Program-made: the position numbers and the translations under genes | Source of the DNA: a virus | Lineage: Duplodnaviria; Caudoviricetes | Virus record (IMG/VR): IMGVR_UViG_3300020411_000002 | DNA: 64,000 bases | Reading direction: 5' to 3' (one strand) | Notes under the pieces: generated by a model | What the model was told of the DNA's origin: nothing | The model's input: the letters and a program-made list of their open reading frames with translations, nothing else | The model's database searches: none | In this document: piece by piece, positions 1 to 64,000 of the stretch | How the letters are laid out: each line of letters opens with the position of its first letter | Numbering within the stretch: position 1 is the stretch's first letter

Positions 1-1450
1 CGTTATTACTCTTCTTAAAGATGCCAGTAAATTTACCATCAAGAACTGTTAGCTTTTCAATCTCTTGAAGTACTGCTTTCTCGTTGCCTGGGAATATAGG
101 TTCTTCTGGTTTTACTGTGCTATCGTCGTAATGAGGAACTTGAATTGTTTCATCGTACATTACAACACCGTCTGGAACGTAACGTTTATCTTGGATAACA
201 CCTTTTGCTTTAAGACGCATAGCGTGGGGTGTAGAAAGATAAGAAATCTTTTTGTTGCGCACTTTATTCAAGAAGCTTTCTATCTCGCCGCGCTTAAACT
301 TGTATATTGTAGCAGGGCTGCCAGAGGCATCAGACATAAACTTGTCTAGTGCTATACGTGCAGTAGTTACGTTAAGGCCTTGAACTATGGCAATTTTGTC
401 ACTATGTAATGATTGCTTATAGAAACCTAAGAACACGTTACCAGTAAGAGCTTCTGCACTAATAGAATGCATACCAGTTAAGTGTAGATTCTTAGTATAA
501 GCAGGGTCTTTAACCTTAGAGCTAATAGAACCTTCCAAGAAATCTAACGGGTCAATAACAGATGTAGATACCGATTCAGCAAATACTTTAGCGGCTTCCA
601 TTGCTTCGTCTTCTGATGCAATAGTATATTCACCTCTTCCACGCGGTACAAATTCTTCATGATGTAGATCGTCAGAGCTAATCTTGAACTTGAAGCCGTT
701 GTCTGTGTCGTCAACTATTAGCACTTTAGATTTGTCCCAAAAGTTTTGAACTTTCTCTATAGCAGCTTCTTTGGTATCTGGTAGATAAGCAATATCGCCT
801 TGTTTGACAGTATCGCCCTCACCAAATCCATGCAACGCACGATGCGACCAACCATACCACTTACCATCTTTTCCTTTACCGATAGTACAGATGTTTGCGT
901 TAGGTTTAGCAGGTTGTGGATAGATACCACACTCTTCACACAAGAACTTAGCGTCTTCTGGTGAACCAATGTAATGACCATCTGCATTATAAGCAGAGCG
1001 AAGAACTACAGGCTCGTTCAGGTCAGAAATCATTACTGATTCTTCCGCACTGATGTAGTAACCGTGGTCTTTCAGCATTGTAGAGTCACGCGATATCTCA
1101 CGCTTTAAAAGATTGTAGTCGTTGGTAAACTGGAAACCGTCGTCTAGCATTTGCTTTATTTCACTGCTATATCGAGGTTCAACAGGAGATTCTTCGTTGT
1201 CTTCCCAATTAGAGTAAAGACGCGTAGGCTCCCATTGCCAGTTCTGCCATTTCTTACCGATTTTTGTACCATCACCTATTGGTGCAATGTTCTGCTCTTC
1301 ATACATTGCGTCTTCACGTTCAATAGTAGATACCAAAGATACAGACTTAACACCTGTTTGTGAGGCATAATCAAAAGCGTATAGACGGCGATTGATTCCA
1401 GCTAGCGATGCAGAAGTTGCTTCACTTACTATAAGATTTAAAGTATCCAT
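1..1450 (-). CDS. Hypothetical protein, partial (runs off the left edge; not in the ORF track)
   Basis: Manual translation: ATG at 1450 with AAGGAAG upstream, open for 483 codons to position 1 (MDTLNLIVSEATSASLAG...GKWYGWSHRALHGFGEGD...). Confidence 0.85.
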   Translation of the reverse strand, partial: MDTLNLIVSEATSASLAGINRRLYAFDYASQTGVKSVSLVSTIEREDAMYEEQNIAPIGDGTKIGKKWQNWQWEPTRLYSNWEDNEESPVEPRYSSEIKQMLDDGFQFTNDYNLLKREISRDSTMLKDHGYYISAEESVMISDLNEPVVLRSAYNADGHYIGSPEDAKFLCEECGIYPQPAKPNANICTIGKGKDGKWYGWSHRALHGFGEGDTVKQGDIAYLPDTKEAAIEKVQNFWDKSKVLIVDDTDNGFKFKISSDDLHHEEFVPRGRGEYTIASEDEAMEAAKVFAESVSTSVIDPLDFLEGSISSKVKDPAYTKNLHLTGMHSISAEALTGNVFLGFYKQSLHSDKIAIVQGLNVTTARIALDKFMSDASGSPATIYKFKRGEIESFLNKVRNKKISYLSTPHAMRLKAKGVIQDKRYVPDGVVMYDETIQVPHYDDSTVKPEEPIFPGNEKAVLQEIEKLTVLDGKFTGIFKKSNN

Positions 1451-1568
1451 ATACTTCCTTTAATCAGTTGGTGCAGGTGGAGTGCCTTCATAATCAGGCT
1501 AATTTGCCCACTCTACAAATTTTAATTCTTCGAGTGTATTGCATTTCATTTTACTTTACCGTAAAAAG

Positions 1569-2066
1569 CTATAGTTTGTTTTTATCTACGTCTAATTTTG
1601 AACGTATATCAAATAACCCTCTTCTACTATGCTGTTCGATATAGGAAATGCTACTGAACTCAAAAACAAATTGTGTATTCTTCAAGTCCTCTTTTGGAAC
1701 AGGCATGCCTAAGTAATAGAATTGTTTATCCCAGTCTATATCACAATGTTCGTGTACTCGACCTTTCTTATCTACATTAAATACGTGCTGAAACATTTCC
1801 CACTTAGAATTATTTCTATACACAAAGTATCCAATGTAGACAGGTAGACCTTTCTCTTCATATACTTTAACTGCTGATTCCGCCGGATTGTTACGACTGT
1901 ATTCTACTGTCTTGATACCTCTATCAATAACAGGTAGTTTATAGAGTCTTATAGGCAAGTCACGAATATGAAAGTAACGATTAGAAAGTTCTTCTATCGT
2001 ACTCATATTCAAATGCTTTGGGCTTCTAGATAGACTTAGACTCGTTAAATCTAATATTGCCTGCAT
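1569..2066 (-). CDS. Hypothetical protein with N-terminal SLS motif (putative head protein)
   Basis: Track ORF 1569..2123; likelier start ATG 2066 after GGAAG, giving MQAILDLTSLSLSR. Confidence 0.65.
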   Translation of the reverse strand: MQAILDLTSLSLSRSPKHLNMSTIEELSNRYFHIRDLPIRLYKLPVIDRGIKTVEYSRNNPAESAVKVYEEKGLPVYIGYFVYRNNSKWEMFQHVFNVDKKGRVHEHCDIDWDKQFYYLGMPVPKEDLKNTQFVFEFSSISYIEQHSRRGLFDIRSKLDVDKNKL

Positions 2067-2724
2067 ATATTTCTTCCAATCTATCTTTAACAAATTCAAT
2101 AACCTTACCAACCGTTTGTTCAATAGTAAGCTCAGATGTATCTATTAAAGTTATGTTTTCTGGTTCTGCGAGATTCCACTCTTTGTATTTGCTGACTGCA
2201 TTTCTGTAACACCCAGAAAGACGGTCTGCATCGGAATACGCTTTTTCAATTGCATCGTTTTCTAAATCGGCTGTGTCTCTGTCTAAACACTCTAGCTTAC
2301 GCTGTGCAGAAACTTTACCGTTAACGTCTAGAACTATGTAGATGCGATTAACAGGCTCTTCGAAAGGTCTGTTAAGTATTGTTCTAGTTGCAGCAAACAC
2401 TCGGCTTGCTTCATTGTCTTTCATGTACTCACACTGGTACGCATAAGTAGACATATCAGAGCGGTCAAAAATATGTAGGTTTGTTGGCGATTCAGCAACA
2501 TGTTCTAGCAATACTGATCTGCTAAGAAGCATAGCAAACAGATTAGAAGTATTACTTAGTGAATTGCTTTTAACAATGTCACGTACAGCTTCACCAACAA
2601 GAGTACCGCCAGGCTCTCTGTGTCTTTCCACCAGCATTGTTTTACTGAGGAAGTTATATAGAGAACTAACAGCATGAGTTTTGCCTGAATAATCAGGACC
2701 GTCTATTGCAATTATTGTTTTCAT
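2026..2724 (-). CDS. tmk: Thymidylate (dTMP) kinase
   Basis: P-loop IDGPDYSGKT, REPGGT, DRSDMSTYAYQ motifs; start moved to ATG 2724. Confidence 0.92.
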   Translation of the reverse strand: MKTIIAIDGPDYSGKTHAVSSLYNFLSKTMLVERHREPGGTLVGEAVRDIVKSNSLSNTSNLFAMLLSRSVLLEHVAESPTNLHIFDRSDMSTYAYQCEYMKDNEASRVFAATRTILNRPFEEPVNRIYIVLDVNGKVSAQRKLECLDRDTADLENDAIEKAYSDADRLSGCYRNAVSKYKEWNLAEPENITLIDTSELTIEQTVGKVIEFVKDRLEEIYAGNIRFNESKSI

Positions 2725-2748
2725 AAATACCAACTGTGGAGGATTGTT

Positions 2749-3369
2749 TTATTCTAACCAAGCATTCTCAGCACTGATAACACGTTCGGGGCCCAGCTTT
2801 TTAGTTTCTGGGTCTTCTATTCGAACTTTAACTTTGTTACCGAATGGCTCTACACCTAACAAGACACCTTGGTATTGTTTATTCTTACCAATAAGAATTG
2901 TTTTGTTAAATGAAGTTTGAGCACCCTTGGTCTTTCTTGGATTGAACATAAGAGATTTTAACCCCTCTGCCCTTTTAAGGTGTTCAGCACACCACTTTCT
3001 AGAATCTGCTGCATCAGAATCTTTAATGCGTTGCAGATCTAAGTTGCAGAAAAAAGCTTGGATAGCAGGCTCTTTGTCTGCAAACATGTAAGCACTTGGT
3101 TCAGCTAGTCTAGGGCTGGAACGACTTACCATGTAACGCCCAATACCCAAACGGCTTAGAGTTGTTACGCTATTAGTAAATCGACTTTTCCAAATGCATC
3201 TATACAGTTTAGAATCTTCTTCATATATCCAATTAAGGATAATGTGACCTATCTGAGTGTTATCGATAGGAATAGCTCCACCTTTTCTCTGGGAGAGCTT
3301 CTTATTAAAAGTCTTTACGAAAGAGCTTTTCTCAGATAGAGCTATTAGCCCCTCAATATCTAAGCGCAT
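2749..3369 (-). CDS. Hypothetical protein
   Basis: 206-aa ORF with AAGGT upstream; no family recognised. Confidence 0.7.
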   Translation of the reverse strand: MRLDIEGLIALSEKSSFVKTFNKKLSQRKGGAIPIDNTQIGHIILNWIYEEDSKLYRCIWKSRFTNSVTTLSRLGIGRYMVSRSSPRLAEPSAYMFADKEPAIQAFFCNLDLQRIKDSDAADSRKWCAEHLKRAEGLKSLMFNPRKTKGAQTSFNKTILIGKNKQYQGVLLGVEPFGNKVKVRIEDPETKKLGPERVISAENAWLE

Positions 3370-3418
3370 AGCACGACCTTATTGTTAGTTTTGTACAATA
3401 CTTTAAATTAGTTAATTG

Positions 3419-3763
3419 CTACCATAGATCATTCAGTGCCCAATAAGCAGCCTGAAACTTATCTTTATATGCTAGCTTACCGTCTTTTGTTTTGATGCCC
3501 ATGTGGCGCTTACGATAGTTATCTCTACGCTTTTTATCTTTATGCGTAGTATAGTCTTCGTAGTCCTTATGTCCGTACTTAACTAACTTAAACTGATTTC
3601 CTTTCTTAGCAAGCACACATCGTTTGTGTCTGCTGTCAGTAGGATTATCTATTGGTTTGTTCCAGCCGGGAAAAGTCATTCCACGATACTTTAGCTTACC
3701 GTTTTCTTTTTCTACCTTTTCTATGGGCTGGCTTGTTGCTGATAGACTTACTAGTATCTTCAT
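3419..3763 (-). CDS. Small basic protein, DUF5754-like, with N-terminal SLS motif
   Basis: YGHKDYEDYTTHKDKKRRDNYRKRH and AAYWA motifs resemble this viral family from memory; begins MKILVSLSA. Confidence 0.65.
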   Translation of the reverse strand: MKILVSLSATSQPIEKVEKENGKLKYRGMTFPGWNKPIDNPTDSRHKRCVLAKKGNQFKLVKYGHKDYEDYTTHKDKKRRDNYRKRHMGIKTKDGKLAYKDKFQAAYWALNDLW

Positions 3764-4502
3764 AGATAGATTCTCTGTTCTGGACTTTCTGAATACGCAT
3801 CTGTATCTCAGGGTCTTTAAGTCGGTCTTTGAAACTACTTTTGGGAAACTTCTTTAAGTACTTTTCTTTTTCGTGAGGGTCAAACTCGTACAAGAATGTA
3901 TGCTCAGAAACACTTGCATCAAAGTGGTAAGTGTCTTGAAGATAGACACTGCCTCTACTGGGCTTTAAGTTAGCAACACATAAACCACCACGCCATGCTA
4001 ACTTGGTAATTAACCATCGTCTGTTCTTACCTGTTACTTTGCGCTTACGTGCTGGAACTCTATTTGTAAGCCAAACTCTAAGTCTCTTCTTACCATTCTC
4101 TACCGTAACATCAGGTTCTTTTTGTTTACCAGTTACAGGGTCTTTAAAGTTGCAGCATAGTGTAAGCAATCCCACTTTATGTTTCTTACATTCGTCTACA
4201 ATGAACTGACCTTTATCTGAATCATATAACCATTCTGGAATACAGAAATACATTTTGTTGCAGTAGTCTAGGTATGTGTGCCACTTGGTATCTGTAGCAA
4301 AGTCTTCCCAACAGCTTTTTATTTCTGTTATTATGATTTCACCTTTCATACTGAACGCAACTAAATCGGCGCGACTGCCTTTGTTTTTGCTTATGCCTAC
4401 TTCTTCGTATAGACTGTAGTTCTTATCTGCAAAGTACCTGACACACGCTTCGGTCGACCTTGCAGTTATTTCTTTTCTTCCAAATGTTTTTTGAACACTC
4501 AT
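3696..4502 (-). CDS. mmcB: MmcB-like PD-(D/E)xK nuclease / DNA repair protein
   Basis: RADLVAF..GEIIITEIKSCWEDFATDTKWHTYLDYCNKMYF matches the MmcB signature. Confidence 0.8.
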   Translation of the reverse strand: MSVQKTFGRKEITARSTEACVRYFADKNYSLYEEVGISKNKGSRADLVAFSMKGEIIITEIKSCWEDFATDTKWHTYLDYCNKMYFCIPEWLYDSDKGQFIVDECKKHKVGLLTLCCNFKDPVTGKQKEPDVTVENGKKRLRVWLTNRVPARKRKVTGKNRRWLITKLAWRGGLCVANLKPSRGSVYLQDTYHFDASVSEHTFLYEFDPHEKEKYLKKFPKSSFKDRLKDPEIQMRIQKVQNRESIYEDTSKSISNKPAHRKGRKRKR

Positions 4503-4951
4503 TCTGATTTTATAACATGGACAATACGAACATCGTTAGTAACTTGACTAAGAGGTAAGTACCCGATTCCGCCTTCGTCTAATGTTATTCCATTAATTAA
4601 CTGTGAGGGCTTGCTTACAAGCACTGGAGGCTGTACGTTGTTAGTATACAAATTCTTAGCCCAAGAACTCTGAATTTCAAACAAAGTCTTATCAGCTAGA
4701 AAATTTTTATTAAATTGATCGATAAGTACTGGGTCGTTTACCATATAGATAGTGAGGAAGAGATTAACTTTAGAATAACCTTTCCGTTTACCTAGAAATA
4801 TCTCTCTTATATTTGAACGTGTTATGTCTGAATAGTTAGACTGATTTACAACGACTACTATATCTGAACTTGCATCGTATATAGGCTCTTCTAATGAGTA
4901 CGAAAAGAAAGGCATCAAAGAAAAGAAAGATAGCGTTAGCAGCTTTTGCAT
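4499..4951 (-). CDS. Secreted single-domain periplasmic-binding-protein-like protein
   Basis: Signal-peptide-like N terminus; VVVVN..N...IREIFLGK, W...YT..V.PP, GIGY motifs as in gammaproteobacterial proteins annotated as phosphate ABC substrate-binding-like. Confidence 0.72.
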   Translation of the reverse strand: MQKLLTLSFFSLMPFFSYSLEEPIYDASSDIVVVVNQSNYSDITRSNIREIFLGKRKGYSKVNLFLTIYMVNDPVLIDQFNKNFLADKTLFEIQSSWAKNLYTNNVQPPVLVSKPSQLINGITLDEGGIGYLPLSQVTNDVRIVHVIKSE

Positions 4952-4952
4952 A

Positions 4953-5396
4953 TCAGTCCTCTTGAATAGGTTCTATATATTCACCAGCAAGCTCTAGTTT
5001 AAAATTAGCTAAATCCATTTCTAGGAATTTTTTCTTTTCTTCACTAGTTGGTTGATACTTGATAGAAATGTGTGGGCTGAACTCAGGATAAGAGTGTCTA
5101 AGTTTATAGACTTTCTTTAACGCTTCGTGTCTGCGTGAAAGAGCAGGTGCGTCTAGCTTTAAAACCAATGCTTCCCACTTATCGCCAGCTTTACCGAATA
5201 CGTCTTTACCTGTTACAGTAGCTTTGAAAGTTCTGTAAGGTGCAGGGGTAAACTTGTGATGTACATCATCTTCAGGAGCGTAAATAATTGTTGCATGTAA
5301 ATCATCAATCATTCTTGTGAAGTGTGCGCGGAATAAGTTTCTCAATTGCGCTTCGCTTTCAGGTGTAAGCCTAATACCTATATAAGTTCCAATCAT
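4953..5396 (-). CDS. acb1: Acb1 / T4 gp57B-like 2H phosphoesterase (anti-CBASS)
   Basis: Two 2H motifs LHATIIY and PHISIKY, plus GTY, LVLKLD..L..RH and EY.EP at gp57B-like spacing; 147 aa. Confidence 0.85.
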   Translation of the reverse strand: MIGTYIGIRLTPESEAQLRNLFRAHFTRMIDDLHATIIYAPEDDVHHKFTPAPYRTFKATVTGKDVFGKAGDKWEALVLKLDAPALSRRHEALKKVYKLRHSYPEFSPHISIKYQPTSEEKKKFLEMDLANFKLELAGEYIEPIQED

Positions 5397-5761
5397 GATA
5401 TCTTTCCCAATGTTTTAAACTTTGCTATGTGTACTACGTGTCTTCTATCCAACGAACCAAAGCGATACGTAAGAGCAGTAGGGTTGAATCGGTCTTCAAC
5501 GCGTTTGTCTTCGTATGTATCAAACAGAATAAATTTCTTTTGTTCGTCTAATACAATCATGTGAGAAGGGTCATTACTTCCCTTGTGACTTAGTAATGCA
5601 AAATGCAAATCAGGTCTACGTCTATTCTTAAAGTAATACATACTTCCAGCGTAGCAGCTTGCCTCTGAATGAGGTATGCGTTCTCTTCCTTGTGCTATGT
5701 CTTCTAACCAAGAAATACGCTCGTGTAGAGTACGATTAGATAGAGATATTAATAACTTCAT
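5393..5761 (-). CDS. Hypothetical protein with SLS tag; possible Cys-His-Asp triad
   Basis: Begins MKLLISLSN; SCY...SHMIVLD...LFDT. Confidence 0.6.
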   Translation of the reverse strand: MKLLISLSNRTLHERISWLEDIAQGRERIPHSEASCYAGSMYYFKNRRRPDLHFALLSHKGSNDPSHMIVLDEQKKFILFDTYEDKRVEDRFNPTALTYRFGSLDRRHVVHIAKFKTLGKIS

Positions 5762-5776
5762 AAGAGTCTCTAATTG

Positions 5777-5799
5777 AAAAGAGGGGCATTGCCCCTCTT
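5777..5799 (-). terminator. Intrinsic terminator at the end of the paralogue array
   Basis: Minus strand AAGAGGGGC-AAT-GCCCCTCTT followed by T tract. Confidence 0.85.
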
Positions 5800-5809
5800 G
5801 ATAAGTTTA

Positions 5810-6334
5810 TTAAGTAAACGCTACGTCTAAATCGGTAGTAGAGTATTCGCGAGAATCAACAAAACCACCAAGTAGTTTCAAATCGGCGTCTGACTCTTCA
5901 TCGCCTACAGTACCTAGATATGATACGTTGGATCTTTCTGCTAGAGCAGGTAAGTCTGATTCTGTAACAATATTAGAACCTATATCTCTTTCTAATACCA
6001 AGAAAGCAAACCAAGTAGGCGTGCCTTCATTTATTTGTCTGAACAGTTCTAAACTTTCGCTTAGAGGCCACTGAACAAAGTTATAGTTCGGGAATCGAGG
6101 CTGCATACTCGAACCATACACGTTGAAGTTTAAAAGCGTATCTCCACGGTCAGAAGCCCAACTAAGAAGATTATTAACGATTACTTCTTGGTTGTCATCC
6201 ATTCCTTTTATAGCTTCTAGCTCTTCACGCGTAGGTTGCGTACCACCTGCAAAGACAAAAAGCATTTTAGAGCAAGGGGCACTAAAGGCAGAATAGTTAG
6301 ATAGTCTAACAAATGAATCTGAAACGTTTATCAT
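5810..6334 (-). CDS. Array paralogue, short form (putative virion structural protein)
   Basis: FVFAGGTQPT...WFAFL...GTVGDEESDADLKL core motifs. Confidence 0.7.
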   Translation of the reverse strand: MINVSDSFVRLSNYSAFSAPCSKMLFVFAGGTQPTREELEAIKGMDDNQEVIVNNLLSWASDRGDTLLNFNVYGSSMQPRFPNYNFVQWPLSESLELFRQINEGTPTWFAFLVLERDIGSNIVTESDLPALAERSNVSYLGTVGDEESDADLKLLGGFVDSREYSTTDLDVAFT

Positions 6335-7260
6335 TATACGTCCTCCACTTCGTCTGCAACAATTTCGCAGTGAACTAATCGAGCCGCTTGAGCAGGCTGG
6401 TGGTTTGTTTTAGCTAGAACCATTTCGGATGGTGATAGAGCGGAACCTACATTCATCCAAATGAAAGGAAAAGTTGTACCAAGTACATTTACCGAAGTAT
6501 GACTAACTAAGTCAAATAGAATAAGACCCCAAGTAACGTCATTCTTTGGAGTATTTACAAAGTCTGTTTTGTTAGAGAAGAAGTAAATACTTTCTATCCC
6601 CACTGTAGATATAGGTGCTACGTCAAACTGAACACGAACACGACTGCTATTAATAGGCTCTGCAAACTCTATTCTATCTTTCAGTTCATTTGAATCTACA
6701 ACTAAAGCAGTAGCCCAATCGCCGTTACCTTCATTTAGTGCTTCATCAAAGTACTTTACACTAAAATGTCCGTAATTGTAGGTAGCTGGAAAACGATAGT
6801 CAATACCATCAATTTGTGAATTTGCTTCAAATTCAAATTCAATGTAGTCCCCTACTTGTATGTACGTGTTACTGTACCAACGGTTAGACGGTAGGTGGTT
6901 AAATACATTAAGAAAATCGAAACGCTTAGCTTGTTCTATCTCTATATTTGTATCGACACTCAAAGGAACTAAATTGTTTACTTGTCCGCTACGATAAATA
7001 TCACTCCCATGACCCTTAAAGTGTATTCCAGTGTCTCCTGGTACACCTCTAAAGATAATAGAACTAGTATCGTCATTGTAAAGGAACTCAGACTCAATGA
7101 CTGCACTGCACTCGTTATACATAGATATCGGGTCTGTAGGGTCGAAAGTAAACAAATTTTTGTTAGCTGGAATATCTGAGCTAAACAAGAATATTTTACA
7201 TTGCTTTTTAGAAAGATTCTTTAAGGTCTTTCCTAGGCTTTTTGATTGCTCTATAATCAT
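6334..7260 (-). CDS. Array paralogue, long form with discoidin/F5-8C-like insert
   Basis: FLFSSDIP...FDEALNEGNGDW...SSRVRV...VTWGLI. Confidence 0.7.
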   Translation of the reverse strand: MIIEQSKSLGKTLKNLSKKQCKIFLFSSDIPANKNLFTFDPTDPISMYNECSAVIESEFLYNDDTSSIIFRGVPGDTGIHFKGHGSDIYRSGQVNNLVPLSVDTNIEIEQAKRFDFLNVFNHLPSNRWYSNTYIQVGDYIEFEFEANSQIDGIDYRFPATYNYGHFSVKYFDEALNEGNGDWATALVVDSNELKDRIEFAEPINSSRVRVQFDVAPISTVGIESIYFFSNKTDFVNTPKNDVTWGLILFDLVSHTSVNVLGTTFPFIWMNVGSALSPSEMVLAKTNHQPAQAARLVHCEIVADEVEDV

Positions 7261-7270
7261 TACATCAACC

Positions 7271-7831
7271 TTAATTAAGTTTGAATTTAATAGAAGACAG
7301 TTTGATAACTTTATCTAAAGTAACCTCAGTGTCAGAAATTTGAACCTCGCCGCCGTTTTCAACAGTATCAACGCGAGACATATTAATATAAAAAATAGCG
7401 TCAGTAGCGTCCACCAAAGGGTTTTCTAAATTAAAGTAATAAGATCTTACTACCATTGTAAGCAAGAAGCCTGCTTGACCTTCGGCTAATATATCAAACT
7501 TCGTTTCTGGACTTAATGAAGAATCAAATTCTATCAAGTCTTCATTAATTAGCGTCCACATTGAAGAATCGGCGTAAGTAAAACCTGTCGTACCCAAAAG
7601 AGTGTGTCCTAAATCATCTGAGATATAAGACAAAACATCTTTTATATTTACATTACCTATGTCACCAGTCGTTTGATTAAAGCGACCATCTTCTACAGCT
7701 TGTTGGAATTCATCAGCCGTAGGAGGCGTACCTGTGAAAAGTGCAAAAACCATTTGACCTTCATTAGTAACTTCGTATTCAATACCAACATAGTTGTTTG
7801 CCACAATAGACATTGATTTATTAATAAACAT
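7271..7831 (-). CDS. Array paralogue, short form
   Basis: LFTGTPPTADEF core; C-terminal GGEVQISD. Confidence 0.7.
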   Translation of the reverse strand: MFINKSMSIVANNYVGIEYEVTNEGQMVFALFTGTPPTADEFQQAVEDGRFNQTTGDIGNVNIKDVLSYISDDLGHTLLGTTGFTYADSSMWTLINEDLIEFDSSLSPETKFDILAEGQAGFLLTMVVRSYYFNLENPLVDATDAIFYINMSRVDTVENGGEVQISDTEVTLDKVIKLSSIKFKLN

Positions 7832-8859
7832 TAAAAGCTCTCCTTGGCTACAAACTTAAATTCAAGATTGAGCAAACTGTTAACACGCCCGGGTATAGGG
7901 TCTTCGTTAGAGAATATAGCTTCTCTTGGATCAAGAGGCCCACCAGCAGCGCTGACAATGTAAGGCATTTCAGGACTTACTTCAATAAATGTCTGATTTA
8001 CAGATAGTATACATGGAACTAGCAGCATCCAGCCGATAGTTGTTTGCGTATCTACTACAGTAGGTGTAGCACCGTAAAAAGAGATTTGTGCAATACGAGT
8101 ATTCAAGCTAGGAGAAGGTTCATTGAACTTAAAGCGAATTTTTCTAGTAGTCACTTCATCGAACCGAATCGTACTAAGACTAGATAGAGTTAAATCAACG
8201 GTATGGAAAGTTACCCAATCGCCGTTACCTTCATTCAAAGTATTATCCCAGCGCTGAATTTCTGTAGTCCCTACAAAAGCGTTGCTTTCTCGACTACTAT
8301 CGAACTCGATTAGATCGACAGGAACTTCTTTTTCAAAATCACACTCTAGATACAAGCCCGTAGTGCCTTCAGGAATCTCAGTATAAAAAGCAGCGTTGGT
8401 ATTAAAATCGTTCAGACCTGGAGTGAAGATAAAAGGAAAAGGAACTGTCGTTTCGTTTTCTGAAACTATCGAGTTTTTATCATAGTCTAATAGATTAGTA
8501 TTAGCAGTCTTAGGGATGTGTCTTGTCTTCTTCTTAGCATAGTCATAGTATCCTAACTTAGGAATACCAATAGGAACACCACGCTGCGACCATGCCACCT
8601 TGTCTTTTCTAGGACGAGAAGCTGTAACAAAGTTGGCTTGAACCATATTATTGTAGATAGCTTGCCAATTTAGAGTTCTGAAATCCTTAACAGGATAATC
8701 TAATATCTCATTAGAGTTAACAAACAAATCAAATGGTATTTCAGAGGGATTGGTAGGGGCAGTCCCTTCAAAAGCAAACGCGTAGTAATAAGGCCCTAGC
8801 TTGTCTACTATGTTGTGGGATCTAGTGTTACCAGAATAATCTAACATGCGTTTCCTCAC
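7831..8859 (-). CDS. Array paralogue, long form with discoidin-like insert
   Basis: FEGTAPT...WDNTLNEGNGDW...TRKIRF...IGWMLL. Confidence 0.7.
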   Translation of the reverse strand: MRKRMLDYSGNTRSHNIVDKLGPYYYAFAFEGTAPTNPSEIPFDLFVNSNEILDYPVKDFRTLNWQAIYNNMVQANFVTASRPRKDKVAWSQRGVPIGIPKLGYYDYAKKKTRHIPKTANTNLLDYDKNSIVSENETTVPFPFIFTPGLNDFNTNAAFYTEIPEGTTGLYLECDFEKEVPVDLIEFDSSRESNAFVGTTEIQRWDNTLNEGNGDWVTFHTVDLTLSSLSTIRFDEVTTRKIRFKFNEPSPSLNTRIAQISFYGATPTVVDTQTTIGWMLLVPCILSVNQTFIEVSPEMPYIVSAAGGPLDPREAIFSNEDPIPGRVNSLLNLEFKFVAKESF

Positions 8860-9602
8860 ATACTAAAACGGGGGTTATTAGAAGGTTCACCAGACGGAAT
8901 GAATTTTAAACCGACAGGTGATACGAATTTAAAGCTTGTTGGTTGAACTTCATTTTCTACAATGTTCATAAAACTAACAGGCTTGGTTTCTGTACTGACA
9001 CCAGCAACGTCAATAGTAGAATTTCTTGAAGCTACTACTGACTCAACATCTATATCGAAAGAGACTTGACCCTCAAAATAGGTTGCGGTAGTCCAAATAG
9101 ACTCGCCGTTCAAGAACTTTACGTCTAACGATGCAGGAGTCTTTAAAGTTCGAGTATCTAAGATTCGTGGAACAAATTCAGAAGGACCTAGTGCCTTGTC
9201 TATCTGTTCATTTATCTGCGAAAAGAACACAGTAGAGTACGTTACTTCTAAAGCTGGTTCAGCTTGCATCTGTTTTGACTCTGAACCTACTAGATAGGTC
9301 ATATAGTTAGAAGTTGTTACTGTACTTATTGTAGCATCTGCTACAAACTCACCTAGTATTGTAGCATCAAGAGAGTAAAGCATTGCAACCTTCTTAAACT
9401 CTTGATCTTCTAAGAAGTAAGTACTTTGAGTAGCTCCACTGGATAGGATACTTTCGGTGTTGAAGTTGCTTTGTGTTATCGAGTAAACTGATACAGGGCC
9501 TGGAGTCTTAAAGAAGTGAGAACCAGATAGATTCTCACCATCGAATACATAAGTACCGGGCTCAAACTGATCAGCTACATACGGAATGACTTGTAGTAGC
9601 AT
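8856..9602 (-). CDS. Hypothetical beta-rich protein inside the array (lacks the array core)
   Basis: 248-aa coupled ORF without the F-x-G-x-x-P motif. Confidence 0.6.
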   Translation of the reverse strand: MLLQVIPYVADQFEPGTYVFDGENLSGSHFFKTPGPVSVYSITQSNFNTESILSSGATQSTYFLEDQEFKKVAMLYSLDATILGEFVADATISTVTTSNYMTYLVGSESKQMQAEPALEVTYSTVFFSQINEQIDKALGPSEFVPRILDTRTLKTPASLDVKFLNGESIWTTATYFEGQVSFDIDVESVVASRNSTIDVAGVSTETKPVSFMNIVENEVQPTSFKFVSPVGLKFIPSGEPSNNPRFSM

Positions 9603-9611
9603 ATCTTTCCC

Positions 9612-10193
9612 TTATTCAGCAGGAGGTGTCTCTGGCTCGGCAGCAGGTGGAACAGGTTGTACATCAAATTGAATTACAACATCGTTCATTTTATGTCTGC
9701 GTGAAGTGCTGATTAGTGTATTTGCAATTTCCATATCCGACCCAGAGTCTACTGCACCTACTGTACCTACAACGTTCCAATAAGATACACTGTTAGTAGG
9801 GTTATTGTCTGGGTGTTGATACATCCAAAACCAAGTTGCCGTTTTATCGTCAGTAAGTCCGAAAGCAGTTTCATCACGTTGCGAAAACAAAAACTCTATT
9901 TGAGATTGCGTTACCAGTCGGCGCTGATTCATGTTATTGAACATGATATTCAAAAGCTCTGTATATCCAGCATTTGCGATAGCGTCTTTCATTTGACCTG
10001 CATACAACCAACCATCAGCATGGTAATTAGTTGTATCAGCAAGTGCTTGCATTTCTGCTTGCGTAGGAGGAGTACCGTCAAACAATATAACAGATATACT
10101 ATCGTTAGCGTTGCCGTAACACTCCCAATAGAGTTTAAGCAACATAGCCCTAAAGTCGTCATTAATTTCAATGTTCTGCATGTTTTTCTCCAA
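9612..10193 (-). CDS. Array paralogue, short form
   Basis: LFDGTPPTQAEM...ATWFW...GTVGAVDSGSDMEI. Confidence 0.7.
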   Translation of the reverse strand: MEKNMQNIEINDDFRAMLLKLYWECYGNANDSISVILFDGTPPTQAEMQALADTTNYHADGWLYAGQMKDAIANAGYTELLNIMFNNMNQRRLVTQSQIEFLFSQRDETAFGLTDDKTATWFWMYQHPDNNPTNSVSYWNVVGTVGAVDSGSDMEIANTLISTSRRHKMNDVVIQFDVQPVPPAAEPETPPAE

Positions 10194-10210
10194 ACTCGTT
10201 CATCTTTAAA

Positions 10211-11278
10211 TTAAAAAGTGTTGTCTATATCGATAAAGCCTCTTTGCAGTCGAGGTATATCTAAATTAGTCGCCTGTAGTGTATCAAACTCCAAGGGTGC
10301 GCCAGAGTTGTCTCCACTCTTACCTACGTTCAATAGCATAGCAGGATATCCTGGGTCTGGTTCAGCAAATGAACTAGCATATATCTTCTCATAGTAGCCA
10401 GAGTAAGTATCACGCTCAGGTAACATAAGAGCCCATGTAACAGTTCTTGAATCTTTACCCCAATCTGGTTCGTTTCCATAGAACTGAATTTGGTTCATAG
10501 CGAAAGTGCCGCCAGGTCCGTTACCAATTACCTTGAATCTGGTAGATATTATATCTGGAAATTCAAAATACATTTGAGTGCTATATACAGTATCATAAAG
10601 ATTATACTGGTCTACTGCTGTATACCAACCACCGTTACCGTCATTTAGTGTTTCGTCCCAAGCCTGTATAGTCCATAAGTTTGGTACGTTACCTGCGCTA
10701 GTCCAAGTCTTTAGAACCATTTGATTGATAGTTACAGGTTGGTCGTAAATAAACATGTGACCTGACGGACTAGAGTCATCAATAACTGAGCCGCCGTAGT
10801 TATTGATACTTTTTATTCGGTGTTCGTCATAGCGGCGAATCAATAAATCGTATCGATAAAGCCAGTGTGACTTACGTAGTGTATTTTCATCATCGTCATG
10901 AGAAGCTGGGTCTAGTAGTTGAGGTTCAAGTTCATCAGTCCAGTACTTTAGTGGAACACTACGTCTAGGTACTAGATGCCACTTGCGCCACTTAGGACTA
11001 AAGCCGTGTATATACGTTCCGAACTCCATGTCACCAGTAAGTGCCCAGTAATGTTTTGAATTTTCCGAAACTCTTTCTACATCAATCTGCTGGCTTGCAA
11101 CAGTATGCTTTTGCATTTCAAAAGGGTCTTTAATATCAAAAGGAAGATCGTTAATAGACTCAGGTGGCGTACCATCAAACAAGTGAAGCATAGCTGAACC
11201 TGTTTTCGGTGCATTAGTAGAAAACGCATAATAGAAAGCACTGATAGAAAAGCTTTCTTTAGAAGAAAATAAAAACAT
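10211..11278 (-). CDS. Array paralogue, long form with discoidin-like insert
   Basis: LFDGTPP...WDETLNDGNGGW...STRFKV...VTWAL. Confidence 0.7.
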   Translation of the reverse strand: MFLFSSKESFSISAFYYAFSTNAPKTGSAMLHLFDGTPPESINDLPFDIKDPFEMQKHTVASQQIDVERVSENSKHYWALTGDMEFGTYIHGFSPKWRKWHLVPRRSVPLKYWTDELEPQLLDPASHDDDENTLRKSHWLYRYDLLIRRYDEHRIKSINNYGGSVIDDSSPSGHMFIYDQPVTINQMVLKTWTSAGNVPNLWTIQAWDETLNDGNGGWYTAVDQYNLYDTVYSTQMYFEFPDIISTRFKVIGNGPGGTFAMNQIQFYGNEPDWGKDSRTVTWALMLPERDTYSGYYEKIYASSFAEPDPGYPAMLLNVGKSGDNSGAPLEFDTLQATNLDIPRLQRGFIDIDNTF

Positions 11279-11279
11279 G

Positions 11280-12410
11280 TTAACCCTCCGAGAACTTTAT
11301 GTTAAAGCTATTACATCTAACAATAGACCCACCATCTAGGTCTCTAGCTTTGTTTAGAATCAACATGTGGTTAGAGTCTGTTATGTCTCCTACGCTACAC
11401 ATCAAAATAGGAAGTCTACCTACTTGGGTCTCGCTGGAAGTATACACTCTTGGGAAATCATCAGTGCGATTTTCGTATGCATGTGGATAAACAAGAGCCC
11501 AAGTAATATCGTGAGTATCTTGTGCGTCATCAGGTTCAACACTAGACAACAAAGATATATGCTTGATATGCCAACTATATCTACCTGTATTTACCCCACT
11601 AACTTTAAACTTACGTGCAGTTACTTGTGGAATGTCCACAATTATATCTGACTCTACGTTAAAAGAAACTACAGATTCATCGTTGCGCCAGTGTTCTACC
11701 CACACAGAATTGGTTTCGTCCCAAACTTCAACAACTACAACACCGCTGGTATAAGGGGTTGAGCCGTGCGAATACACTTCTAACTTATCTACTGTTACAT
11801 CTTTACCGAAATCCATATATAGGCCAGTATCGTCGGAGAATGCGTATCGCCCACCAAAGTTTAATCCGTAATTAGCCCAAGTATCACCTTGGATGCCTGG
11901 AGTTCCTATATAACGCTCGTTGTAATAAGAATATGAACCGAAATAAGTTATCCAGCGGTGATGTTGAACTTCATTTAACGACAACTCATTTTCAGATCCA
12001 GGTTTAAGCGAGTATCTATCAGATGCATCCGCTCTATCAGGATTTGCTTCTAGATAATCAGTATGCAGTTCATACCTGCCTTGTGTCTTGGCATAAAGTC
12101 TCCAACATTTACGACGAAGATCCCAATGTGAAGATTTTACAGGAACTACGTTTAAGCTATGAAAAGATTCATGCGTATCGGCATTAGGTAATTCTCGAAC
12201 TTTACCAGATATCATAACTTGTGCAATACTGTTTCTATCAGTATCGTAAACGTTTTGAATATCCCAAGGAATTTCTTCTAGCGACTGAGGAACAGGACCA
12301 GAAAAAAGATAAACGTAGCTACGATCCCTACCTCCGGCGGTAGAATCATACGAAGTAAAGAACCTTGAAAAGGAATACGCGAAGCTACTTTTTGAACTAA
12401 AGGTAAACAT
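11280..12410 (-). CDS. Array paralogue, long form with discoidin-like insert
   Basis: LFSGPVP...WDETNSVW...ARKFKV...ITWAL. Confidence 0.7.
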   Translation of the reverse strand: MFTFSSKSSFAYSFSRFFTSYDSTAGGRDRSYVYLFSGPVPQSLEEIPWDIQNVYDTDRNSIAQVMISGKVRELPNADTHESFHSLNVVPVKSSHWDLRRKCWRLYAKTQGRYELHTDYLEANPDRADASDRYSLKPGSENELSLNEVQHHRWITYFGSYSYYNERYIGTPGIQGDTWANYGLNFGGRYAFSDDTGLYMDFGKDVTVDKLEVYSHGSTPYTSGVVVVEVWDETNSVWVEHWRNDESVVSFNVESDIIVDIPQVTARKFKVSGVNTGRYSWHIKHISLLSSVEPDDAQDTHDITWALVYPHAYENRTDDFPRVYTSSETQVGRLPILMCSVGDITDSNHMLILNKARDLDGGSIVRCNSFNIKFSEG

Positions 12411-12412
12411 AA

Positions 12413-13486
12413 TTACTCCAAAAACAGTTTCAAAGAAGTAGGTTCAATCTTTTGTTTTGCACCTATGTCCGTAGCTTTTTCTACAAACAGTGTTCCAAAA
12501 GAATCATTATCCCCTACAGTCATTGCCAGCAAAGGACAATTACTTTGTGTGCTATAGTCTGCATGTATGTTATACATATCAAAATCAGTACCACTATATC
12601 TATTATAGACACCGTTCCAGTAAGGCAGCATTATACACCAACGAACTGTTTTGGTAGTATCAATATTGACAGGCTCTGCATTGGTATAAAACGTTAGATA
12701 CTTTAATATCCAACCGTAATAACCTGTGTCTCCCGGTACAAGTCGAATCGTCTTAGCAACTACAGGATTAGCGAGAGCAACAAATGATTTATCATTGCCG
12801 CCTGGATACGACACACGTTCCGCTCTGTCCCACTCTTGGGTGTCTTCGTTAAACACATCTAAGTCAAAGTATGAGTTATCGTAACGAGAGCCTGAATGAG
12901 TTTGATGAATACCTACGTGTGAAATAGTCTGCTCCGTTTCAAACTCTACAACAAATGGGTCGTTGTATGCATATCGATTAGGAGATACATAGAACTGACT
13001 TGCACTATTGCCTTCTACATAATCGTCAGGGTCTAAACTCATAGCCAAGAAAGTAGGTACTATAGTTCTAAATCCAGAGAATTGATCTTCTGTGGTTAGC
13101 GTACCTGCTCTTTCTTTTTGCCAGTTTTCCTCGTTCACTACTAAACGTGGGAAAATGCGCCAAACACTATTCGCTTCGTCTAGATAAGGAATGTTGATAA
13201 GGCTAGCCTGGTCAACTGAACCATCACCTCTTACCAGATAAGGGTCTAGTTCGAAAGCACCACTGTCTGAGTGGTACGTTATGTTTGAGTGCGTGTGTGC
13301 GCAACTATTTCTGACTATATCAAAAATGTTCTTGGTATCAAAAGGCGCTTGTGCTAAAGAGCTAGGTGGTTCACTGTCAAAGTAGAAAATCATACCTCGA
13401 CCACCACCGCTTTGCGCTTCTGCTTTTCCTAAGAATATTTCCGACATAGAGTGCATCTGTGCATGTTGATGTTTAAATAAATACAC
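12413..13486 (-). CDS. Array paralogue, long form with discoidin-like insert
   Basis: YFDSEPP...FNEDTQEW...AKTIRL...VRWCI. Confidence 0.7.
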   Translation of the reverse strand: MYLFKHQHAQMHSMSEIFLGKAEAQSGGGRGMIFYFDSEPPSSLAQAPFDTKNIFDIVRNSCAHTHSNITYHSDSGAFELDPYLVRGDGSVDQASLINIPYLDEANSVWRIFPRLVVNEENWQKERAGTLTTEDQFSGFRTIVPTFLAMSLDPDDYVEGNSASQFYVSPNRYAYNDPFVVEFETEQTISHVGIHQTHSGSRYDNSYFDLDVFNEDTQEWDRAERVSYPGGNDKSFVALANPVVAKTIRLVPGDTGYYGWILKYLTFYTNAEPVNIDTTKTVRWCIMLPYWNGVYNRYSGTDFDMYNIHADYSTQSNCPLLAMTVGDNDSFGTLFVEKATDIGAKQKIEPTSLKLFLE

Positions 13487-13497
13487 AAGTTACCTCT

Positions 13498-14859
13498 TTA
13501 TTCTTTAACTATAAATAAACCATCGCTAGTATAAACCTGGGCTAAGTTACCTGACCTACGATAATCGAAGTAATAATATCGATAGTAGTCCCTAGGTCCT
13601 GCCATCATTAAACTAGTTCCTTCGTCTGCTGAGTAACTGCCGTACCCACTATAGCCGTAAGCATCATGTAATGTCCTACCAAAGTCACGATACCATAAGT
13701 CTAGTTTTTCTCTACTAAATGTACCAGTAGGTCCGTTACCTGCATAGTCTGCTTCTTCCTCTGCAAACCAAGACAGTAAAGCTTGAACCTCATCTTGAGT
13801 AGCCAGACGGTGGTTTGCAAATTCAGGTCTGTCGGTATCTAAAAACTCTTGAATACTCATTTCTCTAGTATGGTAAAGCTTCAACCAAGTTAAGCCTACA
13901 TGCGTAGAGTACTGAGCGTCTGAGAATAGAGTTTCTTTTGGATACAAAGGAGTTTGGACAATGTAGTCAGGCTCAATGCCTTTACGTACAAGCATAACAC
14001 CAGTATCAGATCTAGAATACGTTATGTCTTGGTCGTATCTCCAATCAAAGACACTTCCATTAGACCAGTAACCCCCTCCACCTAATTTCTCACTTTGCTC
14101 TGAGTTAGGTTGATCTCTGGAAAACTCATACCACCAGCCGTATGCAGGTCCACCTAAATATTCTCTTAAAGCGTTATCAATTTCAGTAGGATAACTACGA
14201 GATATAGCAGGAGATCCACAGATAGAGTCAAACAGAGTAGCAGAAGGGTCAACAGATCTAATTATGTTATTTATAAACGTAATAGCTTCGTAGTTGTTAG
14301 CTACTCTCCAACCTGAGAACATTGGGTCATCTTCAACTTCTTGTATACTCTTGCCGTTAGTTTCGCTAAGTTTCAACCACTCTAGACCAGTATAGTGATC
14401 GGCTGTTATTAAAGCGTCACCTCCTCCTATCATGTCTCTGTGTGTAATGCCTTCATCAAGTTCTACGTTAGTCGAGGGCTCTTCAATAGTTAAAAGATAT
14501 TGATGATCAGTTAACGTATAAGGACTATCTACCTCGAACAAAGCAAATAAAACATCAAGTCCGCTGCTTTTAAAATTTAGACTGCAAGAATCTAAGTCAA
14601 CTGTAGCAGGAATACTTAAAGTGAAAACAGGTTCAGCATACAAGTAATATTTAGAACTGTCTGTTAAGTCACTAGGTATAGAACCTGATATAGTTTTAGG
14701 TTTAAATATTTGAGATACATCAGACTCTTTTACCAATATGTTATCGAATGTACCTTTTTCAGTAGTTACTTTTATGTCTATTTTGGCAGGATACGGGTAT
14801 ATCCTGCCTGGGTCTCCAAACGCACTATAAATAGTGTCTACGGAAAGTAGCTTACTCAT
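13498..14859 (-). CDS. Putative adhesin with two tandem C-type-lectin-like (DUF1566/Lcl-like) domains
   Basis: Repeats TGLEWLKL..T...SIQE..GWR.A...E / VGLTWLKL..T...SIQE...HRLA...EV, ending GVMLVRK and GLFIVKE. Confidence 0.55.
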   Translation of the reverse strand: MSKLLSVDTIYSAFGDPGRIYPYPAKIDIKVTTEKGTFDNILVKESDVSQIFKPKTISGSIPSDLTDSSKYYLYAEPVFTLSIPATVDLDSCSLNFKSSGLDVLFALFEVDSPYTLTDHQYLLTIEEPSTNVELDEGITHRDMIGGGDALITADHYTGLEWLKLSETNGKSIQEVEDDPMFSGWRVANNYEAITFINNIIRSVDPSATLFDSICGSPAISRSYPTEIDNALREYLGGPAYGWWYEFSRDQPNSEQSEKLGGGGYWSNGSVFDWRYDQDITYSRSDTGVMLVRKGIEPDYIVQTPLYPKETLFSDAQYSTHVGLTWLKLYHTREMSIQEFLDTDRPEFANHRLATQDEVQALLSWFAEEEADYAGNGPTGTFSREKLDLWYRDFGRTLHDAYGYSGYGSYSADEGTSLMMAGPRDYYRYYYFDYRRSGNLAQVYTSDGLFIVKE

Positions 14860-15396
14860 TTACATCACCAATAAATCACCTACGTCAATACTTAGACTGG
14901 ATGGGAAAATTAAGTCTTGGTCTGTAAGATTTAATTTAACTAGCTGCATATCTCCGCCTTCACCCATAAGACTTACTGCACCTGTGAATGCATAGTGCTG
15001 ATTATCAAGAGAAGCCGACATTGACCGTATAGCAAACCAACTAGCAGTACCAGAATTAAACTGATTTTGTGCGTGTGCGTCTTTGGTGTAATCAGCTCGG
15101 TCTCGTTGATTAAACTTAAAAGATACCACGTTATCTTCGATAGAGATATTTTTAGAAAAATCGTTTAAGACAAAACGGCGAATTATATCCATACTTCTAT
15201 TAGAAGTGAAGGCATCCCACTTAGAAGGGTCAATCCATCCAGTTCCATCTGGTAGGTAAATGTTTGAAAGTTCTAATTCAGATTTAGTAGGAAGAGTACC
15301 AGCATAAATATCTAGTATCATTGAGTGACCTAAGTCCTGACCAAATCTATTTTGCAAAGAGAAATTTAATATATCACTAGTTGCAAGAATAGTCAT
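14860..15396 (-). CDS. Array paralogue, short form
   Basis: IYAGTLPTKSEL...ASWFAI...GAVSLMGEGGDMQL. Confidence 0.7.
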   Translation of the reverse strand: MTILATSDILNFSLQNRFGQDLGHSMILDIYAGTLPTKSELELSNIYLPDGTGWIDPSKWDAFTSNRSMDIIRRFVLNDFSKNISIEDNVVSFKFNQRDRADYTKDAHAQNQFNSGTASWFAIRSMSASLDNQHYAFTGAVSLMGEGGDMQLVKLNLTDQDLIFPSSLSIDVGDLLVM

Positions 15397-15938
15397 TACG
15401 CAATCCTACCATTGATAGAGAAGTTTAAAGTAATATCACTGAGCTTGAAAGGTATAGAAGGGTCAAGCTCAACATTAGACAGTTCCATATCAGCACCAGA
15501 GCCTACAGCACCAATACTTCCAGCAACGGCCCAATAACTAGTGGTGTTCTGAAACATTGCTGATGCAGCACCGTATTGGATAAAGAACCAACCTGCTGTA
15601 CCGGCTACATCCGGGTTGAAACGCTCACTACGTTTAGAAAAATACATACGAACTTTCTCAGGCTCTAGATGCTCTTGATACACGAAGTTGATATAAGAAC
15701 CAGTTAAAAGAACTGTATTTCCAGAACCGAGTGCTTCCATGTTGGTACGAAAGGATGCATTGAAATAAGGCCAACCGTGCGCATGATAACTATCTACACA
15801 GCCAAGTAAGTCTTCTTTACTTGGCAGAGAGCCTTGCATAATAGCAAAAGTTATTTCATCGTTTCTATTAGTACTATCTGCGAACATTGTTTTCAACAAA
15901 GAAGATTTGAATGAGTTATTAGGTATAATTTTAGGCAT
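15396..15938 (-). CDS. Array paralogue, short form
   Basis: IMQGSLPSKEDL...AGWFFI...GSIGAVGSGADMEL. Confidence 0.7.
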   Translation of the reverse strand: MPKIIPNNSFKSSLLKTMFADSTNRNDEITFAIMQGSLPSKEDLLGCVDSYHAHGWPYFNASFRTNMEALGSGNTVLLTGSYINFVYQEHLEPEKVRMYFSKRSERFNPDVAGTAGWFFIQYGAASAMFQNTTSYWAVAGSIGAVGSGADMELSNVELDPSIPFKLSDITLNFSINGRIA

Positions 15939-15948
15939 TGCTGTTACC

Positions 15949-17184
15949 TCAAGCGTCTGTAAAGTCTAAAATGAAATTGGCAAGTTCAGGCACTTGACCC
16001 GGTTTAATGTTACGTGCTTTGGTTAGAGTTACCGCAGCATCTTTGTTCGGTCCGTCTACATCTACGAGAAGTAAAGGAATTGGAAGTTTGCTTACTTCTG
16101 GACTTTCAACAAGATTTTGGTCAGTGAACCAAGCTTCTTTTACGTCATCAGAGGCATAGTAATCACGATACATAAAGTCATCAAAAGAGAAAGCTCTATC
16201 GTGATAAGGAAGAATAAGGCCCCAAGTTATATCAGTATCAACAGGCATTGTAGGAGGAGGAGTAGAACTTAACAGTCTTACGTATCCAAAGTTCATATCG
16301 TAATAACCCGAATCGTTAAAAGTAAGTCTAAACGCTTTACCCGTTACAATAGTTTCAAGCTCAATGTACTGAGCTTTACTGTCAACACCGTTTTCTTCAA
16401 GGTCAACACGTTGAGTACTAGTCCAATCTCCATTTCCATCATTTAAGGTCTCGTCCCAAACTTCAACGTCTACCTGAGAACTTGAGTATCTGTTATCTGA
16501 GAAATCGCCTCTGTAGTATTCTAAGGCGTCTACTTCAATAGCTTCATCAAATTCTAGTATTAAAGGATAATCTTGGGCACCGCGTGGACTGTATCTGCTA
16601 TAGTAACTGTAATCTCTACCGTTAGTAGCGTTACTGTCCTGCGGCTGATCTGAGCGATTACGGTCGCGGAAACGATTTAGATTCCAGTAATAACGCATAC
16701 CTAGCATTATATAGTTGTACCTGAACTCGGTATGAATCATAGAGCTGTGGTTATACTCTACACGTTGAGCAGGCGAAGAAGAAGTGGTTAAGTTTTTAGA
16801 TCTAATGTTGTCTAAAGTACCTGACTTCCAATCCTTCCATGCTTCTTCACGCAACATTACGCGTGGATAAAAAGACCACTTGTTGTAGTTCAAATCCAAG
16901 TAAGGTTGCTTGGGCGTAAGATACGTTCTAGTATGACCAGCCATAAACGAATCAGACGTAGGTTCTGTTTCTAGTTTATTCATAGTCATTGAGATACCAA
17001 CTTCTGCTTGCGCATACATTTCTAACAAATCACTTTGGTCGAAAGGCAAAGAGTCTAAGTCAGTAGGAACAGGGCCTTTAAAACCAAGAAAGAATAAATC
17101 ACATGCGTATAATCCTCTATTGTCATTAAGACCTGAATAGCAAAAGCTGTGTGCAAAAGTAATTGAAGGTTTAAGTGTATACAT
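15949..17184 (-). CDS. Array paralogue, long form with discoidin-like insert
   Basis: FKGPVP...WDETLNDGNGDW...GKAFRL...ITWGLI. Confidence 0.7.
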   Translation of the reverse strand: MYTLKPSITFAHSFCYSGLNDNRGLYACDLFFLGFKGPVPTDLDSLPFDQSDLLEMYAQAEVGISMTMNKLETEPTSDSFMAGHTRTYLTPKQPYLDLNYNKWSFYPRVMLREEAWKDWKSGTLDNIRSKNLTTSSSPAQRVEYNHSSMIHTEFRYNYIMLGMRYYWNLNRFRDRNRSDQPQDSNATNGRDYSYYSRYSPRGAQDYPLILEFDEAIEVDALEYYRGDFSDNRYSSSQVDVEVWDETLNDGNGDWTSTQRVDLEENGVDSKAQYIELETIVTGKAFRLTFNDSGYYDMNFGYVRLLSSTPPPTMPVDTDITWGLILPYHDRAFSFDDFMYRDYYASDDVKEAWFTDQNLVESPEVSKLPIPLLLVDVDGPNKDAAVTLTKARNIKPGQVPELANFILDFTDA

Positions 17185-18311
17185 TATTCACTTCCCAAAA
17201 GCTTCAAGTTAAAATCTAAAATCTGAACCTCACTTAGTGCTTCCAGACCTCGGCTCTTGTTTAAGGTAACTGCACAACCATCACCAGATTCTCCTACGTC
17301 TAAGAATAGAAAAGGATAGCCTTCACGATTCCATAGAGTAGATTCTGTTTCAAAAGAGCCGTATCTAATATTGGGAGAGTCATAGATGTTGGTGGCGTTT
17401 GTATAAGAAAGAGCAGCCCATGTAATATCTACAGGTCCAGTACCGTAAGTAGGTTCTGTACTTGAACATAGGTGGATAAAGAGCAAATACGGGTGATACC
17501 CGCCTGTGTCGGACATGCGTAACTTGAATTTCTTTGCAGTGTAAGACTGAGAAAAAGAAACCAACTGCGCCTGTGATGTACCTTTAGTTACAGATAGTCT
17601 TTCCATATCTACCCAAACTTCATCTACTTCGTTCCAATATTGGAAGTCGTAGTGCTCACTTGCGTAAGCGGTCCCTGTAGAACCTAAAGCCAAGAACATA
17701 CTATCTACAGTAACAGCCTGGTCATACGTAAATACCATTGGGAATCTATAAGGGTATCTAGATAACTTGGTGTTAAAGTTATCAGTCTTGTACCAGCGTT
17801 GTCTAGGAGAGTAACGCAATACATCAAGATTGTACGCATCCCGCATTTCATTCATTTCCCAAACTAGGCTTCGAGAAAGACCGTCAGTGCCTTCGCCTTG
17901 TAGGTCTCCAGGCTCTACGTTCTCTAACCACTTAGCTGTGCCTTCATGAGTTCTAGAAAGCGTTAGCAAAGAGTGTGAAAGAATCCACTTTTGCATTGCA
18001 GGTACAAACTTGTGACGTTTAACCGTTATCCAGTTTTCCACATTACTGTAATTGAATTGAGAAACACCGGGTTTATCTAAAATAGGATCGCCGTTAAGCT
18101 GACTCATTGCTATGCTGTTTCGAGAGAACTCAGCAAAGTTAGTCTGCATTTCTATTGGAACGTCTTGTACTGAGTTTGGCACATCACCTGTAAAGAAGTA
18201 CAGTACAGTGTTATGATTGTAGTTCGATACGTAGTTTGCAAAGTTATTGGTAAAACTATGACCTAAAGCCATTTGTGAAATTAAGCTATACATGTTAGTC
18301 CTTAAATACAA
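17184..18311 (-). CDS. Array paralogue, long form with discoidin-like insert
   Basis: FFTGDVP...WNEVDEVW...AKKFKL...ITWAAL. Confidence 0.7.
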   Translation of the reverse strand: MYLRTNMYSLISQMALGHSFTNNFANYVSNYNHNTVLYFFTGDVPNSVQDVPIEMQTNFAEFSRNSIAMSQLNGDPILDKPGVSQFNYSNVENWITVKRHKFVPAMQKWILSHSLLTLSRTHEGTAKWLENVEPGDLQGEGTDGLSRSLVWEMNEMRDAYNLDVLRYSPRQRWYKTDNFNTKLSRYPYRFPMVFTYDQAVTVDSMFLALGSTGTAYASEHYDFQYWNEVDEVWVDMERLSVTKGTSQAQLVSFSQSYTAKKFKLRMSDTGGYHPYLLFIHLCSSTEPTYGTGPVDITWAALSYTNATNIYDSPNIRYGSFETESTLWNREGYPFLFLDVGESGDGCAVTLNKSRGLEALSEVQILDFNLKLLGSE

Positions 18312-19659
18312 GATTGAACTTTACTAACCCAGGCGTTTGTCCTGTAATTAGGCTCAGATTGTCTACTTCGATACTATCAGTTTCTGTAGTACCTACATCA
18401 CACAATATATAAGGAGTGAAGCCTCTAGAAGCTGTTAGAATTCTATCTTGTTGAGTTTCGAAATCCTCTGTAGGAATAATCATTGCCCACTGTATAGTCT
18501 CTAAAGACTCTGACGTATAGATAGGTTCAGCTTTAGAATAAGCAGACATGTGATTAATCGACCAATGTGGATCTCCACTGTATATGACAGTCTGTTTCAT
18601 TAGGCCATCAATGCATACAATTCTAACAAAGCTTTCTACCATTACTGGATCTATCTCTTTGCTAATGAAGCCTTCACCAGAAATAGAGTAAGTGTTACCT
18701 ATATCCCAAGTGTTACTTTCTGTATTCCATACGTCTACTCTAAAAGTTTCGCATGATGTGCTGTAAAGAGAGTTACCGCTCCAATGGGCTTGCTTTTGTC
18801 GAGAGTCAATTAAACGCTGGCGTAAAGATATAGCGCTCAGTATGATAGGCACTTCTGTTTCTGGAATATCATGTTTCTTGAAAGAAGTAAAATCTTCAAT
18901 AGTACCTGCATCGACCCAATATCCATTGTTATAAATATCGTCGTTTTTAAGTACATATATAGAAACGATTTCAGTACCACCAGCAACTAAATCAACTGCG
19001 TAATCTAATACAGAAACTACATTGCCTAATTCGTCGGCACTAGCAGTCTCTTGCTCAAAAGAATACGTTGACTGGTACGTACCTGAATCCAATGTGCTTA
19101 AATGGTGTTCGAATACAGTATCTAATAAAGACTGTTCTGACATTGTAGGTACGTAGTAATAAAGACGAGAGTTAAACAGTTGCTTAGTTCCAGAGAAGTC
19201 TAGTACTACACTGCTGTCTTCTCTACCTACACGTAAGAAGGCAGAATCTGCGATAGAGTTTTTGAATCCGTAGTCATATTCCACCTGGGCCCAAGTAGAT
19301 ATTGCACTTGTAAAAACAGGCATATCGTTATTTAGAATCTCGGTAGTGTAGAAGTTCTTGTACGGAACTTTTGAAAAGTTTTCTTGTGTAAGTCCTTCAC
19401 CTGTTTCTGGTATTGACTCTATCGTATTAGATAGAGATACACTGACAGTGGACTCGCCGGGCAAGCTCTGTGTTTGAAAATCGTTTAATCCAATAGCCCA
19501 ACTATGAACATGTTGAGAAATATCAACAATATCCAAAGGATTAAAAGGGAGCGATTGTAAGTCAGAAGGCATTTGTGACGCAAAGAAAAATACTTGATAC
19601 TTCAAGCCTACTTCGCTCATGCCTTCTGACATTATGTTTGAAATATTAATACCTTGCAT
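18295..19659 (-). CDS. Array paralogue, long form with enlarged insert
   Basis: FFFASQMP...WNTESNTW...IQWAMI; 454 aa. Confidence 0.65.
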   Translation of the reverse strand: MQGINISNIMSEGMSEVGLKYQVFFFASQMPSDLQSLPFNPLDIVDISQHVHSWAIGLNDFQTQSLPGESTVSVSLSNTIESIPETGEGLTQENFSKVPYKNFYTTEILNNDMPVFTSAISTWAQVEYDYGFKNSIADSAFLRVGREDSSVVLDFSGTKQLFNSRLYYYVPTMSEQSLLDTVFEHHLSTLDSGTYQSTYSFEQETASADELGNVVSVLDYAVDLVAGGTEIVSIYVLKNDDIYNNGYWVDAGTIEDFTSFKKHDIPETEVPIILSAISLRQRLIDSRQKQAHWSGNSLYSTSCETFRVDVWNTESNTWDIGNTYSISGEGFISKEIDPVMVESFVRIVCIDGLMKQTVIYSGDPHWSINHMSAYSKAEPIYTSESLETIQWAMIIPTEDFETQQDRILTASRGFTPYILCDVGTTETDSIEVDNLSLITGQTPGLVKFNLVFKD

Positions 19660-19667
19660 GTTATTTC

Positions 19668-20654
19668 CTAAGTATTAAAACGTATAGATGTTCCTATAAC
19701 TTCTGGATACTGATTTTCGTCAGGTTGCACATCTAAAGCAGAAATGTCCGCGACTATTATAGGTTTATCAATAAGTGCCGAAGCTAAGTTTTCTAATGCG
19801 CTGTCTAATCTAGGGACTATCAAAAGCCAATCAGCACTTGGAAAGCTATCAACAGGTTCGTCTGTTAGCGCTGTAAGATACTTAACGTTCCATTGAGGGT
19901 TTCCAAAAGTTCTATGACCTGGGTGGTTTCCCCAACTGCCGTCCCTGCTAACTATCTTAATAGCGCGAGTCTGTACTGGTGTATCTAAAGTTATTACATT
20001 TCCATTAGTGCCTAGATTTTCATATCTCTGCACTAGAACGAAACCTCCAGCACCTTCATTTTCATCATCAGACCAGTAATAAAAATCAACAGACGTAGCG
20101 TAAGCATACGCTCTATATCTAGCACCACCATATCGGTACTCTATAGAATTCTGATCAAAAGAAAACCCTGTTACGTTACGAACTTTATCGAATACTGCAA
20201 ATAAAGGTACGCCTGATCTACCTATACTAAATCCATTAAATCCATTGTTGGCTGTATTTTCTCTATAGAATAAAGAGTTGACCGAAATTTCAGTGCGAAA
20301 GCGTTCTGGATAAGAATCAAAGCTTATCTGATCCTCGTCAAAAGTTTTCCACCCTATATAGAAAGGACTGATTTCGTTATGCCCTTCTACAACACTAGGT
20401 CGAATTCCTATAGGTCTCATTCTCCACTGAGTTTTTGGACTAGACAAAAAATCAATAAATCCTAATGGCTTAGAATCTATGCTACCGTATAGATTATAGT
20501 AAACGGAATTTTCTATAAGAGATATGTAGTTCAAGTCGAATGGTATAGCATCTAAGCTTTGCGGCATAGTGCCTTGAAAAAAGAAAGCATCGAACCAATC
20601 GTAGTCGATAGAAAATCCAAATGCCGCTAATTTGTTTAAGTTAATTCCTTGCAT
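19668..20654 (-). CDS. Array paralogue, long form with discoidin-like insert
   Basis: FFQGTMP...WSDDENEGAGGF...TRAIKI; N terminus MQGINL resembles MQGINI of the neighbour. Confidence 0.65.
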   Translation of the reverse strand: MQGINLNKLAAFGFSIDYDWFDAFFFQGTMPQSLDAIPFDLNYISLIENSVYYNLYGSIDSKPLGFIDFLSSPKTQWRMRPIGIRPSVVEGHNEISPFYIGWKTFDEDQISFDSYPERFRTEISVNSLFYRENTANNGFNGFSIGRSGVPLFAVFDKVRNVTGFSFDQNSIEYRYGGARYRAYAYATSVDFYYWSDDENEGAGGFVLVQRYENLGTNGNVITLDTPVQTRAIKIVSRDGSWGNHPGHRTFGNPQWNVKYLTALTDEPVDSFPSADWLLIVPRLDSALENLASALIDKPIIVADISALDVQPDENQYPEVIGTSIRFNT

Positions 20655-20676
20655 AATCCTCGCCTAAAAACGCGGA

Positions 20677-20704
20677 AAGGGAGGGACCGTAGTCTTACTC
20701 CCTT
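20677..20704 (-). terminator. Stem-loop with C(UACG)G tetraloop just before the array; possible weak terminator or processing site
   Basis: Minus strand AAGGGAG-TAA-GAC-TACG-GTC-C-CTCCCTT; T tract displaced downstream. Confidence 0.5.
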
Positions 20705-20711
20705 AACAGGT

Positions 20712-21128
20712 TTATTCTCTGATTACTGCAAATACTGCTTTACCATCGATAGGTGTAGTGTTGAAAGTAATCTCTACAGTGTTTTCGTCAACTGTAGTAA
20801 TATCGTCAGGAACGATAACTTTGCCCGCACTATCAAATACCGTTACCAAGTACGCTACGCTATTCATGTTGTGAACAATATTCCACGTAGTAGCAGCTTC
20901 GCTTTGAGCATGAACATAGTTATCGGTGTTACCTGCAACATCGTCTAGTAGCACTGCTTGAAGTGTACCAGAAATGTTCATTAGTATTTCACCTTCTTTA
21001 AGCTCAATACCAGTAAGCTGACGAGGACCTGCACCTTGTCGAACAATAACAGAGTTAGCTGGAACATCACTAGGCAAGTACGGTCGCAAAGGAAGTTCTG
21101 TCTGAATGAAATCAGTAAAAGCACTCAT
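20712..21128 (-). CDS. Putative virion structural protein
   Basis: C-terminal YVHAQSEAATTWNIVHN..V.V.D...N.V.ITF module common in phage fibre-associated proteins. Confidence 0.6.
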   Translation of the reverse strand: MSAFTDFIQTELPLRPYLPSDVPANSVIVRQGAGPRQLTGIELKEGEILMNISGTLQAVLLDDVAGNTDNYVHAQSEAATTWNIVHNMNSVAYLVTVFDSAGKVIVPDDITTVDENTVEITFNTTPIDGKAVFAVIRE

Positions 21129-22786
21129 TAATCAGTCTCCTCTACTTCTAGTACAAATGTACCTGATGTGTTAGAACCAGCAAACGCGCTATCTGAAATC
21201 CAGATGTGATCGCCATTTGCATCAAAGTCGCCGTCGCTATTTACAACCGTAAAGCCTTTCTGAACTTCACGCTTATCTGGATAGTACGTAAGAACGTCTG
21301 CGCCTTTGTATGAAACAATTAGGTTATTAACGTCATAAACGTTAGTACCAATAGCAACATACTGAGCTAATGCAGGCACTGTAATATCACGTTGTACCAT
21401 ACCAGCAACAAGATACGAATCACCAGAAGTAATTGTACTACCTTGTACGTCGGCTAGGTTAGTAATAGTAAGTCCAGAGAAAGTGTGGTCGCCACGAGCA
21501 ACAGTGTCATCGACTGTTAGCGTAGTACGCCAGCGTGTATCGTTAACTTTAGTCCAGTTACCAGAAAGAACACCACCAGAAGCCGATAGAGAATCAGGTG
21601 CGTTAAGTAACTTCTGATCAGCACGAACTTCAACAGTGTAGTCTTCACCTTCTTGGCTTGAACGTAAACTGTTACCACCGTTAACAATAACGATTTGTGC
21701 ATCAGGTACATCATCTGCTACGCTAACTTTCCAGTTAGTAGTAGCCGTTGAACCGTTAGCTTCACGAACTGCATAGATTTCTACGTTGTTCGTATCGACT
21801 TGATAACCAATAGTGTCACCGCTACGAGTAACAGTTTTAGTAGCACCGTAAGTGTTTGCATCTGCTACGCTTAGACCTGCATTCGGGCGATACTCTACAG
21901 TGTCGGCATTGCTGATAGTCATAGACACATCAACACTTTCACTGCCTTTAACTGCTTGCTGTCCAGCAGGATAGCTGTAACCAATAGCAGCAAACGTAGG
22001 CTTAACTTGCGAAACAATCATTGTATCTGTAGAAGTGAATACATCACCCTCAGTACCTAGCAAGTTAGTAGCAACTGCACGAATCGCTAAATCACCAGAG
22101 CGGTTAGATACAGTGAACGTACCAGTAATCGCTTTGAATCCAGCACCAGCACTATCAGCAGCACCTAGAGTTAGATTCTTTTCTTGACTGCTTACACCGT
22201 AGTTAAGCAGACGTACTTCTTCTGCATCGTTTCCAACAACACCAGATAGAGTAACAGTGTCGCCTTGTTTAACTTCTGTCTGAGAGCCTGGATAAGCACC
22301 GAGATTTAGCTGAGTGATTTCAGGACCGCCAATAAGAACGTTTAGTGTACATGAAAACTCTGCACCAGTTGAACTAACAACAGTGATAGTTTGGTCAGTA
22401 ACTTCTGGGTCTAAAGTCAGTTCTACGAAACCATAATAAAGACGAGGGTTATTTGGGTCTGCACTAATGTTTTCAATTAAAGCAGCTTGACCATTTACAG
22501 TAGCTTCAATAGAAGAAGCAGCCATATCAGGCTCAGCCATGAATTGAACACGTACAGTTTCAGTGTTAGTAACAGCATGATCGAGATAGAAATCAGCAGG
22601 GATAGTATTTGGAACGTACTCTTTCAAACCAACAATGCCTTCACCTACAGGCTCTATGTCGATAATAAAAATACCACCTGCTGTTCTCAAATCCACGTAC
22701 TGTTTAGGCACAGCGTGTAATGCATCTACTGGATCACCAGAGAGCGAAGCATGCCCAACAACCTTGGGGGAATGGAGTTTCATCAA
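21128..22786 (-). CDS. Putative fibre / Ig-like virion protein
   Basis: N-terminal DP..ALHAVPKQYVD fibre-type motif followed by Thr/Val/Ser-rich beta-sandwich-like sequence; 552 aa. Confidence 0.55.
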   Translation of the reverse strand: MMKLHSPKVVGHASLSGDPVDALHAVPKQYVDLRTAGGIFIIDIEPVGEGIVGLKEYVPNTIPADFYLDHAVTNTETVRVQFMAEPDMAASSIEATVNGQAALIENISADPNNPRLYYGFVELTLDPEVTDQTITVVSSTGAEFSCTLNVLIGGPEITQLNLGAYPGSQTEVKQGDTVTLSGVVGNDAEEVRLLNYGVSSQEKNLTLGAADSAGAGFKAITGTFTVSNRSGDLAIRAVATNLLGTEGDVFTSTDTMIVSQVKPTFAAIGYSYPAGQQAVKGSESVDVSMTISNADTVEYRPNAGLSVADANTYGATKTVTRSGDTIGYQVDTNNVEIYAVREANGSTATTNWKVSVADDVPDAQIVIVNGGNSLRSSQEGEDYTVEVRADQKLLNAPDSLSASGGVLSGNWTKVNDTRWRTTLTVDDTVARGDHTFSGLTITNLADVQGSTITSGDSYLVAGMVQRDITVPALAQYVAIGTNVYDVNNLIVSYKGADVLTYYPDKREVQKGFTVVNSDGDFDANGDHIWISDSAFAGSNTSGTFVLEVEETD

Positions 22787-22887
22787 TATACCTCATAGTA
22801 TGAGAATAATTTAACCAGTTAAATAGGAGTTATTCTAATTAACACCTAACATTAAATTAGTATGTTTGTATATTGACTTATAGATAC

Positions 22888-22919
22888 AAAAAAGCTCACT
22901 AAGAAAGTCAAAGTGAGCT
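22888..22919 (-). terminator. Intrinsic terminator
   Basis: Minus strand AGCTCACT-loop-AGTGAGCT followed by TTTTT. Confidence 0.75.
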
Positions 22920-22925
22920 AGTCTG

Positions 22926-23243
22926 TTACAGTATGAAGTGAGGAACGCGTTTCTTTTTAGCTAACCGTAGTTCTCGGCTTCTGGCAGGTACTATAGCATA
23001 GTCGTGATCGCCTATAGATATTTCATCTACTACTTCAAAGTTCATAGAATTAATGTTACTAAACTGCTTAAAGATATCAAACAATTCACAACCGTGTTCA
23101 AACACAAACTTTATTCTAGGCGTTTGGCAATCAGACCTTTTACATGCAGAGTTTCTTAGCTCTACAAACATATTCTCTAAGTATTCTGACCGTGAACGCC
23201 GTATTGATTCACTAGAGAACGCGCAAATAGTTACAAAGCTCAT
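22926..23243 (-). CDS. Hypothetical protein
   Basis: 105 aa with GAGGA RBS. Confidence 0.6.
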   Translation of the reverse strand: MSFVTICAFSSESIRRSRSEYLENMFVELRNSACKRSDCQTPRIKFVFEHGCELFDIFKQFSNINSMNFEVVDEISIGDHDYAIVPARSRELRLAKKKRVPHFIL

Positions 23244-23244
23244 T

Positions 23245-23553
23245 CTATTTCCTCAACATTGGGTTTTCTGGTAGAGCAATACCGTAATAGCCTAGCTTTC
23301 TTTCGAGTAAAGAAATATAGAGAAGTAAGTCTGTTTCAGGGTGAGCAGACAATGCTTTTACAGTAGCTTTGCATTGATTGAGTTCTACTAGAGCAGTAAT
23401 CAATTGGTTGTTACTAGATAGCGCGGCTTGTTGTAGTTCTTCTACAGACATAGTTCCGCTTTGTATTGAATCACCACGGTCTTCTAGGTTCTGTATTGTT
23501 TCAGAAGTTTCCGCAGATGACACTTTGGGTTGTTTTGACATATAGCTACTCAT
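23245..23553 (-). CDS. Hypothetical helical protein
   Basis: 102-aa ORF in the operon. Confidence 0.6.
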   Translation of the reverse strand: MSSYMSKQPKVSSAETSETIQNLEDRGDSIQSGTMSVEELQQAALSSNNQLITALVELNQCKATVKALSAHPETDLLLYISLLERKLGYYGIALPENPMLRK

Positions 23554-23590
23554 AATGTATGTTTTTGTTGTCTACCATCTATTTACAGTA

Positions 23591-24418
23591 TTAGTTTAGA
23601 TTAATGATACTGCCTTTAGCATTCAAGTTACCACTAGCTTTTAAATCCATAGTAGCAGAAGTACGGTCTTCTATCTTACCAGTAACTTTACGCGAGTAGC
23701 GGCCTTTAATCTTTTCTTCAACATTGCCCTCTACTTCCATAGTGTAGTTACCAGTTACTTTTGTATGGTAGTTACCAGACTCACCACCTAGTAAACCTTG
23801 GAAAGCTACTTTCTTTTGTGGATTAGCAGACAAAGAACCAAGTACAAAGTCTGGTGCATTCAACAGATAGCCGGGCACATCACCTTTGTTTCCTGTCACT
23901 ATTTGTTGCAAGTTGCCAACGATTGTTTGATTCACATCACCAAGTATAGTTAAGTTAACATCGCCTGGGTTATGTAGAAACACTTCATTGGTTTTCAAAT
24001 CAATAACGAATGTAGAACCATTTGGAAGCACTGTACCCTGTCTATTAGGATAGTTCTTTTCAAACTCTGGAAGTAAGTTCTGAGTATCAATAGGAACAGG
24101 GCCGTAGCTTGGATTGTTAGCGTCACCTTTATTTCTAAAGTATACAGCTACTTTGTTTCCACGTTTGGGAACTCCACGAAAAGAACCAGTGCGTTGTTCA
24201 ACATCACCACCTCTTAGACCGTTTGGATGAAAGTTAGTTTCGGGAATAGCCCAAGGAAGTTTGTCATCTGGAATACTATCTTGGAACACATCAAGACGAA
24301 CTCTAACACGACCTAGATATTCTGGATCGTTATCATCAATCACTACACCAATATACGGCTTGTTTGGGTCTAATCCTTTTCTGTGGATTATCTTACTTAA
24401 ATCTACTGTAGGTTGCAT
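23591..24418 (-). CDS. Baseplate central spike (T4 gp5 / VgrG-like OB fold plus beta-helix)
   Basis: YIGVVIDDNDPEYLGRVRVR, LPWA, V.GN beta-helix repeats; start moved to ATG 24418 after GGAG. Confidence 0.85.
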   Translation of the reverse strand: MQPTVDLSKIIHRKGLDPNKPYIGVVIDDNDPEYLGRVRVRLDVFQDSIPDDKLPWAIPETNFHPNGLRGGDVEQRTGSFRGVPKRGNKVAVYFRNKGDANNPSYGPVPIDTQNLLPEFEKNYPNRQGTVLPNGSTFVIDLKTNEVFLHNPGDVNLTILGDVNQTIVGNLQQIVTGNKGDVPGYLLNAPDFVLGSLSANPQKKVAFQGLLGGESGNYHTKVTGNYTMEVEGNVEEKIKGRYSRKVTGKIEDRTSATMDLKASGNLNAKGSIINLN

Positions 24419-24442
24419 TATATGCTCCAACTCATTTGCAAC

Positions 24443-24473
24443 AAAAAAGGGCTACACGTCAATGCAGCCCTTT
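24443..24473 (-). terminator. Intrinsic terminator
   Basis: Minus strand AAAGGGCTGCA-TTGACG-TGTAGCCCTTT followed by further T residues. Confidence 0.75.
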
Positions 24474-24485
24474 GTATTTACACTT

Positions 24486-24782
24486 TTATTGTACTGTGAC
24501 AGCACCGACAATCAATGCAGTTATCAATACTATTAAAGATATGACTACCATCGTGACCCAGTTATTAGCCCACGAATGCCAGTACCCATCTAAGCTGACA
24601 GGTCTGTTTTGTGGGTACGGTTGGTAAGGTATACCAGCAACAATAGCTAAAACTGCTAAGAATGATAAAGCAGATAGGAATGATTGTATTTCAAAACCAA
24701 AGCCTACAAAAACTCCAATAAACATAATCAGCAAAGTACGAATAAGTACATCAACTATTGTTAGTCCAAAGTATAGTGCCAT
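24486..24782 (-). CDS. Small multi-pass membrane protein
   Basis: 98 aa with about three hydrophobic segments; GGAG RBS. Confidence 0.65.
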   Translation of the reverse strand: MALYFGLTIVDVLIRTLLIMFIGVFVGFGFEIQSFLSALSFLAVLAIVAGIPYQPYPQNRPVSLDGYWHSWANNWVTMVVISLIVLITALIVGAVTVQ

Positions 24783-24791
24783 GTTATCTCC

Positions 24792-26825
24792 TTATGTACC
24801 TGTTCCTACAGTAGTTGTAGTAGAGCCAGGTCCGTTCAACGTAGCGTTAGCAGAAGCGCCCTCACCATTTGCACACAACAAGTCATTAACTAGAGACTCT
24901 AATTGTTGAAGTCTTCTAGCTAAATCATTTTGAGGTATAAACAACTTAGCAAGAGCTAGTCTATCAAGACAGTTTGTAGGAGGCATTGCTAAGTCCGACA
25001 TTCTATCTTGAATTCTTTCGTTGAGTTGTCTACAAGTAGATTGTACTCTTGGGTTATTCAGGTACTGATCTGGTATATTACCTTTACTAGCGAGTTCGTT
25101 CACATCAGCTTGGAACTCTTTAGATAATTGGTCGATACGATTGATACGGTTTGCTACCATTCCAATTATATCACCTAGATTAGGACCGAATAAATCAAGT
25201 GCAGCCAACTCACTCGGAATGAGTTCGTTACAAAGTTCTTCCATCTTCTGTATAGCAGATTGAAATTCTCTACCAACAGCAGTAAGGTAGTCTTTGGCTT
25301 CCCCGTACTTATCTACAATTCTCTGATCTGCAAATGCTCGACCTTCTTCCTCAAAGTCATTGAGCAACTTATCTATTTTCTTTTTCTGATTTTCTACAAA
25401 CTTGTTAAAGCTATCAGTTGGATTAGCTTGGGACTCAGCAGGTTCTTCGTACTCGCCTAGTTCTTTAGCTAACTGTATTTGCTCTGACTCGTTTGCTGTA
25501 TCAGTTTTTACTTTTGGATTAACAGTGTTTTCCAACGTAGTCTCGTTATGAGGGTCAGTTGGGTCTACCGCTGTATCTACTTTGTTTGTTTGCTTTGGAG
25601 ATACACTGCTCGTATTCTTAGACTCACTTAAAGGAGTTGAACCTGAATCAGTCACATAGCTTCGATAGAGTGTGTATATCTCGCTGTAATGATTAGAGCG
25701 AATGGCAATGATTTTATTACCGATAATGTACTTACCAGAAAACGATTCGTTTAACGACGGTTCGCCTTGATTAGCTTCTGGGTTTACATGCTCGTAATCA
25801 CACACTTGCAACAAATCTAAGTTGTTGAAGTTATCACATATACCTCTAACTGTTTCAGTGAACAGCGACAAGTGACGCATATTCAAGTACTGAGCTTTGT
25901 AGTAATGCTCATGCATGTTAGAGGCTGAAAGAGGTGCAGTACCACTATCGAAGTAGTAACCAGATGTAAGACTTGTTAAGTCGATAGAGTTTTTCAAGTC
26001 CTCGTTTAAAGGCAATCCATCACCAAACACTTCTGGTTCTGACTTTTCAAACTTCAACAAGTCACCGCTTAAACTATGCTGTACATGCGTATGCCCATAG
26101 TTAGTTAGCTTGTTAAAGAATCCGCTAGTTGTATCAATACTGCTTTCACGTAAAGCGATTCGGTTTTCTTTACCAGATACATTGGATACGTTAAACATAC
26201 CAACTTCGGGTTCGCGTTTAAGCTCTTGGAATAAATCATTTAGAAAGTAAGTGCTATTCCAATCTAAGCAACCTTTCATGCAGGTGGATTTACCAGAGTA
26301 AGAATGTTCCAGTATTTCTTTGATAAACTGAATCTGACTCTTACCTATGTTTCTCCAACACATAAAGTCACTAAGAGATAATCCACCCTCAGGCTGTTTA
26401 ACCTCAATATTGTACTTCTTCAATATGTCTGTAATAGCAGTAGCGCTAGTGCCGTCATAAAACTCGCGTTGCGCTTCAAGTATGTATTCAGGTATATCAG
26501 GAACTAATGTAGCTCTTCGTAATAGACCTGCACTAATAGTCTCGCTCTTCACTTTACCAAGCACACGGGTTTTTATTTCCATGCTGTCACCAGTTCTATC
26601 TACTCCTTGAGATAGAACGATATCAACTTTAGTCCCGTCTACTAAGGCATAGTCACCAGTATTGAATATTGCATGAACGTCATTTAGTTCTAGAACAGCT
26701 ACAGGTATTTCATAGCCAATTCCAGAGTACATTGTTAGAGATTTAAAAACATTCGACGAAGGAGGAATCTCTTGATCGTTTATTTTTATCTCTAAGAAAA
26801 CACCGTTCTTTAATTCAATAGCCAT
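24792..26825 (-). CDS. Baseplate hub protein (gp27-like) with helical C-terminal extension
   Basis: Position before the spike gene; hub-like N-terminal ~390 aa, then S/T/P linker and coiled region. Confidence 0.55.
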   Translation of the reverse strand: MAIELKNGVFLEIKINDQEIPPSSNVFKSLTMYSGIGYEIPVAVLELNDVHAIFNTGDYALVDGTKVDIVLSQGVDRTGDSMEIKTRVLGKVKSETISAGLLRRATLVPDIPEYILEAQREFYDGTSATAITDILKKYNIEVKQPEGGLSLSDFMCWRNIGKSQIQFIKEILEHSYSGKSTCMKGCLDWNSTYFLNDLFQELKREPEVGMFNVSNVSGKENRIALRESSIDTTSGFFNKLTNYGHTHVQHSLSGDLLKFEKSEPEVFGDGLPLNEDLKNSIDLTSLTSGYYFDSGTAPLSASNMHEHYYKAQYLNMRHLSLFTETVRGICDNFNNLDLLQVCDYEHVNPEANQGEPSLNESFSGKYIIGNKIIAIRSNHYSEIYTLYRSYVTDSGSTPLSESKNTSSVSPKQTNKVDTAVDPTDPHNETTLENTVNPKVKTDTANESEQIQLAKELGEYEEPAESQANPTDSFNKFVENQKKKIDKLLNDFEEEGRAFADQRIVDKYGEAKDYLTAVGREFQSAIQKMEELCNELIPSELAALDLFGPNLGDIIGMVANRINRIDQLSKEFQADVNELASKGNIPDQYLNNPRVQSTCRQLNERIQDRMSDLAMPPTNCLDRLALAKLFIPQNDLARRLQQLESLVNDLLCANGEGASANATLNGPGSTTTTVGTGT

Positions 26826-27139
26826 TAGATAGATACCGTTCTGTTTCTGTTCAAGCTTTTAGAAAATGCTAGCACTTGGCTACTGTCAGGAATACGCAAA
26901 GTATCACCTGCTCGAATACTCATGCCGTTAGATATCCCATTGAATGCCAAAATCAAACCAAACAGTTCAACATCGTCATAGTAATCGAATGCGATTAGCT
27001 GAGGATTACTTTCTTCACTATTTGTAACAGTGTGATTAGTGTACTGAGTTATTCGATCTAAGTTTTCGTATAGCTTATTTTTTAAAGGGTCTATACCTAG
27101 TTTATCAATGTGTACGAATCGCGTTAAGTCTAATGCCAT
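26825..27139 (-). CDS. Baseplate wedge protein, gp53/LysM-like
   Basis: IAFDYYDDVELFGLILAFNGI...IRAGDTLRIP; start ATG 27139 (TAATG overlap). Confidence 0.75.
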   Translation of the reverse strand: MALDLTRFVHIDKLGIDPLKNKLYENLDRITQYTNHTVTNSEESNPQLIAFDYYDDVELFGLILAFNGISNGMSIRAGDTLRIPDSSQVLAFSKSLNRNRTVSI

Positions 27140-27882
27140 TACACACCCCATCTGTCAGTACTAAACCAAGTTTCAATATCTTCTCTCGACACTGGATAGT
27201 AAGACTCAATCTGTACGTTCATTTCTACGCTCATAGGCAAACCTGAACCATGTTCAAACATACCATCGAATGCAGCAGAAACGTTTTTGATAACACAAGG
27301 AGTCATTTGAAAGAAGTTACCTATAGTACAGGTAAATATTTTACCAGTAATAAGAGAACTCGCATCACTAGATTGTCCTTCTTTAGTATTCTTTCTATAC
27401 TGTGAAATAGCTTCTGCAACTGGACTAGGACCTGGAATAAGCATACGTCCAAGCTTATCAGTTTCGGGAGTAACGAGTCTAAGCATAGCAGCCAAAGGAG
27501 TAAGTACATCTTCCTTTGAGCTTTTCCAGTTAACTAAATCGAATGGAATAGAAAGCGATAGATAGCTAGGACCTGACCATGTTTGGGGCGATAAGTATTT
27601 AAACTTCTGATTACCACCAAGAACACGACGAGTAACGCTATCTACTGCTTGTGAAATACCAGCAGCAGCAGGCAATGCTTCTGCAAGACCGTCGATCGGG
27701 TCCCAGTTATTAGCTAAGTCAATATTAAAGTCTTGTGGAACTTTGCCTTCAAATACGTCTTTACCGTCACTGCTAATGATAGTACTTTTGTACATACCAT
27801 CTACATCAACTAGTGCGTTATCATCACCAGTCAATGCAGGTCCGCTTGAAGGTCTTCTAGATTCTGGTAATAGATAATTCAT
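27139..27882 (-). CDS. Baseplate / tail-tube cap protein (gp48-like)
   Basis: Between tape measure and LysM wedge gene; IGNFF..TPCVI..VS..FD..G.PMSV motif. Confidence 0.5.
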   Translation of the reverse strand: MNYLLPESRRPSSGPALTGDDNALVDVDGMYKSTIISSDGKDVFEGKVPQDFNIDLANNWDPIDGLAEALPAAAGISQAVDSVTRRVLGGNQKFKYLSPQTWSGPSYLSLSIPFDLVNWKSSKEDVLTPLAAMLRLVTPETDKLGRMLIPGPSPVAEAISQYRKNTKEGQSSDASSLITGKIFTCTIGNFFQMTPCVIKNVSAAFDGMFEHGSGLPMSVEMNVQIESYYPVSREDIETWFSTDRWGV

Positions 27883-30608
27883 TACAAATACCCTAATGAA
27901 ATAAGATTAAATGTACCATCGTCAACAAGTATAGGAACATTGTTCAATGATGGAACATCACGATAAGGACCGGAGCCTTGCATAGTTGGAGACTTAGCTT
28001 TACGTGCAGTAGCTTGAACTGACTTAGGCTTAGACTTCTCTTCTACTTTGGGCTGTTCAACCGTTACATTAACGTCTGGAAGTCTAGTCTGCGTATTCTC
28101 CATATTGCCAACATCTTTTTCAGGCAACACACTGCTAACCATTGGACTACTGCTTTTGATATCAGGTTCAATAGAATCTTGATACGTGTTTTCAAAACCC
28201 TCAATGATATCGTTCTGCATATCAATCTGCTTGAAAGAAGTAACAGGCTGACCGGTAGTCAAGTCATACTCTCTACCACTCGGCTCAGGAGAAAAGCCGT
28301 ATTTCTTTCTAACTACTTTCTCTGCATCAGTCAATGATATAGACCCACCAGAGTTTTTATGCATAGCGATTATTTCATCTTCTACAGCATAGTAATCGGA
28401 AATATAAATACGGTTACGTCTTTCTTCTTGCTCTTTCTTCAAAGCATCAATATTCTTAGAACGTTGGGCAAAGTGGGCATCTTCTAAAGTTCGAACAGCA
28501 GTAGAAACTTCCTCAACTGCATTACCAGAACTTTCGATAGTAGGTAAAGATTCCGTAGTTATGCTATCTACTTTTCTAGATACAACTTCACCGTTTCGTA
28601 TTTTGGCACTACCATCAACAATGTTTCCAGCATCGTCCATAAGGTCAGCTTGCTTTGCAGCATCGTTAATAGACTTTTCTATTTCAGCGAATTCTCTATC
28701 TTGGAATGAAGTGTCAGGAGAAGTAGGCTTAACATCGGAGGGTGCGTCACTTGAAAACCAATCAGAAACTAAACCTTCAACAGCTTCTTCGCCGTAAACA
28801 GCACCAAGCAATCCACCAGCAATACCACCAATAGCAGTACCAAACCCGGGTATAACACTTCCAAGAGAAGCACCAAGAGCAGCGCCAGCAGCGCCGCCAG
28901 CTAAAGAACCACCAGCACCAGCATATTGAATGTTCTTCTCTTCGTCTGTTAGCGTATCGTCAGTAGCAGTACCGTAAATGTCAGCACCAGCATACAGCAA
29001 ACTCAGACCGGGAATTCTACCAAGACCTTTTCTGACTTTGGCCCACTTGCTTTCTTTAGGAAAGTCAGCATCTACAGGTAAAGCAGGCGTATTGATTGCA
29101 GGTGGTTTATTAGTTGGAACTACACGATCTCTAACTTGTGTGAATCTATCCGTAGCAAACTGACGAGCATTTGGATTGAGCGCTAACGCACCCGCAGCAG
29201 CGGCAGTACCATAAGCAGCATAGTTAGATTCATCTGTCTCAGGCATAGCTAATTCTATATCAGGAGACTCTGATACATTCTCTAACGTTGGTTGTTCGTC
29301 TTCGTCATCAGATAAGAACGGAAGTAAAGATAAGCCAGTTAGAAGCATACCTACTTTACCACCCATAGCACCACGTAACTTACTAAAGATTCCTTTCTTA
29401 GCTGGACTGTCTGGACTTGCTGGACTAGGCTTCTGCGTTGGAGCTTCATCACCTATAGGTCTAGCGTTTTGTTTTCCTTGTAGATACTTACGCGTACCAA
29501 TTGTTCCAGCAACACCTGCTGCACCCAACGCTGCTAATCCAGTACCAGAATCCATTACGCTTTGAACTGCTTGTGCGTTTTCTTCGCCGAGTATGTTCTC
29601 TACTATACCACCAGTAGCTTCACGCAACATCTTAAAGCCCGGTACTAGGTCTAACATAGATGTGAATATTTCTCTGATAAATGTTCCTACTTCTCGAATC
29701 ATGTTACCAAACATGCCCGGCAAGCTATCAAACATTTCACCAATCTTGTCGTACATTATTGAACCGAGATTGTCCCAGTTATCAGTAATATAACTAAATC
29801 CATCTGACACCATTTGAATTAAATCGATACCAAAGAACTGTCTTAGTACATCACTAACTAACAAGAAGCCTGCACCAACTACTGTAACGATACGTAAAGC
29901 TTTACCTAGTATTCCAAGTATACCACGCGCTTTACCACCCTCACCAAATCCACCAAGAAGACCGCCAAGTCCACCCATACCAAACGGCATTTGAAAGAAT
30001 GGATTACGTTGTTTTTCTTCTTGTGGAATATCTTTAGTATCAGGATTATTTACGTTTTCGCCAGCCGCTTTCTGATCTAAATCGAAGTCCCGTTCTTTGG
30101 TATACTCCAAGCTTTCTCTTTCTGTATCTCTAACATCCGTAAGTAGCTTAGAGCTTTCCATCATTACGTCTAGTTGACGTTTAGATTGGGACTCTACGGT
30201 ATCTGTTAATCCATCAAGCTTGGTTTCAGTAACAGACGCAAGCTTCTCAACAGTTTCTTGTAACTCTGCATTATTCTCTACATAGTCAACAATCTCACGG
30301 GACTCTACCGAATCGTCGTAGTCTATAGACATTGATTTAGGTTCATCAACGAATGTACGTAGAACTTCTGCAATCTTTTCAGGAAAGCCCGATAAGTCGG
30401 TTCGTGCATTGCTGTCATGAATACTGATAGACTCAGGGCTCATAACATTAACAAAGTCTGGATAGACTGTATAACCCTCTCCCTCTGCTGAACCATTGTG
30501 TTCCAGACCTGGAGGCATGATGACAGGGCCGCGTTGTCTTTTCTTTGGTGCTGATCTACTCGCTAGTTTATCAGCAAAATCAGTAAGGAGTTCGTGTCTA
30601 TCTGCCAT
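27882..30608 (-). CDS. Tape measure protein
   Basis: 908 aa, helical, hydrophobic segments, glycine zipper AGGSLAGGAAGAALGASLGSVIPGFGTAIGG; follows two chaperone genes. Confidence 0.7.
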   Translation of the reverse strand: MADRHELLTDFADKLASRSAPKKRQRGPVIMPPGLEHNGSAEGEGYTVYPDFVNVMSPESISIHDSNARTDLSGFPEKIAEVLRTFVDEPKSMSIDYDDSVESREIVDYVENNAELQETVEKLASVTETKLDGLTDTVESQSKRQLDVMMESSKLLTDVRDTERESLEYTKERDFDLDQKAAGENVNNPDTKDIPQEEKQRNPFFQMPFGMGGLGGLLGGFGEGGKARGILGILGKALRIVTVVGAGFLLVSDVLRQFFGIDLIQMVSDGFSYITDNWDNLGSIMYDKIGEMFDSLPGMFGNMIREVGTFIREIFTSMLDLVPGFKMLREATGGIVENILGEENAQAVQSVMDSGTGLAALGAAGVAGTIGTRKYLQGKQNARPIGDEAPTQKPSPASPDSPAKKGIFSKLRGAMGGKVGMLLTGLSLLPFLSDDEDEQPTLENVSESPDIELAMPETDESNYAAYGTAAAAGALALNPNARQFATDRFTQVRDRVVPTNKPPAINTPALPVDADFPKESKWAKVRKGLGRIPGLSLLYAGADIYGTATDDTLTDEEKNIQYAGAGGSLAGGAAGAALGASLGSVIPGFGTAIGGIAGGLLGAVYGEEAVEGLVSDWFSSDAPSDVKPTSPDTSFQDREFAEIEKSINDAAKQADLMDDAGNIVDGSAKIRNGEVVSRKVDSITTESLPTIESSGNAVEEVSTAVRTLEDAHFAQRSKNIDALKKEQEERRNRIYISDYYAVEDEIIAMHKNSGGSISLTDAEKVVRKKYGFSPEPSGREYDLTTGQPVTSFKQIDMQNDIIEGFENTYQDSIEPDIKSSSPMVSSVLPEKDVGNMENTQTRLPDVNVTVEQPKVEEKSKPKSVQATARKAKSPTMQGSGPYRDVPSLNNVPILVDDGTFNLISLGYL

Positions 30609-31554
30609 TTTTATTAACCAGTGAATTGCCCAGAGCGCCTCTTTGTGCTTGACGTTTCTTTTCAGCTTCTTCTTGCTTCTGCTTATCTTTGACTAATCGA
30701 CTATGCCAATAGAACAGCTTCATGCTAGGAGTGTCTTCATCGAGTACAGCGCCGGGAAAGTTACCAAACAAATTGTACTGCAAGTCCATAACTTTGTCGC
30801 CGGGAAGACTAGGTAGAATACTAAACAAGTCCGGGTCTTTAACGATATCGTACTCATGATCGCATGTTCCACATTTAAGCTTGTAGTTTATGCGAGTACC
30901 ATAAGGCAATGCTTTGAACTTATCAATGTTGGCACACGTTTCAAATATGTCGCCGTCCATTAATTCAAAGATTTCTAATGCATCATTTAAAGGACTGTCT
31001 ATCCACATCAAGTAAGGAACAAGATGTTCTAAACTCTCGTCTTCTAATAATTCTTCGGCATCTAATAGGTCTTGAACAATAGGGAATTTGTAGCCTTTGG
31101 GAAGTTTGAAGTTTGTGGGAATGACTTCAACAGAAGAACGTACCATATAGACTATCTCGGTATTCAAACGTGAACACGTTGACCGTTCATAGCCCATACG
31201 GTGTAGTGAAGCAGAATTAAGTGTGTCGAGTTTTCCAGACTTGTCTATTCGTTTAGGGAAACCCTCTACGTGAACAACTGGATTGACACACCGCCATTCT
31301 ACGGTGATAGAATTGTCAGGAAAGCTTTTCTGCTTCAACCAGAATAACAGATATTTAAAGTCAATGACTCTTAGTGTTTTAACATCAACGCTTATGTGCG
31401 TTTGAATCAAATCAACTAGAGTATGTATACTGCGGTGTCTGACGGCATTATCCAGAACACCTAAGTCTCCAATCGTAAGAGGTCTAAGCTTGATAGACTT
31501 GAAAGGATAAACAGAATAGTCGGAAATAATGCCACCAACGTCTAACCAACTCAT
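30598..31554 (-). CDS. Baseplate hub / tail assembly chaperone (gp26/gp51-like)
   Basis: IKLRPLTIGDL, DFKYLLFWLK, W.C and CGTC; paralogue of the upstream gene. Confidence 0.6.
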   Translation of the reverse strand: MSWLDVGGIISDYSVYPFKSIKLRPLTIGDLGVLDNAVRHRSIHTLVDLIQTHISVDVKTLRVIDFKYLLFWLKQKSFPDNSITVEWRCVNPVVHVEGFPKRIDKSGKLDTLNSASLHRMGYERSTCSRLNTEIVYMVRSSVEVIPTNFKLPKGYKFPIVQDLLDAEELLEDESLEHLVPYLMWIDSPLNDALEIFELMDGDIFETCANIDKFKALPYGTRINYKLKCGTCDHEYDIVKDPDLFSILPSLPGDKVMDLQYNLFGNFPGAVLDEDTPSMKLFYWHSRLVKDKQKQEEAEKKRQAQRGALGNSLVNKNGR

Positions 31555-32315
31555 GCAGTTCTAAAGAAGCTTTTAGCGGATAACTGAATGCGCTGTCTAA
31601 CTTTAGTCTTACATTTAGTACACTCGCCTACTATTGTATCACTAGGTCCGTGGGCTAGTTGTTCATTGAGTACAGCAGCTTTGTCGAATAGAACAATGTC
31701 CTGACTTCCTTGCTCTTTCAACCATTCAAGCTTTTGCATTAACGTGTTGCCCGGCTTAATCCATTGTAGCGCTGGAAGTAACTGGGTCATTGTACCGTCT
31801 TTACTTAGTCTATCGTATTCTGCAAGTAGACTAGCATTAGGCAGTGTGAATTCTTCTTCCAAGTCTTCTAGTTTGAAGCCCTCTGGAAGCCTAGCAATAT
31901 CGAATGCTTCAAAAGGAAACACTTGATAGTTAGAAGTGTTGCAAACGTGAGGAACTAACTTACCATCACGATTGTTTGGGTCTTCTGCGGCGCTACGTGC
32001 TTGTGGAGCAGTTAAGAACTCGCCGTTTAAAGTGTAATGATAGCCGTCACAAGTCCAGTTGAGCGATATAGGACTACTGAACGAAGTACGCAACGCAAGC
32101 AGTATATAATAAAAATCCCCAATAGTAAGGTACTTTAGGGGTATATTGATTACGCTACGCACTGCTTCAATTAAATGGTTCGCGTTATCTTTACTGACTG
32201 CCATTGATAGCATACCTAGTTCAGATATCGAAAACTTTCTAATCTCTAATGTTGGATATTTAGCTGGGTCAATAAGTAACCCACGCGATGGGAGGTCTTT
32301 AAGATTAACGTTCAT
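31551..32315 (-). CDS. Baseplate hub / tail assembly chaperone (gp26/gp51-like)
   Basis: LPSRG, LEIRKFSI, LTIGDFYYILLALR, CTKC. Confidence 0.65.
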   Translation of the reverse strand: MNVNLKDLPSRGLLIDPAKYPTLEIRKFSISELGMLSMAVSKDNANHLIEAVRSVINIPLKYLTIGDFYYILLALRTSFSSPISLNWTCDGYHYTLNGEFLTAPQARSAAEDPNNRDGKLVPHVCNTSNYQVFPFEAFDIARLPEGFKLEDLEEEFTLPNASLLAEYDRLSKDGTMTQLLPALQWIKPGNTLMQKLEWLKEQGSQDIVLFDKAAVLNEQLAHGPSDTIVGECTKCKTKVRQRIQLSAKSFFRTA

Positions 32316-32321
32316 ATTTTC

Positions 32322-32849
32322 CTACAGTCGTGTTGGTATAAAAGAATCACACGCCATATTTACATTTAATCGAACCCTATCTCCACCTGTATAGTTAAGA
32401 CTAAGATTCTGTATTCCCATAGGCCAAACGTTTCTGATAAGCGCTTGGTAAATAGGTATGTTTTTGTTATTGAGTAAATAGACTTTTAGATCTTTCTTGA
32501 AGAATGTAGCTGGATAGAAACCACCTGAATAAGGGTTTTGAACTATACTTTGCCAACCAAGAAAATAATCTAGTGTTCTAGCTTTTTGGTCTTCGTAAAC
32601 TGTAATATCGAATGCTTGAATTTGGCTAGCGCCTGGAAACATGATATTGGTAGCAGCTATTGTAAACTGCTTTTCAGAAATCTGAGGAAAAGGTAAGCTA
32701 ACCTCTTCACAATACGATATAGGTAATGTTTCTTTTCCCTCTATTGTTGGAAACGAATCGATTATCCATTTGTATTCTAGAAGAGGTCCGCGATCACCCT
32801 CTGTGCCCCTCATGACTTCATCTAATGTAATCTGTCTTACACTTGCCAT
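32322..32849 (-). CDS. Tail tube paralogue / tube initiator (gp19/gp54-like)
   Basis: FDITVYED..YFLGWQ..V..P..G...NVWP..I..L motifs shared with the tube protein. Confidence 0.7.
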   Translation of the reverse strand: MASVRQITLDEVMRGTEGDRGPLLEYKWIIDSFPTIEGKETLPISYCEEVSLPFPQISEKQFTIAATNIMFPGASQIQAFDITVYEDQKARTLDYFLGWQSIVQNPYSGGFYPATFFKKDLKVYLLNNKNIPIYQALIRNVWPMGIQNLSLNYTGGDRVRLNVNMACDSFIPTRL

Positions 32850-32862
32850 AAGAGCCTCAAAG

Positions 32863-33546
32863 TTAAATGTCTACAACTACTATCAGATGCTTAACTTCGC
32901 CGTCCATTCGAACTGTACCAAGTTCTACATCAATGCCCGGTATCTGTTTTTCAATCTCACGTTCAAGCTCAGTAGCCCAAGAACCAAACTGACCTACTCG
33001 AAGACCGTGTTTACGTCTGTAAGAACGTAGCGTTGAAATTGCATCATAGAAATAATAAACTTCGCCCGGCAACATTTCACGCGCACGAATAAACTCAATC
33101 TTCTTCATACCATTGATACGAACATTTTTGAGTTTACGTGTTAGGTCCGTGTCTTCGCGTGGATGATTAAGCATTGTAACAGATACAGGAGTAGCACCGG
33201 CACCTTTGCTAGGATTAAGAGAGTTATCTTTATCCATTCCAGCAGGGGCGCCCCGTAAGCTGTCTTTAATAGACTTACCATCTACTTTACCACGATGCGA
33301 TTTAGACCGTTTAAGAATGTTCATTGCTTCACGTTCAGTAAGCTTGAACTTTGTATCGAGCGAGAATTCTTCTATCAGATAGTAATTGCCTCGTGGGGCA
33401 GGCATCAATCCATAAACATCACCACTAGCTAGTTCTAAATCATATTTTGGATTGTGGTCTAGAAACTTAGCAGGGCGTTTACCCATGAACTTATACCAAG
33501 CGCACTTTTTAACGTCAATTGGTTTAGCTGATAGACTAATAAGCAT
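32863..33546 (-). CDS. SLS-tagged putative head protein
   Basis: Likely start ATG 33546 (MLISLSAKP), not 33684; shares a W-initiated domain with 46850..47803 and 57534..59315. Confidence 0.65.
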   Translation of the reverse strand: MLISLSAKPIDVKKCAWYKFMGKRPAKFLDHNPKYDLELASGDVYGLMPAPRGNYYLIEEFSLDTKFKLTEREAMNILKRSKSHRGKVDGKSIKDSLRGAPAGMDKDNSLNPSKGAGATPVSVTMLNHPREDTDLTRKLKNVRINGMKKIEFIRAREMLPGEVYYFYDAISTLRSYRRKHGLRVGQFGSWATELEREIEKQIPGIDVELGTVRMDGEVKHLIVVVDI

Positions 33547-33547
33547 A

Positions 33548-33919
33548 TTAATTTCTTCTTGTCTTAGGCTTTGGAATCTTTTGAAGCATTGCTTTTTTGC
33601 GCTTGTAGTCCATATATAGTTTACGAACTTCAATACGTGCTTCTGACTTTTCTTGCGAAGATGCGCGGTTTCTGCCGACACCACGAATGATATCTAAGCG
33701 GCGGATAATCTGTGAACGCAGGTTACGAACTTCACGCGTCATCTTACTGTGACGATCTTGCTTCTGCATACGTTTACGACGAGGGCCTCTACGTCTTGGA
33801 GCGCGAAACACGGCACGACGACGGTCAGTAATATTAACTCCTAAGTCAGAGTAATCTACTGAATCAGACTCAACCTCATTTGCTGGAACTAAATCACCAG
33901 CTAACATTACTAGCTTCAT
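33548..33919 (-). CDS. Arg-rich protamine-like putative core protein with acidic leader
   Basis: NEVESDSVDYSD leader, then RRRAVFRAPRRRGPRRKR...; GGAG RBS. Confidence 0.6.
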   Translation of the reverse strand: MKLVMLAGDLVPANEVESDSVDYSDLGVNITDRRRAVFRAPRRRGPRRKRMQKQDRHSKMTREVRNLRSQIIRRLDIIRGVGRNRASSQEKSEARIEVRKLYMDYKRKKAMLQKIPKPKTRRN

Positions 33920-33963
33920 TTTTGTTCTCCAATAGGTGACGCCGTCCTTGGCATCAATTCAGT

Positions 33964-34479
33964 TTACGCTACTTTATTGTAGTCGTCGAATGAAAACTCT
34001 GCATCGTACTGTAATGCGTTAGAGCCGGTGCCTTCAAAAGCAAGCTCTGGTGCAGTCTTAGGCCATACGCCTTTGATGCGATACTCAGCAGCAGTTGAAC
34101 CGTCCTGCTTGAAGATACGTAGAGTAGCATTAACTGCGTACTCGTCTTTAAATCCACCAAGCTGTGTTTTGTGATCACGACAGAAGTTAACCCACTCTTC
34201 AAGAACTGTATAAACAGAAAGTTCAGAGTTCTCAACAAAGCCAACGTTCATGCTTCCAGTAACCGTGTTCTGACCTGCGTGGCGAACAGTGTGACCGAAT
34301 ACTTGAACAAGAACTTCTGCAATAGTAAGTCCCGGCTTGTTAACAGAGCGGCATTGCATACGGAAAGCTTCTGTAGCATCAGTGATTTCAGAAGGCAATG
34401 AGTCGAATACAAGTTCGTAGTTATCTGACAATAACGGATCGCCAATGCTAATCGCGTTATCTAGTGTAGGCTTTGGCAT
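33964..34479 (-). CDS. Tail tube protein (gp19-like)
   Basis: Directly after the sheath gene; CRSVNKPG, F.E..Y..LEEW, IKGVWP..PELAF, FSFD; start ATG 34479. Confidence 0.88.
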   Translation of the reverse strand: MPKPTLDNAISIGDPLLSDNYELVFDSLPSEITDATEAFRMQCRSVNKPGLTIAEVLVQVFGHTVRHAGQNTVTGSMNVGFVENSELSVYTVLEEWVNFCRDHKTQLGGFKDEYAVNATLRIFKQDGSTAAEYRIKGVWPKTAPELAFEGTGSNALQYDAEFSFDDYNKVA

Positions 34480-34492
34480 AACAAAAATCCTA

Positions 34493-36112
34493 TTAAGTGT
34501 TAGAGATAAATTCAACAGCAGCTTGTAGTTGACCTGTCTTAGGCACTACAGCATTTAAGTGAATACGCTTAGTGTATCTAGTAGGATCTAAGTACACATC
34601 GATAATCACATCCCCGTTTGCAATCGTATCGTTAGTGTTGTTACGACGATCACAAATAACTTCGTACCAGTAGACACCACGACCGCGACGAACAGGTTCA
34701 AGTAACGCTTCAAGTGTTCCACGTTGCTTATCGAATAGCAATTCATCGATAGGCTGGAATACAGCGTAGTTGTTATTGATTTTAACCGCAGCTTGAAGCA
34801 TAGCAAGCATACGAACAATACCAACATCTTGTAACGCACTCTTAACCGTGTACAGGGTATCAGCACCCCACACTAAAGTTCCTTGACCAGAAATACTACG
34901 AATAATATTAATCTGGTTTTCAACTAGTGCGTTACGATGACCTTGTTTGTAGTCTTGTGCAAGTCCAAGAATACCATTAAGATATCCATTCTGAATACCA
35001 GCAGGAGCAAACCAAGGCGCTTCGTTTTCGTCAGTACGAGCATAGACAGCAGCAACATGACCGCTTGGTGGAATCTGAACATCAACACCATTTTCAGTAT
35101 CACGAACAATTAAGTCAGGTCCGTAAAGAGCCGAAGTATAATCGTTAATATTAAGAACGTTACGGCGGTAATCAATAGCTGCCTGTGTTTCTTGAACTGC
35201 GCTAGGTAAGTCTAGGACAGCTATACAGTCTTGACGTACACCAGCAATAGTGTTCATCTTGATTTGAATTGCAGGGTCTGAGTAACCAGCGTTAATCAAA
35301 ATGTTTACGTCAATCTCTTCTGGATCAATGAACTTGTCCCATGCTTGGATGATATCACCAGTAGTAATAGCATCACCGTTAGTTCCACCTACTAACTGAC
35401 CGTTAAGCTCGTTGTTAACGTCATCACGAATACCACCACCAATAGCATTGATTAGTTGTGGCTTGTTAGTGTTAGCAAATTCTGCGTGTTGTTTGTTGAA
35501 GCGAATGCGAATACGGTTTGAACGCGCATTGACAATATCTTCAATAAACATTTGCTTTCCACCAGCATCAGTCTTACGGAAACAAGTACCGACATACTCT
35601 TCCGATGCAACCGTGTTAGTACCCTCATACACTCTGAGATAAAAACTATCGCCTGATAAATCAGCAGTGTTAGGAAAGAACTCAATCCAAAGATTGTTAT
35701 TCCATTCGCCTTCATCACGACCGTACACTAACATAATATCTTGTGCTGTTAATGTAACATCTGTGGGTTTATCGAATCCAGCAGACGGGTGACGAGTAGC
35801 AGAGTAGTTGTTATCTGTGAAAACAACTACACCACCATACTTAGCGTTACGTGCTACGCGCAAGAAGTACAAACGGTTAGCTTCTGAAAGAAAACCTTCT
35901 GCACAATAATGAGCGACACCGAAACGCGGGTCTTTCTTTCCGAATACGTTACGGAAATCTTCATTGTCAGTTACTAGTGTTGGTACACCAATAGGACCTT
36001 TCTTAGACGCACCGACCAGAGCACCAATAGAAGTAGCTTCGGCAGTAATACGTTGAGAACGGTCATTGATTTGGGTGTACACACCTGCTGACGTACTATT
36101 AGTAGCAAGCAT
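34493..36112 (-). CDS. Tail sheath protein (gp18-like)
   Basis: SAGVYTQIND, GPIGVPTLV, IPPSGHVAAVYARTD..PWFAPAG, QGTLVWG, VRML. Confidence 0.95.
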   Translation of the reverse strand: MLATNSTSAGVYTQINDRSQRITAEATSIGALVGASKKGPIGVPTLVTDNEDFRNVFGKKDPRFGVAHYCAEGFLSEANRLYFLRVARNAKYGGVVVFTDNNYSATRHPSAGFDKPTDVTLTAQDIMLVYGRDEGEWNNNLWIEFFPNTADLSGDSFYLRVYEGTNTVASEEYVGTCFRKTDAGGKQMFIEDIVNARSNRIRIRFNKQHAEFANTNKPQLINAIGGGIRDDVNNELNGQLVGGTNGDAITTGDIIQAWDKFIDPEEIDVNILINAGYSDPAIQIKMNTIAGVRQDCIAVLDLPSAVQETQAAIDYRRNVLNINDYTSALYGPDLIVRDTENGVDVQIPPSGHVAAVYARTDENEAPWFAPAGIQNGYLNGILGLAQDYKQGHRNALVENQINIIRSISGQGTLVWGADTLYTVKSALQDVGIVRMLAMLQAAVKINNNYAVFQPIDELLFDKQRGTLEALLEPVRRGRGVYWYEVICDRRNNTNDTIANGDVIIDVYLDPTRYTKRIHLNAVVPKTGQLQAAVEFISNT

Positions 36113-36158
36113 TTATTTACTCCTATTTAACTCTAAGTCAATAGTGTTAAATTACAAA

Positions 36159-36542
36159 TCAAGCGTAGGAAATCTTGATGGTTTGTTCTATGTCAGTACG
36201 AATAGTCAATCGACCGTTGTACGAACCCGGAAAGCAGAACATTCGTTTCACATTAAACGTGATAGAATTCATCAAAGAGGAATCACCGAAGTCTACTTTA
36301 AATGCGTGTGGAGCTTCAATTAAACAGAAGTGCTTTTGTTCGTACTCTGGTATTAAATGAAACTGCGTGGGAGTTACCAAGACAGACTGCGATATAAAGG
36401 CATCGCTGTGTGGAACTAATGCACTAGTACTTTGATTAGCTAGAACAGCCCGTGAATAGTGGGTTGCTTTAGTTACAGCAAAGTCAAACACAAACGTAGA
36501 ACCAACGCCCTTAGTCTTAGTCAGTCGAGAGTTAATCTTCAT
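36159..36542 (-). CDS. Hypothetical virion/neck-region protein
   Basis: Start ATG 36542 overlaps the end of the upstream gene. Confidence 0.6.
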   Translation of the reverse strand: MKINSRLTKTKGVGSTFVFDFAVTKATHYSRAVLANQSTSALVPHSDAFISQSVLVTPTQFHLIPEYEQKHFCLIEAPHAFKVDFGDSSLMNSITFNVKRMFCFPGSYNGRLTIRTDIEQTIKISYA

Positions 36543-37203
36543 CGGTATGTTGGTCGTCATCATCCAACTCCATTCTGTAGGTTATCTCACCTTCGTTGTT
36601 AAGTTTAGCAACATCTTTGTGAGTACCTATCTTACCATCTACACGAAAAGGAAGTTCTACACTAAATGTGCCTGGACTGTTTTCATCTTCAAGGACAGCT
36701 TCTGGAAAAGTAGCAGACAGACTTTCAGTATAGATTCTTGTAACGAAAGGAATCCCTTTCCCTATAGGTAAATTAACTTTTACGTTAAGAGATTCAGTAC
36801 CTACCATAATTAGATAGCGCTCAATCAACGACAAAGCATCTTGAATATTGTTAGTCGAATACTTCAACTGACAATCCAATGTAGCTTTAAAGAAGTAACC
36901 CATAGAGTAGGACGTATTAGAAGTTCCACCAGCATAAGCAGAACCGTGTCTACGCAATAACTTTACGTTACCATACTCTTTAGTCATTTCAATCGATGAA
37001 ACTTTCCAATACTGATAAGGGTACTTTGTGCCGTCGATATTTCTATCGTTACGAACAGCGCCTTTATAGTCGTCATCAGTTACTAAAGGAAATACATCAA
37101 ATTTAAAACGATTTGTGAATGCCGTCTTTACCGCCTGCATAGTTGCATACAGTGGGGCATTTGTTTGCTTAGCTGAGCCAAGTAAATCATTGTATCTAGA
37201 CAT
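36532..37203 (-). CDS. Putative tail completion / neck protein (gp15-like position)
   Basis: Lies between capsid and sheath genes; start ATG 37203 after AAGGT. Function inferred from position only. Confidence 0.45.
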   Translation of the reverse strand: MSRYNDLLGSAKQTNAPLYATMQAVKTAFTNRFKFDVFPLVTDDDYKGAVRNDRNIDGTKYPYQYWKVSSIEMTKEYGNVKLLRRHGSAYAGGTSNTSYSMGYFFKATLDCQLKYSTNNIQDALSLIERYLIMVGTESLNVKVNLPIGKGIPFVTRIYTESLSATFPEAVLEDENSPGTFSVELPFRVDGKIGTHKDVAKLNNEGEITYRMELDDDDQHTDED

Positions 37204-37218
37204 TAGCGACCTTGAAAC

Positions 37219-37269
37219 AAAAAAGCCCCATGCAAAAGCCAGAAGTTCCGACAATTGACACAGGGCTTT
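37219..37269 (-). terminator. Extended hairpin terminator
   Basis: Minus strand AAAGCCCTGTG...CATGGGGCTTT followed by TTT. Confidence 0.6.
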
Positions 37270-37272
37270 ATT

Positions 37273-37665
37273 TTATTTTCGTGTTTTGAAACTAACACGT
37301 AATGGAGACTTGATAGCCGAAGAAGCCGTAACTTCTATTTCTTCATCTTCATCAAATGATTGAGAGCGATAATCATCAAAACTTTCTACATCATCACGCA
37401 TACTTTTACGACGGTTAGCAACGTTCATAGAAGAGAGTGCCTCTTCAATAGAGTTGCTAATGGAATCAAGAGTAGTATCAGTGTTAGCCAAGCTTTCAGC
37501 AAGAACAGGTCCTGTATAACTGCCTTCCACTAATGAGTCAATAAACGCATTAGAGTCGCTCGATGCCATTGCTAACGTAAATAGCTTTGCAAAATTGGAG
37601 AAGTCTTTTTGATTGAACGCAATACAAGATAAAGCAACCAAGTCTTTCGCACTATTATCTTTCAT
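37273..37665 (-). CDS. Acidic hypothetical head-associated protein
   Basis: 130 aa immediately downstream of the capsid gene; GGAG RBS. Confidence 0.6.
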   Translation of the reverse strand: MKDNSAKDLVALSCIAFNQKDFSNFAKLFTLAMASSDSNAFIDSLVEGSYTGPVLAESLANTDTTLDSISNSIEEALSSMNVANRRKSMRDDVESFDDYRSQSFDEDEEIEVTASSAIKSPLRVSFKTRK

Positions 37666-37680
37666 GCCCTATCTCCGTAG

Positions 37681-37710
37681 AAAAGGTGGTGGAAGCGTTA
37701 ACTACCACCG
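37681..37710 (-). terminator. Terminator after the major capsid gene
   Basis: Minus strand GGTGGTAG-TTAACG-CTTCCACC then ACCTTTT. Confidence 0.6.
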
Positions 37711-37725
37711 AGTTAAACTAAAATC

Positions 37726-38808
37726 TTATACTCGTTGACCTTTTGCTACAGAGCGAACGTTTGCAAGAACGAACGAGAACGTTTCAGCAATTAACCAACC
37801 TTTGTCAGTTGCGCCTTGGTTCGCACCATCAGTAGGAGTAGAACGTACACCGCGAGTAGTGTAAACGCCGTGGTTTTCAGGAGAAGATACAACGTAGATT
37901 TCGCCTTTATCAAGAACGCGTTGGTTCTGAGCGCGGAAACCGTCAGTCATAAGTTCTAGTCCAACTAGTGTACCGATTTTACCGTTAACAACTAGGTCGA
38001 ACTTGCTTACTGGATCAAGGAATGAGCTGAACTCAGGGTTACCGATAATGTCTTTCCAGAAGTCATTAGAGATAATCGCTTTGTTAGCAGACAAGTTCCA
38101 GTCAGTAACCTGTTCTTGCATTGACGCAAGCATCTTAGGTGTAAGTTCACCAGAGATATAAGTAAGATCGTTTGCACGACCTACAGTGCGGTCAGCAGCG
38201 CGTTTCCAGATACGGTCTTCGCCAGTCATGATAGCTTCCATAGCTTGATCGCGAATGTCGCGAAGCAGGTCGCCAGATGATTGGTCAAGTTCCATTTGAG
38301 ATACGCGAACGTTTGACTTAACTTCGTATTCAGATGGACGGAACTGACGATCACGAATCAGTTGATAACCCATTTGAGTTGGTGAAGTTGAGATAACCGC
38401 TTGCACTTCGTGGCGTGGCATATAAACGTTAGGGAATTCACCTTGACGTAGAGTTTTACCAACCGCTAAGTTACGCATAAAGCCAGCGCGTGAAGCTTGC
38501 TCAGAAATTTCGTCAGCTACAGCAGCACCCAGTGCAGCCCAGTCTTCAAGAGAAGCGTTAGCTTGTGCAACTAGCTCCGCTTCTTGACGAGAGATTTCTT
38601 CTGATGGAACATGTTCTTGCTTGATTTCGCCAGAAGCCGACATGCTCATGATCGTACTAATAGCTTCTAGTAGCTCGCCTTTATCGTGCGCGTTAATTTC
38701 GCCGTTAGAAGAAAGAGCAGATAAGCCGGAACCCGGCAGTTTCAAAGCTTCGATAGGATCGCCGTTCGCCAGTACATGACGGAAGTTACGTGCGTTAGAT
38801 TTGTTCAT
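37726..38808 (-). CDS. Major capsid protein (HK97 fold likely)
   Basis: 360 aa after scaffold and decoration genes; E-loop/backbone-helix pattern (AIMTGEDRIW), GKIGTLVGLELMTD; GGAG RBS and downstream terminator. Confidence 0.85.
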   Translation of the reverse strand: MNKSNARNFRHVLANGDPIEALKLPGSGLSALSSNGEINAHDKGELLEAISTIMSMSASGEIKQEHVPSEEISRQEAELVAQANASLEDWAALGAAVADEISEQASRAGFMRNLAVGKTLRQGEFPNVYMPRHEVQAVISTSPTQMGYQLIRDRQFRPSEYEVKSNVRVSQMELDQSSGDLLRDIRDQAMEAIMTGEDRIWKRAADRTVGRANDLTYISGELTPKMLASMQEQVTDWNLSANKAIISNDFWKDIIGNPEFSSFLDPVSKFDLVVNGKIGTLVGLELMTDGFRAQNQRVLDKGEIYVVSSPENHGVYTTRGVRSTPTDGANQGATDKGWLIAETFSFVLANVRSVAKGQRV

Positions 38809-38849
38809 GGTTTAATTACTCCAGATTCGTTTCACAATTACTGCAAAGA

Positions 38850-39557
38850 TTAAATAACTGATTCCAGTACTAGGAAAGCAGAAGAACTGGTTGGTGCTTC
38901 TGACACAACCCAGTTGGTTAATACGGTTCCGTCACCGCCAACAGTAAGATTACCATCAGCGCCAAGGCTTGGATGTACTGCGCTAGCCCAATCAACAGTT
39001 ACGTCGAAGTTTGAGATAGTAAGCTTAGTTGCAGTAATAACGCGACCAACGATACCCATTTCAGCAGAAGGGTTACCACCGATAGGACCTTCACCATGAA
39101 TAAGACGAGATTCAGCAACAGTAGGCTCGTAAGTAGATTGTACTTTAACTGCTTTGCCTTTGTCAGCATCGTTGAAGTAAAGAGTATCACCGTCAACAGC
39201 AACTTCACCGGCATTAGCAGGAGCAGAAGAACCAACAGACACTTTAGAAGAGTCAACAGCAGTACCGTCTAGGAAGATAGCGAAGTTGCTTTGATCAAGT
39301 TTTTGACCAGCAACAAATTTACCTTGGTCAGACACTGTGCCTTCAGTGATGAAAGGAAGCATACCAGGTGGCATTGCGCGGCTGATTGAGAAACCAGCGA
39401 AAACTTCTGAGTCATCAGCACCAGTAGAAAGACCAAGCTTAGTCTTACCGTCGTGCTTTTTGAATACAAGAGCCATACCTTCATCAGTGATAGGCTCGCC
39501 TGGAACGTAGTCACCTTCGGAAGTTTTTACGAACAAAGTATTTGCGTAATTAATCAT
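38850..39557 (-). CDS. Capsid decoration / cement protein (putative)
   Basis: 235 aa beta-rich ORF directly upstream of the MCP. Confidence 0.55.
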   Translation of the reverse strand: MINYANTLFVKTSEGDYVPGEPITDEGMALVFKKHDGKTKLGLSTGADDSEVFAGFSISRAMPPGMLPFITEGTVSDQGKFVAGQKLDQSNFAIFLDGTAVDSSKVSVGSSAPANAGEVAVDGDTLYFNDADKGKAVKVQSTYEPTVAESRLIHGEGPIGGNPSAEMGIVGRVITATKLTISNFDVTVDWASAVHPSLGADGNLTVGGDGTVLTNWVVSEAPTSSSAFLVLESVI

Positions 39558-39588
39558 TTGGAAATTCTCCGATTACAGATTTGATATC

Positions 39589-41559
39589 TTAGCGTGGCAG
39601 ATTTTTCAGCAGGCCAGCCGCGCGATTTTTGAAATCACCTGAAGCTACGCTAGACTGTGAAGTCATTGCACTAGATTCAGATTGTGGTTTACTCGCTACA
39701 GTGCGTGGCTGCAAGCGATTTTCGAAAGTGCTTGAAGTAGAAGCAGTGCCGTCTTTACGTGCGTAAGAAGCAGAAGCTACCATACGAGAAATTTCGTTTT
39801 GGGTTTCCGCAGGCTTCTTAACAAGTTCAACAGCTTGTTCTACCAGCATACTATTAAGGGTATCAGCGTTAGCTTCAAACACGTTGTCAACTAATTGACG
39901 AGCGTTTTCAACACCAGATGCCTTAAGAGTGTTTGCTAAGCTATCAATGATTGGGTTTGATTTACCATTGAATACACCACGGTTAATACCCATCATAGCT
40001 GTAGCCAGAGCAGCAGTGAAACGATCAACTACAGTAGCGTCACGTTCTTCCTGTGCAGAAGCATAAGCTTCAACTTTAGCTTGGGCGTCTGCGGCAACTG
40101 AGCGTTCAACTACGGTTTGCATAGTATGTTCGTCAAATGCGATAGACTCAAAGCCAAATTCACGTAGACCTTCCGATACACCGTTAGAAGCGATAGACTT
40201 CATAACAGCAGAAGCGAAGCTTTGTGAGCGGAAGATTTCTTTAACCGTGCCTTCAACGTTAGACTCTGATGCAACAGCAATAGGCGTAGCGCTATGCATT
40301 GCAATCCAGCGGTTTTCGCCAGCAACAGTTGCAGCATTAACTAGAGCAATCTTGTCTGCTTCCAGACCGTTTTCGCTTGCGTATGCTACCGCTTCCATAA
40401 CGTCTAAAGAAACCGTTACTTCGGCAACAGATGAATCAGATTCAACATCTTCTTCTTCTTCATCTTCAAGACCGTCTACGTCATCCGAATCTTCTTCATC
40501 TTCGTCATCTTCGTAAATGTCTTCTTCGTCGTCGCCTTCGTCTTCTTCATCGTCTTCAAGGTCGTCGTCTTCAAGGTCGTCGTCTTCAACGTCATCGTCG
40601 TCAGAGCTTGATACGATAGTAAGGTCGTCTAGGTCGTCGTCTTCATCGTCAAAGAGGTCGTCGTCTTCTAGATCGGCTTCGATTTCGTCTAACTCAGAAT
40701 CTTCATCATCGAAGATATCATCGTCTTCCATCATTCCGGCGTCCATTTCAAGTACAGACTGTTCCAGTTCTTGAATATCTTCTGGGTCAACAACCGCAGA
40801 CGAGCAAGACGGACAAACTGTAATGTCTTCACTTGAAGCAATAATGTGCATACCGCATTCTTCCGAATCAACACACTGGAAGTAGTGAGCTTCGTTGCCG
40901 TATTTGCTAGACAATGATTTAAGTACTGAGCTATCAGATTCAATGTCTTGTGCAGTTACGTCTTCGCCGTAGAACGGGCTGAACTTCACGTTATCGCTAC
41001 TGTTAGAAATAAATGATACATTAGTACCATCAACGTAAGATAAAGCAGGTTCGTGACCTTGAGCAATCGCGATAAAGTCTTGCTGCGCTTCTTCCATAGA
41101 AGAGGCTACAACGACAATACCTTGGCTGCCGCTAAGCTCACTGTAGTCGCTTGATTCAGATTCGAACTCTTCTTCAACGTCTGCTTCAAAATCAACATGA
41201 GCGTTACAAGAAGGGCAGTTAGAAACTGATTCGCAAGAGTCCGCAATGATATGAGTAGAGCATTCACTACACATAGCGTATTCTACAACTACCTTATCGT
41301 CGGGGTCAGCACTGGAAGTTACTTCGAGATCAGTATCCACTACATTCATGGTTTCACCACCGTCGCGAAGTGGATTCAAGAAAGTATTTCCTGAGCCTGC
41401 GACAGTAGCTAGTGCGAAAGAGTTATCACTAGAAGCGAGTACTTCTAAGCTTTCTCCAAGCGCAACCTTGGCGTAGTTACGGATAGCTTCATCCCGAGAA
41501 CTAGCAGTAACAACAATACCAGCGAAAGAAGGTTGCTGGGTTTTCTGTTTTACTGTCAT
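39589..41559 (-). CDS. Putative prohead scaffold: two Zn-ribbon domains, acidic tract, helical C terminus
   Basis: Duplicated GIVV.ASS..EA unit, each with Cys pairs ending CPSC; long D/E tract; first gene of the head operon with AGGAG RBS. Confidence 0.6.
   Translation of the reverse strand: MTVKQKTQQPSFAGIVVTASSRDEAIRNYAKVALGESLEVLASSDNSFALATVAGSGNTFLNPLRDGGETMNVVDTDLEVTSSADPDDKVVVEYAMCSECSTHIIADSCESVSNCPSCNAHVDFEADVEEEFESESSDYSELSGSQGIVVVASSMEEAQQDFIAIAQGHEPALSYVDGTNVSFISNSSDNVKFSPFYGEDVTAQDIESDSSVLKSLSSKYGNEAHYFQCVDSEECGMHIIASSEDITVCPSCSSAVVDPEDIQELEQSVLEMDAGMMEDDDIFDDEDSELDEIEADLEDDDLFDDEDDDLDDLTIVSSSDDDDVEDDDLEDDDLEDDEEDEGDDEEDIYEDDEDEEDSDDVDGLEDEEEEDVESDSSVAEVTVSLDVMEAVAYASENGLEADKIALVNAATVAGENRWIAMHSATPIAVASESNVEGTVKEIFRSQSFASAVMKSIASNGVSEGLREFGFESIAFDEHTMQTVVERSVAADAQAKVEAYASAQEERDATVVDRFTAALATAMMGINRGVFNGKSNPIIDSLANTLKASGVENARQLVDNVFEANADTLNSMLVEQAVELVKKPAETQNEISRMVASASYARKDGTASTSSTFENRLQPRTVASKPQSESSAMTSQSSVASGDFKNRAAGLLKNLPR
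40551..40595. repeat. 15-bp tandem repeat (two exact copies plus one degenerate) encoding DDDLE
   Basis: cgtcttcaaggtcgt x2 then cgtcttcaacgtcat. Confidence 0.8.
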
Positions 41560-41754
41560 TTCAAATTCTCCTAGGAGTCGTTAATGATACAAAGATGCAA
41601 TCTTACGCATAAGAGCGAAATACAACTGCTCTTTGCATAGTATAAAATTAAGTGAAAACAAGAATTATAGGTGAGGTTTTGAGGTGTTATTTTCAGATAT
41701 TTTTCAATGAATTTTGGAGATATTTTTAGAGGAAAATAGAGGAATTTTAGAAAT

Positions 41755-41783
41755 AAAAAAGCCCCGAATTAACGAGGCTTTTT
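41755..41783 (-). terminator. Intrinsic terminator
   Basis: Minus strand AAAGCCTCG-TTAATT-CGGGGCTTT followed by further T residues. Confidence 0.85.
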
Positions 41784-41800
41784 CCGTACTAAGAACAAAA

Positions 41801-42355
41801 TTAATCGTGAAAGAAAATAGCAGCTTTAGAACCATTTCTATCGAATACGTTTATATGGATACGTCCCGCATTTGGTAAAACGCCTTCATACGTAGTACCC
41901 GCTACACCGTCCATACGTTTAGACTTTAGATTCGATCCTATCTTAGTTAAGAGTTTTGAAACTGCATTTTTAGTTACGTTAGTACTATAACCTTTATTGC
42001 CTTGAACATCATGTCTTTTTAAAGGAGATCCTTTAATCTTATGTTCTTTCAAAAAACTATTAGCTCTTTTGTCAGAGGACTCAGATGAAGAGCTACCTCC
42101 GCTACTGTTTTCTTCAATATCAGAAAGTGCATCTTGTACCGTAGATTTATCTTTGAATATAAGATTCATGAACTTTTTAAGAGAATCTTTATCTCCATAC
42201 GTGTTCATTCTTTCTTCGTTGAAATCTGGATCGCGACCTGCGAACTCTAACTTAACACCTGCTTGATTTGCCATATCTAACAAATCTTCGGCAGTAGTTC
42301 CGTAGTCATCTTCCATGTGTGTAAGTTTGCCGTTTTTGACCGTAGCGTCTATCAA
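41801..42355 (-). CDS. Hypothetical domain, possibly translated as a -1 frameshift extension of 42430..43587
   Basis: Only a TTG start without RBS; frame is open upstream through the slippery site at 42439. Confidence 0.6.
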   Translation of the reverse strand: MIDATVKNGKLTHMEDDYGTTAEDLLDMANQAGVKLEFAGRDPDFNEERMNTYGDKDSLKKFMNLIFKDKSTVQDALSDIEENSSGGSSSSESSDKRANSFLKEHKIKGSPLKRHDVQGNKGYSTNVTKNAVSKLLTKIGSNLKSKRMDGVAGTTYEGVLPNAGRIHINVFDRNGSKAAIFFHD

Positions 42356-42429
42356 AGTTTCGTACTTATGAGAAGCATTCTTTATGTCTGCTTTTGTCGC
42401 ATAAGCTCCGCTCGATTTTTTCGGCTTAC

Positions 42430-43587
42430 TTACTTTTTTGCAGCAGTTTCCTTCTTAGCTGGTGCAGCTTTAGTCGCTGGTGCAGGTACGTCTTCAGGCT
42501 TCTTGTACTTAAAGCCTAAGTCTTTGATTTTATCCATTAGAGCTTTTTGCTCTTTCAAGATTTTATCTTTAGCCGCAGGAGTCTTAGCATTCGCCAAACG
42601 CGCTGTACGAGTAGCTAACTGTTTGAATAACGGATTAGCTTTCTTCATTACTTCTGGATCTTTCAGAAGCTTTGCATTACCGCCGCGTGGTGCTTTAGCT
42701 GGGGCTTTAGCAGGAGTCTTCGCTGTAGGCTTCTTACCACCTTTCTCACGAGCAGTAGCGTCTTTGATTGCGTTTTCCATTTTCTCAACGTATTCAGGAC
42801 GCAACTTACGATTCATCGCTTTAGCTTTCATCTTGAAGAACTTGAATTCTTCTTTTAGATCTTCACTGCCACGTTTATGTGCGTTAGCGCCTGGGCGACG
42901 GAAGTTACTTGGAGTCTTTGGTACACCCGGAGAGTTAGGACCTAACTTCTTACCAGCAGGTGCTTTAGCTGGGGTCTTACCAGTTTGCTTTGGATCTTTG
43001 TTTGCATTCTTATCGCCGCCAGTGATTACACTAAAGATACGACGAGCAGACATACGCGGACCGAGATACTGACGAGTAAGACGACCACCATTTGCAGGCT
43101 GCTTAAATACATGCCAACCTGGGGCAATCATGTTTGGTGCGCGTTTCTTACGACCCATTTGAACACCAGCACCTTGACCGCCAGTACCTTTCTTAGGTTG
43201 TGCAGAAAGCATTTCAAGAGTACCCATATCGATAACGGTATCTTCCATTGCTTCTGCTTCGATAGAAAGATCCATTTCGTCTTCATGATAATCTTCTGTA
43301 CCGTAGAACGGAGTTGAAGAAATAGATTCCATATCACGCAATGCAAAAATCTTTTGCTTCATTGAAGGCATGTACTTAACTTCTTTTGCAACGCGAAGTA
43401 GTACAATAGTTTCTTTCTTGGTTTTAAGAACGTAACGCCCAGGCTGCTTGTGTACAATACGCGGAGCAGGACGAATTTGCTTTAAAGCATCTTGTAAAGT
43501 CTTTGGAACTTCAACAGCCTTTTTGGCAGGTTTTTTACCACCAGCACGAGGTGCGCTTAGAGATTCAAACGTAATATTAATAGACAT
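42430..43587 (-). CDS. Basic histone-H1-like putative head protein with SLS tag
   Basis: MSINITFESLSA; KTPAKAPA twice; K/A/P-rich C-terminal half. Confidence 0.65.
   Translation of the reverse strand: MSINITFESLSAPRAGGKKPAKKAVEVPKTLQDALKQIRPAPRIVHKQPGRYVLKTKKETIVLLRVAKEVKYMPSMKQKIFALRDMESISSTPFYGTEDYHEDEMDLSIEAEAMEDTVIDMGTLEMLSAQPKKGTGGQGAGVQMGRKKRAPNMIAPGWHVFKQPANGGRLTRQYLGPRMSARRIFSVITGGDKNANKDPKQTGKTPAKAPAGKKLGPNSPGVPKTPSNFRRPGANAHKRGSEDLKEEFKFFKMKAKAMNRKLRPEYVEKMENAIKDATAREKGGKKPTAKTPAKAPAKAPRGGNAKLLKDPEVMKKANPLFKQLATRTARLANAKTPAAKDKILKEQKALMDKIKDLGFKYKKPEDVPAPATKAAPAKKETAAKK
42433..42439 (-). promoter_or_regulatory. Candidate -1 frameshift heptamer A AAA AAG
   Basis: In-frame GCA AAA AAG TAA; AAGGA 9 nt upstream; the -1 frame is open for 210 codons downstream. 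Confidence 0.55.
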
Positions 43588-43651
43588 AAGTGATTCCTTG
43601 TTGTTTCACTCTTTAAAATTAGAACTATCTGTTTTCTAAACTAGGTTAAAA

Positions 43652-44182
43652 TTAACCAAATCGCGTTCCAACAAATTTACCATTCCTATAAAGAGGTTTA
43701 GAAGCTTTTGGATCAAGCATACCAAGCTGAAATTCTTTGGTAGCATATTCACCACCACCAGGAGCGTGGTAATCTAAAAGGAATTTAAGAACGTTATCCT
43801 TTGAGCCGTGTACAGAAATCACCGAATCGCCACCAGGACCATAACCTGAATCCCAATTCTCAAAGCGGAAACTTACTTTGAATTTGTTAAATATGTCTAA
43901 CTGCTCTTCAAGTTCAATCAATGCGCTATCGTAAGCTTCTTGGTCATCAGCAGAATCAGGCAAAGTTATAGGTCTAGCTACTTTAAACTGTGAGCCCGTA
44001 AGATTTTCTATTGCAGATAACACATCGCCTATTGGCTGCACAACTAAGATAGTAGAATGGGCTTCACCTCCAGCAGTACCTGTATTACCAATTAGCTTTT
44101 GTGCTTGTGCAAGTTTACGTGCAACTCTCTTATAAGTGGAAGATCTTGCGCTAATGCTAGACAAGTTGATTGTTATATTCAT
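43652..44182 (-). CDS. SxS-tagged putative head protein
   Basis: MNITINLSSISAR; GPGGDSVISVHGSKDNVLKFL module. Confidence 0.65.
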   Translation of the reverse strand: MNITINLSSISARSSTYKRVARKLAQAQKLIGNTGTAGGEAHSTILVVQPIGDVLSAIENLTGSQFKVARPITLPDSADDQEAYDSALIELEEQLDIFNKFKVSFRFENWDSGYGPGGDSVISVHGSKDNVLKFLLDYHAPGGGEYATKEFQLGMLDPKASKPLYRNGKFVGTRFG

Positions 44183-44190
44183 AAAGTTTC

Positions 44191-44667
44191 CTATATAGTT
44201 TCGTACAGACGTTTGAGACCGTTCATCTTGCCGGGATAGCCTTTACGTTGCAACAAGTTAAAGAAGTCTACGGGTTTCATTTCATGTAACGGGTTGCTAT
44301 CTCTAGCTGTACCGCGCGGATGAATGTAGTCTTTAACGAAATCATCAAATTCGATTTCGTATTCTACACTGTCTTCAACAAACTCTAAGAACTGGGCCCA
44401 AAGTTTATCTTCGTCAGCAGTGTTTAGGTCTACAAGTTCGTATCTATCTACGTCACGCGCCGGTAGCTCTTTAGGATAAGCTAGTATGCCGTGTCTGTAG
44501 TTACGTGAATCACGAATACCAGCAAAGCGTTTATCTTTTGCAGCATTCTCTGCATCAATAAATTCTACTGGCTGTGGATTAGTAGGTTGAGCGCCGATTG
44601 AATATGGACGGAATTTCAATCCATAGTAAAACTTCTGCGGCGCGCTTAATGAGATAAAGATTTCCAT
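44191..44667 (-). CDS. DarA C-terminal-like domain protein (defence against restriction), SLS-tagged
   Basis: YYGLKFRPYSIGAQP...RHGILAYPKELP..DVDRYEL matches the DarA_C signature as recalled. Confidence 0.7.
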   Translation of the reverse strand: MEIFISLSAPQKFYYGLKFRPYSIGAQPTNPQPVEFIDAENAAKDKRFAGIRDSRNYRHGILAYPKELPARDVDRYELVDLNTADEDKLWAQFLEFVEDSVEYEIEFDDFVKDYIHPRGTARDSNPLHEMKPVDFFNLLQRKGYPGKMNGLKRLYETI

Positions 44668-46388
44668 TATACGTCTTTGCCTTCTTCTGCAAGCTTAACC
44701 ATCTTCTCAATAGTTACAGGCATACGGGTTTCCAGTTTGCTGTAGTAGTCTTTCAAGATAAGAGGGTCAATGTAGTTAGCAATAGCTGTAGCTACTGTAA
44801 GTTTACCATTAGCAAAGTGACCAAGGTCTTTAGCTACTTTAAGAAGTGCTTTCTTCAACCATTCGTTAACCTGCTTAGCATCAGGCTTACGCTGTCTTTC
44901 GTAAAGAGGGCACTTATCAATAATACTCTTTGCTAAACGCGTTCCACGTAAAGTACGGAATTTGTGAACTGTTACTTTTGGAGGCATACCTATTTCACGT
45001 AGATACTTGTTAACTACGTTTGCAGATATTGGACGACCGTTAAAAGTAATTAGTCTGTCTTTACGTACTTTAGGTTTGCGTTTTCCTTTTTCCAAAATGT
45101 TATCTTTGGCTAAAGTATCTAACATTTCAATCAAAAGGCGTTGATTGGGATTAGAAGTAACAAGTCTATGTCTTTGCTCTTGGCTCTTCTTGCCTGGATA
45201 CTTCAACTCACGATTGCTACCCTTCTTGTAGTAGTGTCCCACTTGAAGAGTAGTAATACCGTATGTAGGCTTACCATCAGTAGAGTTACTAGCACCACCG
45301 ATTCGTCCGTAAGTCTGGTATACTAACTCGCACACACCAGCAATAACACCAGTACGAGTAGTAATGCCTTCAGATTTGAAAGTGTCTAACCAACGCTTAC
45401 GAATACCATTTGCTTTCTTATCGAATACAGCAACAGCCGCAAACTTCTCTGCAACACCAGCAGCTTTGTGTTCAACAGTGTATATGTTTGACCAGCCTTG
45501 AGCCATAGGTGCTTTAGTCTGACAAACGTATCCATCGTCTTTCTTTGGATTGTAATTCGGATTCATCTGTACTTCACCGACAGGCGTACCATTTAGCATC
45601 TTGCCTTGTACAGTGTAGTACTTCATCTTATCGTCAATGTATCCAACGAAGCCTTCTGGAATTGGGTGTCTGCGAATACCAGCAGCTTTGATTTCGTCTA
45701 TAACAGTGCGTACACCAAGATAAGGTTTACCGCTTTGTCTAACGAGATTCATTACAAAGTTTTTGGGAATTGCATTAAGCTCACGCTTTAGACGATTGTA
45801 TTCTTTTAGCTTTGCAGTGTCTTTGTATTTCTTACGGGTGTCAGCATCAATGTCGATATCCAAACCACCCATAGAAGATGTAAGACGTTTAAGCTTTGTT
45901 TCTAATTCGTCTTGATCACCTAACTCAACCGAGAAGTGTCGAGCAATAGATGTATCGTTTAAATCAGACACAAGCACTGTAAGCTTGTCTAAGGCATTTT
46001 TTCTAGTAGTCTCGTCTTTACTGTTTACCACAGTATTGAACTTACGAATGACTTCTAGTTGCGCCCTTGAAACCGCATGTTCATTTGCGATAGATTCTTT
46101 CATTGCTTGGCGAATAGAGTATGAAAGATTAGTAGCGAGTTGCAACATATTCTCGCTGTCCCATATTAGGTACCCATCTTTCAAATATTCAACTAGCTCT
46201 TCAAATGATTCTTCATCTATATCAAAGGCGTGAACGAATTTGATTGCATTACTATACCAATCATCTAGATTAGCATAAACGTCGAGGGGCATTTTAAACC
46301 CCTCTTGTTCTGAGAACGCTACCATTGCTAAGATTTTTACAAAGCTATTAGCAACAGCAGGATTTACTCTGGAAAGTGATATTAACAT
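44667..46388 (-). CDS. DNA topoisomerase IB (bacterial/poxviral type) with N-terminal extension
   Basis: Catalytic set present: GRIG (Arg), ITTL..GH, YPGK (Lys), HKFRT (Arg), LGH (His), NYIDP (Tyr); begins MLISLSR. Confidence 0.85.
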   Translation of the reverse strand: MLISLSRVNPAVANSFVKILAMVAFSEQEGFKMPLDVYANLDDWYSNAIKFVHAFDIDEESFEELVEYLKDGYLIWDSENMLQLATNLSYSIRQAMKESIANEHAVSRAQLEVIRKFNTVVNSKDETTRKNALDKLTVLVSDLNDTSIARHFSVELGDQDELETKLKRLTSSMGGLDIDIDADTRKKYKDTAKLKEYNRLKRELNAIPKNFVMNLVRQSGKPYLGVRTVIDEIKAAGIRRHPIPEGFVGYIDDKMKYYTVQGKMLNGTPVGEVQMNPNYNPKKDDGYVCQTKAPMAQGWSNIYTVEHKAAGVAEKFAAVAVFDKKANGIRKRWLDTFKSEGITTRTGVIAGVCELVYQTYGRIGGASNSTDGKPTYGITTLQVGHYYKKGSNRELKYPGKKSQEQRHRLVTSNPNQRLLIEMLDTLAKDNILEKGKRKPKVRKDRLITFNGRPISANVVNKYLREIGMPPKVTVHKFRTLRGTRLAKSIIDKCPLYERQRKPDAKQVNEWLKKALLKVAKDLGHFANGKLTVATAIANYIDPLILKDYYSKLETRMPVTIEKMVKLAEEGKDV

Positions 46389-46396
46389 AGTTAACC

Positions 46397-46834
46397 TTAT
46401 ACGCCGATGTTAGCAGCGTCTATCCAACTTATAGCTTGCTCTTTGGATTCGAAAATTCTAAAATCAATATCAGAATTATCAAAGATTCGAGTCAACTGCG
46501 CTCTTGGAAGAGCTTTTAATGAAGGGCGAAACACAACTGCGACTTTACAAACGTTTCCGGTCAATGTACTAATCCAGTGGTGGAATCGCAAGAACTCTTG
46601 AAACTTACTTTCTGCCTCTGGAGTTGAAACTGTCTGGTCACTTACGTCTATCAAGTACTTCCAATATAATGAACGGTCACAGGAAAGGATGCGATTGATT
46701 GCTTCTATAACACCAGACGCATTATCAATAGAAAAAGGACCGATAAGAATAACATTAATTGTCAGATCGTCTTGTACCACAGCGTAGGTGCCTTTAGGAC
46801 AGCTTATTGCTTTCTTGTCCATCTGATCTGCCAT
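46397..46834 (-). CDS. STAS/SEC14 (SpoIIAA-like) domain protein
   Basis: YLID.S..., KVAVV, C-terminal FRIFESKEQAISWI signature. Confidence 0.65.
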   Translation of the reverse strand: MADQMDKKAISCPKGTYAVVQDDLTINVILIGPFSIDNASGVIEAINRILSCDRSLYWKYLIDVSDQTVSTPEAESKFQEFLRFHHWISTLTGNVCKVAVVFRPSLKALPRAQLTRIFDNSDIDFRIFESKEQAISWIDAANIGV

Positions 46835-46849
46835 AAGCGCCTCATATAA

Positions 46850-47803
46850 TTAAACTGAGTCATAACTTCCTGTATAGTTTCCGTCTTTTAGATAACGATT
46901 AACAAAATATTTCTCAGCTATCTCCCATCCGATAGGAGTACTAAATCCACGAGCGCTTCTACCATGTACCATCGCTTCACAGAGAATAGCAAAGGCTTCG
47001 TCCCACCACGGATATGAATAACCCGGATGATTGAATTGGTCTTTGTGTAACTTCTTAGCCGCAATCTGACGTTTGAACATAATAAGGTCACTGTTTCTAA
47101 CTACGTTCTTTAACGCATAGTGAGCTAGTTCGTGAGTAAGTACTTGGGCAAGAAGTTCGACTGTAATTGAACCAAACAAACGTTGAAGCTGAGGTGGATC
47201 AATTACTATATAGATATCTTTGTTAGCTTTAGTTCGGTCTGTTTGAGTAACAATACTTGTACCAAAGTTAGGACCGACAGCTATCTTAATAGGAAACTTG
47301 AAAGGGATGCGCGTTCCCAAATAACCTAACGACTTCTCAACCATATCGTACATGGAATCAGAAGGTGGCATTACTGAACTACGTAAAGACGGAAACATTT
47401 TAGGTTTATCCAGTCTAACGAAGTTCACAGGTTGAGACCCTGGAATTTTTCCATGAGCTTTGTCTGGGTCTTCTCTTTTTATCTTAACGACAGCAGGCTT
47501 TAAATCAGGTACAGAATCCAATTCAGAGAAAGAATCTTTGAACGTAGACTTACCGGGCTTAACACTTCTACCGTCAATCTTACCCATATAAGGCTTGCTG
47601 TTTTCAACCATCATTTCAGCATCTTTCTCAGAGATAGGAACGAATGTATTCATATCTTGAGTTATTACTAGGCTGCCTTTATTTGGTGCAATGCAATACA
47701 CTGCACGAGTTGGAATCGTAACTTTAGAATTAGGTCCGTCAAATTCCATCGGCGAACCTAAATGTCTAAACCACGAACCGACAGATAGTACGTCAATCTT
47801 CAT
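46850..47803 (-). CDS. Zincin-like metallopeptidase domain fused to a shared head-protein domain
   Basis: LTHELAHY (HExxH) with downstream WWDEAFA providing a third ligand candidate. Confidence 0.7.
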   Translation of the reverse strand: MKIDVLSVGSWFRHLGSPMEFDGPNSKVTIPTRAVYCIAPNKGSLVITQDMNTFVPISEKDAEMMVENSKPYMGKIDGRSVKPGKSTFKDSFSELDSVPDLKPAVVKIKREDPDKAHGKIPGSQPVNFVRLDKPKMFPSLRSSVMPPSDSMYDMVEKSLGYLGTRIPFKFPIKIAVGPNFGTSIVTQTDRTKANKDIYIVIDPPQLQRLFGSITVELLAQVLTHELAHYALKNVVRNSDLIMFKRQIAAKKLHKDQFNHPGYSYPWWDEAFAILCEAMVHGRSARGFSTPIGWEIAEKYFVNRYLKDGNYTGSYDSV

Positions 47804-47815
47804 GGTATTTCCTAA

Positions 47816-48427
47816 CTATATATAATCCACATAAGCGCCATTTCCAGTTTGAGAGCTATATACTCTTGCAACTTGTTCAGCTTGTTTCTTAGTGCCTGGG
47901 TACTGCATAAGCTTAGTACCGTTATGATTATACGCCATGTAACCGGAAGTTCTTTTCACTACGTTTTCTTCTCGCATGAAGTCAAGAGAGTCAAGGTCAT
48001 TAGAATCTGGTTCTCTTTTTCTAGAAATTCTATCAACTCGTTCTCTTCTAATAGAACGAAGAGTTTCAATATCTTTTGGCGGTTGTTTTTTACCTGTAGA
48101 AGAATTTGTCTGATAACCTTTAAGCGGCTTAATAAGCTTCAATGCTGCAATGATTGTAGGAAACTGTTTAGCAACTGACAGCTTTTTAACAGCGCTCTTC
48201 ACGTTAATGCTGGCTTTAGCATTGGCAAACTTTTCTACGCGCTCAGGATCAGCAGATTTTAAGAATCCTAAGAGCGCATCGAGACCTGCAGTATCTACAA
48301 GCTTTTCTTTGCTGTAAGTTTCAAGAATAGGAATTACTTTCTTTGCGCTCTTGCCGAAAAGTATTTCAGCGTTTGCCATTTGTTTTTTAGTAGCAGATTC
48401 GCTACGAATGTTTAAGTTAATTTTCAT
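47816..48427 (-). CDS. SxS-tagged basic putative head protein
   Basis: MKINLNIRSESA. Confidence 0.65.
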   Translation of the reverse strand: MKINLNIRSESATKKQMANAEILFGKSAKKVIPILETYSKEKLVDTAGLDALLGFLKSADPERVEKFANAKASINVKSAVKKLSVAKQFPTIIAALKLIKPLKGYQTNSSTGKKQPPKDIETLRSIRRERVDRISRKREPDSNDLDSLDFMREENVVKRTSGYMAYNHNGTKLMQYPGTKKQAEQVARVYSSQTGNGAYVDYI

Positions 48428-48495
48428 TGTATTTCCTGTTATTCATACACAAGCTTGGCTAAGCCAAAAGCAAGTCTCGCTAGAGAGTTTAAATC

Positions 48496-48930
48496 TTAGG
48501 CAAATTTCTTTAGCTTAGCATTGATTGCTTTCAAATCTCTTTTTGCATCACCGCTAGGTTTGATATCGATAGTCTCATCCCCACCTCGCATTATATTGTA
48601 AGCTACGATAGAGATTAAGTACCCATCAGAGCGAGGAAGAGAATAGTTGGCATCGCGTACATCAGACTTTTCAGGATAGCTAGAAATAGTTACAGAATAA
48701 TTACCTACCGTTTTAGCCAAGTAGTTAGCTTCTTCAAAGTCCCAACCATCCTTTAATAGAGATTGAGTAAGTTCAGGTAATTTACTCACTGGAAGAGAAT
48801 TCCCGGTCGGTCTGTTAGGACTGTACGCTCTGTCGTAAGTATACGTGCCATTATACATTGTACCTCGTGCGTCTTCTGAATAGCCTTTAGAGGTTGCAGA
48901 CATTGATTGTAAATTGATAGTAAGTTGCAT
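48496..48930 (-). CDS. SxS-tagged putative head protein
   Basis: MQLTINLQSMSA; AGGA RBS. Confidence 0.65.
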   Translation of the reverse strand: MQLTINLQSMSATSKGYSEDARGTMYNGTYTYDRAYSPNRPTGNSLPVSKLPELTQSLLKDGWDFEEANYLAKTVGNYSVTISSYPEKSDVRDANYSLPRSDGYLISIVAYNIMRGGDETIDIKPSGDAKRDLKAINAKLKKFA

Positions 48931-48954
48931 AGATTTATTTCCTACAGTAGAAAC

Positions 48955-48983
48955 AAAAAGAGACCGGATTTAGCCCAGTCTCT
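48955..48983 (-). terminator. Intrinsic terminator
   Basis: Minus strand AGAGACTGG-GCTAAAT-CCGGTCTCT followed by T tract. Confidence 0.8.
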
Positions 48984-49002
48984 ACTTTTGAGTTGTTGTT
49001 GT

Positions 49003-49449
49003 TTACTTCATTAAAGATACAGCGTATTCTAGTACTTCAATAGAATCTTCGTTAAAAGTTTTTAAAGTACCATCAACAATATCTGCATCACCTAAGAATG
49101 GGCCATCTTGCTCTCGTGTATCTTTAAAAACCACAATAGAAGCAGACTCGTCGATATTTAGTCTATCGAACATGCTAGACGCGTAATGTCTATCTAAGAT
49201 ATAAACATAAGTTCCATCGGTCAGACCGAATGAGTATCCAGTAGAATCTGAATCGTCGGCAAATTCTATAAGAGTAACTTTTTCTGCTAAGCCAAGGTCA
49301 GCAGTGTGCGGTACACTTAAGGACAGTTCGTGGAAAAACTCGTCGATTTGCTCTTCTTCTAAAAGCTCAATCATATCACTGCCCAGGACAGATTGGTGAA
49401 CGTCTAAAAGAGTGTCTGTAGTTTGAAAAGAAGTATTTGTAGCTGTCAT
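49003..49449 (-). CDS. Acidic hypothetical protein in its own transcription unit
   Basis: 148 aa, GAGG RBS, AT-rich upstream region and downstream terminator. Confidence 0.65.
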   Translation of the reverse strand: MTATNTSFQTTDTLLDVHQSVLGSDMIELLEEEQIDEFFHELSLSVPHTADLGLAEKVTLIEFADDSDSTGYSFGLTDGTYVYILDRHYASSMFDRLNIDESASIVVFKDTREQDGPFLGDADIVDGTLKTFNEDSIEVLEYAVSLMK

Positions 49450-49573
49450 AATATTGCCTCTATAGCGTTGGAAAGAACACTAACTATAGCAAAATATGAC
49501 TCAACTATATACTTAAATTTTGTCCCATCTAAAAAATAGTTATACTTAAAATTATAATCTAGACCTTAAAATA

Positions 49574-50374
49574 TTAACGCATAATACTCATTACTTGGTC
49601 TGGATTATGGTGATTAGCAACGTAAGCTGGATCTTCTACCGCGCTATTCTCAAACCCTGTAATGTTGTGTAAGTAACGATAGACCAGACGATTGTTTTCT
49701 AAGTATGTAGGTTTATTAACTACAGTGTGAGAACAAACACGGCGTAAGTTTTCTTTATATACCGTATGACCGCAGAACGCACAAGTATAAGCTTGATACC
49801 ACATACCAATGCTGTAAGTATTCAAGTCGTGGGTAAGAATACGATTAGCAAGCACAGGGTCTTTAGTTCTATCGAATGCAAGCAACTGAATGATACGTGC
49901 ATGATTACCTATAAAGTTAGGCATAGATTTCATGTACACATCTAAGATAACACCTTTAGCTTTGGTAATATCTTTGTTGTCGTGTTCTTGGTGAGTAGGT
50001 TTACCTTTCCAAGTTTTATAAGCTAACATTCCCAAGTCTGGACGGAAACGCAATGCTTCGGCAGTAGATAGACAGTCACCATTTGTGTTTGGTATATCTG
50101 TAATAACCGCAGGAACAGGCACCATTACGTAGTCACGCAAGTTAGGACTGATTTGATAATGCTCAGCAGCCATAGGTAGCCAAGCGTTTGCATCGATATC
50201 AATATTATCAGAAGCACCAGTAATACTAGGCTTTAGTGTCACGCGATTAGACTTACCAACATCTTTTAGTTCAGTAGGTTGTGCGGCAATATTTCTTTGA
50301 GAGATATCAAACGAAGAACTCATAAAGCTATTTTCTTCATTTGGTATCATTACGTTTTCTAAATCAATCTTCAT
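49574..50374 (-). CDS. Prohead maturation protease (HK97/herpes-like clan) with Cys-rich insertion
   Basis: N.NGD, EHDN (His), YSIG, GFENSAVEDPA (Ser motif); CAFC...CSH insert. Confidence 0.8.
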   Translation of the reverse strand: MKIDLENVMIPNEENSFMSSSFDISQRNIAAQPTELKDVGKSNRVTLKPSITGASDNIDIDANAWLPMAAEHYQISPNLRDYVMVPVPAVITDIPNTNGDCLSTAEALRFRPDLGMLAYKTWKGKPTHQEHDNKDITKAKGVILDVYMKSMPNFIGNHARIIQLLAFDRTKDPVLANRILTHDLNTYSIGMWYQAYTCAFCGHTVYKENLRRVCSHTVVNKPTYLENNRLVYRYLHNITGFENSAVEDPAYVANHHNPDQVMSIMR

Positions 50375-50377
50375 GAC

Positions 50378-51019
50378 CTACCTCGTAAAACATATATCGT
50401 TAGAGTGAATCGAATAGATTCCTTTGCTTACTTTGTGACTTCTTGCATCACCTACATCAGCATCGGAGCAGTATCTACAATACGCTTTCACAATATGCTC
50501 GTTAGGTTTTTTAATACGCTTTGCTTCGAATACGCTTTGGTAAACAAGGCGTGAGTTGTTTCTACCGTTGTCATCTGCAATGTAGTAGCCGACAACTTCT
50601 TCAAATTCTGGAAGTTGAAGAACAAGCTTTTCCAGTCTAGCAATGAAAGAGCGAATAGGCTGAATGCCGTCCATAGAGAATCTACTTAAAGCAGTGTTAA
50701 CTTTCTTAATAGACTCAGTAATGTTATACAGACCTTTTTCGTCTAACTCACTAGGAAAGCGGATAAGTCCTTTGTACAAGAAGTTTAATTCCGCTGCAAG
50801 AGTTCTAAATGTTTCTTGGTCAACAATATCCATACGGCGTTTGGTATGCGTACCGTCATTGAACTTTTGTTGGGTTTGCTTATCAACAATCTTTATTAAA
50901 GATGCTGTTTTACGAATAGCCCAAGGAAGAATAAAACTATTAGCTAGCTTTCTATATGGGTATTCTCGGTCATTAGTTACGTTTAGCTTTATATTGTCAA
51001 AGCTTGGTAAGTTACTCAT
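50378..51019 (-). CDS. Hypothetical protein
   Basis: 213-aa coupled ORF. Confidence 0.65.
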   Translation of the reverse strand: MSNLPSFDNIKLNVTNDREYPYRKLANSFILPWAIRKTASLIKIVDKQTQQKFNDGTHTKRRMDIVDQETFRTLAAELNFLYKGLIRFPSELDEKGLYNITESIKKVNTALSRFSMDGIQPIRSFIARLEKLVLQLPEFEEVVGYYIADDNGRNNSRLVYQSVFEAKRIKKPNEHIVKAYCRYCSDADVGDARSHKVSKGIYSIHSNDICFTR

Positions 51020-52434
51020 AGGTAATCCTTATTCAAGTTATGCTTTATCCAGAGTTTGCATTCATCATACGTCTGACGTATTGGATTGAATAAAACAACT
51101 CGATTAGATTTTACGATTGTGTAAGGCTTGGTGTCTTGTCTACCAGTATGAAAAGAAGATTCTGAAAACCCTTCATAGAGCTTAGCTTTCCAACTACGGC
51201 GACTCTTACCATTGCCTTCAATTTCAGGGTCAGACTCGATACAGCCAATAATACGATTATCGAACATAACGTCAAAGCGTGTTCGCTCTTTAGAATCTAG
51301 ACGTTTTTGTTTAGGACATACTCGAAAAGAAATACGAGGAGTAACGGCTGAATCAGATTCTAGTCCGTCTATTGTGTCAAGCTCTAAAGGAACTTGTTCT
51401 TCCTCAGGCTCTTCTTCCATTTCTTTCTCTAGCTCTTCCTCAGTAGGCAAAAAGCCCTCTTCAATCATTTCTTGAATGGCTTGAATTTTGGCAATCTTTA
51501 CTGATAGTGCCTCTAAGTCCAAGTCTTTAAACCAATCAGAAAACAAATTAATGAAAGTTTCTAAAGTGTCCTTAACTTCAGGCGGCTCATAGTCTTCGTC
51601 TTCGTCTTCTGGCTCTTCTTCCTCAGAAACCTCGTCAGCCATTTCGTCTATATCATCTTCATTCGATAGAGATACAAACCTTTTGGATGCAAGGGAATCT
51701 AGAAATAATTCAAGCTCTGTTTTGTAGTCGTTAACGCTGGTGGATTTGCGGGCAGCACTTACACTACTTAAACCGTTACCATCCATGTAGCGTTTAATTT
51801 CTTTATAGTTGGTAGGACCCAAGAAAGCACCAAGTACAGTATCGACTAAACGATTGCTGGTCTTAGACAATCCTTTTTGACCTACAATGTTTTCAGTAAT
51901 AGACTTTAGAACTTGCGTAGCTAACTTAGCGCCTTCCATTTCTTCTTTAGGTGCACCTTTAGCTTTGAACTTACCTTGCGCGAAAGTCTTGGTAAATGAT
52001 AGGAAGTTTTTATTTCCTTGGGGCGAGAACTTGTTAGCTACTACGTCTTTGATACGCGGTATGTTACGTCTAAACTTGGAATAGTTTTCTTGTATATCTT
52101 GTTTGACTGAATACTTGTTTTGAAAAACGCGCTCGTCAATAGCTCTGTCCGTAATAGCCTGTTTAGCTCTGGCTCGTCTACTTAACTTAACGGGTTCTTT
52201 TACTTCTGGCTTTGATGGTAGCGCAGGTTTTGCTTGCTTTCTTTCTGCCTTAGGAAGCTGAATTTCTTTACGCTTAGCTTTAGAAGAATTATCCAGTGAT
52301 AGAGTTCCAGCCCTAACACCTTGTGCATACTTGCTCTTTGGATGCGCTTCAATATAAGCTTTGCGAGTAGCTGGCGAAGCTTTCTTCCACCAGCCTGCTT
52401 CTTCGGCAGATAAACTAGTTATGCCATAATCCAT
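51016..52434 (-). CDS. SLS-tagged putative head protein with basic N half and acidic C half
   Basis: MDYGITSLSA; internal FVSLSN and LESDSA; WWKKAS...YIEAHPKSKY. Confidence 0.65.
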   Translation of the reverse strand: MDYGITSLSAEEAGWWKKASPATRKAYIEAHPKSKYAQGVRAGTLSLDNSSKAKRKEIQLPKAERKQAKPALPSKPEVKEPVKLSRRARAKQAITDRAIDERVFQNKYSVKQDIQENYSKFRRNIPRIKDVVANKFSPQGNKNFLSFTKTFAQGKFKAKGAPKEEMEGAKLATQVLKSITENIVGQKGLSKTSNRLVDTVLGAFLGPTNYKEIKRYMDGNGLSSVSAARKSTSVNDYKTELELFLDSLASKRFVSLSNEDDIDEMADEVSEEEEPEDEDEDYEPPEVKDTLETFINLFSDWFKDLDLEALSVKIAKIQAIQEMIEEGFLPTEEELEKEMEEEPEEEQVPLELDTIDGLESDSAVTPRISFRVCPKQKRLDSKERTRFDVMFDNRIIGCIESDPEIEGNGKSRRSWKAKLYEGFSESSFHTGRQDTKPYTIVKSNRVVLFNPIRQTYDECKLWIKHNLNKDYL

Positions 52435-52436
52435 AA

Positions 52437-52898
52437 TTAACTCAACATTGAAATAACGTTTCGTAAAATTTCAGCTTCGGGTATCTTGTACTTTTCAGAT
52501 ACTTGAGCTAAAGACTGAGTAAGCTTTTCTTTCACTTCATTAGAGGCAAGAGAAAGGTCTTTCTTTCGTTCACGATCTAAAGCTTTGTTCGTATTTTTGA
52601 TAAACGTAGGTGCTAGTGAGTTTAACACTCTTTCTATATCACCGATTTCAAGTTTACCGATATTGTACTCTTCGCGAAAAGCTACTATGTCTCGGTTGTT
52701 GCCTTTGATCATATTCTTAGTAAAAGTAATAATCTCTTCTGGCTTTAGCTTGGAAGTAGCTGTAATTTCAGATATCTCACCTAGAGCCTTCTTTGCGGCA
52801 TGAATGTTTCCATCAATAGCACTTTTTGCAAATTTTATTACATTTTTGATTAGCACACTAGAGCTTGCTAAAGAGGTTAAAGGTACACTTACTTTCAT
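52437..52898 (-). CDS. Hypothetical helical protein
   Basis: Start ATG 52898 overlaps the GT stop (ATGA); MKVSVPLTSLAS. Confidence 0.6.
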   Translation of the reverse strand: MKVSVPLTSLASSSVLIKNVIKFAKSAIDGNIHAAKKALGEISEITATSKLKPEEIITFTKNMIKGNNRDIVAFREEYNIGKLEIGDIERVLNSLAPTFIKNTNKALDRERKKDLSLASNEVKEKLTQSLAQVSEKYKIPEAEILRNVISMLS

Positions 52899-54019
52899 TT
52901 CGTTTGTCTCTGCATAGAAGCTAGCCAATGTATGTTCTCGGATATACGAACAAGGTCTTCTTGTGGAACATACTGTTTAAATTCCATAATAAGATGTGCG
53001 TAAGATCTGGCAGCACCTTCGTAGTCACCTAGTTCACTACGAGCCTTACCGTTCAAGTCATACGCTTGCCATAGCAATTCGTTGTTCTTGTTATAAATTA
53101 CATTCTTAGACTTGTTGAGGGCTGCTCCCATCATTCTATCAGTCCAGAATAGAATACCTATTGCATCATCTTTGTAGTAATGAGAATAGGCTAAGTACAA
53201 CATTACTTCTATGTGATTTATATCTAAGGCAAGTGCTTTATAAAGAGTAGATTCATTATCTATACCTAACTGCCTTTCTGCAAAAGACCGTAGTATGTAA
53301 GAATCAATCATTTGTGCAGTATCTACCATTTCAGTAAATCTAGACATATCGTGTAGAACCGCATAACACTCTGCAAAATCATCTTTATAGAAAAGTTCGC
53401 GGGCATAATAGTGAGCACATCTTAAATCAGTACCGTTCTTAAAGTACTGGTCACGCAATAGTTCTATATAGTTGCGCGGCTTCTTTGGGTCTGGATGATG
53501 TGTAAACTCAATAGAAGTAAGAGCATATTCTGATTTATCTTTTTCTAACAGTAACTCGTGGCAGGCATATTTCCAATAGAACCCTCTAGCCGAGTGTATC
53601 TTTGACTGAGTGTAAGTTACAGTATCAGAGAACTTCATTGTAGTTTTCAAACAATGAAACTTGCGGTCAATAGGTATATCGTAATCGATAATAGTAGAAG
53701 CAAGAGTTTCATACCACTTATCAGATATACGTTCATCTAAGTCTGCCCACATTAGTAGGTCATATATGCCGAGACTACGCTGCGCTATCTCCATTGCCAT
53801 GTTACGTGCAATGCTAAAATTAAAAGGGCGAATATCTGCTTGATGAACTTCGATTGCAGGAAATTCATCTTTTAATGACTCTGCAAGTTGTACAGAATTA
53901 TCGGTGCTGCCTGTATCAAGCAAAACAATTCTATGTGCGTATGGTACGAACTGCTCCACAAACGGTCTTAGGTTAGCAGCCTCGTTTTTCATTATCGCAT
54001 ATATAGAAATCTTAAACAT
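52895..54019 (-). CDS. Glycosyltransferase family 2 with C-terminal TPR-like repeats
   Basis: IYAIMKNEA, LDTGSTD, FNFSIARN, WADLDE (DxD), HE.L, HHPD; helical TPR-like tail. Confidence 0.88.
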   Translation of the reverse strand: MFKISIYAIMKNEAANLRPFVEQFVPYAHRIVLLDTGSTDNSVQLAESLKDEFPAIEVHQADIRPFNFSIARNMAMEIAQRSLGIYDLLMWADLDERISDKWYETLASTIIDYDIPIDRKFHCLKTTMKFSDTVTYTQSKIHSARGFYWKYACHELLLEKDKSEYALTSIEFTHHPDPKKPRNYIELLRDQYFKNGTDLRCAHYYARELFYKDDFAECYAVLHDMSRFTEMVDTAQMIDSYILRSFAERQLGIDNESTLYKALALDINHIEVMLYLAYSHYYKDDAIGILFWTDRMMGAALNKSKNVIYNKNNELLWQAYDLNGKARSELGDYEGAARSYAHLIMEFKQYVPQEDLVRISENIHWLASMQRQTK

Positions 54020-54941
54020 TATTTATCTCTCTTATATTTCCGCTTTCCCACCACTTATCGCCGTAGTCAGCCGTTATTTCAAAAGTGTATTCATCGTACT
54101 TACTATAATCAAGACCTATATTCACATCATAGTAATACGGTACTCCATTACGATATCCGCCGAAATATCTACGAGTTCTGTGGTTGAAATAATTCTTCTG
54201 TACAAGAACTAAAGTATATGGACGTTTAGTAGGTCTGTACGGTACATCTGAGTCTCCATCAAAACCCATTAAGTCAGCATCAGACTCTATATCAAAGTCA
54301 TAATACTTATTGGCTCTATCTATCATTCTAGGATAATGACCCGTAGTATAATTAGACTCGTACTGGGTTTTGTATAATAACTTATCGCGAGAATAGACTC
54401 GGTTCTTTCCGCTAGAATCGTCTACGTATTTGAAGTCTTTCCAATACCAAGCAAAATGAGTAAACAGAGGAGTTGGTTCAGATGCAGGTTGGTAGGTAGT
54501 TAAGTCTACGCTGTACTTTCCATCTTCTCTACGTAAGTCTGTGAACTGAGAACCGTACCAACGAATAACTTCAATAGAAATTTGAGCCATTAAGCTTCGC
54601 TGAGTACCATTGGATAATACATACGTGAAACAGTCGGGACCTAAATAGCCTGAACGGGAGGTATAAATGAGAGAAGGCCCGCCAGTATCTATACTGACGA
54701 ACCCTTTAGATGGAGGTTCAGCTACTATTGGATTTAATCTCCACCCGCGCTGAACGGGAATTTTACTTAACACTTCTGGATCTGGACTTGTGAATGTCTC
54801 TGGATCACGCGCACCTTGCAAACTCCAATCTCTAAGATTAATTTCAAGAGGCTGCCCTGTACGAGCGACAACCTCTAAGTCTGGTGCGTAAGGAACGTAG
54901 TTTCTCCAATATTCAAGAGAAAGCATTTTTCCATACATCAT
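54012..54941 (-). CDS. Ig-like (Big_9-type) domain virion protein
   Basis: PPSKG.V.I...G..L.YT...GY.GPDCFTY.L.NG; start ATG 54941 after AAGGA. Confidence 0.6.
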   Translation of the reverse strand: MMYGKMLSLEYWRNYVPYAPDLEVVARTGQPLEINLRDWSLQGARDPETFTSPDPEVLSKIPVQRGWRLNPIVAEPPSKGFVSIDTGGPSLIYTSRSGYLGPDCFTYVLSNGTQRSLMAQISIEVIRWYGSQFTDLRREDGKYSVDLTTYQPASEPTPLFTHFAWYWKDFKYVDDSSGKNRVYSRDKLLYKTQYESNYTTGHYPRMIDRANKYYDFDIESDADLMGFDGDSDVPYRPTKRPYTLVLVQKNYFNHRTRRYFGGYRNGVPYYYDVNIGLDYSKYDEYTFEITADYGDKWWESGNIREINNV

Positions 54942-54966
54942 GGTAGAATTCCTTATAGGTATTTGC

Positions 54967-56988
54967 CTACATATACTTTCTTCTAAATTGTTCAAGAGTT
55001 AGAATAGGAATATTTCTTTCTTCTGCTAAATCTACTTTTGAACTAGTGTAAGATTCATCTTTGATGATAAGCATAGTTGTATCGGCTTTCATGTTTTGAA
55101 CAGTACCACCTTGCTGAGTAATCCACGCTTGAACCTCTTTATCTCTAGCACCGGTCAAAGTTATCTTTTCACCGTCTAGTAGGTCACCAACCGCTTCTTC
55201 TTTTTGAGGTAGTTCTAAGTCTACACTTAAATTATCAGCAAGCTTGAATATCTTAGGTAAAGCTACTGCAAAGTTTCTAGCTATTTGCTTGAAGCCGTGA
55301 AGAGCCTGCACTTTATCTACAATATATTGTGTAGACTCGTCTTCCCACTCAAACACTTCTTCGCCGTAAGCATCTACAATCTTTTGCACACGCTCTAAAC
55401 TAAAGTTGTCTATGTATCCAGAAGCTACTGCAAAGTTTACAAAGTTAGGTGCATTAAGGCATTTGTCTACTTCTGAGATAAGCTTCTTAATAGTTTGAGT
55501 ACCAAAGCTTTCAACGCCTTCCAAGTCTTTAACTCGAATGCGCTTAATCTTTAGAGGTGAAGTATAGCCAAGGTCATATAGCTTTTTGAATGTACTTTCT
55601 TTAAAGCCGTCCATACCTAGTGCAACAAAGAAGTGTGTCAGTCGCTTAACTCTAGATGTACTGCTTTGTGCAGACTTACCAGCGTATACAGCGTGAACAC
55701 CTTTCTCTTTGTATTCGTATGGAGGCTCAGCAGGTTTTCGAGAAGCTTTAACTACTTCAACAATATATGGAATAACGCCGCCAGAACGAACTACTTTAAT
55801 CTTCGCACCTACGTTAATAGGCTTAACTTGAAGTCCAAGCTTTGCATCACTCTTTTTAAATCCATTGCGAATGTAAAACAAAGAATGCGCTAAGAAGTTT
55901 GAAACAGTAACACCGCCAAGTCTTATAGGGTCTATTGAGATAGTTGGTATGATAGTTTTGTTTCTAGATATCTCCCAATCAACAGACTTAACAGAAACTA
56001 TCTGCATTGCCGATTCACTATTCTCTTTAAAAGCAACTGCATGTTTGGCATTTGTTCTTTGAGGTGTGTACGGTATATCTTTAGCTACAATGATTCCATC
56101 AATCTCGTATTCGCTTTGATTAATTCGAACATCATAGATTTGACTTAGTGAGTTGCTTGGGTCATCTGCTTCAAAGTTGTCAGACGTAACGCTCCAAACG
56201 GTTTTGAACTTTAAGCGCTTTAGAAGCTGTAACTGTTTAGAGATAGGTCCACCTGCTGTTCGACCCTCTTGTATCTCGTAACAAACAACGTCTACATCTT
56301 TCATGTGTCGTTGGTATTGCTTAAAGTCTTTTGAGCTAGACATTTTGTTAAGGATACCACCTGCCATATTACGTGCAGCTTTAAAAGTTCCCTTGCTGTT
56401 TTTAGTAGAGTCGTGCTTTGCATCAAACGTAGATGTTTTAACAATAGCTTCTGACCTAACTATGAAACGTGTCTTGATAGGAATCTTTTTAGGTATTCTT
56501 AGATAAGGAATCCAATGTGATATGTCTTGACCTACAGCACCGTCACCACGCGTAGCAGCTTGAACACAAACACCTTTATCGTACACTAGCTGTAGACTTA
56601 TTCCGTCAAGCTTATCCATTATTGTGTAAGACTGTTTGGGGTCTATAAACCTAGTTAGCGCTTTTGTGTTTGGTTTTATCTTGCTCATACTAGGCATGAA
56701 CACTGGAAGTTTTACTTCGATTCTTCCTTTTGGTACAGGTGCGCCAACGGTTTTCCAAATAGCGTTACGTGGATTATTTGTTTTAACAATTTCTTCTACT
56801 TCATCGTAGTGACTGTCAGGCAATAGCTCTTTCTTGTTCGTATAGTATTCACGTAGAACCTTTATCGCCGCAATCTGAACAGTCTTTGGATACTCTTCAA
56901 TAGAGCTTGGGTCTGCTAGAGCATTGAGTATAGCTTTCTTAACTCTGCTATCTATTTTAGCTCTTGAAATTCTTAACTTATAGTTCAT
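54967..56988 (-). CDS. ligA: NAD-dependent DNA ligase
   Basis: MDKLDG (KxDG), ATRGDG..G.DI, EIDGIIV, AVAFKE, OB and HhH regions, C-terminal BRCT. Confidence 0.95.
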   Translation of the reverse strand: MNYKLRISRAKIDSRVKKAILNALADPSSIEEYPKTVQIAAIKVLREYYTNKKELLPDSHYDEVEEIVKTNNPRNAIWKTVGAPVPKGRIEVKLPVFMPSMSKIKPNTKALTRFIDPKQSYTIMDKLDGISLQLVYDKGVCVQAATRGDGAVGQDISHWIPYLRIPKKIPIKTRFIVRSEAIVKTSTFDAKHDSTKNSKGTFKAARNMAGGILNKMSSSKDFKQYQRHMKDVDVVCYEIQEGRTAGGPISKQLQLLKRLKFKTVWSVTSDNFEADDPSNSLSQIYDVRINQSEYEIDGIIVAKDIPYTPQRTNAKHAVAFKENSESAMQIVSVKSVDWEISRNKTIIPTISIDPIRLGGVTVSNFLAHSLFYIRNGFKKSDAKLGLQVKPINVGAKIKVVRSGGVIPYIVEVVKASRKPAEPPYEYKEKGVHAVYAGKSAQSSTSRVKRLTHFFVALGMDGFKESTFKKLYDLGYTSPLKIKRIRVKDLEGVESFGTQTIKKLISEVDKCLNAPNFVNFAVASGYIDNFSLERVQKIVDAYGEEVFEWEDESTQYIVDKVQALHGFKQIARNFAVALPKIFKLADNLSVDLELPQKEEAVGDLLDGEKITLTGARDKEVQAWITQQGGTVQNMKADTTMLIIKDESYTSSKVDLAEERNIPILTLEQFRRKYM

Positions 56989-57014
56989 TAGAAACCTTAA
57001 TGCCTATTTCAACT

Positions 57015-57218
57015 TTAGGTCTTTTCTCTGTTAGCGCAGACCGGTGTACCAGATTTTCTGTTAGTGTTATTGGTTTGAAACTCATGTGATTCCTCTACGC
57101 GTATCAAATCGTCTATACCGTAAAAGCCTACAATAAATGCAGGCTTAACGTCTTTTGCTTTTTTATATCCGCCTTTACCATCATGAATAACAGCATCGCC
57201 GGGTCGTATTCTATCCAC
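57015..57218 (-). CDS. Small hypothetical protein
   Basis: GTG start after AGAGGA. Confidence 0.5.
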   Translation of the reverse strand: MDRIRPGDAVIHDGKGGYKKAKDVKPAFIVGFYGIDDLIRVEESHEFQTNNTNRKSGTPVCANREKT

Positions 57219-57531
57219 TTTTATCCTCTTTATCTAAACAAATATGAGCAACAAAATTTCCATCTTCTTCCGATATAGCACACCGACGAACCTTGCAGTT
57301 AGGATTAAGCATCGAGTACTCAGACATATCCATGTTAAATGATTCTAGTACTTGCTCTACTGTAGGCAGCGTATCCATCTGACTATAATCGTAAACAATA
57401 CCCTCGTCTTCCTGTGTCACATTAGGATATGAACGGTTATGTTCTTCTGCTATCTTATCAATAGCTTTACGCCAACTATTCATTAAGTTTGAAATAGGTT
57501 GGTCGGTTTCTTCTTTCCAATCTATAGACAT
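57211..57531 (-). CDS. Small acidic hypothetical protein
   Basis: 106-aa coupled ORF. Confidence 0.55.
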   Translation of the reverse strand: MSIDWKEETDQPISNLMNSWRKAIDKIAEEHNRSYPNVTQEDEGIVYDYSQMDTLPTVEQVLESFNMDMSEYSMLNPNCKVRRCAISEEDGNFVAHICLDKEDKSG

Positions 57532-57533
57532 AG

Positions 57534-59315
57534 TTAACTCGTTATCGGTTCGTTAGATTTGTCGTAGTTTTCTATATTGTTAAAGTACTTAGTAAACTCT
57601 TTTGGATTAAGCTTACGTACAAAGTCGGCTTCTTTCTCAATAGACTGATTAGTCTTCGAGCTAATACGAACTGTTTGATATTCCATTGGGTCATTAGTAA
57701 TGTCGTAGACCTTGTATACCGTAATAGAATCGTTTTTCTTTAGAGGGTAGATATCAAGAATTAGATATTCGCGTTGTTCAGTCTTGTCTTCCTTAAACTG
57801 AATTACATCGCCTTCCTCATACGCTTTAGTCTCTTCGACGTCCTCAACAGACTCGGGGTCTTCATCCTCTTCTGCGAGTTCAACATCTTCGTCTTCATCA
57901 TACGATTCTTGCTCAATGTCATCCAGATCGACAGGCTCTTCGCTTTCATCCTCTTCAATCTCTTCGACTTCTTCTGTATCTTCCTGTACTTCATCATCGG
58001 GATCGTCCTCTATCTCGGTTTCTTCTTCCGACTCTTCAAGCTCAGATTCTTCTTCGATATCTGGATCTTCTTCATCGTCTGGAAGTTCTTCATCTTCGTC
58101 CTCAAAATCGGCTTCTTCTTCCTCGTCTTCATCTTCTTCCATAGATTGAGAAAGTTCTTCTCGCATATCACCTATTTCAGAATCAAGACTTTGACCTATA
58201 GCATCAGAGTCTGCATCGACAGAAACAATTTCGTCTTCATCGATTATATCATCGCCTTCTAGGTCAATGTTATCAATGTCATCAAGATCATCAAAGTCAA
58301 AATCACCGTCATCATCGGCTGCCATGTCGTCTAAGTCTGCAACAACTTTCTCTTTGTCTTGCATTCGCTTAGAAGATTCTTCAATGACAATATCGTCCAT
58401 GTCTTTTACAGGCGCATAAATTGAAGGTGCAACATCTTGCATACCAGCCAAACGTAAAGCCTCTTTACGAGCCTTTTCTTGCTTCTCTAGTTTCTTGCGC
58501 TGTATTTCTTCAAGACGTTTTTGTTTGGCTTCTCGCTTAGCCTCTTTGATTTTTTCACGAGCTTCTTTTTCTTTTAGAGCTTTGGAAATCTCTCTATCTT
58601 TTTTAAGTCTCTTTATCTCGTCCAATGTAACTTTTCCTTTAAGCCATCTGTTTAGCGGCAGTAAAGGTGAATTCTCTACTAGATAGTCATACTTGTCTGT
58701 AGGAATCGCCCAGCTAGTACCATCAGGAAAAGCAATAACACCGCCACGACTTTCCTTTAAAAATCGAAGACCAAACACTTGGCCTTTTTCCATTTCAAAG
58801 AACTTGTCTAGTGTTTTGCTGTACTTAAACTTTGGAACGTTAAGCTTTCGCCACTGGTAGTTTTGAAAGAACACACCGTGCTTACTTTCTGGTACTGGTC
58901 TAGAAGCATTGCGCGTTGGATAGTATCTATCTGCGGCGGTATCATAGACACGAGTATTCGGATTTTCAATAGGCCGTCTAGGTGCGCGTGGAGAAGAATT
59001 CTTGTTTCCTCTCCCTGCTCTAACGTCTTCTATTTTTGGTGCTTTACGTTTGTGAGATCGTTTAACTAGGTTAACTAGGTCATTCTCTGATATTGGATAA
59101 GCTACATAATACTTATCAGGAAAGATTAAGTAAGCGCGATTGCCACGAATAGGTTTAATACCAAATACAGCTTTAGGTGGAATAGAGATATCAAAGTTTC
59201 CCGATTCCATCTTTTTGGTTCTTAGACCTTTATACGTGTACCAATTGTATTGCGGTAAATCAGAATACTTTACTGCTACGCTTACGGATTCTAATTCATT
59301 TATATTCTCAAACAT
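57534..59315 (-). CDS. Putative head protein: two shared domains, coiled coil, acidic tract
   Basis: MFENINELESVSV; duplicated W...FG(I/L) unit; K/E coil; long D/E tract. Confidence 0.65.
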   Translation of the reverse strand: MFENINELESVSVAVKYSDLPQYNWYTYKGLRTKKMESGNFDISIPPKAVFGIKPIRGNRAYLIFPDKYYVAYPISENDLVNLVKRSHKRKAPKIEDVRAGRGNKNSSPRAPRRPIENPNTRVYDTAADRYYPTRNASRPVPESKHGVFFQNYQWRKLNVPKFKYSKTLDKFFEMEKGQVFGLRFLKESRGGVIAFPDGTSWAIPTDKYDYLVENSPLLPLNRWLKGKVTLDEIKRLKKDREISKALKEKEAREKIKEAKREAKQKRLEEIQRKKLEKQEKARKEALRLAGMQDVAPSIYAPVKDMDDIVIEESSKRMQDKEKVVADLDDMAADDDGDFDFDDLDDIDNIDLEGDDIIDEDEIVSVDADSDAIGQSLDSEIGDMREELSQSMEEDEDEEEEADFEDEDEELPDDEEDPDIEEESELEESEEETEIEDDPDDEVQEDTEEVEEIEEDESEEPVDLDDIEQESYDEDEDVELAEEDEDPESVEDVEETKAYEEGDVIQFKEDKTEQREYLILDIYPLKKNDSITVYKVYDITNDPMEYQTVRISSKTNQSIEKEADFVRKLNPKEFTKYFNNIENYDKSNEPITS

Positions 59316-59326
59316 GACGTTTCCTA

Positions 59327-62300
59327 TTAACCGCCTTTAATGTAGCCGGTGCTTGGACAACCATAACAGCTATTAACACAGGGAAGTTTTTGAGCCCATA
59401 TCCAACAGCCTGGAGATACTTCATACGTTCTAACAGCAGGACCTTCTACACCCCATACTCCAATAGCATTGGCTAGTGCTGCATTCTCAGTCGCAAAATA
59501 GCCACTGTCTAAACAGTTTTCATTGCCTAAAGCTACGCAATCACTTTCAGTAATTGTAACCGTACGGCTTCCTAATGAAGTGTATGAGAAAGTATCTAGC
59601 GAAACAAATGTTGGTGCAAATAAGGACACCTCAGAATGATATGTATAGTCAGTGACTGCATTAGGTTTATCTATAAACGCAGACTCTAAATCATCAACCT
59701 TTAAAGTATATCCAGACTGGTATTTAATATTGTATAAGTTGTCTACTACAGTTTTATTTACAGTATTCGAAGTCAAACCCTGAACACCGTCTACTTCGAC
59801 TTTCAGGTAATGTACTGCTGTACTTACTGCCCTAGCGTGTTTATTCCAATCTATTTCTAAATTAACAACAGAACTAGATATAGGTTTATTGAAGTCTACA
59901 ACAAATGCCTTAGCAGCCTCTACATTAGGTTTAGAGAACTCTTGGATAAAGAACTTACCCATATCAAAAGTTAGTTTACCATACTCGTATTCAATAAAGC
60001 CTAAATCGTTTCGTGTAAAGATTCTAAACTCACGTTCATGCTCTAACGATAATACAGAACGCTTTTTGAAATCAATAGAAGTAACAGCGTCTGACCTATC
60101 AGTGTCTGTAACAAACTCGCCCTGCTCAGTAAAAGGCATTTCGGCAAAGTTACGAATAAACTCTTGATTGCGATAAGTAAGATAGTTAGTGTTAGCACCC
60201 TTGGTATAATCTATACTTACACTGTACGCAATAGGAGAAGTAGTTCTATCAAAGTCTGTTTCAGTGTATGGTTTTATACCTGATGCACCTTTAACGTATT
60301 CTATTTCTTGACCTGTAGTAGTTGAGCGATTAGAACGTAAGTATTCTACGTCCATACCATAAGCCGAGTGTAGTGACTTAACAGATTCAAATTTGTCTAT
60401 AAAGAAAGAGGGGTTAGAAGACCTCTCTGCTTGCGACTTAGCAACATCAAGAATTGGTCGATTAGACTTTGAGTAGTTAGCACCTTTATATTGGAAATCA
60501 AAAGTAGCTGGAACAACAATACTGGATTCCAAGTTTTTCTCTACCAACATATTAGGTAAAGAGGTGGGAACAATTTCTCGCTCCAAAGCAAAAGACTTTG
60601 CAACAATAACATCTGCTTCTGCATCATAATGATTAACACTTACACCTGACTGACCTATAACTTCTGCATCTTCTCTATCTATATAAGGAGCAAGCTCTCT
60701 ACTTTGAATTGCATCAGTAGTCTTTAAGCTTTGAATGTTCCAACTGCCTTGCGATATACCACTAACAACTCTATGAACTGTAGTACTTCCATAAACACCT
60801 AATGCATAACCTACTAGCTGTATGTCAGAACCACCAGCAACACGAATTGACTTCTGTTCGTATAGAACACCTTTATAGTTTAATTCATCTGGACTAATCT
60901 CACTAGGCACAGACCCGTTAATTAAAGGAATAGTATTTCTTGGTATGATAATATCGACACTGAATTCAGAACTAACTGAGTCTAAGTTTATTACTTCTGA
61001 TTGAAGCTTATCACCTAAAGTAACACCTTTAATTGTTCCAAAGTCTAGAGGCACCATTGACATAGCTGGAAGTGTAGTAACTATCCAGGTCACGCTAGTT
61101 TTACACATAGATAATACAAGCTGGTGGGCTGTACCGAATACAGGTTTAGTAGTAAGCTTTAACTGTACACTGTCTCCACTTTCAATAGCAGCACTTTGTC
61201 CTACATCAACACCATTAACGATAATAGAACTATTGTAATCGTCATTAATTCTAGCAAGAGTAGGTTCTGCCGTATCTATAATGATAGCATCGGAAATAAA
61301 TTCACTACCTAGTTCAGCATAGAAGATATCGATAAAATCAGAACGAGCTTCTGGTTTATTTTCATCACGAGGTTCTTCACTTCGCGTAGTTATAACCCAA
61401 GTGCTTTCAAAGATACCACCCCATGTAACAGTACTAAATGTTTCTTGGCAATTTTCTTCATGACTAGTAGCAGCAATGTATACGCGATCACCGTTTGAAA
61501 CAGTTGTCGAAGAACCTACGTCTACCCCATTTTTGTAGATAGTTCCGTAGTCTAGCTCCATTGTACATTCGATAACATCAAGACCATGAATCTGTATAGC
61601 GTTAGAAATATAGCCTGTGTTAGTTTCAGCAAACTGATTGTTATTCCATGTAGTATCTATAGGTATTAACCTTTTAAGCTCTGGACTAGCAGTAAATGAA
61701 TATGCATGTTGTCCTAGAACAAAATCAATTCGTCTTGCTTTACCTCCGGGAATGCTTACTTCAAAGTAGAACTCACCATAAGGCTGTATGACAGTTCCAT
61801 TTGTAAAAGAACCTTCCTCAGTATTAACACTTACTTCTACGTCTGAATCATCTGGGTACAAGTATAAGGTTACAGGGTTTCGTACACCATCAATAGTGTA
61901 AGTATCACTTCTACCAGTACCACCAACCGGAATATCGATAATACTTTTATAGTCGATTGGATCTGGGTCTCCGTCAGATACGATAAGTCTTTCGTCAATA
62001 TCTGGATAAAGACAAGACGCAATAAGGACAGAGTTAGCATTATTAAAATATAGCTCATAACTATGACTCGGTAAATCAATCCTATCAATTACTCGTAGCG
62101 AAGAGTCGAGCTTCAACAATTCAGATTCAACTATATCGGAAACGTATAAAGTTTCGTTATCTCTATCATAGGCGAGTCCGTCTAAATAGCCCTGTCCTTG
62201 AAAGAAACTTGTTAGTAATATCGTGTGATTGTTTTCAAAGTCTAACTCTACTATTGTTATTTTTCGTTCCTGTCTATGCGTTATGTAAAGTCTACCTAAA

Positions 62301-63256
62301 ACACTTTCGTAAAACATAGAAGAAGCGAAAGCTGGCAAGCTAACAGAATGGTCTAACGTAGAACCAAGAACAAAATCTACAGAGGTCTCTGTAAGGACAG
62401 CGCAGTACTCGTTAACTTGATACAGTCTATGAGGTTTGCGTATTAGCGTAAGAGTCTCAGTCGAAGTAACAGAACCAAAATCATCTACGGTTATAACGGT
62501 TAGGTCATTAGAGTCTCGGTGTGCTACATAGATAACATTTAAAACACTTGTAATAGAAATAGGAGCAGTTACATCAATAGTACCAATCTCACTATATGCA
62601 GTGTTTAGTAATTGTATTTTGTTTGAATGTTCAAAAGCTACTGCAAAGAATATACGCTTTTCAGAGGACGCAGAAAATACAGTCGTAGAATCTACAGGCC
62701 CATCGTAGTCAGTATCAATACGACCTACAAATACGCCTTCTGCATCCAATATAGAAATCTTATTTAAGTAATAATCTAACACATGATATTTTGTTCTAAG
62801 AATAGAGACCGCGCCTTTATCCACTTTTTTATCTGTTAGATTTTGAACAACTGGCTCAGTGCTATCACTAGATAGAGTAACAACACTGCTATTATCCTGA
62901 GCAACCCACTCAGAATCTGGTAATACTTCCCATGCGTACTTTCCGTTAAGCGCATCGTTGTACTCAAAGGTTTCATCGAACTTATTAATTAGTGCAAATG
63001 TACCAACAAGCTCTTCGTCTTGAAAAAGCTGAGCAAAACGAGGAATGCCCAGAGAAGACCCAGAAGTAGCTCGTACTTCCACAGTATCTCCGGACACAGC
63101 ATTCGTAGACGAACCTCGTTCGTTTCCATTTACTATAATAGTTCCTATGCTTACACGCAATGAAACCAATACTTCATCGGTAAGTATATATGCAGGATTT
63201 GAAATCTCTACAGTATTAGGCTCTAGACCTGATTTATATCCAAGATCGTATAACAT
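59327..63256 (-). CDS. Large fibre-like virion protein (propeller-like, Ig-like repeats, repeat shaft, Cys-rich tip)
   Basis: 1309 aa; repeats of NG...G......(S)GD.V; D/E-F/Y-x-K/R periodic region; six Cys near the C terminus. Confidence 0.6.
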   Translation of the reverse strand: MLYDLGYKSGLEPNTVEISNPAYILTDEVLVSLRVSIGTIIVNGNERGSSTNAVSGDTVEVRATSGSSLGIPRFAQLFQDEELVGTFALINKFDETFEYNDALNGKYAWEVLPDSEWVAQDNSSVVTLSSDSTEPVVQNLTDKKVDKGAVSILRTKYHVLDYYLNKISILDAEGVFVGRIDTDYDGPVDSTTVFSASSEKRIFFAVAFEHSNKIQLLNTAYSEIGTIDVTAPISITSVLNVIYVAHRDSNDLTVITVDDFGSVTSTETLTLIRKPHRLYQVNEYCAVLTETSVDFVLGSTLDHSVSLPAFASSMFYESVLGRLYITHRQERKITIVELDFENNHTILLTSFFQGQGYLDGLAYDRDNETLYVSDIVESELLKLDSSLRVIDRIDLPSHSYELYFNNANSVLIASCLYPDIDERLIVSDGDPDPIDYKSIIDIPVGGTGRSDTYTIDGVRNPVTLYLYPDDSDVEVSVNTEEGSFTNGTVIQPYGEFYFEVSIPGGKARRIDFVLGQHAYSFTASPELKRLIPIDTTWNNNQFAETNTGYISNAIQIHGLDVIECTMELDYGTIYKNGVDVGSSTTVSNGDRVYIAATSHEENCQETFSTVTWGGIFESTWVITTRSEEPRDENKPEARSDFIDIFYAELGSEFISDAIIIDTAEPTLARINDDYNSSIIVNGVDVGQSAAIESGDSVQLKLTTKPVFGTAHQLVLSMCKTSVTWIVTTLPAMSMVPLDFGTIKGVTLGDKLQSEVINLDSVSSEFSVDIIIPRNTIPLINGSVPSEISPDELNYKGVLYEQKSIRVAGGSDIQLVGYALGVYGSTTVHRVVSGISQGSWNIQSLKTTDAIQSRELAPYIDREDAEVIGQSGVSVNHYDAEADVIVAKSFALEREIVPTSLPNMLVEKNLESSIVVPATFDFQYKGANYSKSNRPILDVAKSQAERSSNPSFFIDKFESVKSLHSAYGMDVEYLRSNRSTTTGQEIEYVKGASGIKPYTETDFDRTTSPIAYSVSIDYTKGANTNYLTYRNQEFIRNFAEMPFTEQGEFVTDTDRSDAVTSIDFKKRSVLSLEHEREFRIFTRNDLGFIEYEYGKLTFDMGKFFIQEFSKPNVEAAKAFVVDFNKPISSSVVNLEIDWNKHARAVSTAVHYLKVEVDGVQGLTSNTVNKTVVDNLYNIKYQSGYTLKVDDLESAFIDKPNAVTDYTYHSEVSLFAPTFVSLDTFSYTSLGSRTVTITESDCVALGNENCLDSGYFATENAALANAIGVWGVEGPAVRTYEVSPGCWIWAQKLPCVNSCYGCPSTGYIKGG

Positions 63257-63585
63257 TATTCACCTACAATCTTCGTAGTTCCATTCATTGACACTTCACG
63301 GATGAAGCTTTTAAGTGCGATAGACTTTTGAGAAAAGCTTACCTTTTCAAAATCTCTACCATCAAACATGTTCAAGTGCATAGAGCAAAAGCGGTAGATA
63401 CAGTTAGAAATAGCTACTGACCTGCTTTCACAGGACGTAGTAAATCGTTCTCGTCTATTTTTATATTCGACTTGTACTACGTATTCTTTTACGTTACTAG
63501 TACTTTTAATTTTCGGTCTAAGTGGTGGGTACAAAGACCCACCATATTTATAAACCGATGCACTTAAAGGAATTGCATGTTCCAC
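63256..63585 (-). CDS. Hypothetical protein
   Basis: 109-aa coupled ORF starting GTG. Confidence 0.5.
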   Translation of the reverse strand: MEHAIPLSASVYKYGGSLYPPLRPKIKSTSNVKEYVVQVEYKNRRERFTTSCESRSVAISNCIYRFCSMHLNMFDGRDFEKVSFSQKSIALKSFIREVSMNGTTKIVGE

Positions 63586-63591
63586 GACACG

Positions 63592-64000
63592 TTAACGGGA
63601 AATAGTAATTCCCATTCCCTCGGTCTGGAAGTAAATACGCATACCTTTGTTGTCTTCGTGGTTAGCATTCAGTGCGCGATATTTACGAGGCTGAGCTTCA
63701 CCATAAACACTAACCTCATGTTGGGCATACTGAGAAGTAACGTCAGCACTTGCATAGGCAATAATGTCTAACTCATGCGGATATGAATAGCGCTGAGTGT
63801 TCAAGCCACGAGGAAAGTTAATGATGTATTTACCATCTTCATAGATAGACGTTTGCTGAATGCTGTTAATGATTCGTGTACTATCCGCAGTATCTACAGT
63901 AGCAGAGACCGGGAATGTAGGAGCGTTAACGTCTTTCTCGCGAACAACAAACTTCATGATACCATCTAGTTCAGAAGTATTTAAGTCTGAACCGCCACCA
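63592..64000 (-). CDS. C-terminal part of a larger protein (open to the right edge)
   Basis: The frame of track ORF 63592..63957 continues without a stop to 64000 (GGGSDLNTSELDGIMKF...). Confidence 0.75.
   Translation of the reverse strand, partial: GGGSDLNTSELDGIMKFVVREKDVNAPTFPVSATVDTADSTRIINSIQQTSIYEDGKYIINFPRGLNTQRYSYPHELDIIAYASADVTSQYAQHEVSVYGEAQPRKYRALNANHEDNKGMRIYFQTEGMGITISR

Follow-up and report, generated by a model that had tools for sequence, protein, structure and literature searches.

Why should a dozen otherwise unrelated proteins of one phage begin with nearly the same short peptide? The question is raised by a stretch of 64,000 nucleotides (the window) from a giant PaBG/NCTB-type jumbo myophage, in which a common leader of 6-13 residues ending in Ser-x-Ser is found on ca. 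12 unrelated proteins. Overall, the leader has 5-16 residues, mostly 8. The consensus of this tag is M-K-I-[L/F]-[I/V]-S-[L/E/I]-S, followed by Ala, and no published description of the motif was found in the literature. Below, an arrow marks the putative scissile bond.

Enrichment of the leader at N termini

All of the 12 N termini that a first-pass annotation had listed as tagged were found at their minus-strand starts. Those at 33546 and 2066 start at an ATG located within a longer ORF, and are supported because the NCTB orthologues agree. As had been claimed, the N termini of Tmk, the glycosyltransferase, the ligase, the sheath and the tube lack the tag. The tagged proteins had also been described as non-homologous, which holds for all pairs but one: with the tags removed, the proteins starting at 33546 and 59315 are homologous through a common KMPT-N domain (BLASTP E = 4e-5), this being the sole detectable pair.

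The enrichment of the motif, put forward earlier as a check, was confirmed with 71 curated ORFs of the window, by comparing the first ca. 16 residues with the remainder of the same proteins. This rendered 28 occurrences of S.S against 6.8-6.9 expected, 10 of S.SA against 0.65, and 13 of S[LIMVE]S[ARNV] against 0.89. When every gapped residue pair was scanned without bias, S.S ranked first (p = 1e-9; 4e-7 after Bonferroni correction), and the stricter pattern [LIVFM].[LIVFM]S.S was found 8 times against 0.30 expected (p = 1e-9). No N-terminal enrichment was observed in the window for the controls E.E, T.T and G.G or for T4-like and phiKZ-like motifs, and the strict tag pattern is not enriched in the genomes of T4 and phiRSL1. 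In a logo of 44 tags, preferences beyond the two defining Ser residues are visible at P5, P4, P2 and P1', with hydrophobic residues favoured at P6-P4 and P2; of the listed tags, the leader at 59315 (ESVS↓V) fits the tag profile least well. The Ser codons of the tag are mixed (TCA, TCT, TCC, AGT and AGC), indicating that selection operates at the protein level and that the tag is not a DNA repeat.

Tagged proteins of the window

In agreement with the diverse cargo proposed earlier, tagged proteins (all encoded on the minus strand) bear domains of the packaged or ejected type, and 8 of 13 have a pI of at least 8.9. The type IB topoisomerase (TopIB; 44667..46388, 573 aa; Pfam Topoisom_I, E = 4e-16) starts with MLISLS↓R; S-x-S is kept in nine orthologues at 38-54% identity and is absent from two distant homologues, and the PaBG counterpart, gp84, starts with MHTSLS↓A. 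A protein of 158 aa (44191..44667, MEIFISLS↓A) contains a Pfam DarA_C domain that begins at residue 11 (E = 1e-8), and its orthologues in NCTB, Y3 and L046 carry the tag. The KMPT-N domain is present from residue 15 of a 227-aa protein (32863..33546, MLISLS↓A; Pfam E = 4e-11), with orthologues starting MLISLS↓A in NCTB and MLIFLSES↓A in Y3, and in an acidic protein of 593 aa (57534..59315, MFENINELESVS↓V; Pfam E = 1e-12), whose orthologues have clearer leaders: MLKLNLLSIS↓A (NCTB), MTQITLESLS↓A (L010), MRELVALS↓A (L044) and MFSFS↓A (L046). The body of a basic 114-aa protein (3419..3763, MKILVSLS↓A) resembles part of the profiles annotated as "minor head protein and DNA pilot" (phrog_220, E = 4e-17) and matches Pfam DUF5754 (E = 5e-10).

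The tag is also found on a Lys/Ala-rich basic protein of 385 aa and pI 10.2 (42430..43587, MSINITFESLS↓A), on a basic protein of 203 aa and pI 9.9 (47816..48427, MKINLNIRSES↓A) whose L010 orthologue starts MEIVLSSES↓A, and on proteins of 176 aa (43652..44182, MNITINLSSIS↓A), 144 aa (48496..48930, MQLTINLQSMS↓A) and 472 aa (51016..52434, MDYGITSLS↓A), the last with orthologues in NCTB, L010, L011 and L044 in which an S-x-S leader is kept ahead of a conserved WW motif. It is carried as well by a protein of 165 aa (1569..2066, MQAILDLTSLSLS↓R; MLADLNLSSLSLS↓P in NCTB) and, outside the head module, by one of 122 aa (5393..5761, MKLLISLS↓N; MLASMLISIS↓L in NCTB). A weak extra candidate of 153 aa (52437..52898, MKVSVPLTSLA↓S; tag-profile score 5.9) was missing from the first-pass list.

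Conservation in related phages

Orthologues in NCTB, Erwinia phage Y3, PaBG (with S or A) and six relatives known from metagenomes retain the tag; in these, as in the TopIB orthologues, the tag is conserved and the protein bodies have diverged. The strict pattern has 12 matches in Y3 against 1.7 expected (p = 3e-7), and an S/A version of it has 18 in PaBG, where tags mostly use Ala at the small positions, against 7.0; the whole-genome signal of NCTB, obtained from crude ORF calls, is weak. Two tagged PaBG proteins, gp202 (MGSLFTLNSLS↓A) and gp83 (MLIKINLLEAVA↓A), correspond to bands in purified virions (PMC7412058, Table 1), so that the expected presence of tagged proteins in virions is borne out by published data for two homologues. 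Some tagged genes are distant from the head module (1569-5761 in the window, and several in Y3), and the tagged proteins of relatives include enzymes (NUDIX, FHA, LigT-like).

Protease, capsid protein and candidate scaffold

The 266-aa product of 49574..50374 (minus strand; phrog_18299, E = 6e-91) had been taken for a protease, and its AF2 model (pLDDT 85; <50 over residues 1-26) shows a head maturation protease with the T4 gp21/herpes assemblin fold: the best structural match is T4 gp21 (5jbl, Z 9.7, 139 residues aligned), followed by VZV (Z 6.8), HCMV (Z 5.4) and KSHV (Z 4.4). No Pfam family was matched, and no profile alignment with T4 gp21 was obtained. H131, S188, H216 and C198/C201/C214 are invariant, and invariance together with spacing suggests which residues may be catalytic. 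H216 belongs to a Cys-x2-Cys...Cys-x-His cluster, where it could be a metal ligand instead. A candidate autoprocessing site, FMSSS↓F (residues 17-22; 50309..50326, minus strand), is located in the disordered N-terminal linker. In 51 protease homologues the linker motif [FML]-x-S-x-S↓F is conserved, with Ser at P3 in 47, Ser at P1 in 43 (mostly Ala in the others) and Phe at P1' in 38, and the protease-bearing loci have both tags and the S-x-S↓F of the protease itself.

The major capsid protein (37726..38808, minus strand; 360 aa, HK97 fold; phrog_2522, E = 2e-94) is predicted to have an N-terminal propeptide of ca. 57 residues, since its AF2 model can be aligned to HK97-fold capsid proteins (Z 12-16) only from model residue 59. 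The predicted maturation site, IMSMS↓A (residues 53-58; 38635..38652, minus strand), agrees with the tag consensus at P5, P4, P3, P1 and P1', and ends a helix (43-58) directly ahead of the first residue that can be aligned to solved mature capsids. The capsid protein of PaBG loses ca. 20% of its mass (PMC7412058), and a cut at its EAVA↓A, at residue 78, is predicted to remove 21%. A conserved site, SALS↓S (residues 30-34; 38707..38721, minus strand), lies inside the propeptide, with a near-invariant L32 and the family consensus ALSSSTGEFNA. A tag-related site had been assigned to GLSALSS in this leader; a conserved site is indeed there, but it reads A-L-S↓S, and IMSMS↓A fits better. The aligned capsid site is not always small-x-small: Erwinia phages have AFQ↓N, with S-x-S ca. 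10 residues downstream.

Between the protease and capsid genes, an acidic candidate scaffold of 656 aa and pI 4.1 is encoded (39589..41559, minus strand). With a profile derived only from N-terminal tags, 15 of the 25 best internal matches fall in the head island, which comprises 24% of the residues (p = 1e-4). Five of these 25 (PSSM) are in the candidate scaffold (residues 136, 187, 210, 217 and 433), and three of the top-ranking sites are at residues 226, 257 and 362 of the 472-aa protein. The S-x-S sites earlier ascribed to the scaffold do not stand out as such, the plain S.S count being 15 against 10.3 expected from the Ser content (p = 0.08). The PaBG orthologue, gp82, is not in the published list of virion bands (PMC7412058).

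Function of the leader

The tag exists, is selected at the protein level, extends through the clade, and matches the capsid and protease sites. Judging from these sequences and by analogy with the T4 capsid-targeting sequence (CTS), the leader is probably a head-loading propeptide whose cleavage follows small-x-small (Ser/Ala) and not Glu. The tests that were run agree in direction with the overall reading of the first-pass annotation, from which the scaffold sites and strict Ser specificity have to be removed: P3 and P1 are small, but Ser or Ala, and mostly Ala in PaBG. We infer that the leader would mark proteins for the assembling prohead, and that the gp21/assemblin-fold protease (49574-50374) would cut it after the second small residue, P3 and P1 being Ser/Ala. 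Self-cleavage at S-x-S↓F would shorten the N-terminal linker of this protease, which would also take ca. 57 residues off the capsid protein at IMSMS↓A and probably break up the acidic scaffold-like protein. Once processed, the cargo, which would include TopIB, the DarA_C protein, the two KMPT-N proteins, the DNA-pilot-like fragment and several basic proteins, would remain in the head with the DNA, presumably to be ejected into the host. The outlying tagged genes of the window and of Y3, the tagged enzymes of relatives, the capsid homologues that depart from small-x-small, the compositional S.S of the scaffold and the weak NCTB signal count against this reading.

It is conceivable, but unlikely, that the leader stays on the mature protein as an uncleaved assembly or docking element or as an ejection signal, in the form of a short beta-strand adding onto scaffold, portal or capsid interior. 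Hydrophobic residues at P6-P4 and P2 would suit such an extended segment, but invariant small residues at i and i+2 followed by Ala constitute a protease-site pattern, which is repeated where the capsid propeptide ends and within the disordered protease linker, where docking is implausible; moreover, a leader of 5-6 residues (MLISLS, MFSFS) offers very little length for binding. There is a rather poor chance that the leader has a regulatory function outside the virion, as an N-terminal degradation tag for a host AAA+ protease or as a feature of translation initiation in late genes. Many leaders begin with Met-Lys and then hydrophobic residues, which is loosely similar to published ClpX N-motifs, and some tagged genes are outside the head module. 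However, codon variation makes an mRNA feature unlikely, Lys at position 2 is optional (MLISLS, MEIFISLS, MQLT), in PaBG the tagged proteins persist as stable components of the virion (PMC7412058), and the capsid and protease sites would be left unexplained.

Poorer still is the chance that the tag is cut by another enzyme, either the HExxH zincin encoded at 46850-47803 in the cargo island or a host peptidase with a rule of small residues at -3 and -1. The protein with the HELAH motif is encoded among tagged genes, and signal peptidase I likewise favours small residues at these two positions, but the leaders lack a Sec-type basic n-region and a hydrophobic core of ca. 10 or more residues, the zincin is itself untagged and matches no Pfam family and one PHROG family of unknown function, and it is the protease-holding loci that have tags and S-x-S↓F together. 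Finally, chance resemblance or shared N-terminal ancestry (paralogy or exon-like shuffling) without present function, although two tagged proteins do have KMPT-N in common, is extremely improbable and effectively refuted by the enrichment in the window (p = 1e-9) and its repetition in Y3 and PaBG, by the remaining pairs being unrelated, and by the invariance of S-x-S in TopIB orthologues of 38-54% identity.

Comparison with known systems

In T4, IPI/II/III, Alt and gp24 carry the CTS, which the prohead protease removes (gp21; Mullaney and Black 1996, as summarized in PMC5694885); gp21 cuts every one of these leaders, which have 10-20 residues, with Alt losing just 6 (PMC5694885). A cleaved head-loading propeptide in the window would resemble them in being short, N-terminal and borne by unrelated internal or ejected proteins, many of them basic, and in ending with a head-protease motif that recurs in the propeptide of the capsid protein. 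The gp21 fold of the protease is a further likeness, and Alt provides a precedent for very short leaders. The T4 motif, however, is (L/I)-x-Glu, whereas the tag has Ser/Ala at P3 and P1 and no acidic residue, and targeting has been proven experimentally in T4 and is proposed from sequence in the window.

In phiKZ and SPN3US, gp175 and gp245 (MEROPS S80) are the head proteases, and ca. 80% of SPN3US head proteins are uncleaved, with no uniform leader described (PMC10052503, PMC5694885). These are also jumbo myophages in which many head or ejection proteins are processed at N-terminal propeptides, cut at several sites, with a small P3 (A/S/G) and a self-processing protease, but P1 is Glu (A-x-E) and the propeptides mostly have 111-254 residues, compared to 5-16 for the tag.

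A small, uncharged P1 is shared with herpesvirus assemblin, a maturational protease of the same fold that cleaves (V/L)-x-Ala↓Ser; the invariant H131, S188 and H216 follow the order His...Ser...His with a spacing suggestive of the assemblin triad. Assemblin belongs to eukaryotic viruses and acts on the scaffold and on itself, with no cargo tags. Lastly, polyvalent proteins and the Dar proteins of P1 are packaged and injected (Iyer et al., as cited in PMC7824862). The likeness lies in the DarA_C, KMPT-N, DNA-pilot-like and zincin domains and in presumed delivery with the DNA; there, however, the domains are modules of one giant polypeptide, whereas in the window they are separate small proteins, each with a leader of its own.

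A shared N-terminal leader in the window

A single short leader ending in S-x-S (Ser, any residue, Ser) is common to 12-13 otherwise unrelated ORFs of the window, a late region in which every long ORF lies on the minus strand and which carries genes for a ligase and a glycosyltransferase, for the head protease, a cluster of small genes, and genes for an acidic protein of 656 aa, a virion protein of 235 aa and the capsid protein, as well as sheath, tube, tape measure and baseplate proteins and a paralogue array. All twelve tagged N termini listed in the first-pass annotation were recovered in window ORFs (12/12), and the enrichment that its reading called for was found: when the first ~16 residues were compared with the remaining sequence of the 71 proteins analysed, S.S was counted 28 times against 6.8 expected, S-x-S-A 10 times against 0.65 and S-[LIMVE]-S-[ARNV] 13 times against 0.89. 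An unbiased scan over all gapped residue pairs ranked S.S first (p = 1e-9; 4e-7 after Bonferroni correction), and the addition of two hydrophobic positions, giving the strict pattern [LIVFM].[LIVFM]S.S, rendered 8 occurrences versus 0.30 expected. At the window N termini no enrichment was found of the control pairs E.E, T.T and G.G, of the T4-type motif [LI].E (6 versus 10.3 expected) or of the phiKZ-type motif [LIVF][SAG].E (3 versus 3.4 expected).

The Ser residues of the tags are encoded by a mixture of TCN and AGY codons, and therefore the constraint is on the peptide; a DNA or mRNA repeat as the source of the tag was rejected because the Ser codons differ. The tagged proteins had been described as non-homologous, which holds, once the tags are removed, for all pairs but that formed by the ORFs starting at 33546 and 59315, which have a KMPT-N domain in common. 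A tandem paralogue array at 5810-20654 carries an N-terminal pattern of its own (MF-x-FSSK-x-SF, MQGIN...), has a low tag-profile score and is outside the tag system.

Conservation of the leader in related phages

The closest record to the window is Phage NCTB (257.9 kb), whose protease is 78% identical in protein sequence to that of the window. Farther relatives, with protease identities of 44-49%, are Pseudomonas phage PaBG and the Erwinia and Dickeya jumbo phages Y3, Alexandra, JA11 and AD1, a set that has been named the 'Lupandier group' (PMC7412058); the hosts of the cultured relatives are Pseudomonas, Erwinia and Dickeya. The clade comprises hundreds of metagenomic members (216 protease homologues) and few cultured phages.

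In orthologues of the tagged proteins the leader is kept and the bodies have diverged. The leaders of NCTB include MLITLS↓R, MLISIS↓L, MKIISIS↓A and MLISLS↓A (arrow, predicted scissile bond), and Y3 has a dozen, such as MKILISLS↓A and MKIFISLS↓A (strict pattern, 12 versus 1.7 expected, p = 3e-7). In PaBG either Ser or Ala occupies both small positions, as in MHTSLS↓A, MLMIAEA↓K and MLIKINLLEAVA↓A (18 versus 7.0 expected). Tags are also present on six metagenomic contigs retrieved via diverse protease homologues, and S-x-S is kept in all the orthologues of the topoisomerase TopIB at 38-54% identity and is absent from two distant homologues. A logo of 44 tags (6-16 residues in this set, with a mode of 8; 5-16 overall, most often 8) shows L/F/I at P5, I/V/L at P4, Ser at P3, L/E/I at P2, Ser at P1 and Ala in 64% of cases at P1'.

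The same analysis rendered no enrichment of the strict pattern in the genomes of T4 and phiRSL1; the ending proper to T4, [hydrophobic]-[LI]-x-E, is enriched in T4 alone. In phiRSL1, which belongs to a sister genus, the Ser tag is missing save for one ORF, ORF127 (MISIS↓A). Four small phiRSL1 ORFs near the protease (ORF120, 124, 127 and 133) have in common an N-terminal motif of the approximate form A-A-V-x-R-L-x-A-T-E-V, which, judging from sequence, may represent a different leader code in Mieseafarmvirus.

Nature of the tagged proteins

The tagged proteins of the window include TopIB, a DarA_C domain protein, two KMPT-N domain proteins and a fragment matching 'minor head protein and DNA pilot' profiles and DUF5754. 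Several are very basic, and 8 of 13 have a pI of at least 8.9. The same domain vocabulary is used by packaged and injected proteins of the polyvalent or Dar kinds (PMC7824862). Moreover, two tagged proteins of PaBG, gp202 (221 kDa, MGSLFTLNSLS↓A) and gp83 (MLIKINLLEAVA↓A), correspond to bands from CsCl-purified PaBG virions (PMC7412058, Table 1); for Y3, virion proteins are not flagged in the GenBank annotation.

In relatives, the same leader was observed on an FHA-domain protein, two NUDIX hydrolases and a LigT/2H-phosphoesterase-like protein (NCTB 9071-9514; contigs L044, 5632-6111, and L046, 5828-6274; PaBG 182632-183165), which are candidate packaged counter-defence enzymes. For TopIB (window 44667-46388; orthologues P0243-P0252, NCTB, and PaBG gp84) the predicted N terminus after the cut is mostly Arg, Lys or Leu, and for other cargo it is mostly Ala, Ser or Thr. 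Arg, Lys and Leu are destabilising residues under the N-end rule in bacteria, and such an N terminus may give the injected topoisomerase an inbuilt timer.

Other features were observed among these genes. A 317-aa protein with a HELAH zincin motif (46850-47803), whose sole match is a PHROG family of unknown function, lies inside the cargo island and is untagged (N terminus MKIDVLSVGS). A family-2 glycosyltransferase (52895-54019) is found directly upstream of the tagged 472-aa protein and the protease, a position kept in the relatives examined (L001, L003, L010, L011 and L046). The tagged 385-aa Lys-rich gene ends in GCA AAA AAG TAA, with a slippery heptamer of the dnaX type, A_AAA_AAG, immediately ahead of the stop (42433-42439, minus strand). 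From the heptamer the -1 frame is open into a start-less ORF (42355-41801), AAGGA is located ~10 nt upstream and a TAAGC...GCTTA stem downstream; this is a candidate programmed -1 frameshift, which would yield a longer isoform of the tagged protein.

A gp21-like head protease

ORF 49574-50374 has a match in phrog_18299, 'head maturation protease', and none among Pfam families; sequence searches against PDB chains and Pfam returned only noise. Its AF2 model (pLDDT 85) found no match in the PDB with Foldseek. An exhaustive structural search (the wider VIA search) placed T4 gp21 (5jbl) at the top, with Z 9.7 and 139 of 165 residues aligned, followed by the assemblins of VZV, HCMV and KSHV. This structural match, together with that to phrog_18299, indicates that the phage encodes a gp21-like prohead protease, of assemblin-type fold and with conserved His and Ser.

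Because an hhalign comparison of the protease family with T4 gp21 gave no usable alignment at residue level, the catalytic residues can only be inferred. Across 51 homologues H131, S188 and H216 never vary. H131 and S188 are spaced 57 residues apart, and the three residues are predicted to be catalytic from an order and spacing like those of the catalytic residues of assemblin and gp21. An invariant cluster, Cys198-x2-Cys201-x12-Cys214-x-His216 (residues 198-216), separates the putative catalytic Ser188 from the third triad position. It may bind zinc, and no such site has been described for T4 gp21 or the assemblins; H216 could in that case be a metal ligand instead of a catalytic residue.

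The disordered N-terminal linker of the protease contains the motif [FML]-x-S-x-S↓F, with Ser at P3 in 47 and at P1 in 43 of the 51 homologues and mostly Ala in the exceptions. By its sequence this is a plausible autoprocessing site; SPN3US gp245 has been shown to process itself, and the same has been suggested of T4 gp21 (PMC5694885, PMC10052503). No covariation was seen between the linker motif and the tags of the same genome, and the protease of contig L044 has A-P-A↓F, yet its tags are S-x-S. When the protease was modelled in complex with the first 40 residues of the DarA_C protein, the score was 0.00, which speaks neither for nor against an interaction.

Candidate sites in the capsid protein and the scaffold

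The tag motif is present not only in the protease linker but also at the boundary between the propeptide and the HK97 fold of the capsid protein, a phrog_2522 match. Residues 53-58 of this protein, IMSMS↓A, agree with the tag consensus at P5, P4, P3, P1 and P1' and form the end of a helix (43-58) in the AF2 model. The fifty solved structures of HK97-fold capsid proteins aligned to this model (Z 12-16) match it from residue 59 onward only. HK97 residue 117 aligns to model residue 67, which places the mature HK97 N terminus, Ser104, near model residue 54. Capsid homologues have small-x-small at this position or within ~15 residues of it, and a conserved A-L-S↓S upstream. In the PaBG capsid protein, a predicted cut at EAVA↓A (residue 78) would remove 21%, and a mass loss of ~20% has been reported (PMC7412058).

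A profile built from the N-terminal tags alone was used to score 18,945 internal positions. Of the 25 best matches, 15 fell inside the head island, which holds 24% of the residues (p = 1e-4); the acidic 656-aa scaffold candidate accounts for five of these, and the tagged 472-aa protein for three. The earlier proposal of tag sites in the scaffold finds no backing in plain S.S counts, since that of the acidic protein is not above the composition expectation.

Proposed mechanism and alternatives

In the mechanism that we propose as the likeliest, the leader would present an extended hydrophobic-S-x-S↓A segment and would be cut inside the prohead by the protease. The capsid propeptide would be trimmed by this enzyme too, as would its own linker and probably the scaffold, and the cargo would remain with the DNA. 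We infer that the leader is cut and at which bond, that it targets its protein and that the cargo is ejected. A more far-reaching and rather doubtful reading is that the PaBG/NCTB protease combines a gp21 fold with herpes-assemblin-like chemistry (a small uncharged P1, Ser/Ala, and possibly a His-Ser-His triad), and that the six-residue code [L/F]-[I/V/L]-S-x-S↓A is a portable and sufficient head-loading tag.

It could also be the case that the leader is a docking strand that is never cleaved, that it is a degradation or expression signal or that it is cleaved by another peptidase, or the resemblance among tags could reflect chance or ancestry. All four, however, leave the capsid and protease-linker sites unexplained. 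Sec, Tat and lipoprotein signals have a basic n-region, a hydrophobic core of ~10 or more residues and an A-x-A site or lipobox Cys; a signal peptide of these kinds was rejected, as the leaders are too short (5-16 residues), have no lipobox Cys and in several cases contain no basic residue. In staphylococcal phage 80alpha, a leader like the host L27 extension is cut by host Prp before Ala, and the tags resemble the L27-type leader L-N-L-Q-F-F↓A. An 80alpha/Prp-type leader was rejected, given the wrong hosts (those of the relatives are Pseudomonas, Erwinia and Dickeya, without, to our knowledge, the L27 extension and Prp) and the absence of Phe-Phe from the tags.

If the reading as a sufficient head-loading tag were true, sequence could reveal the complete set of proteins that are packaged and injected by a large clade of jumbo phages, most of it uncultured, including TopIB, DarA-like, NUDIX, FHA and 2H-phosphoesterase-like enzymes. 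Such a label would allow genome-based prediction of the injected 'first-strike' set, with anti-restriction, topoisomerase, nucleotide-signal-degrading and DNA-coating proteins. Moreover, foreign proteins could be loaded into jumbo phage heads via 8 added residues, a practical packaging tool.

Comparison with known systems

We came across no paper that defines a leader or a cleavage motif for the PaBG/NCTB group, and the literature on PaBG, Dickeya jumbo phages and jumbo-phage comparative genomics neither gave a cleavage motif nor listed virion proteins more fully. The proposed mechanism has a parallel in T4, whose internal proteins reach the prohead core by means of capsid targeting sequences of 10-20 residues (6 in Alt), which gp21 removes at (L/I)-x-E (PMC5694885). 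The likeness here consists in one short leader on unrelated proteins and a gp21-like protease, whereas the T4 motif ends in Glu and the tags end in S-x-S. A second parallel is found in SPN3US and phiKZ, where gp245 and gp175 respectively cut after A/S/G-x-E (PMC10052503). The substrates of these S80 proteases are alike in their small P3 but have Glu at P1, where Ser or Ala is found here. Herpes assemblin cleaves Ala↓Ser, and the predicted small uncharged P1 (Ser/Ala) is closer to this than to the Glu of the phage enzymes. It would be a third specificity class of gp21-fold phage head proteases, beside (L/I)-x-E of T4 and (S/A/G)-x-E of phiKZ, and one nearer to herpesvirus assemblin, which bears on the common ancestry of these enzymes.

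Follow-up and report, generated by a model that had tools for sequence, protein, structure and literature searches.

A minus-strand array of fourteen paralogues with a predicted garland-type core and discoidin-type inserts in the tail module of a marine giant phage

The DNA analysed here (64,000 nucleotides, in the following referred to as the window) belongs to a marine giant phage and carries a block of 16 tightly packed open reading frames (ORFs), which extends on the minus strand from position 20654 to 5810 (Table 1). Nine ORFs encode long paralogues (308-454 aa), five encode short ones (174-193 aa) and two, g07 and g12, are unrelated, the order in the direction of transcription, g01 to g16, being L L L L S S Y L L L S X L S L S (L, long; S, short; Y and X, g07 and g12). 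An earlier sequence-only reading had given the ORFs, their sizes and their order along the plus strand correctly, whereby the genes themselves lie on the minus strand. Intergenic gaps across the array range from -17 to +17 nt, hence leaving no room for internal signals, and directly behind the g16 stop codon a hairpin (5799-5779, minus strand) followed by a T-run was identified, which a terminator consensus scan did not pick up. The 16 ORFs form one operon with one hairpin terminator, as had been anticipated when the array was first described as a co-transcribed set, and contigs from RNA libraries tile it. The hairpin preceding g01 is a possible attenuator.

Table 1. Array genes, neighbouring genes and hairpins in the window (HMM E, E-value from leave-one-position-out family HMMs).
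Feature	Coordinates	Strand	Description
conserved 552-aa jumbo-phage tail protein	21128..22786	-	database labels 'tail sheath' / 'tail assembly'
138-aa Ig-like protein	20712..21128	-	PHROG and Pfam Ig-like matches; conserved partner of the 552-aa gene
weak hairpin, distant T-run	20666..20704	-	between 138-aa gene and g01; z -1.26, not significant
g01	19668..20654	-	long, 328 aa; HMM E 1.2e-18
g02	18295..19659	-	long, 454 aa, largest insert; HMM E 2.2e-20
g03	17184..18311	-	long, 375 aa; HMM E 1.2e-40; NCTB orthologue n05
g04	15949..17184	-	long, 411 aa; HMM E 1.3e-54; Pfam F5_F8_type_C E 5e-4, sub-threshold
g05	15396..15938	-	short, 180 aa; AF2-modelled for core fold, pLDDT 77.5
g06	14860..15396	-	short, 178 aa; HMM E 1.1e-9
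g07	13498..14859	-	453 aa; in neither paralogue family (HMMs)
g08	12413..13486	-	long, 357 aa; HMM E 1.9e-40; F5_F8_type_C E 2.5e-4, sub-threshold
g09	11280..12410	-	long, 376 aa; AF2 pLDDT 70.9, pTM 0.77
g10	10211..11278	-	long, 355 aa; HMM E 3.4e-39
g11	9612..10193	-	short, 193 aa, Pro/Ala/Glu-rich tail; HMM E 2.1e-27; PHROG 17152 E 4e-5
g12	8856..9602	-	248 aa; in neither paralogue family (HMMs)
g13	7831..8859	-	long, 342 aa; HMM E 5.6e-27; Pfam F5_F8_type_C_2 E 0.011
g14	7271..7831	-	short, 186 aa; HMM E 2.5e-13
g15	6334..7260	-	shortest long copy, 308 aa; HMM E 2.6e-22
g16	5810..6334	-	short, 174 aa, last operon gene; HMM E 4.3e-10; PHROG 17152 E 4.9e-15
intrinsic terminator	5775..5799	-	9-bp GC-rich stem, 3-nt loop, T-run; z -2.98 (sequence and fold)

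All-vs-all BLASTP joins the nine long copies (E 1e-3 to 1e-21) and also links the short ones, and leave-one-position-out HMMs recovered nine of nine long (E 1e-18 to 1e-54) and five of five short copies (E 1e-9 to 1e-27) and rejected g07 and g12 (E >= 2.6). The most divergent and fastest-evolving member is g01 (mean orthologue identity 42%), and the N and C parts of g02 match the HMM separately. Of the motifs pointed out initially, F and P of F-x-G-x-x-P together with the late Trp are invariant in 36 of 36 long sequences, and G and P in 23 of 23 short ones; in the alignment, g14 is without the Trp of the T-W motif. When the short family was compared with the long one by hhalign, matches to the N-half (P 6e-4) and to the C-half (P 2e-4) were obtained, which are colinear (controls 0.14-0.29). 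Furthermore, the short HMM matches the C-termini of two long copies of Phage NCTB (E 1.5e-3 and 9.7e-3), the short model can be aligned with JA13 and Yoloswag proteins predicted to be of the long type, and secondary-structure elements occur in the same order in the short (g05) and long (g09) models. Each of these signals is moderate, and what sequence profiles and models indicate is that short and long copies share the N- and C-terminal halves of one core, in agreement with the original proposal.

In the g09 model, the core consists of residues 1-96 and 298-376, and the stretch in between (approximately 97-297), which includes a low-confidence loop at 150-193 (AF2), adopts a discoidin-type fold. 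The insert returned 137 PDB matches at E <= 1e-3 in Foldseek, VIA Z-scores of 10.3-11.7 to APC10, the BIRC6 DOC domain, muskelin, CBM32 modules and galactose oxidase domain 1, and an atlas match (TM 0.76) to a stand-alone F5/8-C protein of 134 aa. The gathering score of Pfam PF00754 or PF22633 was reached by no array copy, the best scores being 21.6 (g08) and 20.6 bits (g04) at a cut-off of 28.2 and 16.8 bits (g13) at a cut-off of 27.8, and six of the nine long copies are without any Pfam F5/8-type match. Sub-threshold Pfam matches in three copies together with the structure searches nevertheless bear out the discoidin-like insert of the sequence-only reading, which according to the models is a distorted beta-sandwich (jelly-roll) of the discoidin/CBM32 type. 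It shares this fold with F5/8 type C, CBM32 and DOC domains, but unlike usual F5/8 C domains it is located inside another domain instead of being appended and possesses a long variable loop. Other family members carry the core fused to Laminin_G_3 or to F5_F8_type_C, the latter at 43.9 bits and hence above the Pfam cut-off. From fold and phage context solely, we infer that the inserts may bind carbohydrates. In the VIA comparison, APC10 and BIRC6 reach the level of the CBM32 modules; proteins and lipids are likewise ligands of discoidin/DOC folds, and the DOC-type relatives bind proteins.

As for the core, the g05 model matched a single structure at E <= 1e-3 in Foldseek, namely chain 9rkv_A (gp014 of Agrobacterium phage 7-7-1, 141 aa; E 8e-5), to which the AF2 model aligns with a VIA Z-score of 10.5 (rmsd 3.2 Å, 133/139 residues). 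By hhalign, the family profile matched 7-7-1 gp012 and gp014 over the full length with a probability of 97% (P 1.2e-10; reversed controls 0.19-0.27), a value which is 82% when the profile is restricted to the five short paralogues of the window and their orthologues, and BLASTP bridges gp012 to the family member P0132 (E 1e-7). Judged from these profiles and models, the array core is homologous to the garland proteins of the Agrobacterium phages 7-7-1 (gp014, gp012; PDB 9RKV) and Milano (gp125, gp127), with which it shares the fold and detectable sequence homology, and the fold is not new. The garland genes of both phages are likewise small tandem paralogues in the receptor-binding or baseplate region, which in 7-7-1 adjoin the fibre gene. 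In the solved particles garland dimers ring distal fibre and spike domains. 7-7-1 and Milano possess two paralogues of ~140 aa without extra domains (three small ORFs in a row), whereas the array comprises 14 of 174-454 aa, nine of them with a discoidin-type insert, and two unrelated genes interleaved. The single solved precedent for garland proteins is a dimer garland around fibre tips and not a fibre. Mainly because the Milano garland proteins were reported to share the gp8/gp105 fold (PMC10811340), the array core was provisionally assigned to the T4 gp8/A511 gp105 fold, the VIA scores to this class (Z 4.0 for 1n7z, 3.6 for 6hhk, 3.8-3.9 for phi812 and 4.7 for the KP1 baseplate) being within the stated background range. 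An atlas search gave a viral cluster with Pfam Phage-Gp8 at TM 0.52 and viral proteins of ~135 aa at TM 0.61/0.78. T4 gp8, A511 gp105 and the phi812 arm-segment proteins ('BW3-tail fibre network connectors') may be of the same fold class, the structural scores being low, no sequence similarity to them was found, and they differ in adjoining the wedge, in occurring in one or few copies and in being without lectin inserts; the 64-kb window yielded no gene of the BW3 or gp7-like type.

The second and third VIA matches of g05 are neck or connector chains of Bas63 (Z 5.6) and Sf14 (Z 5.2), and since the fold thus also occurs weakly in such chains, it does not by itself fix the location of the proteins. 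It was therefore considered that the array encodes virion proteins placed elsewhere, e.g., neck or collar whiskers or capsid decoration with the small fold as an adaptor, an idea to which the resemblance of the neighbouring 138-aa protein to Ig-like head-decoration domains would add. This is very doubtful, as both Z-scores amount to half the garland-protein value and do not leave the stated background range, sequence homology points to garland proteins, and the array follows spike and baseplate genes and is not near head or neck genes. The gene order reads major capsid protein, sheath, tape measure, gp5-like spike, 552-aa protein, 138-aa protein and array, i.e., the array is within the tail/baseplate module; NCTB and three genomes of 200-250 kb show this order as well. 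The 552-aa protein has its orthologue in PaBG (gp093) and a homologue in phiKZ (gp145), and the virion proteome of PaBG includes a 54.9 kDa 'tail assembly protein' (PMC7412058); the 138-aa protein is 74% identical in NCTB and has gp092 as PaBG counterpart. Downstream, an Acb1 anti-defence gene follows at ~0.4 kb, which would fit a non-structural set of secreted or intracellular lectin-like proteins (host-surface remodelling, superinfection exclusion) merely adjoining the tail genes. This is highly improbable, given that the array is co-oriented with and tightly packed behind the tail genes, that its own terminator precedes the next genes, that the translations show no N-termini resembling signal peptides (read by eye) and that the homologues gp014 and gp012 of 7-7-1 are annotated as virion structural proteins, gp014 being resolved in the particle. 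Homology to the solved garland proteins of the baseplate and the place of the array in the tail module speak for the virion-appendage role proposed at the outset.

The phage, a marine myovirus of ~250 kb, falls into the Lu11/PaBG/NCTB/Yoloswag ('Lupandier', partly 'hairy') group. Phage NCTB and three metagenomic genomes (200-250 kb) possess strict 1:1 orthologues of the array in colinear order, and therefore each paralogue is old and position-fixed. The inserts had originally been termed swappable, a notion which this colinearity does not support; by sequence comparison they are ancient and fixed in position. Orthologue identity is 42-79% in the array as compared to 85-88% in the flanking genes, and by this measure the array evolves faster than the flanking tail genes. 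Of the two unrelated genes, g12 is kept at the same position in all relatives (NCTB orthologue 31% identical) and has no match in Pfam or the atlas. The NCTB counterpart of g07 has 136 aa, conservation being limited to the first ~60 aa of g07; g07 has no Pfam match, and its atlas feature matches to Lcl_C clusters (0.78-0.84) provide a lead that its C-part may consist of two Lcl_C/DUF1566-like lectin repeats.

The major capsid protein is 48-54% identical to that of the Lu11/Y3/Yoloswag/AD1 lineage (PMC7412058), and homologues of the array proteins were found in Yoloswag (gp70, gp72, gp79, gp75, gp78), AD1, Alexandra and JA13/JA11, partly as arrays; in PaBG, which has been characterised as a typical A1 myovirus bearing small appendages, the array was not found. 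This distribution would fit a reading in which the array proteins are the whisker-like 'hairs' of 'hairy Myoviridae', which line the tail or sit at its end, and not a baseplate garland. We consider this unlikely, as Lu11 is reported to be hairy, yet an unfiltered HMM search across its whole genome detected neither short nor long copies, most Yoloswag array genes are without detectable homology, and all clear solved relatives of the core are baseplate-periphery proteins. An elaborated form, in which the array and diverged counterparts of it from Yoloswag, AD1, Alexandra and the JA phages build hairs or bushy appendages as a heteromeric polymer of 14 garland-fold subunits in fixed order, nine of them lectin-bearing, is quite unlikely; if true, it would surpass every known adhesion appendage of a phage tail in its number of subunits.

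The preferred explanation, to which a probability of about 0.6 is assigned, is that the 14 garland/T4 gp8/A511 gp105-type paralogues constitute a fixed peripheral baseplate network displaying lectin-like domains. It assumes late transcription of the array in one operon with the tail genes, and each paralogue would hold a fixed position of its own within a network of many subunits at the baseplate rim or distal part. Virion location and assembly into dimers or chains are suggested by analogy, the subunits probably pairing into dimers that line up laterally in chains, as in the solved garlands; a homodimer prediction for g05 scored 0.01 (mark 0.42), which the tool rates as 'no answer'. Nine paralogues would expose a discoidin/CBM32-type beta-sandwich spliced between the core halves, and therefore the rim would offer lectin-like modules by the dozen, of nine kinds in all, through which the phage could make a first contact, weak and multivalent, with polysaccharide of the host surface, whereby g07 and g12 may be two further, unrelated components. 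The same concept is found in the hetero-hexameric baseplate fibres of phiKZ, built from the tandem paralogues gp131/133/134/135 (PMC13250141), in which, as proposed for the array, tandem paralogues combine a common assembly domain with a differing outward-facing part to give a heteromeric host-binding appendage; the phiKZ folds (helical bundle, beta-propeller) are, however, unrelated to those of the array and the paralogues are fewer.

Garland proteins were first seen in 2024-2025 as two small paralogues in two Agrobacterium phages. The locus described here indicates that the garland family, which comprises 391 clusters at 50% identity, has no Pfam model and is represented by PHROG 17152 under the label 'unknown', is widespread and expandable to 14 position-fixed paralogues, with lectin-type domains (discoidin, ConA-like) being grafted into or onto the garland fold as a scaffold. 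As a consequence, a testable model of multivalent, multi-specificity adhesion rims in jumbo phages is obtained. The array likewise provides concrete candidate genes for the 'hairy' morphology of cultured Erwinia and Dickeya phages, and ~15 'hypothetical' genes per genome in the Lu11/PaBG/NCTB/Yoloswag group could gain annotation.

The minus strand of the window carries, at 5810-20654, sixteen back-to-back ORFs spaced by -17 to +17 nt (here g01 to g16 in transcription order), which follow the order L L L L S S Y L L L S X L S L S, with L and S denoting the long and short copies of a set of paralogues and Y and X the unrelated ORFs g07 and g12; the sequence-only reading had given this same order as read along the plus strand, while the genes themselves lie on the minus strand. 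In all-against-all BLASTP the nine long proteins, of 308-454 aa, were linked with E values from 1e-3 to 1e-21, and the short proteins (174-193 aa) also connected among themselves. Leave-one-out HMMs, each built from all other array positions plus orthologues from three related genomes and queried with the omitted position, recovered nine of nine long copies (E 1e-18 to 1e-54) and five of five short copies (E 1e-9 to 1e-27), and g07 (453 aa) and g12 (248 aa) matched neither family (E >= 2.6). The motifs noticed earlier proved to be real: none of 36 long sequences departs from the F and P of F-x-G-x-x-P or from the late Trp, and in 23 short ones the motif residues G and P do not vary. Likewise, the terminator proposed to close the array was found as a GC-rich hairpin with T-run directly 3' of the g16 stop codon, which a consensus terminator scan did not pick up. 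A second hairpin, located between g01 and the 138-aa gene upstream of it, has a fold z-score of only -1.26 and could be a leaky terminator or an attenuator setting array dosage. A Megablast search of 50,697 phage records with the array yielded no match, and enrichment of the motif TGTAAATA was not seen in the window (7 sites vs 5.1 expected).

Features of the array and of the surrounding genes (positions in the window)
Feature	Position	Strand	Remark
g01	19668-20654	minus	first array gene in transcription order
g07	13498-14859	minus	453 aa
g16	5810-6334	minus	last array gene in transcription order
Array terminator	5799-5779	minus	9-bp hairpin
Second hairpin	20666-20704	minus	7 bp, T-run 6 nt downstream
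Acb1-like ORF, 147 aa	4953-5396	minus	Pfam Acb1 (anti-CBASS phosphodiesterase) E 1e-17; also 2'-5' RNA ligase superfamily
138-aa gene	20712-21128	minus	Ig-like
552-aa protein	21128-22786	minus	'tail sheath' in PHROG 15433 and RefSeq, 'tail assembly' in NCTB
Hub-like gene, 318 aa	30598-31554	minus	PHROG 13792; one of the pair also 'baseplate hub' PHROG 150
Hub-like gene, 254 aa	31551-32315	minus	PHROG 13792
Real sheath	34493-36112		
Beta-1,4-glycosyltransferase-like	52895-54019	minus	PHROG 13126 E 3e-47
NAD-dependent DNA ligase	54967-56988	minus	E 5e-116

Whether short and long copies possess one core, to which the long copies add an insert, was approached by profile comparison, which at first aligned the N-terminus alone. 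After removal of the insert columns from the long alignment, the short profile matched both halves of the long copies in colinear fashion, at P 6e-4 for the N-half and P 2e-4 for the C-half (hhalign), with the F-x-G-x-x-P, T-W and V-G motifs in register; the insert alone (P 0.14) and the reversed core (P 0.29) gave no signal. In a six-frame search the short HMM matched the C-terminal ends of two long copies of Phage NCTB (E 1.5e-3 and 9.7e-3). The AF2 models of g05 (short) and g09 (long) have the order of elements in common, i.e., a helix, the motif strand and four closing strands, and the short model aligned with predicted long-type proteins of Dickeya phage JA13 and Erwinia phage Yoloswag (TMq 0.44-0.54). 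Each of these signals is moderate, and together they support the single core that had been proposed.

The identity of this core was revealed by the g05 model (pLDDT 77.5), whose sole significant Foldseek match was 9rkv_A (VIA-align Z 10.5, rmsd 3.2 A over 133/139 residues). The 9RKV structure shows the fibre complex from Agrobacterium phage 7-7-1; the small chain in it is gp014, called 'garland protein', of which the authors count 36 homodimers in a ring around the distal baseplate (PMC12796354). Behind F406_gp014 (141 aa) lie the small ORFs gp013 and gp012, of which gp012 is a paralogue of gp014 and gp013 is without detectable relation. An exhaustive HMM search for the family yielded 391 cluster representatives, mostly of 160-200 aa, and a profile of these together with the window copies matched 7-7-1 gp012 and gp014 over full length (probability 97%, P 1.2e-10; reversed controls P 0.19-0.27), with BLASTP bridges between the family and the 7-7-1 proteins reaching E 1e-7. 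Sequence and structure hence agree that the core is homologous to garland proteins. The Milano garland proteins gp125 and gp127 were reported to possess the fold of T4 gp8 and A511 gp105, a class of dimeric connectors able to form 'beads on a string' (PMC10811340). Consistent with this, T4 gp8, A511 gp105, phi812 arm/baseplate chains and a KP1 baseplate chain scored Z 3.6-4.7 against the g05 model (VIA-align), and an Atlas cluster with Pfam Phage-Gp8 aligned to it with TM 0.52. The array proteins may assemble as dimers or chains; the g05 homodimer prediction score of 0.01 counts neither for nor against a dimer. The Bas63 and Sf14 neck chains also have the fold in common, weakly, and for this reason placement elsewhere in the virion, e.g., at the neck, was considered, which is judged improbable. 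Sequence-profile searches of the PDB gave chance matches only, namely an EF-hand hit on the stretch G-T-x-P-T-x-x-E-L and a CBM-like VHH construct (E 0.66). A 2534-aa RHS-repeat protein (P0050) reached E 1.7e-12 against the short-copy profile via nine short stretches; repeats are the most likely cause of this presumably false match, which should be borne in mind when a database model of the family is built.

For the insert, a discoidin-like nature had been claimed, which stands for the fold as established on the g09 model (pLDDT 70.9, pTM 0.77) but not for Pfam membership. All 137 PDB matches of this model at E <= 1e-3 (Foldseek) are discoidin, CBM32, F5-8C or DOC domains, its residues ~97-297 score Z 10.3-11.7 (VIA-align), and the insert aligns with a stand-alone 134-aa F5/8 type C protein (TM 0.76, ESM Atlas), whereas Pfam is sub-threshold in three and silent in six of the nine long copies. 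Inside this domain, five of the nine (e.g., g04, g10, g13, g15; alignment columns ~370-385) carry a W-D-E-T-L-N-(D/E)-G-N-G-(D/G)-W loop, and the remaining four a shorter W-(D/N)-E-x loop at that place; judged from its sequence, the D/N/G-rich insertion looks like a putative metal-binding loop.

As to the two unrelated ORFs, g07 measures 451-459 aa in three metagenomic relatives and 136 aa in NCTB (L001 17309-17719), with which just the first ~60 residues are in common. Its C-terminal ~390 aa are an add-on module absent from NCTB. This part holds two GLxWLKL...SIQE...R-x-A repeats, possibly Lcl_C/DUF1566-like and, as a lead only, a candidate lectin; the Atlas feature search gave Lcl_C leads only, all below 0.9, for g07 and no match for g12, and Pfam had no match on the orthologues of either.

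The inserts had further been regarded as swappable, which was not borne out by comparison with relatives. NCTB (258 kb, from a Trichodesmium bloom), the sole deposited relative with the array, is colinear with the window and has 1:1 orthologues, and in three metagenomic genomes of 200-250 kb the order is unchanged. Among the window and these three genomes, orthologue identity amounts to 42-79% in the array vs 85-88% for the 552-aa and 138-aa genes upstream. It follows that the paralogues are old genes that keep their positions and evolve fast, not swappable cassettes. Core and insert diverge alike in these genomes, with similar identities in N-core, insert and C-core, which rules out an insert evolving faster than the core.

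The capsid protein assigns the phage to the Lu11/PaBG/NCTB/Erwinia-Dickeya group, named 'Lupandier' (PMC7412058), parts of which are 'hairy Myoviridae' (PMC6143709). Yoloswag has a similar gene run from gp87 to gp70, in which only gp70, gp72 and gp79 (short type) and gp75 and gp78 (long type) are detectable homologues (hhalign), and Pfam had no match on ten of its long array proteins; at least three short copies are present in each of AD1 and Alexandra. Unfiltered local HMM searches, used since filtered genome searches had missed distant copies, found zero family members anywhere in the PaBG and Lu11 genomes. PaBG (L019, 43246-84865) keeps the 552-aa and 138-aa pair, followed by HAD-like, SprT-like and thymidylate kinase genes in place of the array, and in Lu11 (L029, 1-37000) synteny ends after a PmgG-like gene, from which it follows that the array was either inserted or lost in particular lineages of the group. 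Since the array is missing both from PaBG, which was called a typical A1 myovirus, and from Lu11, which the literature counts as hairy, its presence does not track hairiness cleanly. That the array encodes the tail 'hairs' of these phages is regarded as unlikely, though less so than the neck placement.

Upstream and on the same strand follow, in order, the genes for the major head protein, sheath, hub-like proteins, tape measure, gp5-like spike, 552-aa protein and 138-aa Ig-like protein, and a non-structural role of the array proteins is considered highly improbable. The hub-like pair are adjacent paralogues, another tandem duplication in the tail module, and the glycosyltransferase-like and ligase genes sit upstream of the structural module. 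Between the 552-aa protein and the real sheath there is no similarity. Its orthologue in PaBG is gp093 (40% identity), and its homologues include phiKZ gp145 and relatives (28% identity); the name 'sheath' seems to be a misannotation that has propagated into about 60 phiKZ-like records. The PaBG virion proteome includes a 54.9 kDa 'tail assembly protein'. As the phiKZ atlas paper gives no position for gp145, this homologue provides no location anchor, and an Atlas feature search with the 552-aa protein gave weak DUF859, Gp10_C and Ig-like leads only. Downstream, past the terminator, a 122-aa ORF precedes the Acb1 anti-CBASS gene, whose NCTB orthologue (42% identity) lies at the same place. Near-identical DNA occurs in marine metagenomes from at least five studies, and short contigs of at least 99% identity from four metatranscriptome runs (two studies) cover most of the array, which is consistent with its transcription, although they may be DNA carry-over.

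The fold and the garland role are already known from two small Agrobacterium-phage paralogues; the literature searched holds no description of how widespread the family is, of the 14-gene array, of the domain insertion or of the occurrence in marine and plant-pathogen jumbo phages. A few metagenomic family members combine the core with a fused Laminin_G_3 or F5_F8_type_C domain, the latter at 43.9 bits and above the Pfam cut-off, and the garland core with a lectin-type sandwich is therefore a recurring design. On the best-supported reading, with a confidence of about 0.6, the array would encode a multi-subunit peripheral baseplate network of 14 garland/gp8-type paralogues, to which g07 and g12 would contribute extra components, and in which the nine long copies would present discoidin-type modules that make multivalent contacts with glycans on the host surface.

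What the first reader, a model, noticed from the sequence alone, without database searches (positions are those of the whole stretch)
41801..43587. Candidate programmed -1 frameshift fusing the H1-like protein to an ORF with no good start
Seen: the 385-aa ORF ends GCA AAA AAG TAA, placing A AAA AAG (42439-42433) in frame. AAGGA lies 9 nt upstream and a modest hairpin (TAAGC...GCTTA with CCG/CGG) starts 4 nt downstream. The -1 frame has no stop from the heptamer to 41801 and reads KKVSKPKKSSGAYATKADIKNASHKYETLIDATV..., a Lys-rich linker that matches the upstream protein. The downstream ORF has only an RBS-less TTG. Known: A AAA AAG with an upstream SD is the dnaX/IS-type -1 signal. Inference: 385-aa and about 595-aa isoforms. 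Phage frameshifts are best known in tail chaperones, so one in a putative core protein would be unusual.
Basis: partly seen in the sequence, partly recalled or inferred. Interest (0 to 1): 0.72.

Follow-up and report, generated by a model that had tools for sequence, protein, structure and literature searches.

The report
Conserved -1 frameshift in jumbo-phage head gene
A gene in the head-gene block of an uncultured NCTB-like jumbo phage is split at the classic slippery sequence A AAA AAG followed by a stop, and the same 20-base junction recurs in every close relative, so it is very likely a programmed -1 frameshift that makes a short and a long form of one protein.

Summary
ORF1 (42430-43587, minus strand, 385 aa) ends GCA AAA AAG TAA. 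The -1 frame is open from just before the heptamer to 41801 (212 codons), which would give a 594-aa fusion.

Phage NCTB and two other distant relatives encode both parts in one frame, so this is one gene. Twelve loci from close relatives, from independent assemblies (ENA, Logan, NCBI, JGI), all keep the same 20-nt core AAAAAAGTAAGTAAGCCGAA. It occurs once per gene, behind six different upstream sequences and in front of three different downstream modules. This excludes a sequencing indel.

The -1 ORFs are under purifying selection (dN/dS 0.20-0.25). The predicted first domain starts upstream of the only possible starts (TTG, ATG), and both lack a ribosome-binding site. A Shine-Dalgarno-like element lies 8-13 nt upstream in five of the six upstream sequences. 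This is the only in-phase A AAA AAR in about 20,000 codons of the window.

The proposed 3' hairpin is no better than shuffled sequence and is not conserved.

The mechanism is a known type (dnaX/IS3-like). The gene family, and a frameshift junction that travels among shuffled C-terminal modules, are new. Protein function is unknown. The scan noted the same site once before, on an overlapping window of this genome, and not on other DNA.

The parts
42430..43587 (-). ORF1, the 'body' (385 aa, zero frame). It has an N-terminal leader MSINITFESLSA, a beta-rich domain (about residues 27-82 plus 150-190), an acidic insert, K/A/P-rich disordered tracts, a helical region (240-356) and a disordered Lys-rich tail that holds the shift site.
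   Evidence: AF2 mean pLDDT 58. Homologues.
42449..42453 (-). Shine-Dalgarno-like AAGGA, 9 nt 5' of the heptamer; candidate 5' stimulator.
   Evidence: Duplex with the anti-SD is -5.7 kcal/mol, which about 6% of 20-nt windows in these genes reach. Five of six distinct upstream contexts in relatives reach -5.7 or better.
42433..42439 (-). Slippery heptamer A AAA AAG in the zero-frame phase.
42420..42439 (-). Conserved junction core AAAAAAGTAAGTAAGCCGAA: the heptamer, TAA in the zero frame (42432-42430) and TAA in the +1 frame (42428-42426). Only the -1 frame stays open, reading K K V S K P K.
   Evidence: Identical in the window and in L002-L013, behind six upstream and before three downstream contexts.
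41801..42439 (-). The -1 frame ORF from the heptamer to the stop (212 codons), reached only by a shift from ORF1.
   Evidence: dN/dS 0.25 against L013.
42125..42412 (-). Module A: the first alpha/beta domain of the extension (residues 10-105). Its first helix and three strands (residues 16-42) lie upstream of ATG 42316 and span TTG 42355.
   Evidence: pLDDT about 80-85. In-frame copies of the same module occur in L002, L009 and L013.
41804..42076 (-). C-terminal alpha/beta domain ending IFFHD (residues 122-212). It is 64% identical to the C-terminus of the 591-aa NCTB protein.
41755..41784 (-). Intrinsic terminator hairpin plus U-run, directly after the -1 ORF. ORF1 and the extension therefore share one transcript.
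   Evidence: -19.1 kcal/mol, z = -4.8. No terminator or promoter match lies between the two ORFs on this strand.
42402..42432 (-). It is present but not significant and not conserved.

Best explanation
ORF1 and the downstream -1 ORF are one gene in the head-morphogenesis block of an NCTB-like jumbo myovirus. Most ribosomes stop at the TAA right after A AAA AAG and make the 385-aa body. A fraction slips back one base on the two Lys codons. The likely aids are the slowly decoded adjacent stop codon and an SD-like element 9 nt upstream pairing with 16S rRNA. These ribosomes continue as ...ETAAKK-VSKPKK... into two small alpha/beta domains and give a 594-aa isoform. Shown here: the signal; its conservation as a 20-nt junction across rearranged relatives; selection on the -1 ORF; the lack of an independent start; and co-transcription. 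Inferred: that the shift is ribosomal, its efficiency, and its purpose. The proposed purpose is a fixed minority of body molecules carrying exchangeable C-terminal modules, possibly into the capsid.
For: (1) The signal: an in-phase A AAA AAG, then TAA in the zero frame and TAA in the +1 frame, with the -1 frame open for 212 codons.
(2) It is one gene: NCTB (591 aa), P0013 (596 aa), P0016 (534 aa) and L014 join the body and the IFFHD domain in frame.
(3) It is not an assembly error: the same 20-nt core is in L002-L013, which come from ENA MEGAHIT and SPAdes contigs, Logan runs from five SRA accession series, two NCBI assemblies and a JGI contig.
(4) It occurs once per gene at varying positions. 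The architectures are body|FS|A-IFFHD, body|FS|B-IFFHD, body-B|FS|A-IFFHD, body-C|FS|A-IFFHD, body-D|FS|A-IFFHD, body424|FS|A-IFFHD, body430|FS|D-A'-X and body|FS|D-A-IFFHD-extra. The other linkers in the same genes are in frame.
(5) The -1 ORFs are under purifying selection. dN/dS is 0.20 for L013 against L009 over 244 codons (dS 0.68). It is 0.25 for the window against L013 over 212 codons. It is 0.12 for codons 12-41, which lie upstream of the ATG.
(6) There is no independent start: TTG and ATG have SD energies of -1.0 and -1.7 kcal/mol against a gene median of -5.3. The AF2 domain begins at residue 10-16, upstream of both.
(7) An SD-like element of -5.7 kcal/mol or better lies 8-13 nt upstream in 5 of 6 distinct upstream contexts, against about 6% of background windows.
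(8) The in-phase slippery pattern is avoided elsewhere. AAA-first Lys pairs after an A number 1 of 20 (the junction itself), against 23 of 62 after another base; Fisher p = 0.005, or 0.0009 without the junction.
(9) A terminator follows the -1 ORF, not ORF1.
(10) A AAA AAG is among the most shift-prone heptamers in E. coli and is under-represented there (PMC4066793, PMC5009743).
Against: There is no significant or conserved 3' stem-loop or pseudoknot (z from -0.73 to +1.08 in five contexts). In E. coli the best X XXA AAG heptamers give only about 0.3% shifting without stimulators, and up to about 3.7% in the best 3' context (PMC4066793), so the long form may be rare. The junction is seen only in one fairly shallow clade (body nucleotide identity 85-96%), and the junction with module A is nearly identical in most members, so part of the 'conservation' could be recent spread by recombination. 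Distant relatives do without it. The host and its tRNA-Lys set are unknown. No peptide, reporter or ribosome-profiling data exist. In the module-D context an ATG lies 15 codons after the junction, so internal initiation cannot be excluded there.
Confidence: 0.68

Rival explanations
1. Transcriptional slippage: RNA polymerase adds one A in the A6 run, so a fraction of mRNAs encodes the same in-frame fusion (AAKKVSKPKK).
For: The product would be identical, and all the comparative evidence fits equally well. The simplest origin of the junction is loss of one A from an A7 run that encoded A-K-K-V-S-K-P (sequence). Whether this phage uses a polymerase of its own was not examined, so slippage properties could differ from the host enzyme's.
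Against: The run is only six A. Bacterial slippage sites in use generally have 8-9 or more identical bases (own knowledge; A7/U7 runs are discussed in PMC4066793). The run sits exactly in X XXY YYZ phase and is followed at once by a stop, and SD-like elements lie upstream. None of these features matters for RNA polymerase.
Confidence: 0.1
2. Two separate genes: the downstream ORF is translated on its own from ATG 42316, TTG 42355 or a non-canonical codon, as gene callers annotate it (171 aa).
For: Gene callers on all relatives call a 171-aa or similar product. Purifying selection only shows that the ORF is translated, not how.
Against: Both candidate starts lack an SD. They would remove the first helix and three strands of a confidently predicted domain. 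The 41 codons upstream of the ATG are conserved at protein level and are part of in-frame polypeptides in L002, L009 and L013. Distant relatives have a single fused gene.
Confidence: 0.1
3. A fixed inactivating 1-nt deletion: the C-terminal part is a decaying remnant, or is rescued only by adventitious low-level slippage ('compensatory' frameshifting).
For: The junction can be derived by a single deletion in an A7 run. The heptamer alone is expected to give only about 0.3-4% shifting in E. coli (PMC4066793). No strong 3' stimulator is present.
Against: The -1 ORFs of 212-429 codons have no stops or frame-breaking indels, at dS up to 0.68 and dN/dS 0.20. New modules keep being combined downstream of the junction. 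The junction is kept while neighbouring linkers in the same genes are in frame.
Confidence: 0.07
4. DNA-level phase variation: the A-run switches between A6 and A7 in the phage population, turning the extension off and on.
For: Homopolymer runs are classic contingency loci (own knowledge).
Against: The window and all 12 fetched loci carry A6. No in-frame close relative was found among proteins of 211-674 aa or among proteins of 325-1035 aa with the IFFHD domain, although those searches are word-based and limited by length.
Confidence: 0.05

Closest known systems
E. coli dnaX tau/gamma -1 frameshift
   Same: Identical heptamer A AAA AAG. An SD-like element about 10 nt upstream acts as 5' stimulator. 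Two products in a set ratio come from one gene (PMC5009743; own knowledge for the SD spacing).
   Different: In dnaX the -1 frame stops almost at once, so the shifted product is the short one, and a strong 3' stem-loop is essential. Here the zero frame stops, the -1 frame adds 212-429 residues, and no 3' structure is detectable. The in-frame linkers of relatives L002, L003 and L005 do have the dnaX layout (heptamer, then a -1 stop after one codon).
IS3-family (IS911, IS3, IS150) OrfA/OrfAB -1 frameshift
   Same: A AAA AAG lies near the end of the upstream ORF. The shifted product is a fusion of the upstream protein with the downstream ORF, which has no efficient start of its own. IS911 also uses an upstream SD (PMC4066793).
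   Different: Those are transposases with a 3' stem-loop or pseudoknot. This is a phage head-block gene with no 3' structure, and its stop codon directly abuts the heptamer.
C-terminally extended phage structural proteins made by frameshifting (T7 gene 10A/10B; Listeria phages A118, A500 and PSA; major tail proteins of SPP1 and TP901-1)
   Same: A minority of a virion protein receives an extra C-terminal domain through a shift at the 3' end of the gene (own knowledge; TP901-1 is discussed in PMC4493119).
   Different: The gene family is different (no homology found) and so are the slippery sequences. In those phages the extension is a fixed domain, not a set of shuffled modules.
Tail assembly chaperone G/GT frameshift (lambda-like)
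   Same: A conserved -1 frameshift in a phage late operon that gives short and long isoforms.
   Different: G/GT lies between the tail tube gene and the tape measure gene. This gene lies between the head maturation protease and the major head protein. There is no sequence relation.
Retroviral / Ty Gag and Gag-Pol
   Same: The logic only: an abundant structural protein and a rare frameshift fusion that could carry extra domains into the particle.
   Different: This is an analogy, not homology. Packaging of this protein has not been shown.

Membership tests
Programmed -1 ribosomal frameshift site, dnaX/IS3 type | X XXY YYZ slippery heptamer in zero-frame phase inside the 0/-1 overlap | tested here: met
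   A AAA AAG at 42439-42433. The overlap window is only about 27 nt.
Programmed -1 ribosomal frameshift site, dnaX/IS3 type | Long -1 ORF without its own start codon and RBS | tested here: met
   212 codons. The first TTG is at codon 29 and the first ATG at codon 42, with SD energies of -1.0 and -1.7 kcal/mol against a gene median of -5.3.
Programmed -1 ribosomal frameshift site, dnaX/IS3 type | Heptamer and frame offset conserved in homologues | tested here: met
   The same 20-nt core is present in 12 loci with 8 architectures. It is limited to the close clade; distant relatives are fused in frame.
Programmed -1 ribosomal frameshift site, dnaX/IS3 type | Downstream frame under protein-coding selection | tested here: met
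   dN/dS is 0.20-0.25 over 212-244 codons and 0.12 in the part upstream of the ATG.
Programmed -1 ribosomal frameshift site, dnaX/IS3 type | 5' Shine-Dalgarno-like stimulator about 10 nt upstream | tested here: met
   AAGGA lies 9 nt upstream. Five of six independent upstream contexts reach -5.7 kcal/mol or better, against 6% of background windows. Its function was not tested.
Programmed -1 ribosomal frameshift site, dnaX/IS3 type | 3' stem-loop or pseudoknot stimulator | tested here: not met
   MFE z-scores run from -0.73 to +1.08 in five contexts, and the sequence after the core differs between contexts. Pseudoknots were not modelled. The adjacent stop codon may take this role (the 'shifty stop' of Weiss et al. 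1987, listed among the references of PMC5009743).
Programmed -1 ribosomal frameshift site, dnaX/IS3 type | Trans-frame protein and measurable shift efficiency | not testable with these tools
   Needs mass spectrometry, reporter assays or ribosome profiling.
Transcriptional slippage site | Homopolymer run long enough for RNA polymerase slippage (usually 8-9 or more) | tested here: not met
   The run is A6 in the window and in all 12 loci. The threshold comes from general knowledge.
Linker histone H1 | Winged-helix globular domain (Pfam Linker_histone) | tested here: not met
   No Pfam family at E <= 0.01. The AF2 model shows a beta-rich domain, helices and disordered K/A/P tracts. The resemblance is in composition only.
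Tail assembly chaperone G/GT | Position between the tail tube gene and the tape measure gene | tested here: not met
   The gene lies between the head maturation protease (49574-50374) and the major head protein (37726-38808).

The most novel reading that the evidence does not exclude
The 20-nt junction is a portable recoding cassette. It moves with recombination among interchangeable C-terminal modules of a packaged jumbo-phage head protein. It sets, Gag/Gag-Pol fashion, how many body molecules carry cargo domains. The in-frame linkers carry the same heptamer with an immediate -1 stop (KKA*, KKD*), so that one gene yields a ladder of nested isoforms: body, body+module and body+modules.
Probability: 0.25. 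Interest if true: 0.78.

Novelty: new member of a known kind. Interest (0 to 1): 0.56.

Why it matters
Well-supported frameshift sites in phages outside the tail-chaperone genes are few, and none is described for this jumbo-phage group (Lu11/PaBG/NCTB 'Lupandier' phages; PMC7412058 reports none). Gene callers split this gene in every assembly, so the long isoform is missing from all annotations. The family also shows how a recoding signal can persist while the domains on both sides of it are exchanged, and it offers a compact natural cassette (heptamer plus two offset stops, with no RNA structure) for studying stop-assisted -1 slippage. If the protein is packaged, the site would control the dose of variable modules delivered with the DNA.

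Tried and rejected
- Pfam and PHROGs on ORF1 and the extension found nothing.
- A profile of the body against PDB sequences gave only noise. The ESM Atlas gave no usable hit.
- Fold searches were uninformative. For the extension model (PDB, AFDB clusters, BFVD), the only real match was the NCTB homologue itself; the rest were weak small alpha/beta domains of uncharacterised phage proteins and KH-like topologies. For the body model (AFDB clusters, VIA wide), only a generic helical hairpin matched.
- IMG/VR scans with the extension protein and with the junction pattern found nothing. The GTDB genome-contig scan found nothing. No whole genome is held for the window.
- The 3' hairpin as a stimulator is rejected.
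- A second 'in-phase' heptamer at 33598 lies in a spurious GTG-start extension. The real gene starts at ATG 33546, so the heptamer is out of phase.
- The consensus terminator scan missed the terminator after the extension. Folding found it.
- The search for an in-frame close relative found none. Those searches are word-based and length-limited, and they also failed to list the L013 product, so absence is not proven.
- A 'ladder' reading, in which every linker is a shift site, is only partly borne out. The D-A linkers of L009 and L013 lack an in-phase heptamer.
Full report
**Observation.** On the minus strand, ORF1 (42430-43587, 385 aa) ends GCA AAA AAG TAA.
- The heptamer A AAA AAG (42439-42433) is in X XXY YYZ phase.
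- AAGGA (42453-42449) lies 9 nt upstream.
- The -1 frame opens six codons before the heptamer and stays open to 41803-41801. It reads KKVSKPKKSSGAY... for 212 codons and ends IFFHD. The fusion would be 594 aa.
- The sequence after the heptamer, TAAGTAAG, places a TAA in the zero frame and another in the +1 frame, so only the -1 frame continues.
- The first start codons in the -1 frame are TTG 42355 (codon 29) and ATG 42316 (codon 42). Their anti-SD duplex energies are -1.0 and -1.7 kcal/mol. The median for 53 ATG-start genes of the window is -5.3.
- A strong hairpin followed by a U-run (-19.1 kcal/mol, z = -4.8) sits right after the -1 ORF. The pattern scan lists no terminator-like or promoter-like site on this strand between the two ORFs.

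**Setting.** The window comes from an uncultured jumbo myovirus.
- Its only relative among deposited phages is Phage NCTB (LT598654, 257.9 kb). More distant similarity reaches the Erwinia Y3, Dickeya and Pseudomonas Lu11 group. PMC7412058 calls these the 'Lupandier' group.
- The gene lies in the head block. Neighbouring genes are the head maturation protease (49574-50374), the major head protein (37726-38808), a virion structural protein (38850-39557), a 656-aa acidic protein (phrog_20988), a DarA_C-like protein and a type IB topoisomerase-like protein.
- An N-terminal motif of the form M-x-I-x-I/L...S-x-S-A recurs in ten or more ORFs of the window, including ORF1 (MSINITFESLSA). Earlier first-reader notes of this scan read it as a head-loading or protease leader. 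I confirmed only that it recurs.

**It is one gene.** NCTB has a single 591-aa ORF (P0002).
- Its N-terminal motifs match ORF1 (42-48% identity in two blocks, E 1e-23 and 9e-21). Its last 92 residues match the end of the -1 ORF (64% identity, E 1e-37).
- Three more distant relatives (P0013 of 596 aa, P0016 of 534 aa, and L014 from IMG/VR) are also continuous.

**The split is real and conserved.** Proteins 86-99% identical to ORF1 are longer in frame (424-546 aa), carry different C-terminal modules, and all end in ...KK followed by a stop. I fetched their contigs and one JGI contig.
- The 20-nt core AAAAAAGTAAGTAAGCCGAA is present once in every gene, always with the heptamer in phase and a long ORF in the -1 frame.
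- The architectures are as follows (FS marks the junction):

| Locus | Architecture |
|---|---|
| window | body385, FS, A-IFFHD |
| L011/L012 (NCBI) | body385, FS, B-IFFHD |
| L002 | body-B, FS, A-IFFHD |
| L003/L005 | body-C, FS, A-IFFHD |
| L004 | body-D, FS, A-IFFHD (with a second in-phase heptamer 18 nt upstream) |
| L006-L008 | body424, FS, A-IFFHD |
| L009/L010 | body430, FS, D-A'-X (349 codons) |
| L013 (JGI, 242.5-kb contig) | body385, FS, D-A-IFFHD-extra (429 codons) |

- The core therefore follows six different upstream sequences and precedes three different module starts.
- The assemblies come from different pipelines and samples, so an assembly or homopolymer error is excluded.
- Other linkers in the same genes are in frame (AAA AAG CCT AGT GCG CCG, reading KKPSAP).
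- The junction peptide VSKPKK resembles in-frame linkers of the family (ASKPAKK). The simplest origin of the junction is loss of one A from an A7 run that encoded A-K-K-V-S-K-P. This is an inference from the sequence.

**The -1 ORF is translated, and from upstream.**
- Nei-Gojobori estimates:

| Comparison | Codons | dN/dS |
|---|---|---|
| L013 vs L009 -1 ORFs (both behind a junction; dS 0.68) | 244 | 0.20 |
| window vs L013 | 212 | 0.25 |
| window codons 12-41 (upstream of the ATG) vs L013 | 30 | 0.12 |

- None of the -1 ORFs has a stop or a frame-breaking indel.
- Among the near-identical copies of module A, nine sites vary. Six are synonymous in the -1 frame, against one in the zero frame and none in the +1 frame. 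All three variable sites between the heptamer and the TTG are third-position changes. Two of them co-occur in one lineage, and one matches a paralogous copy, so these are weak on their own.
- AlphaFold2 on a 7-sequence alignment gives two alpha/beta domains (residues 10-105 and 122-212) joined by a disordered Ser-rich linker, with mean pLDDT 78. The first helix and three strands (residues 16-42) lie upstream of the ATG.
- The same residues are part of continuous polypeptides where module A follows another module in frame (L009, L013) or is duplicated (L002).

**Stimulators.**
- Five of the six distinct upstream contexts carry an SD-like element (AAGGA, GGAGGT, TAAGGA, AGAGG, AGAGGA) 8-13 nt before the heptamer, with duplex energy of -5.7 kcal/mol or better. 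Only about 6% of 20-nt windows in the same Lys-rich genes reach that value. The contexts are not fully independent, because two of the body ends are related.
- No 3' structure is supported. The sequence beyond the core also differs between module contexts.
- The stop codon directly after the heptamer is the likely 3' element. This is the 'shifty stop' described by Weiss et al. 1987, a paper listed among the references of PMC5009743.

**Avoidance elsewhere.** The window's genes hold about 20,250 codons and 82 Lys-Lys pairs.
- The junction is the only in-phase A AAA AAR.
- AAA-first pairs after an A number 1 of 20, against 23 of 62 after another base (Fisher p = 0.005, or 0.0009 without the junction).
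- A first census had listed a second site at 33598. It lies in a false GTG-start extension of a gene that really starts at ATG 33546.
- E. coli shows the same under-representation, and A AAA AAG is among its most shift-prone heptamers (PMC4066793, PMC5009743).

**Caveats.**
- Without stimulators the best X XXA AAG heptamers shift only about 0.3% in E. coli, and up to about 3.7% in the best 3' context (PMC4066793). The long form may therefore be a minor product.
- The junction is confined to one clade (body nucleotide identity 85-96%, dS 0.18-0.46). Module A together with the junction is about 99% identical in most members, so recombination could have spread one cassette recently.
- Against that, the L013/L009 pair has diverged (dS 0.68) behind the same junction.
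- The host is unknown, and the window encodes no tRNA.

**Function.** It is unknown.
- Neither ORF matches Pfam or PHROGs.
- Fold searches returned only the NCTB homologue and weak, non-specific hits.
- The body model (mean pLDDT 58) has a beta-rich domain, an acidic disordered insert, K/A/P-rich disordered tracts and a helical region. The shift site sits in the disordered Lys-rich tail, that is, at a domain boundary.
- 'H1-like' is compositional only.
- The C-terminal modules (A, B, C, D) share a strand-(H/Y)G-x-K-D-x-L-K-K-F motif.
- The free-standing 176-aa gene at 43652-44182 is 30% identical to module C (E 1e-11).

**Verdict.** The most likely reading is a programmed -1 ribosomal frameshift of the dnaX/IS3 kind, in a new gene family and with a junction that persists through module shuffling (confidence about 0.68). 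The rivals are:
- transcriptional slippage giving the same product (0.10);
- independent initiation of the downstream ORF (0.10);
- a tolerated inactivating deletion (0.07);
- DNA phase variation (0.05).

The site is a new member of a known kind and of moderate interest. The scan had flagged the same site once before, on an overlapping window of this genome, and not on other DNA.

Noticed in passing
window 3419-3763, 5393-5761, 32863-33546, 42430-43587, 43652-44182, 44191-44667, 44667-46388, 47816-48427, 48496-48930, 51016-52434 (all minus strand): A shared N-terminal motif (M-x-I/L-x-I/L...S-x-S-A, for example MKILVSLSA, MEIFISLSA, MNITINLSSISA, MLISLSA) recurs on at least ten ORFs, mostly in the head block next to the maturation protease. 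A similar S-x-S-A motif is conserved inside the body (EMLSA in the window, ESDSAAP in distant homologues). It may be a head-targeting or protease-cleavage signal.
   Followed up: partly
L002:5420-5440, L003:6145-6165, L005 (same site); L009 about 4570: In relatives the in-frame body-module linker keeps the same SD-like element and an in-phase A AAA AAG. There the -1 frame stops after one codon (KKA*, or KKD* in L009). This is the dnaX layout, and it would yield a body-only product like the window's ORF1.
   Followed up: partly
L004:4020-4052: Two in-phase A AAA AAG heptamers lie 18 nt apart at the end of the zero-frame ORF. Both lead into the same open -1 frame.
   Followed up: no
window 43652-44182 (-): This 176-aa gene with its own leader is 30% identical (E 1e-11) to C-terminal module C of relatives (P0004). 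It is present in the window and in L004 but absent in L002, L003, L006 and L011. Modules of this family therefore exist both fused and free-standing.
   Followed up: partly
window 32863-33919 (-): The listed 273-aa GTG-start ORF overlaps the 123-aa ORF by 137 nt. Its likely true start is ATG 33546, one base after the upstream stop, which gives the N-terminus MLISLSAKP. The pair lies between the putative tail tube gene and the long 908-aa ORF, where tail chaperone genes usually sit. No in-phase slippery heptamer was found in the upstream ORF.
   Followed up: partly
window 44667-46388 (-): A 573-aa protein with a eukaryotic-type topoisomerase I catalytic core (Pfam Topoisom_I, E 3.9e-16) lies among head genes and begins MLISLSR. 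A DarA_C-like protein (44191-44667) follows it directly.
   Followed up: no
L001:3304-6273 (Phage NCTB): NCTB has two adjacent paralogues of the body gene (394 aa and 591 aa). Only the second ends in the IFFHD domain. The window's clade has one body gene plus the frameshift.
   Followed up: no
window 42317-43072 (+): A 251-aa antisense ORF lies opposite the Lys-rich body gene. It is Phe/Leu/Ala-rich and is most likely a by-product of AAG/AAA/GCN codon bias rather than a gene.
   Followed up: no
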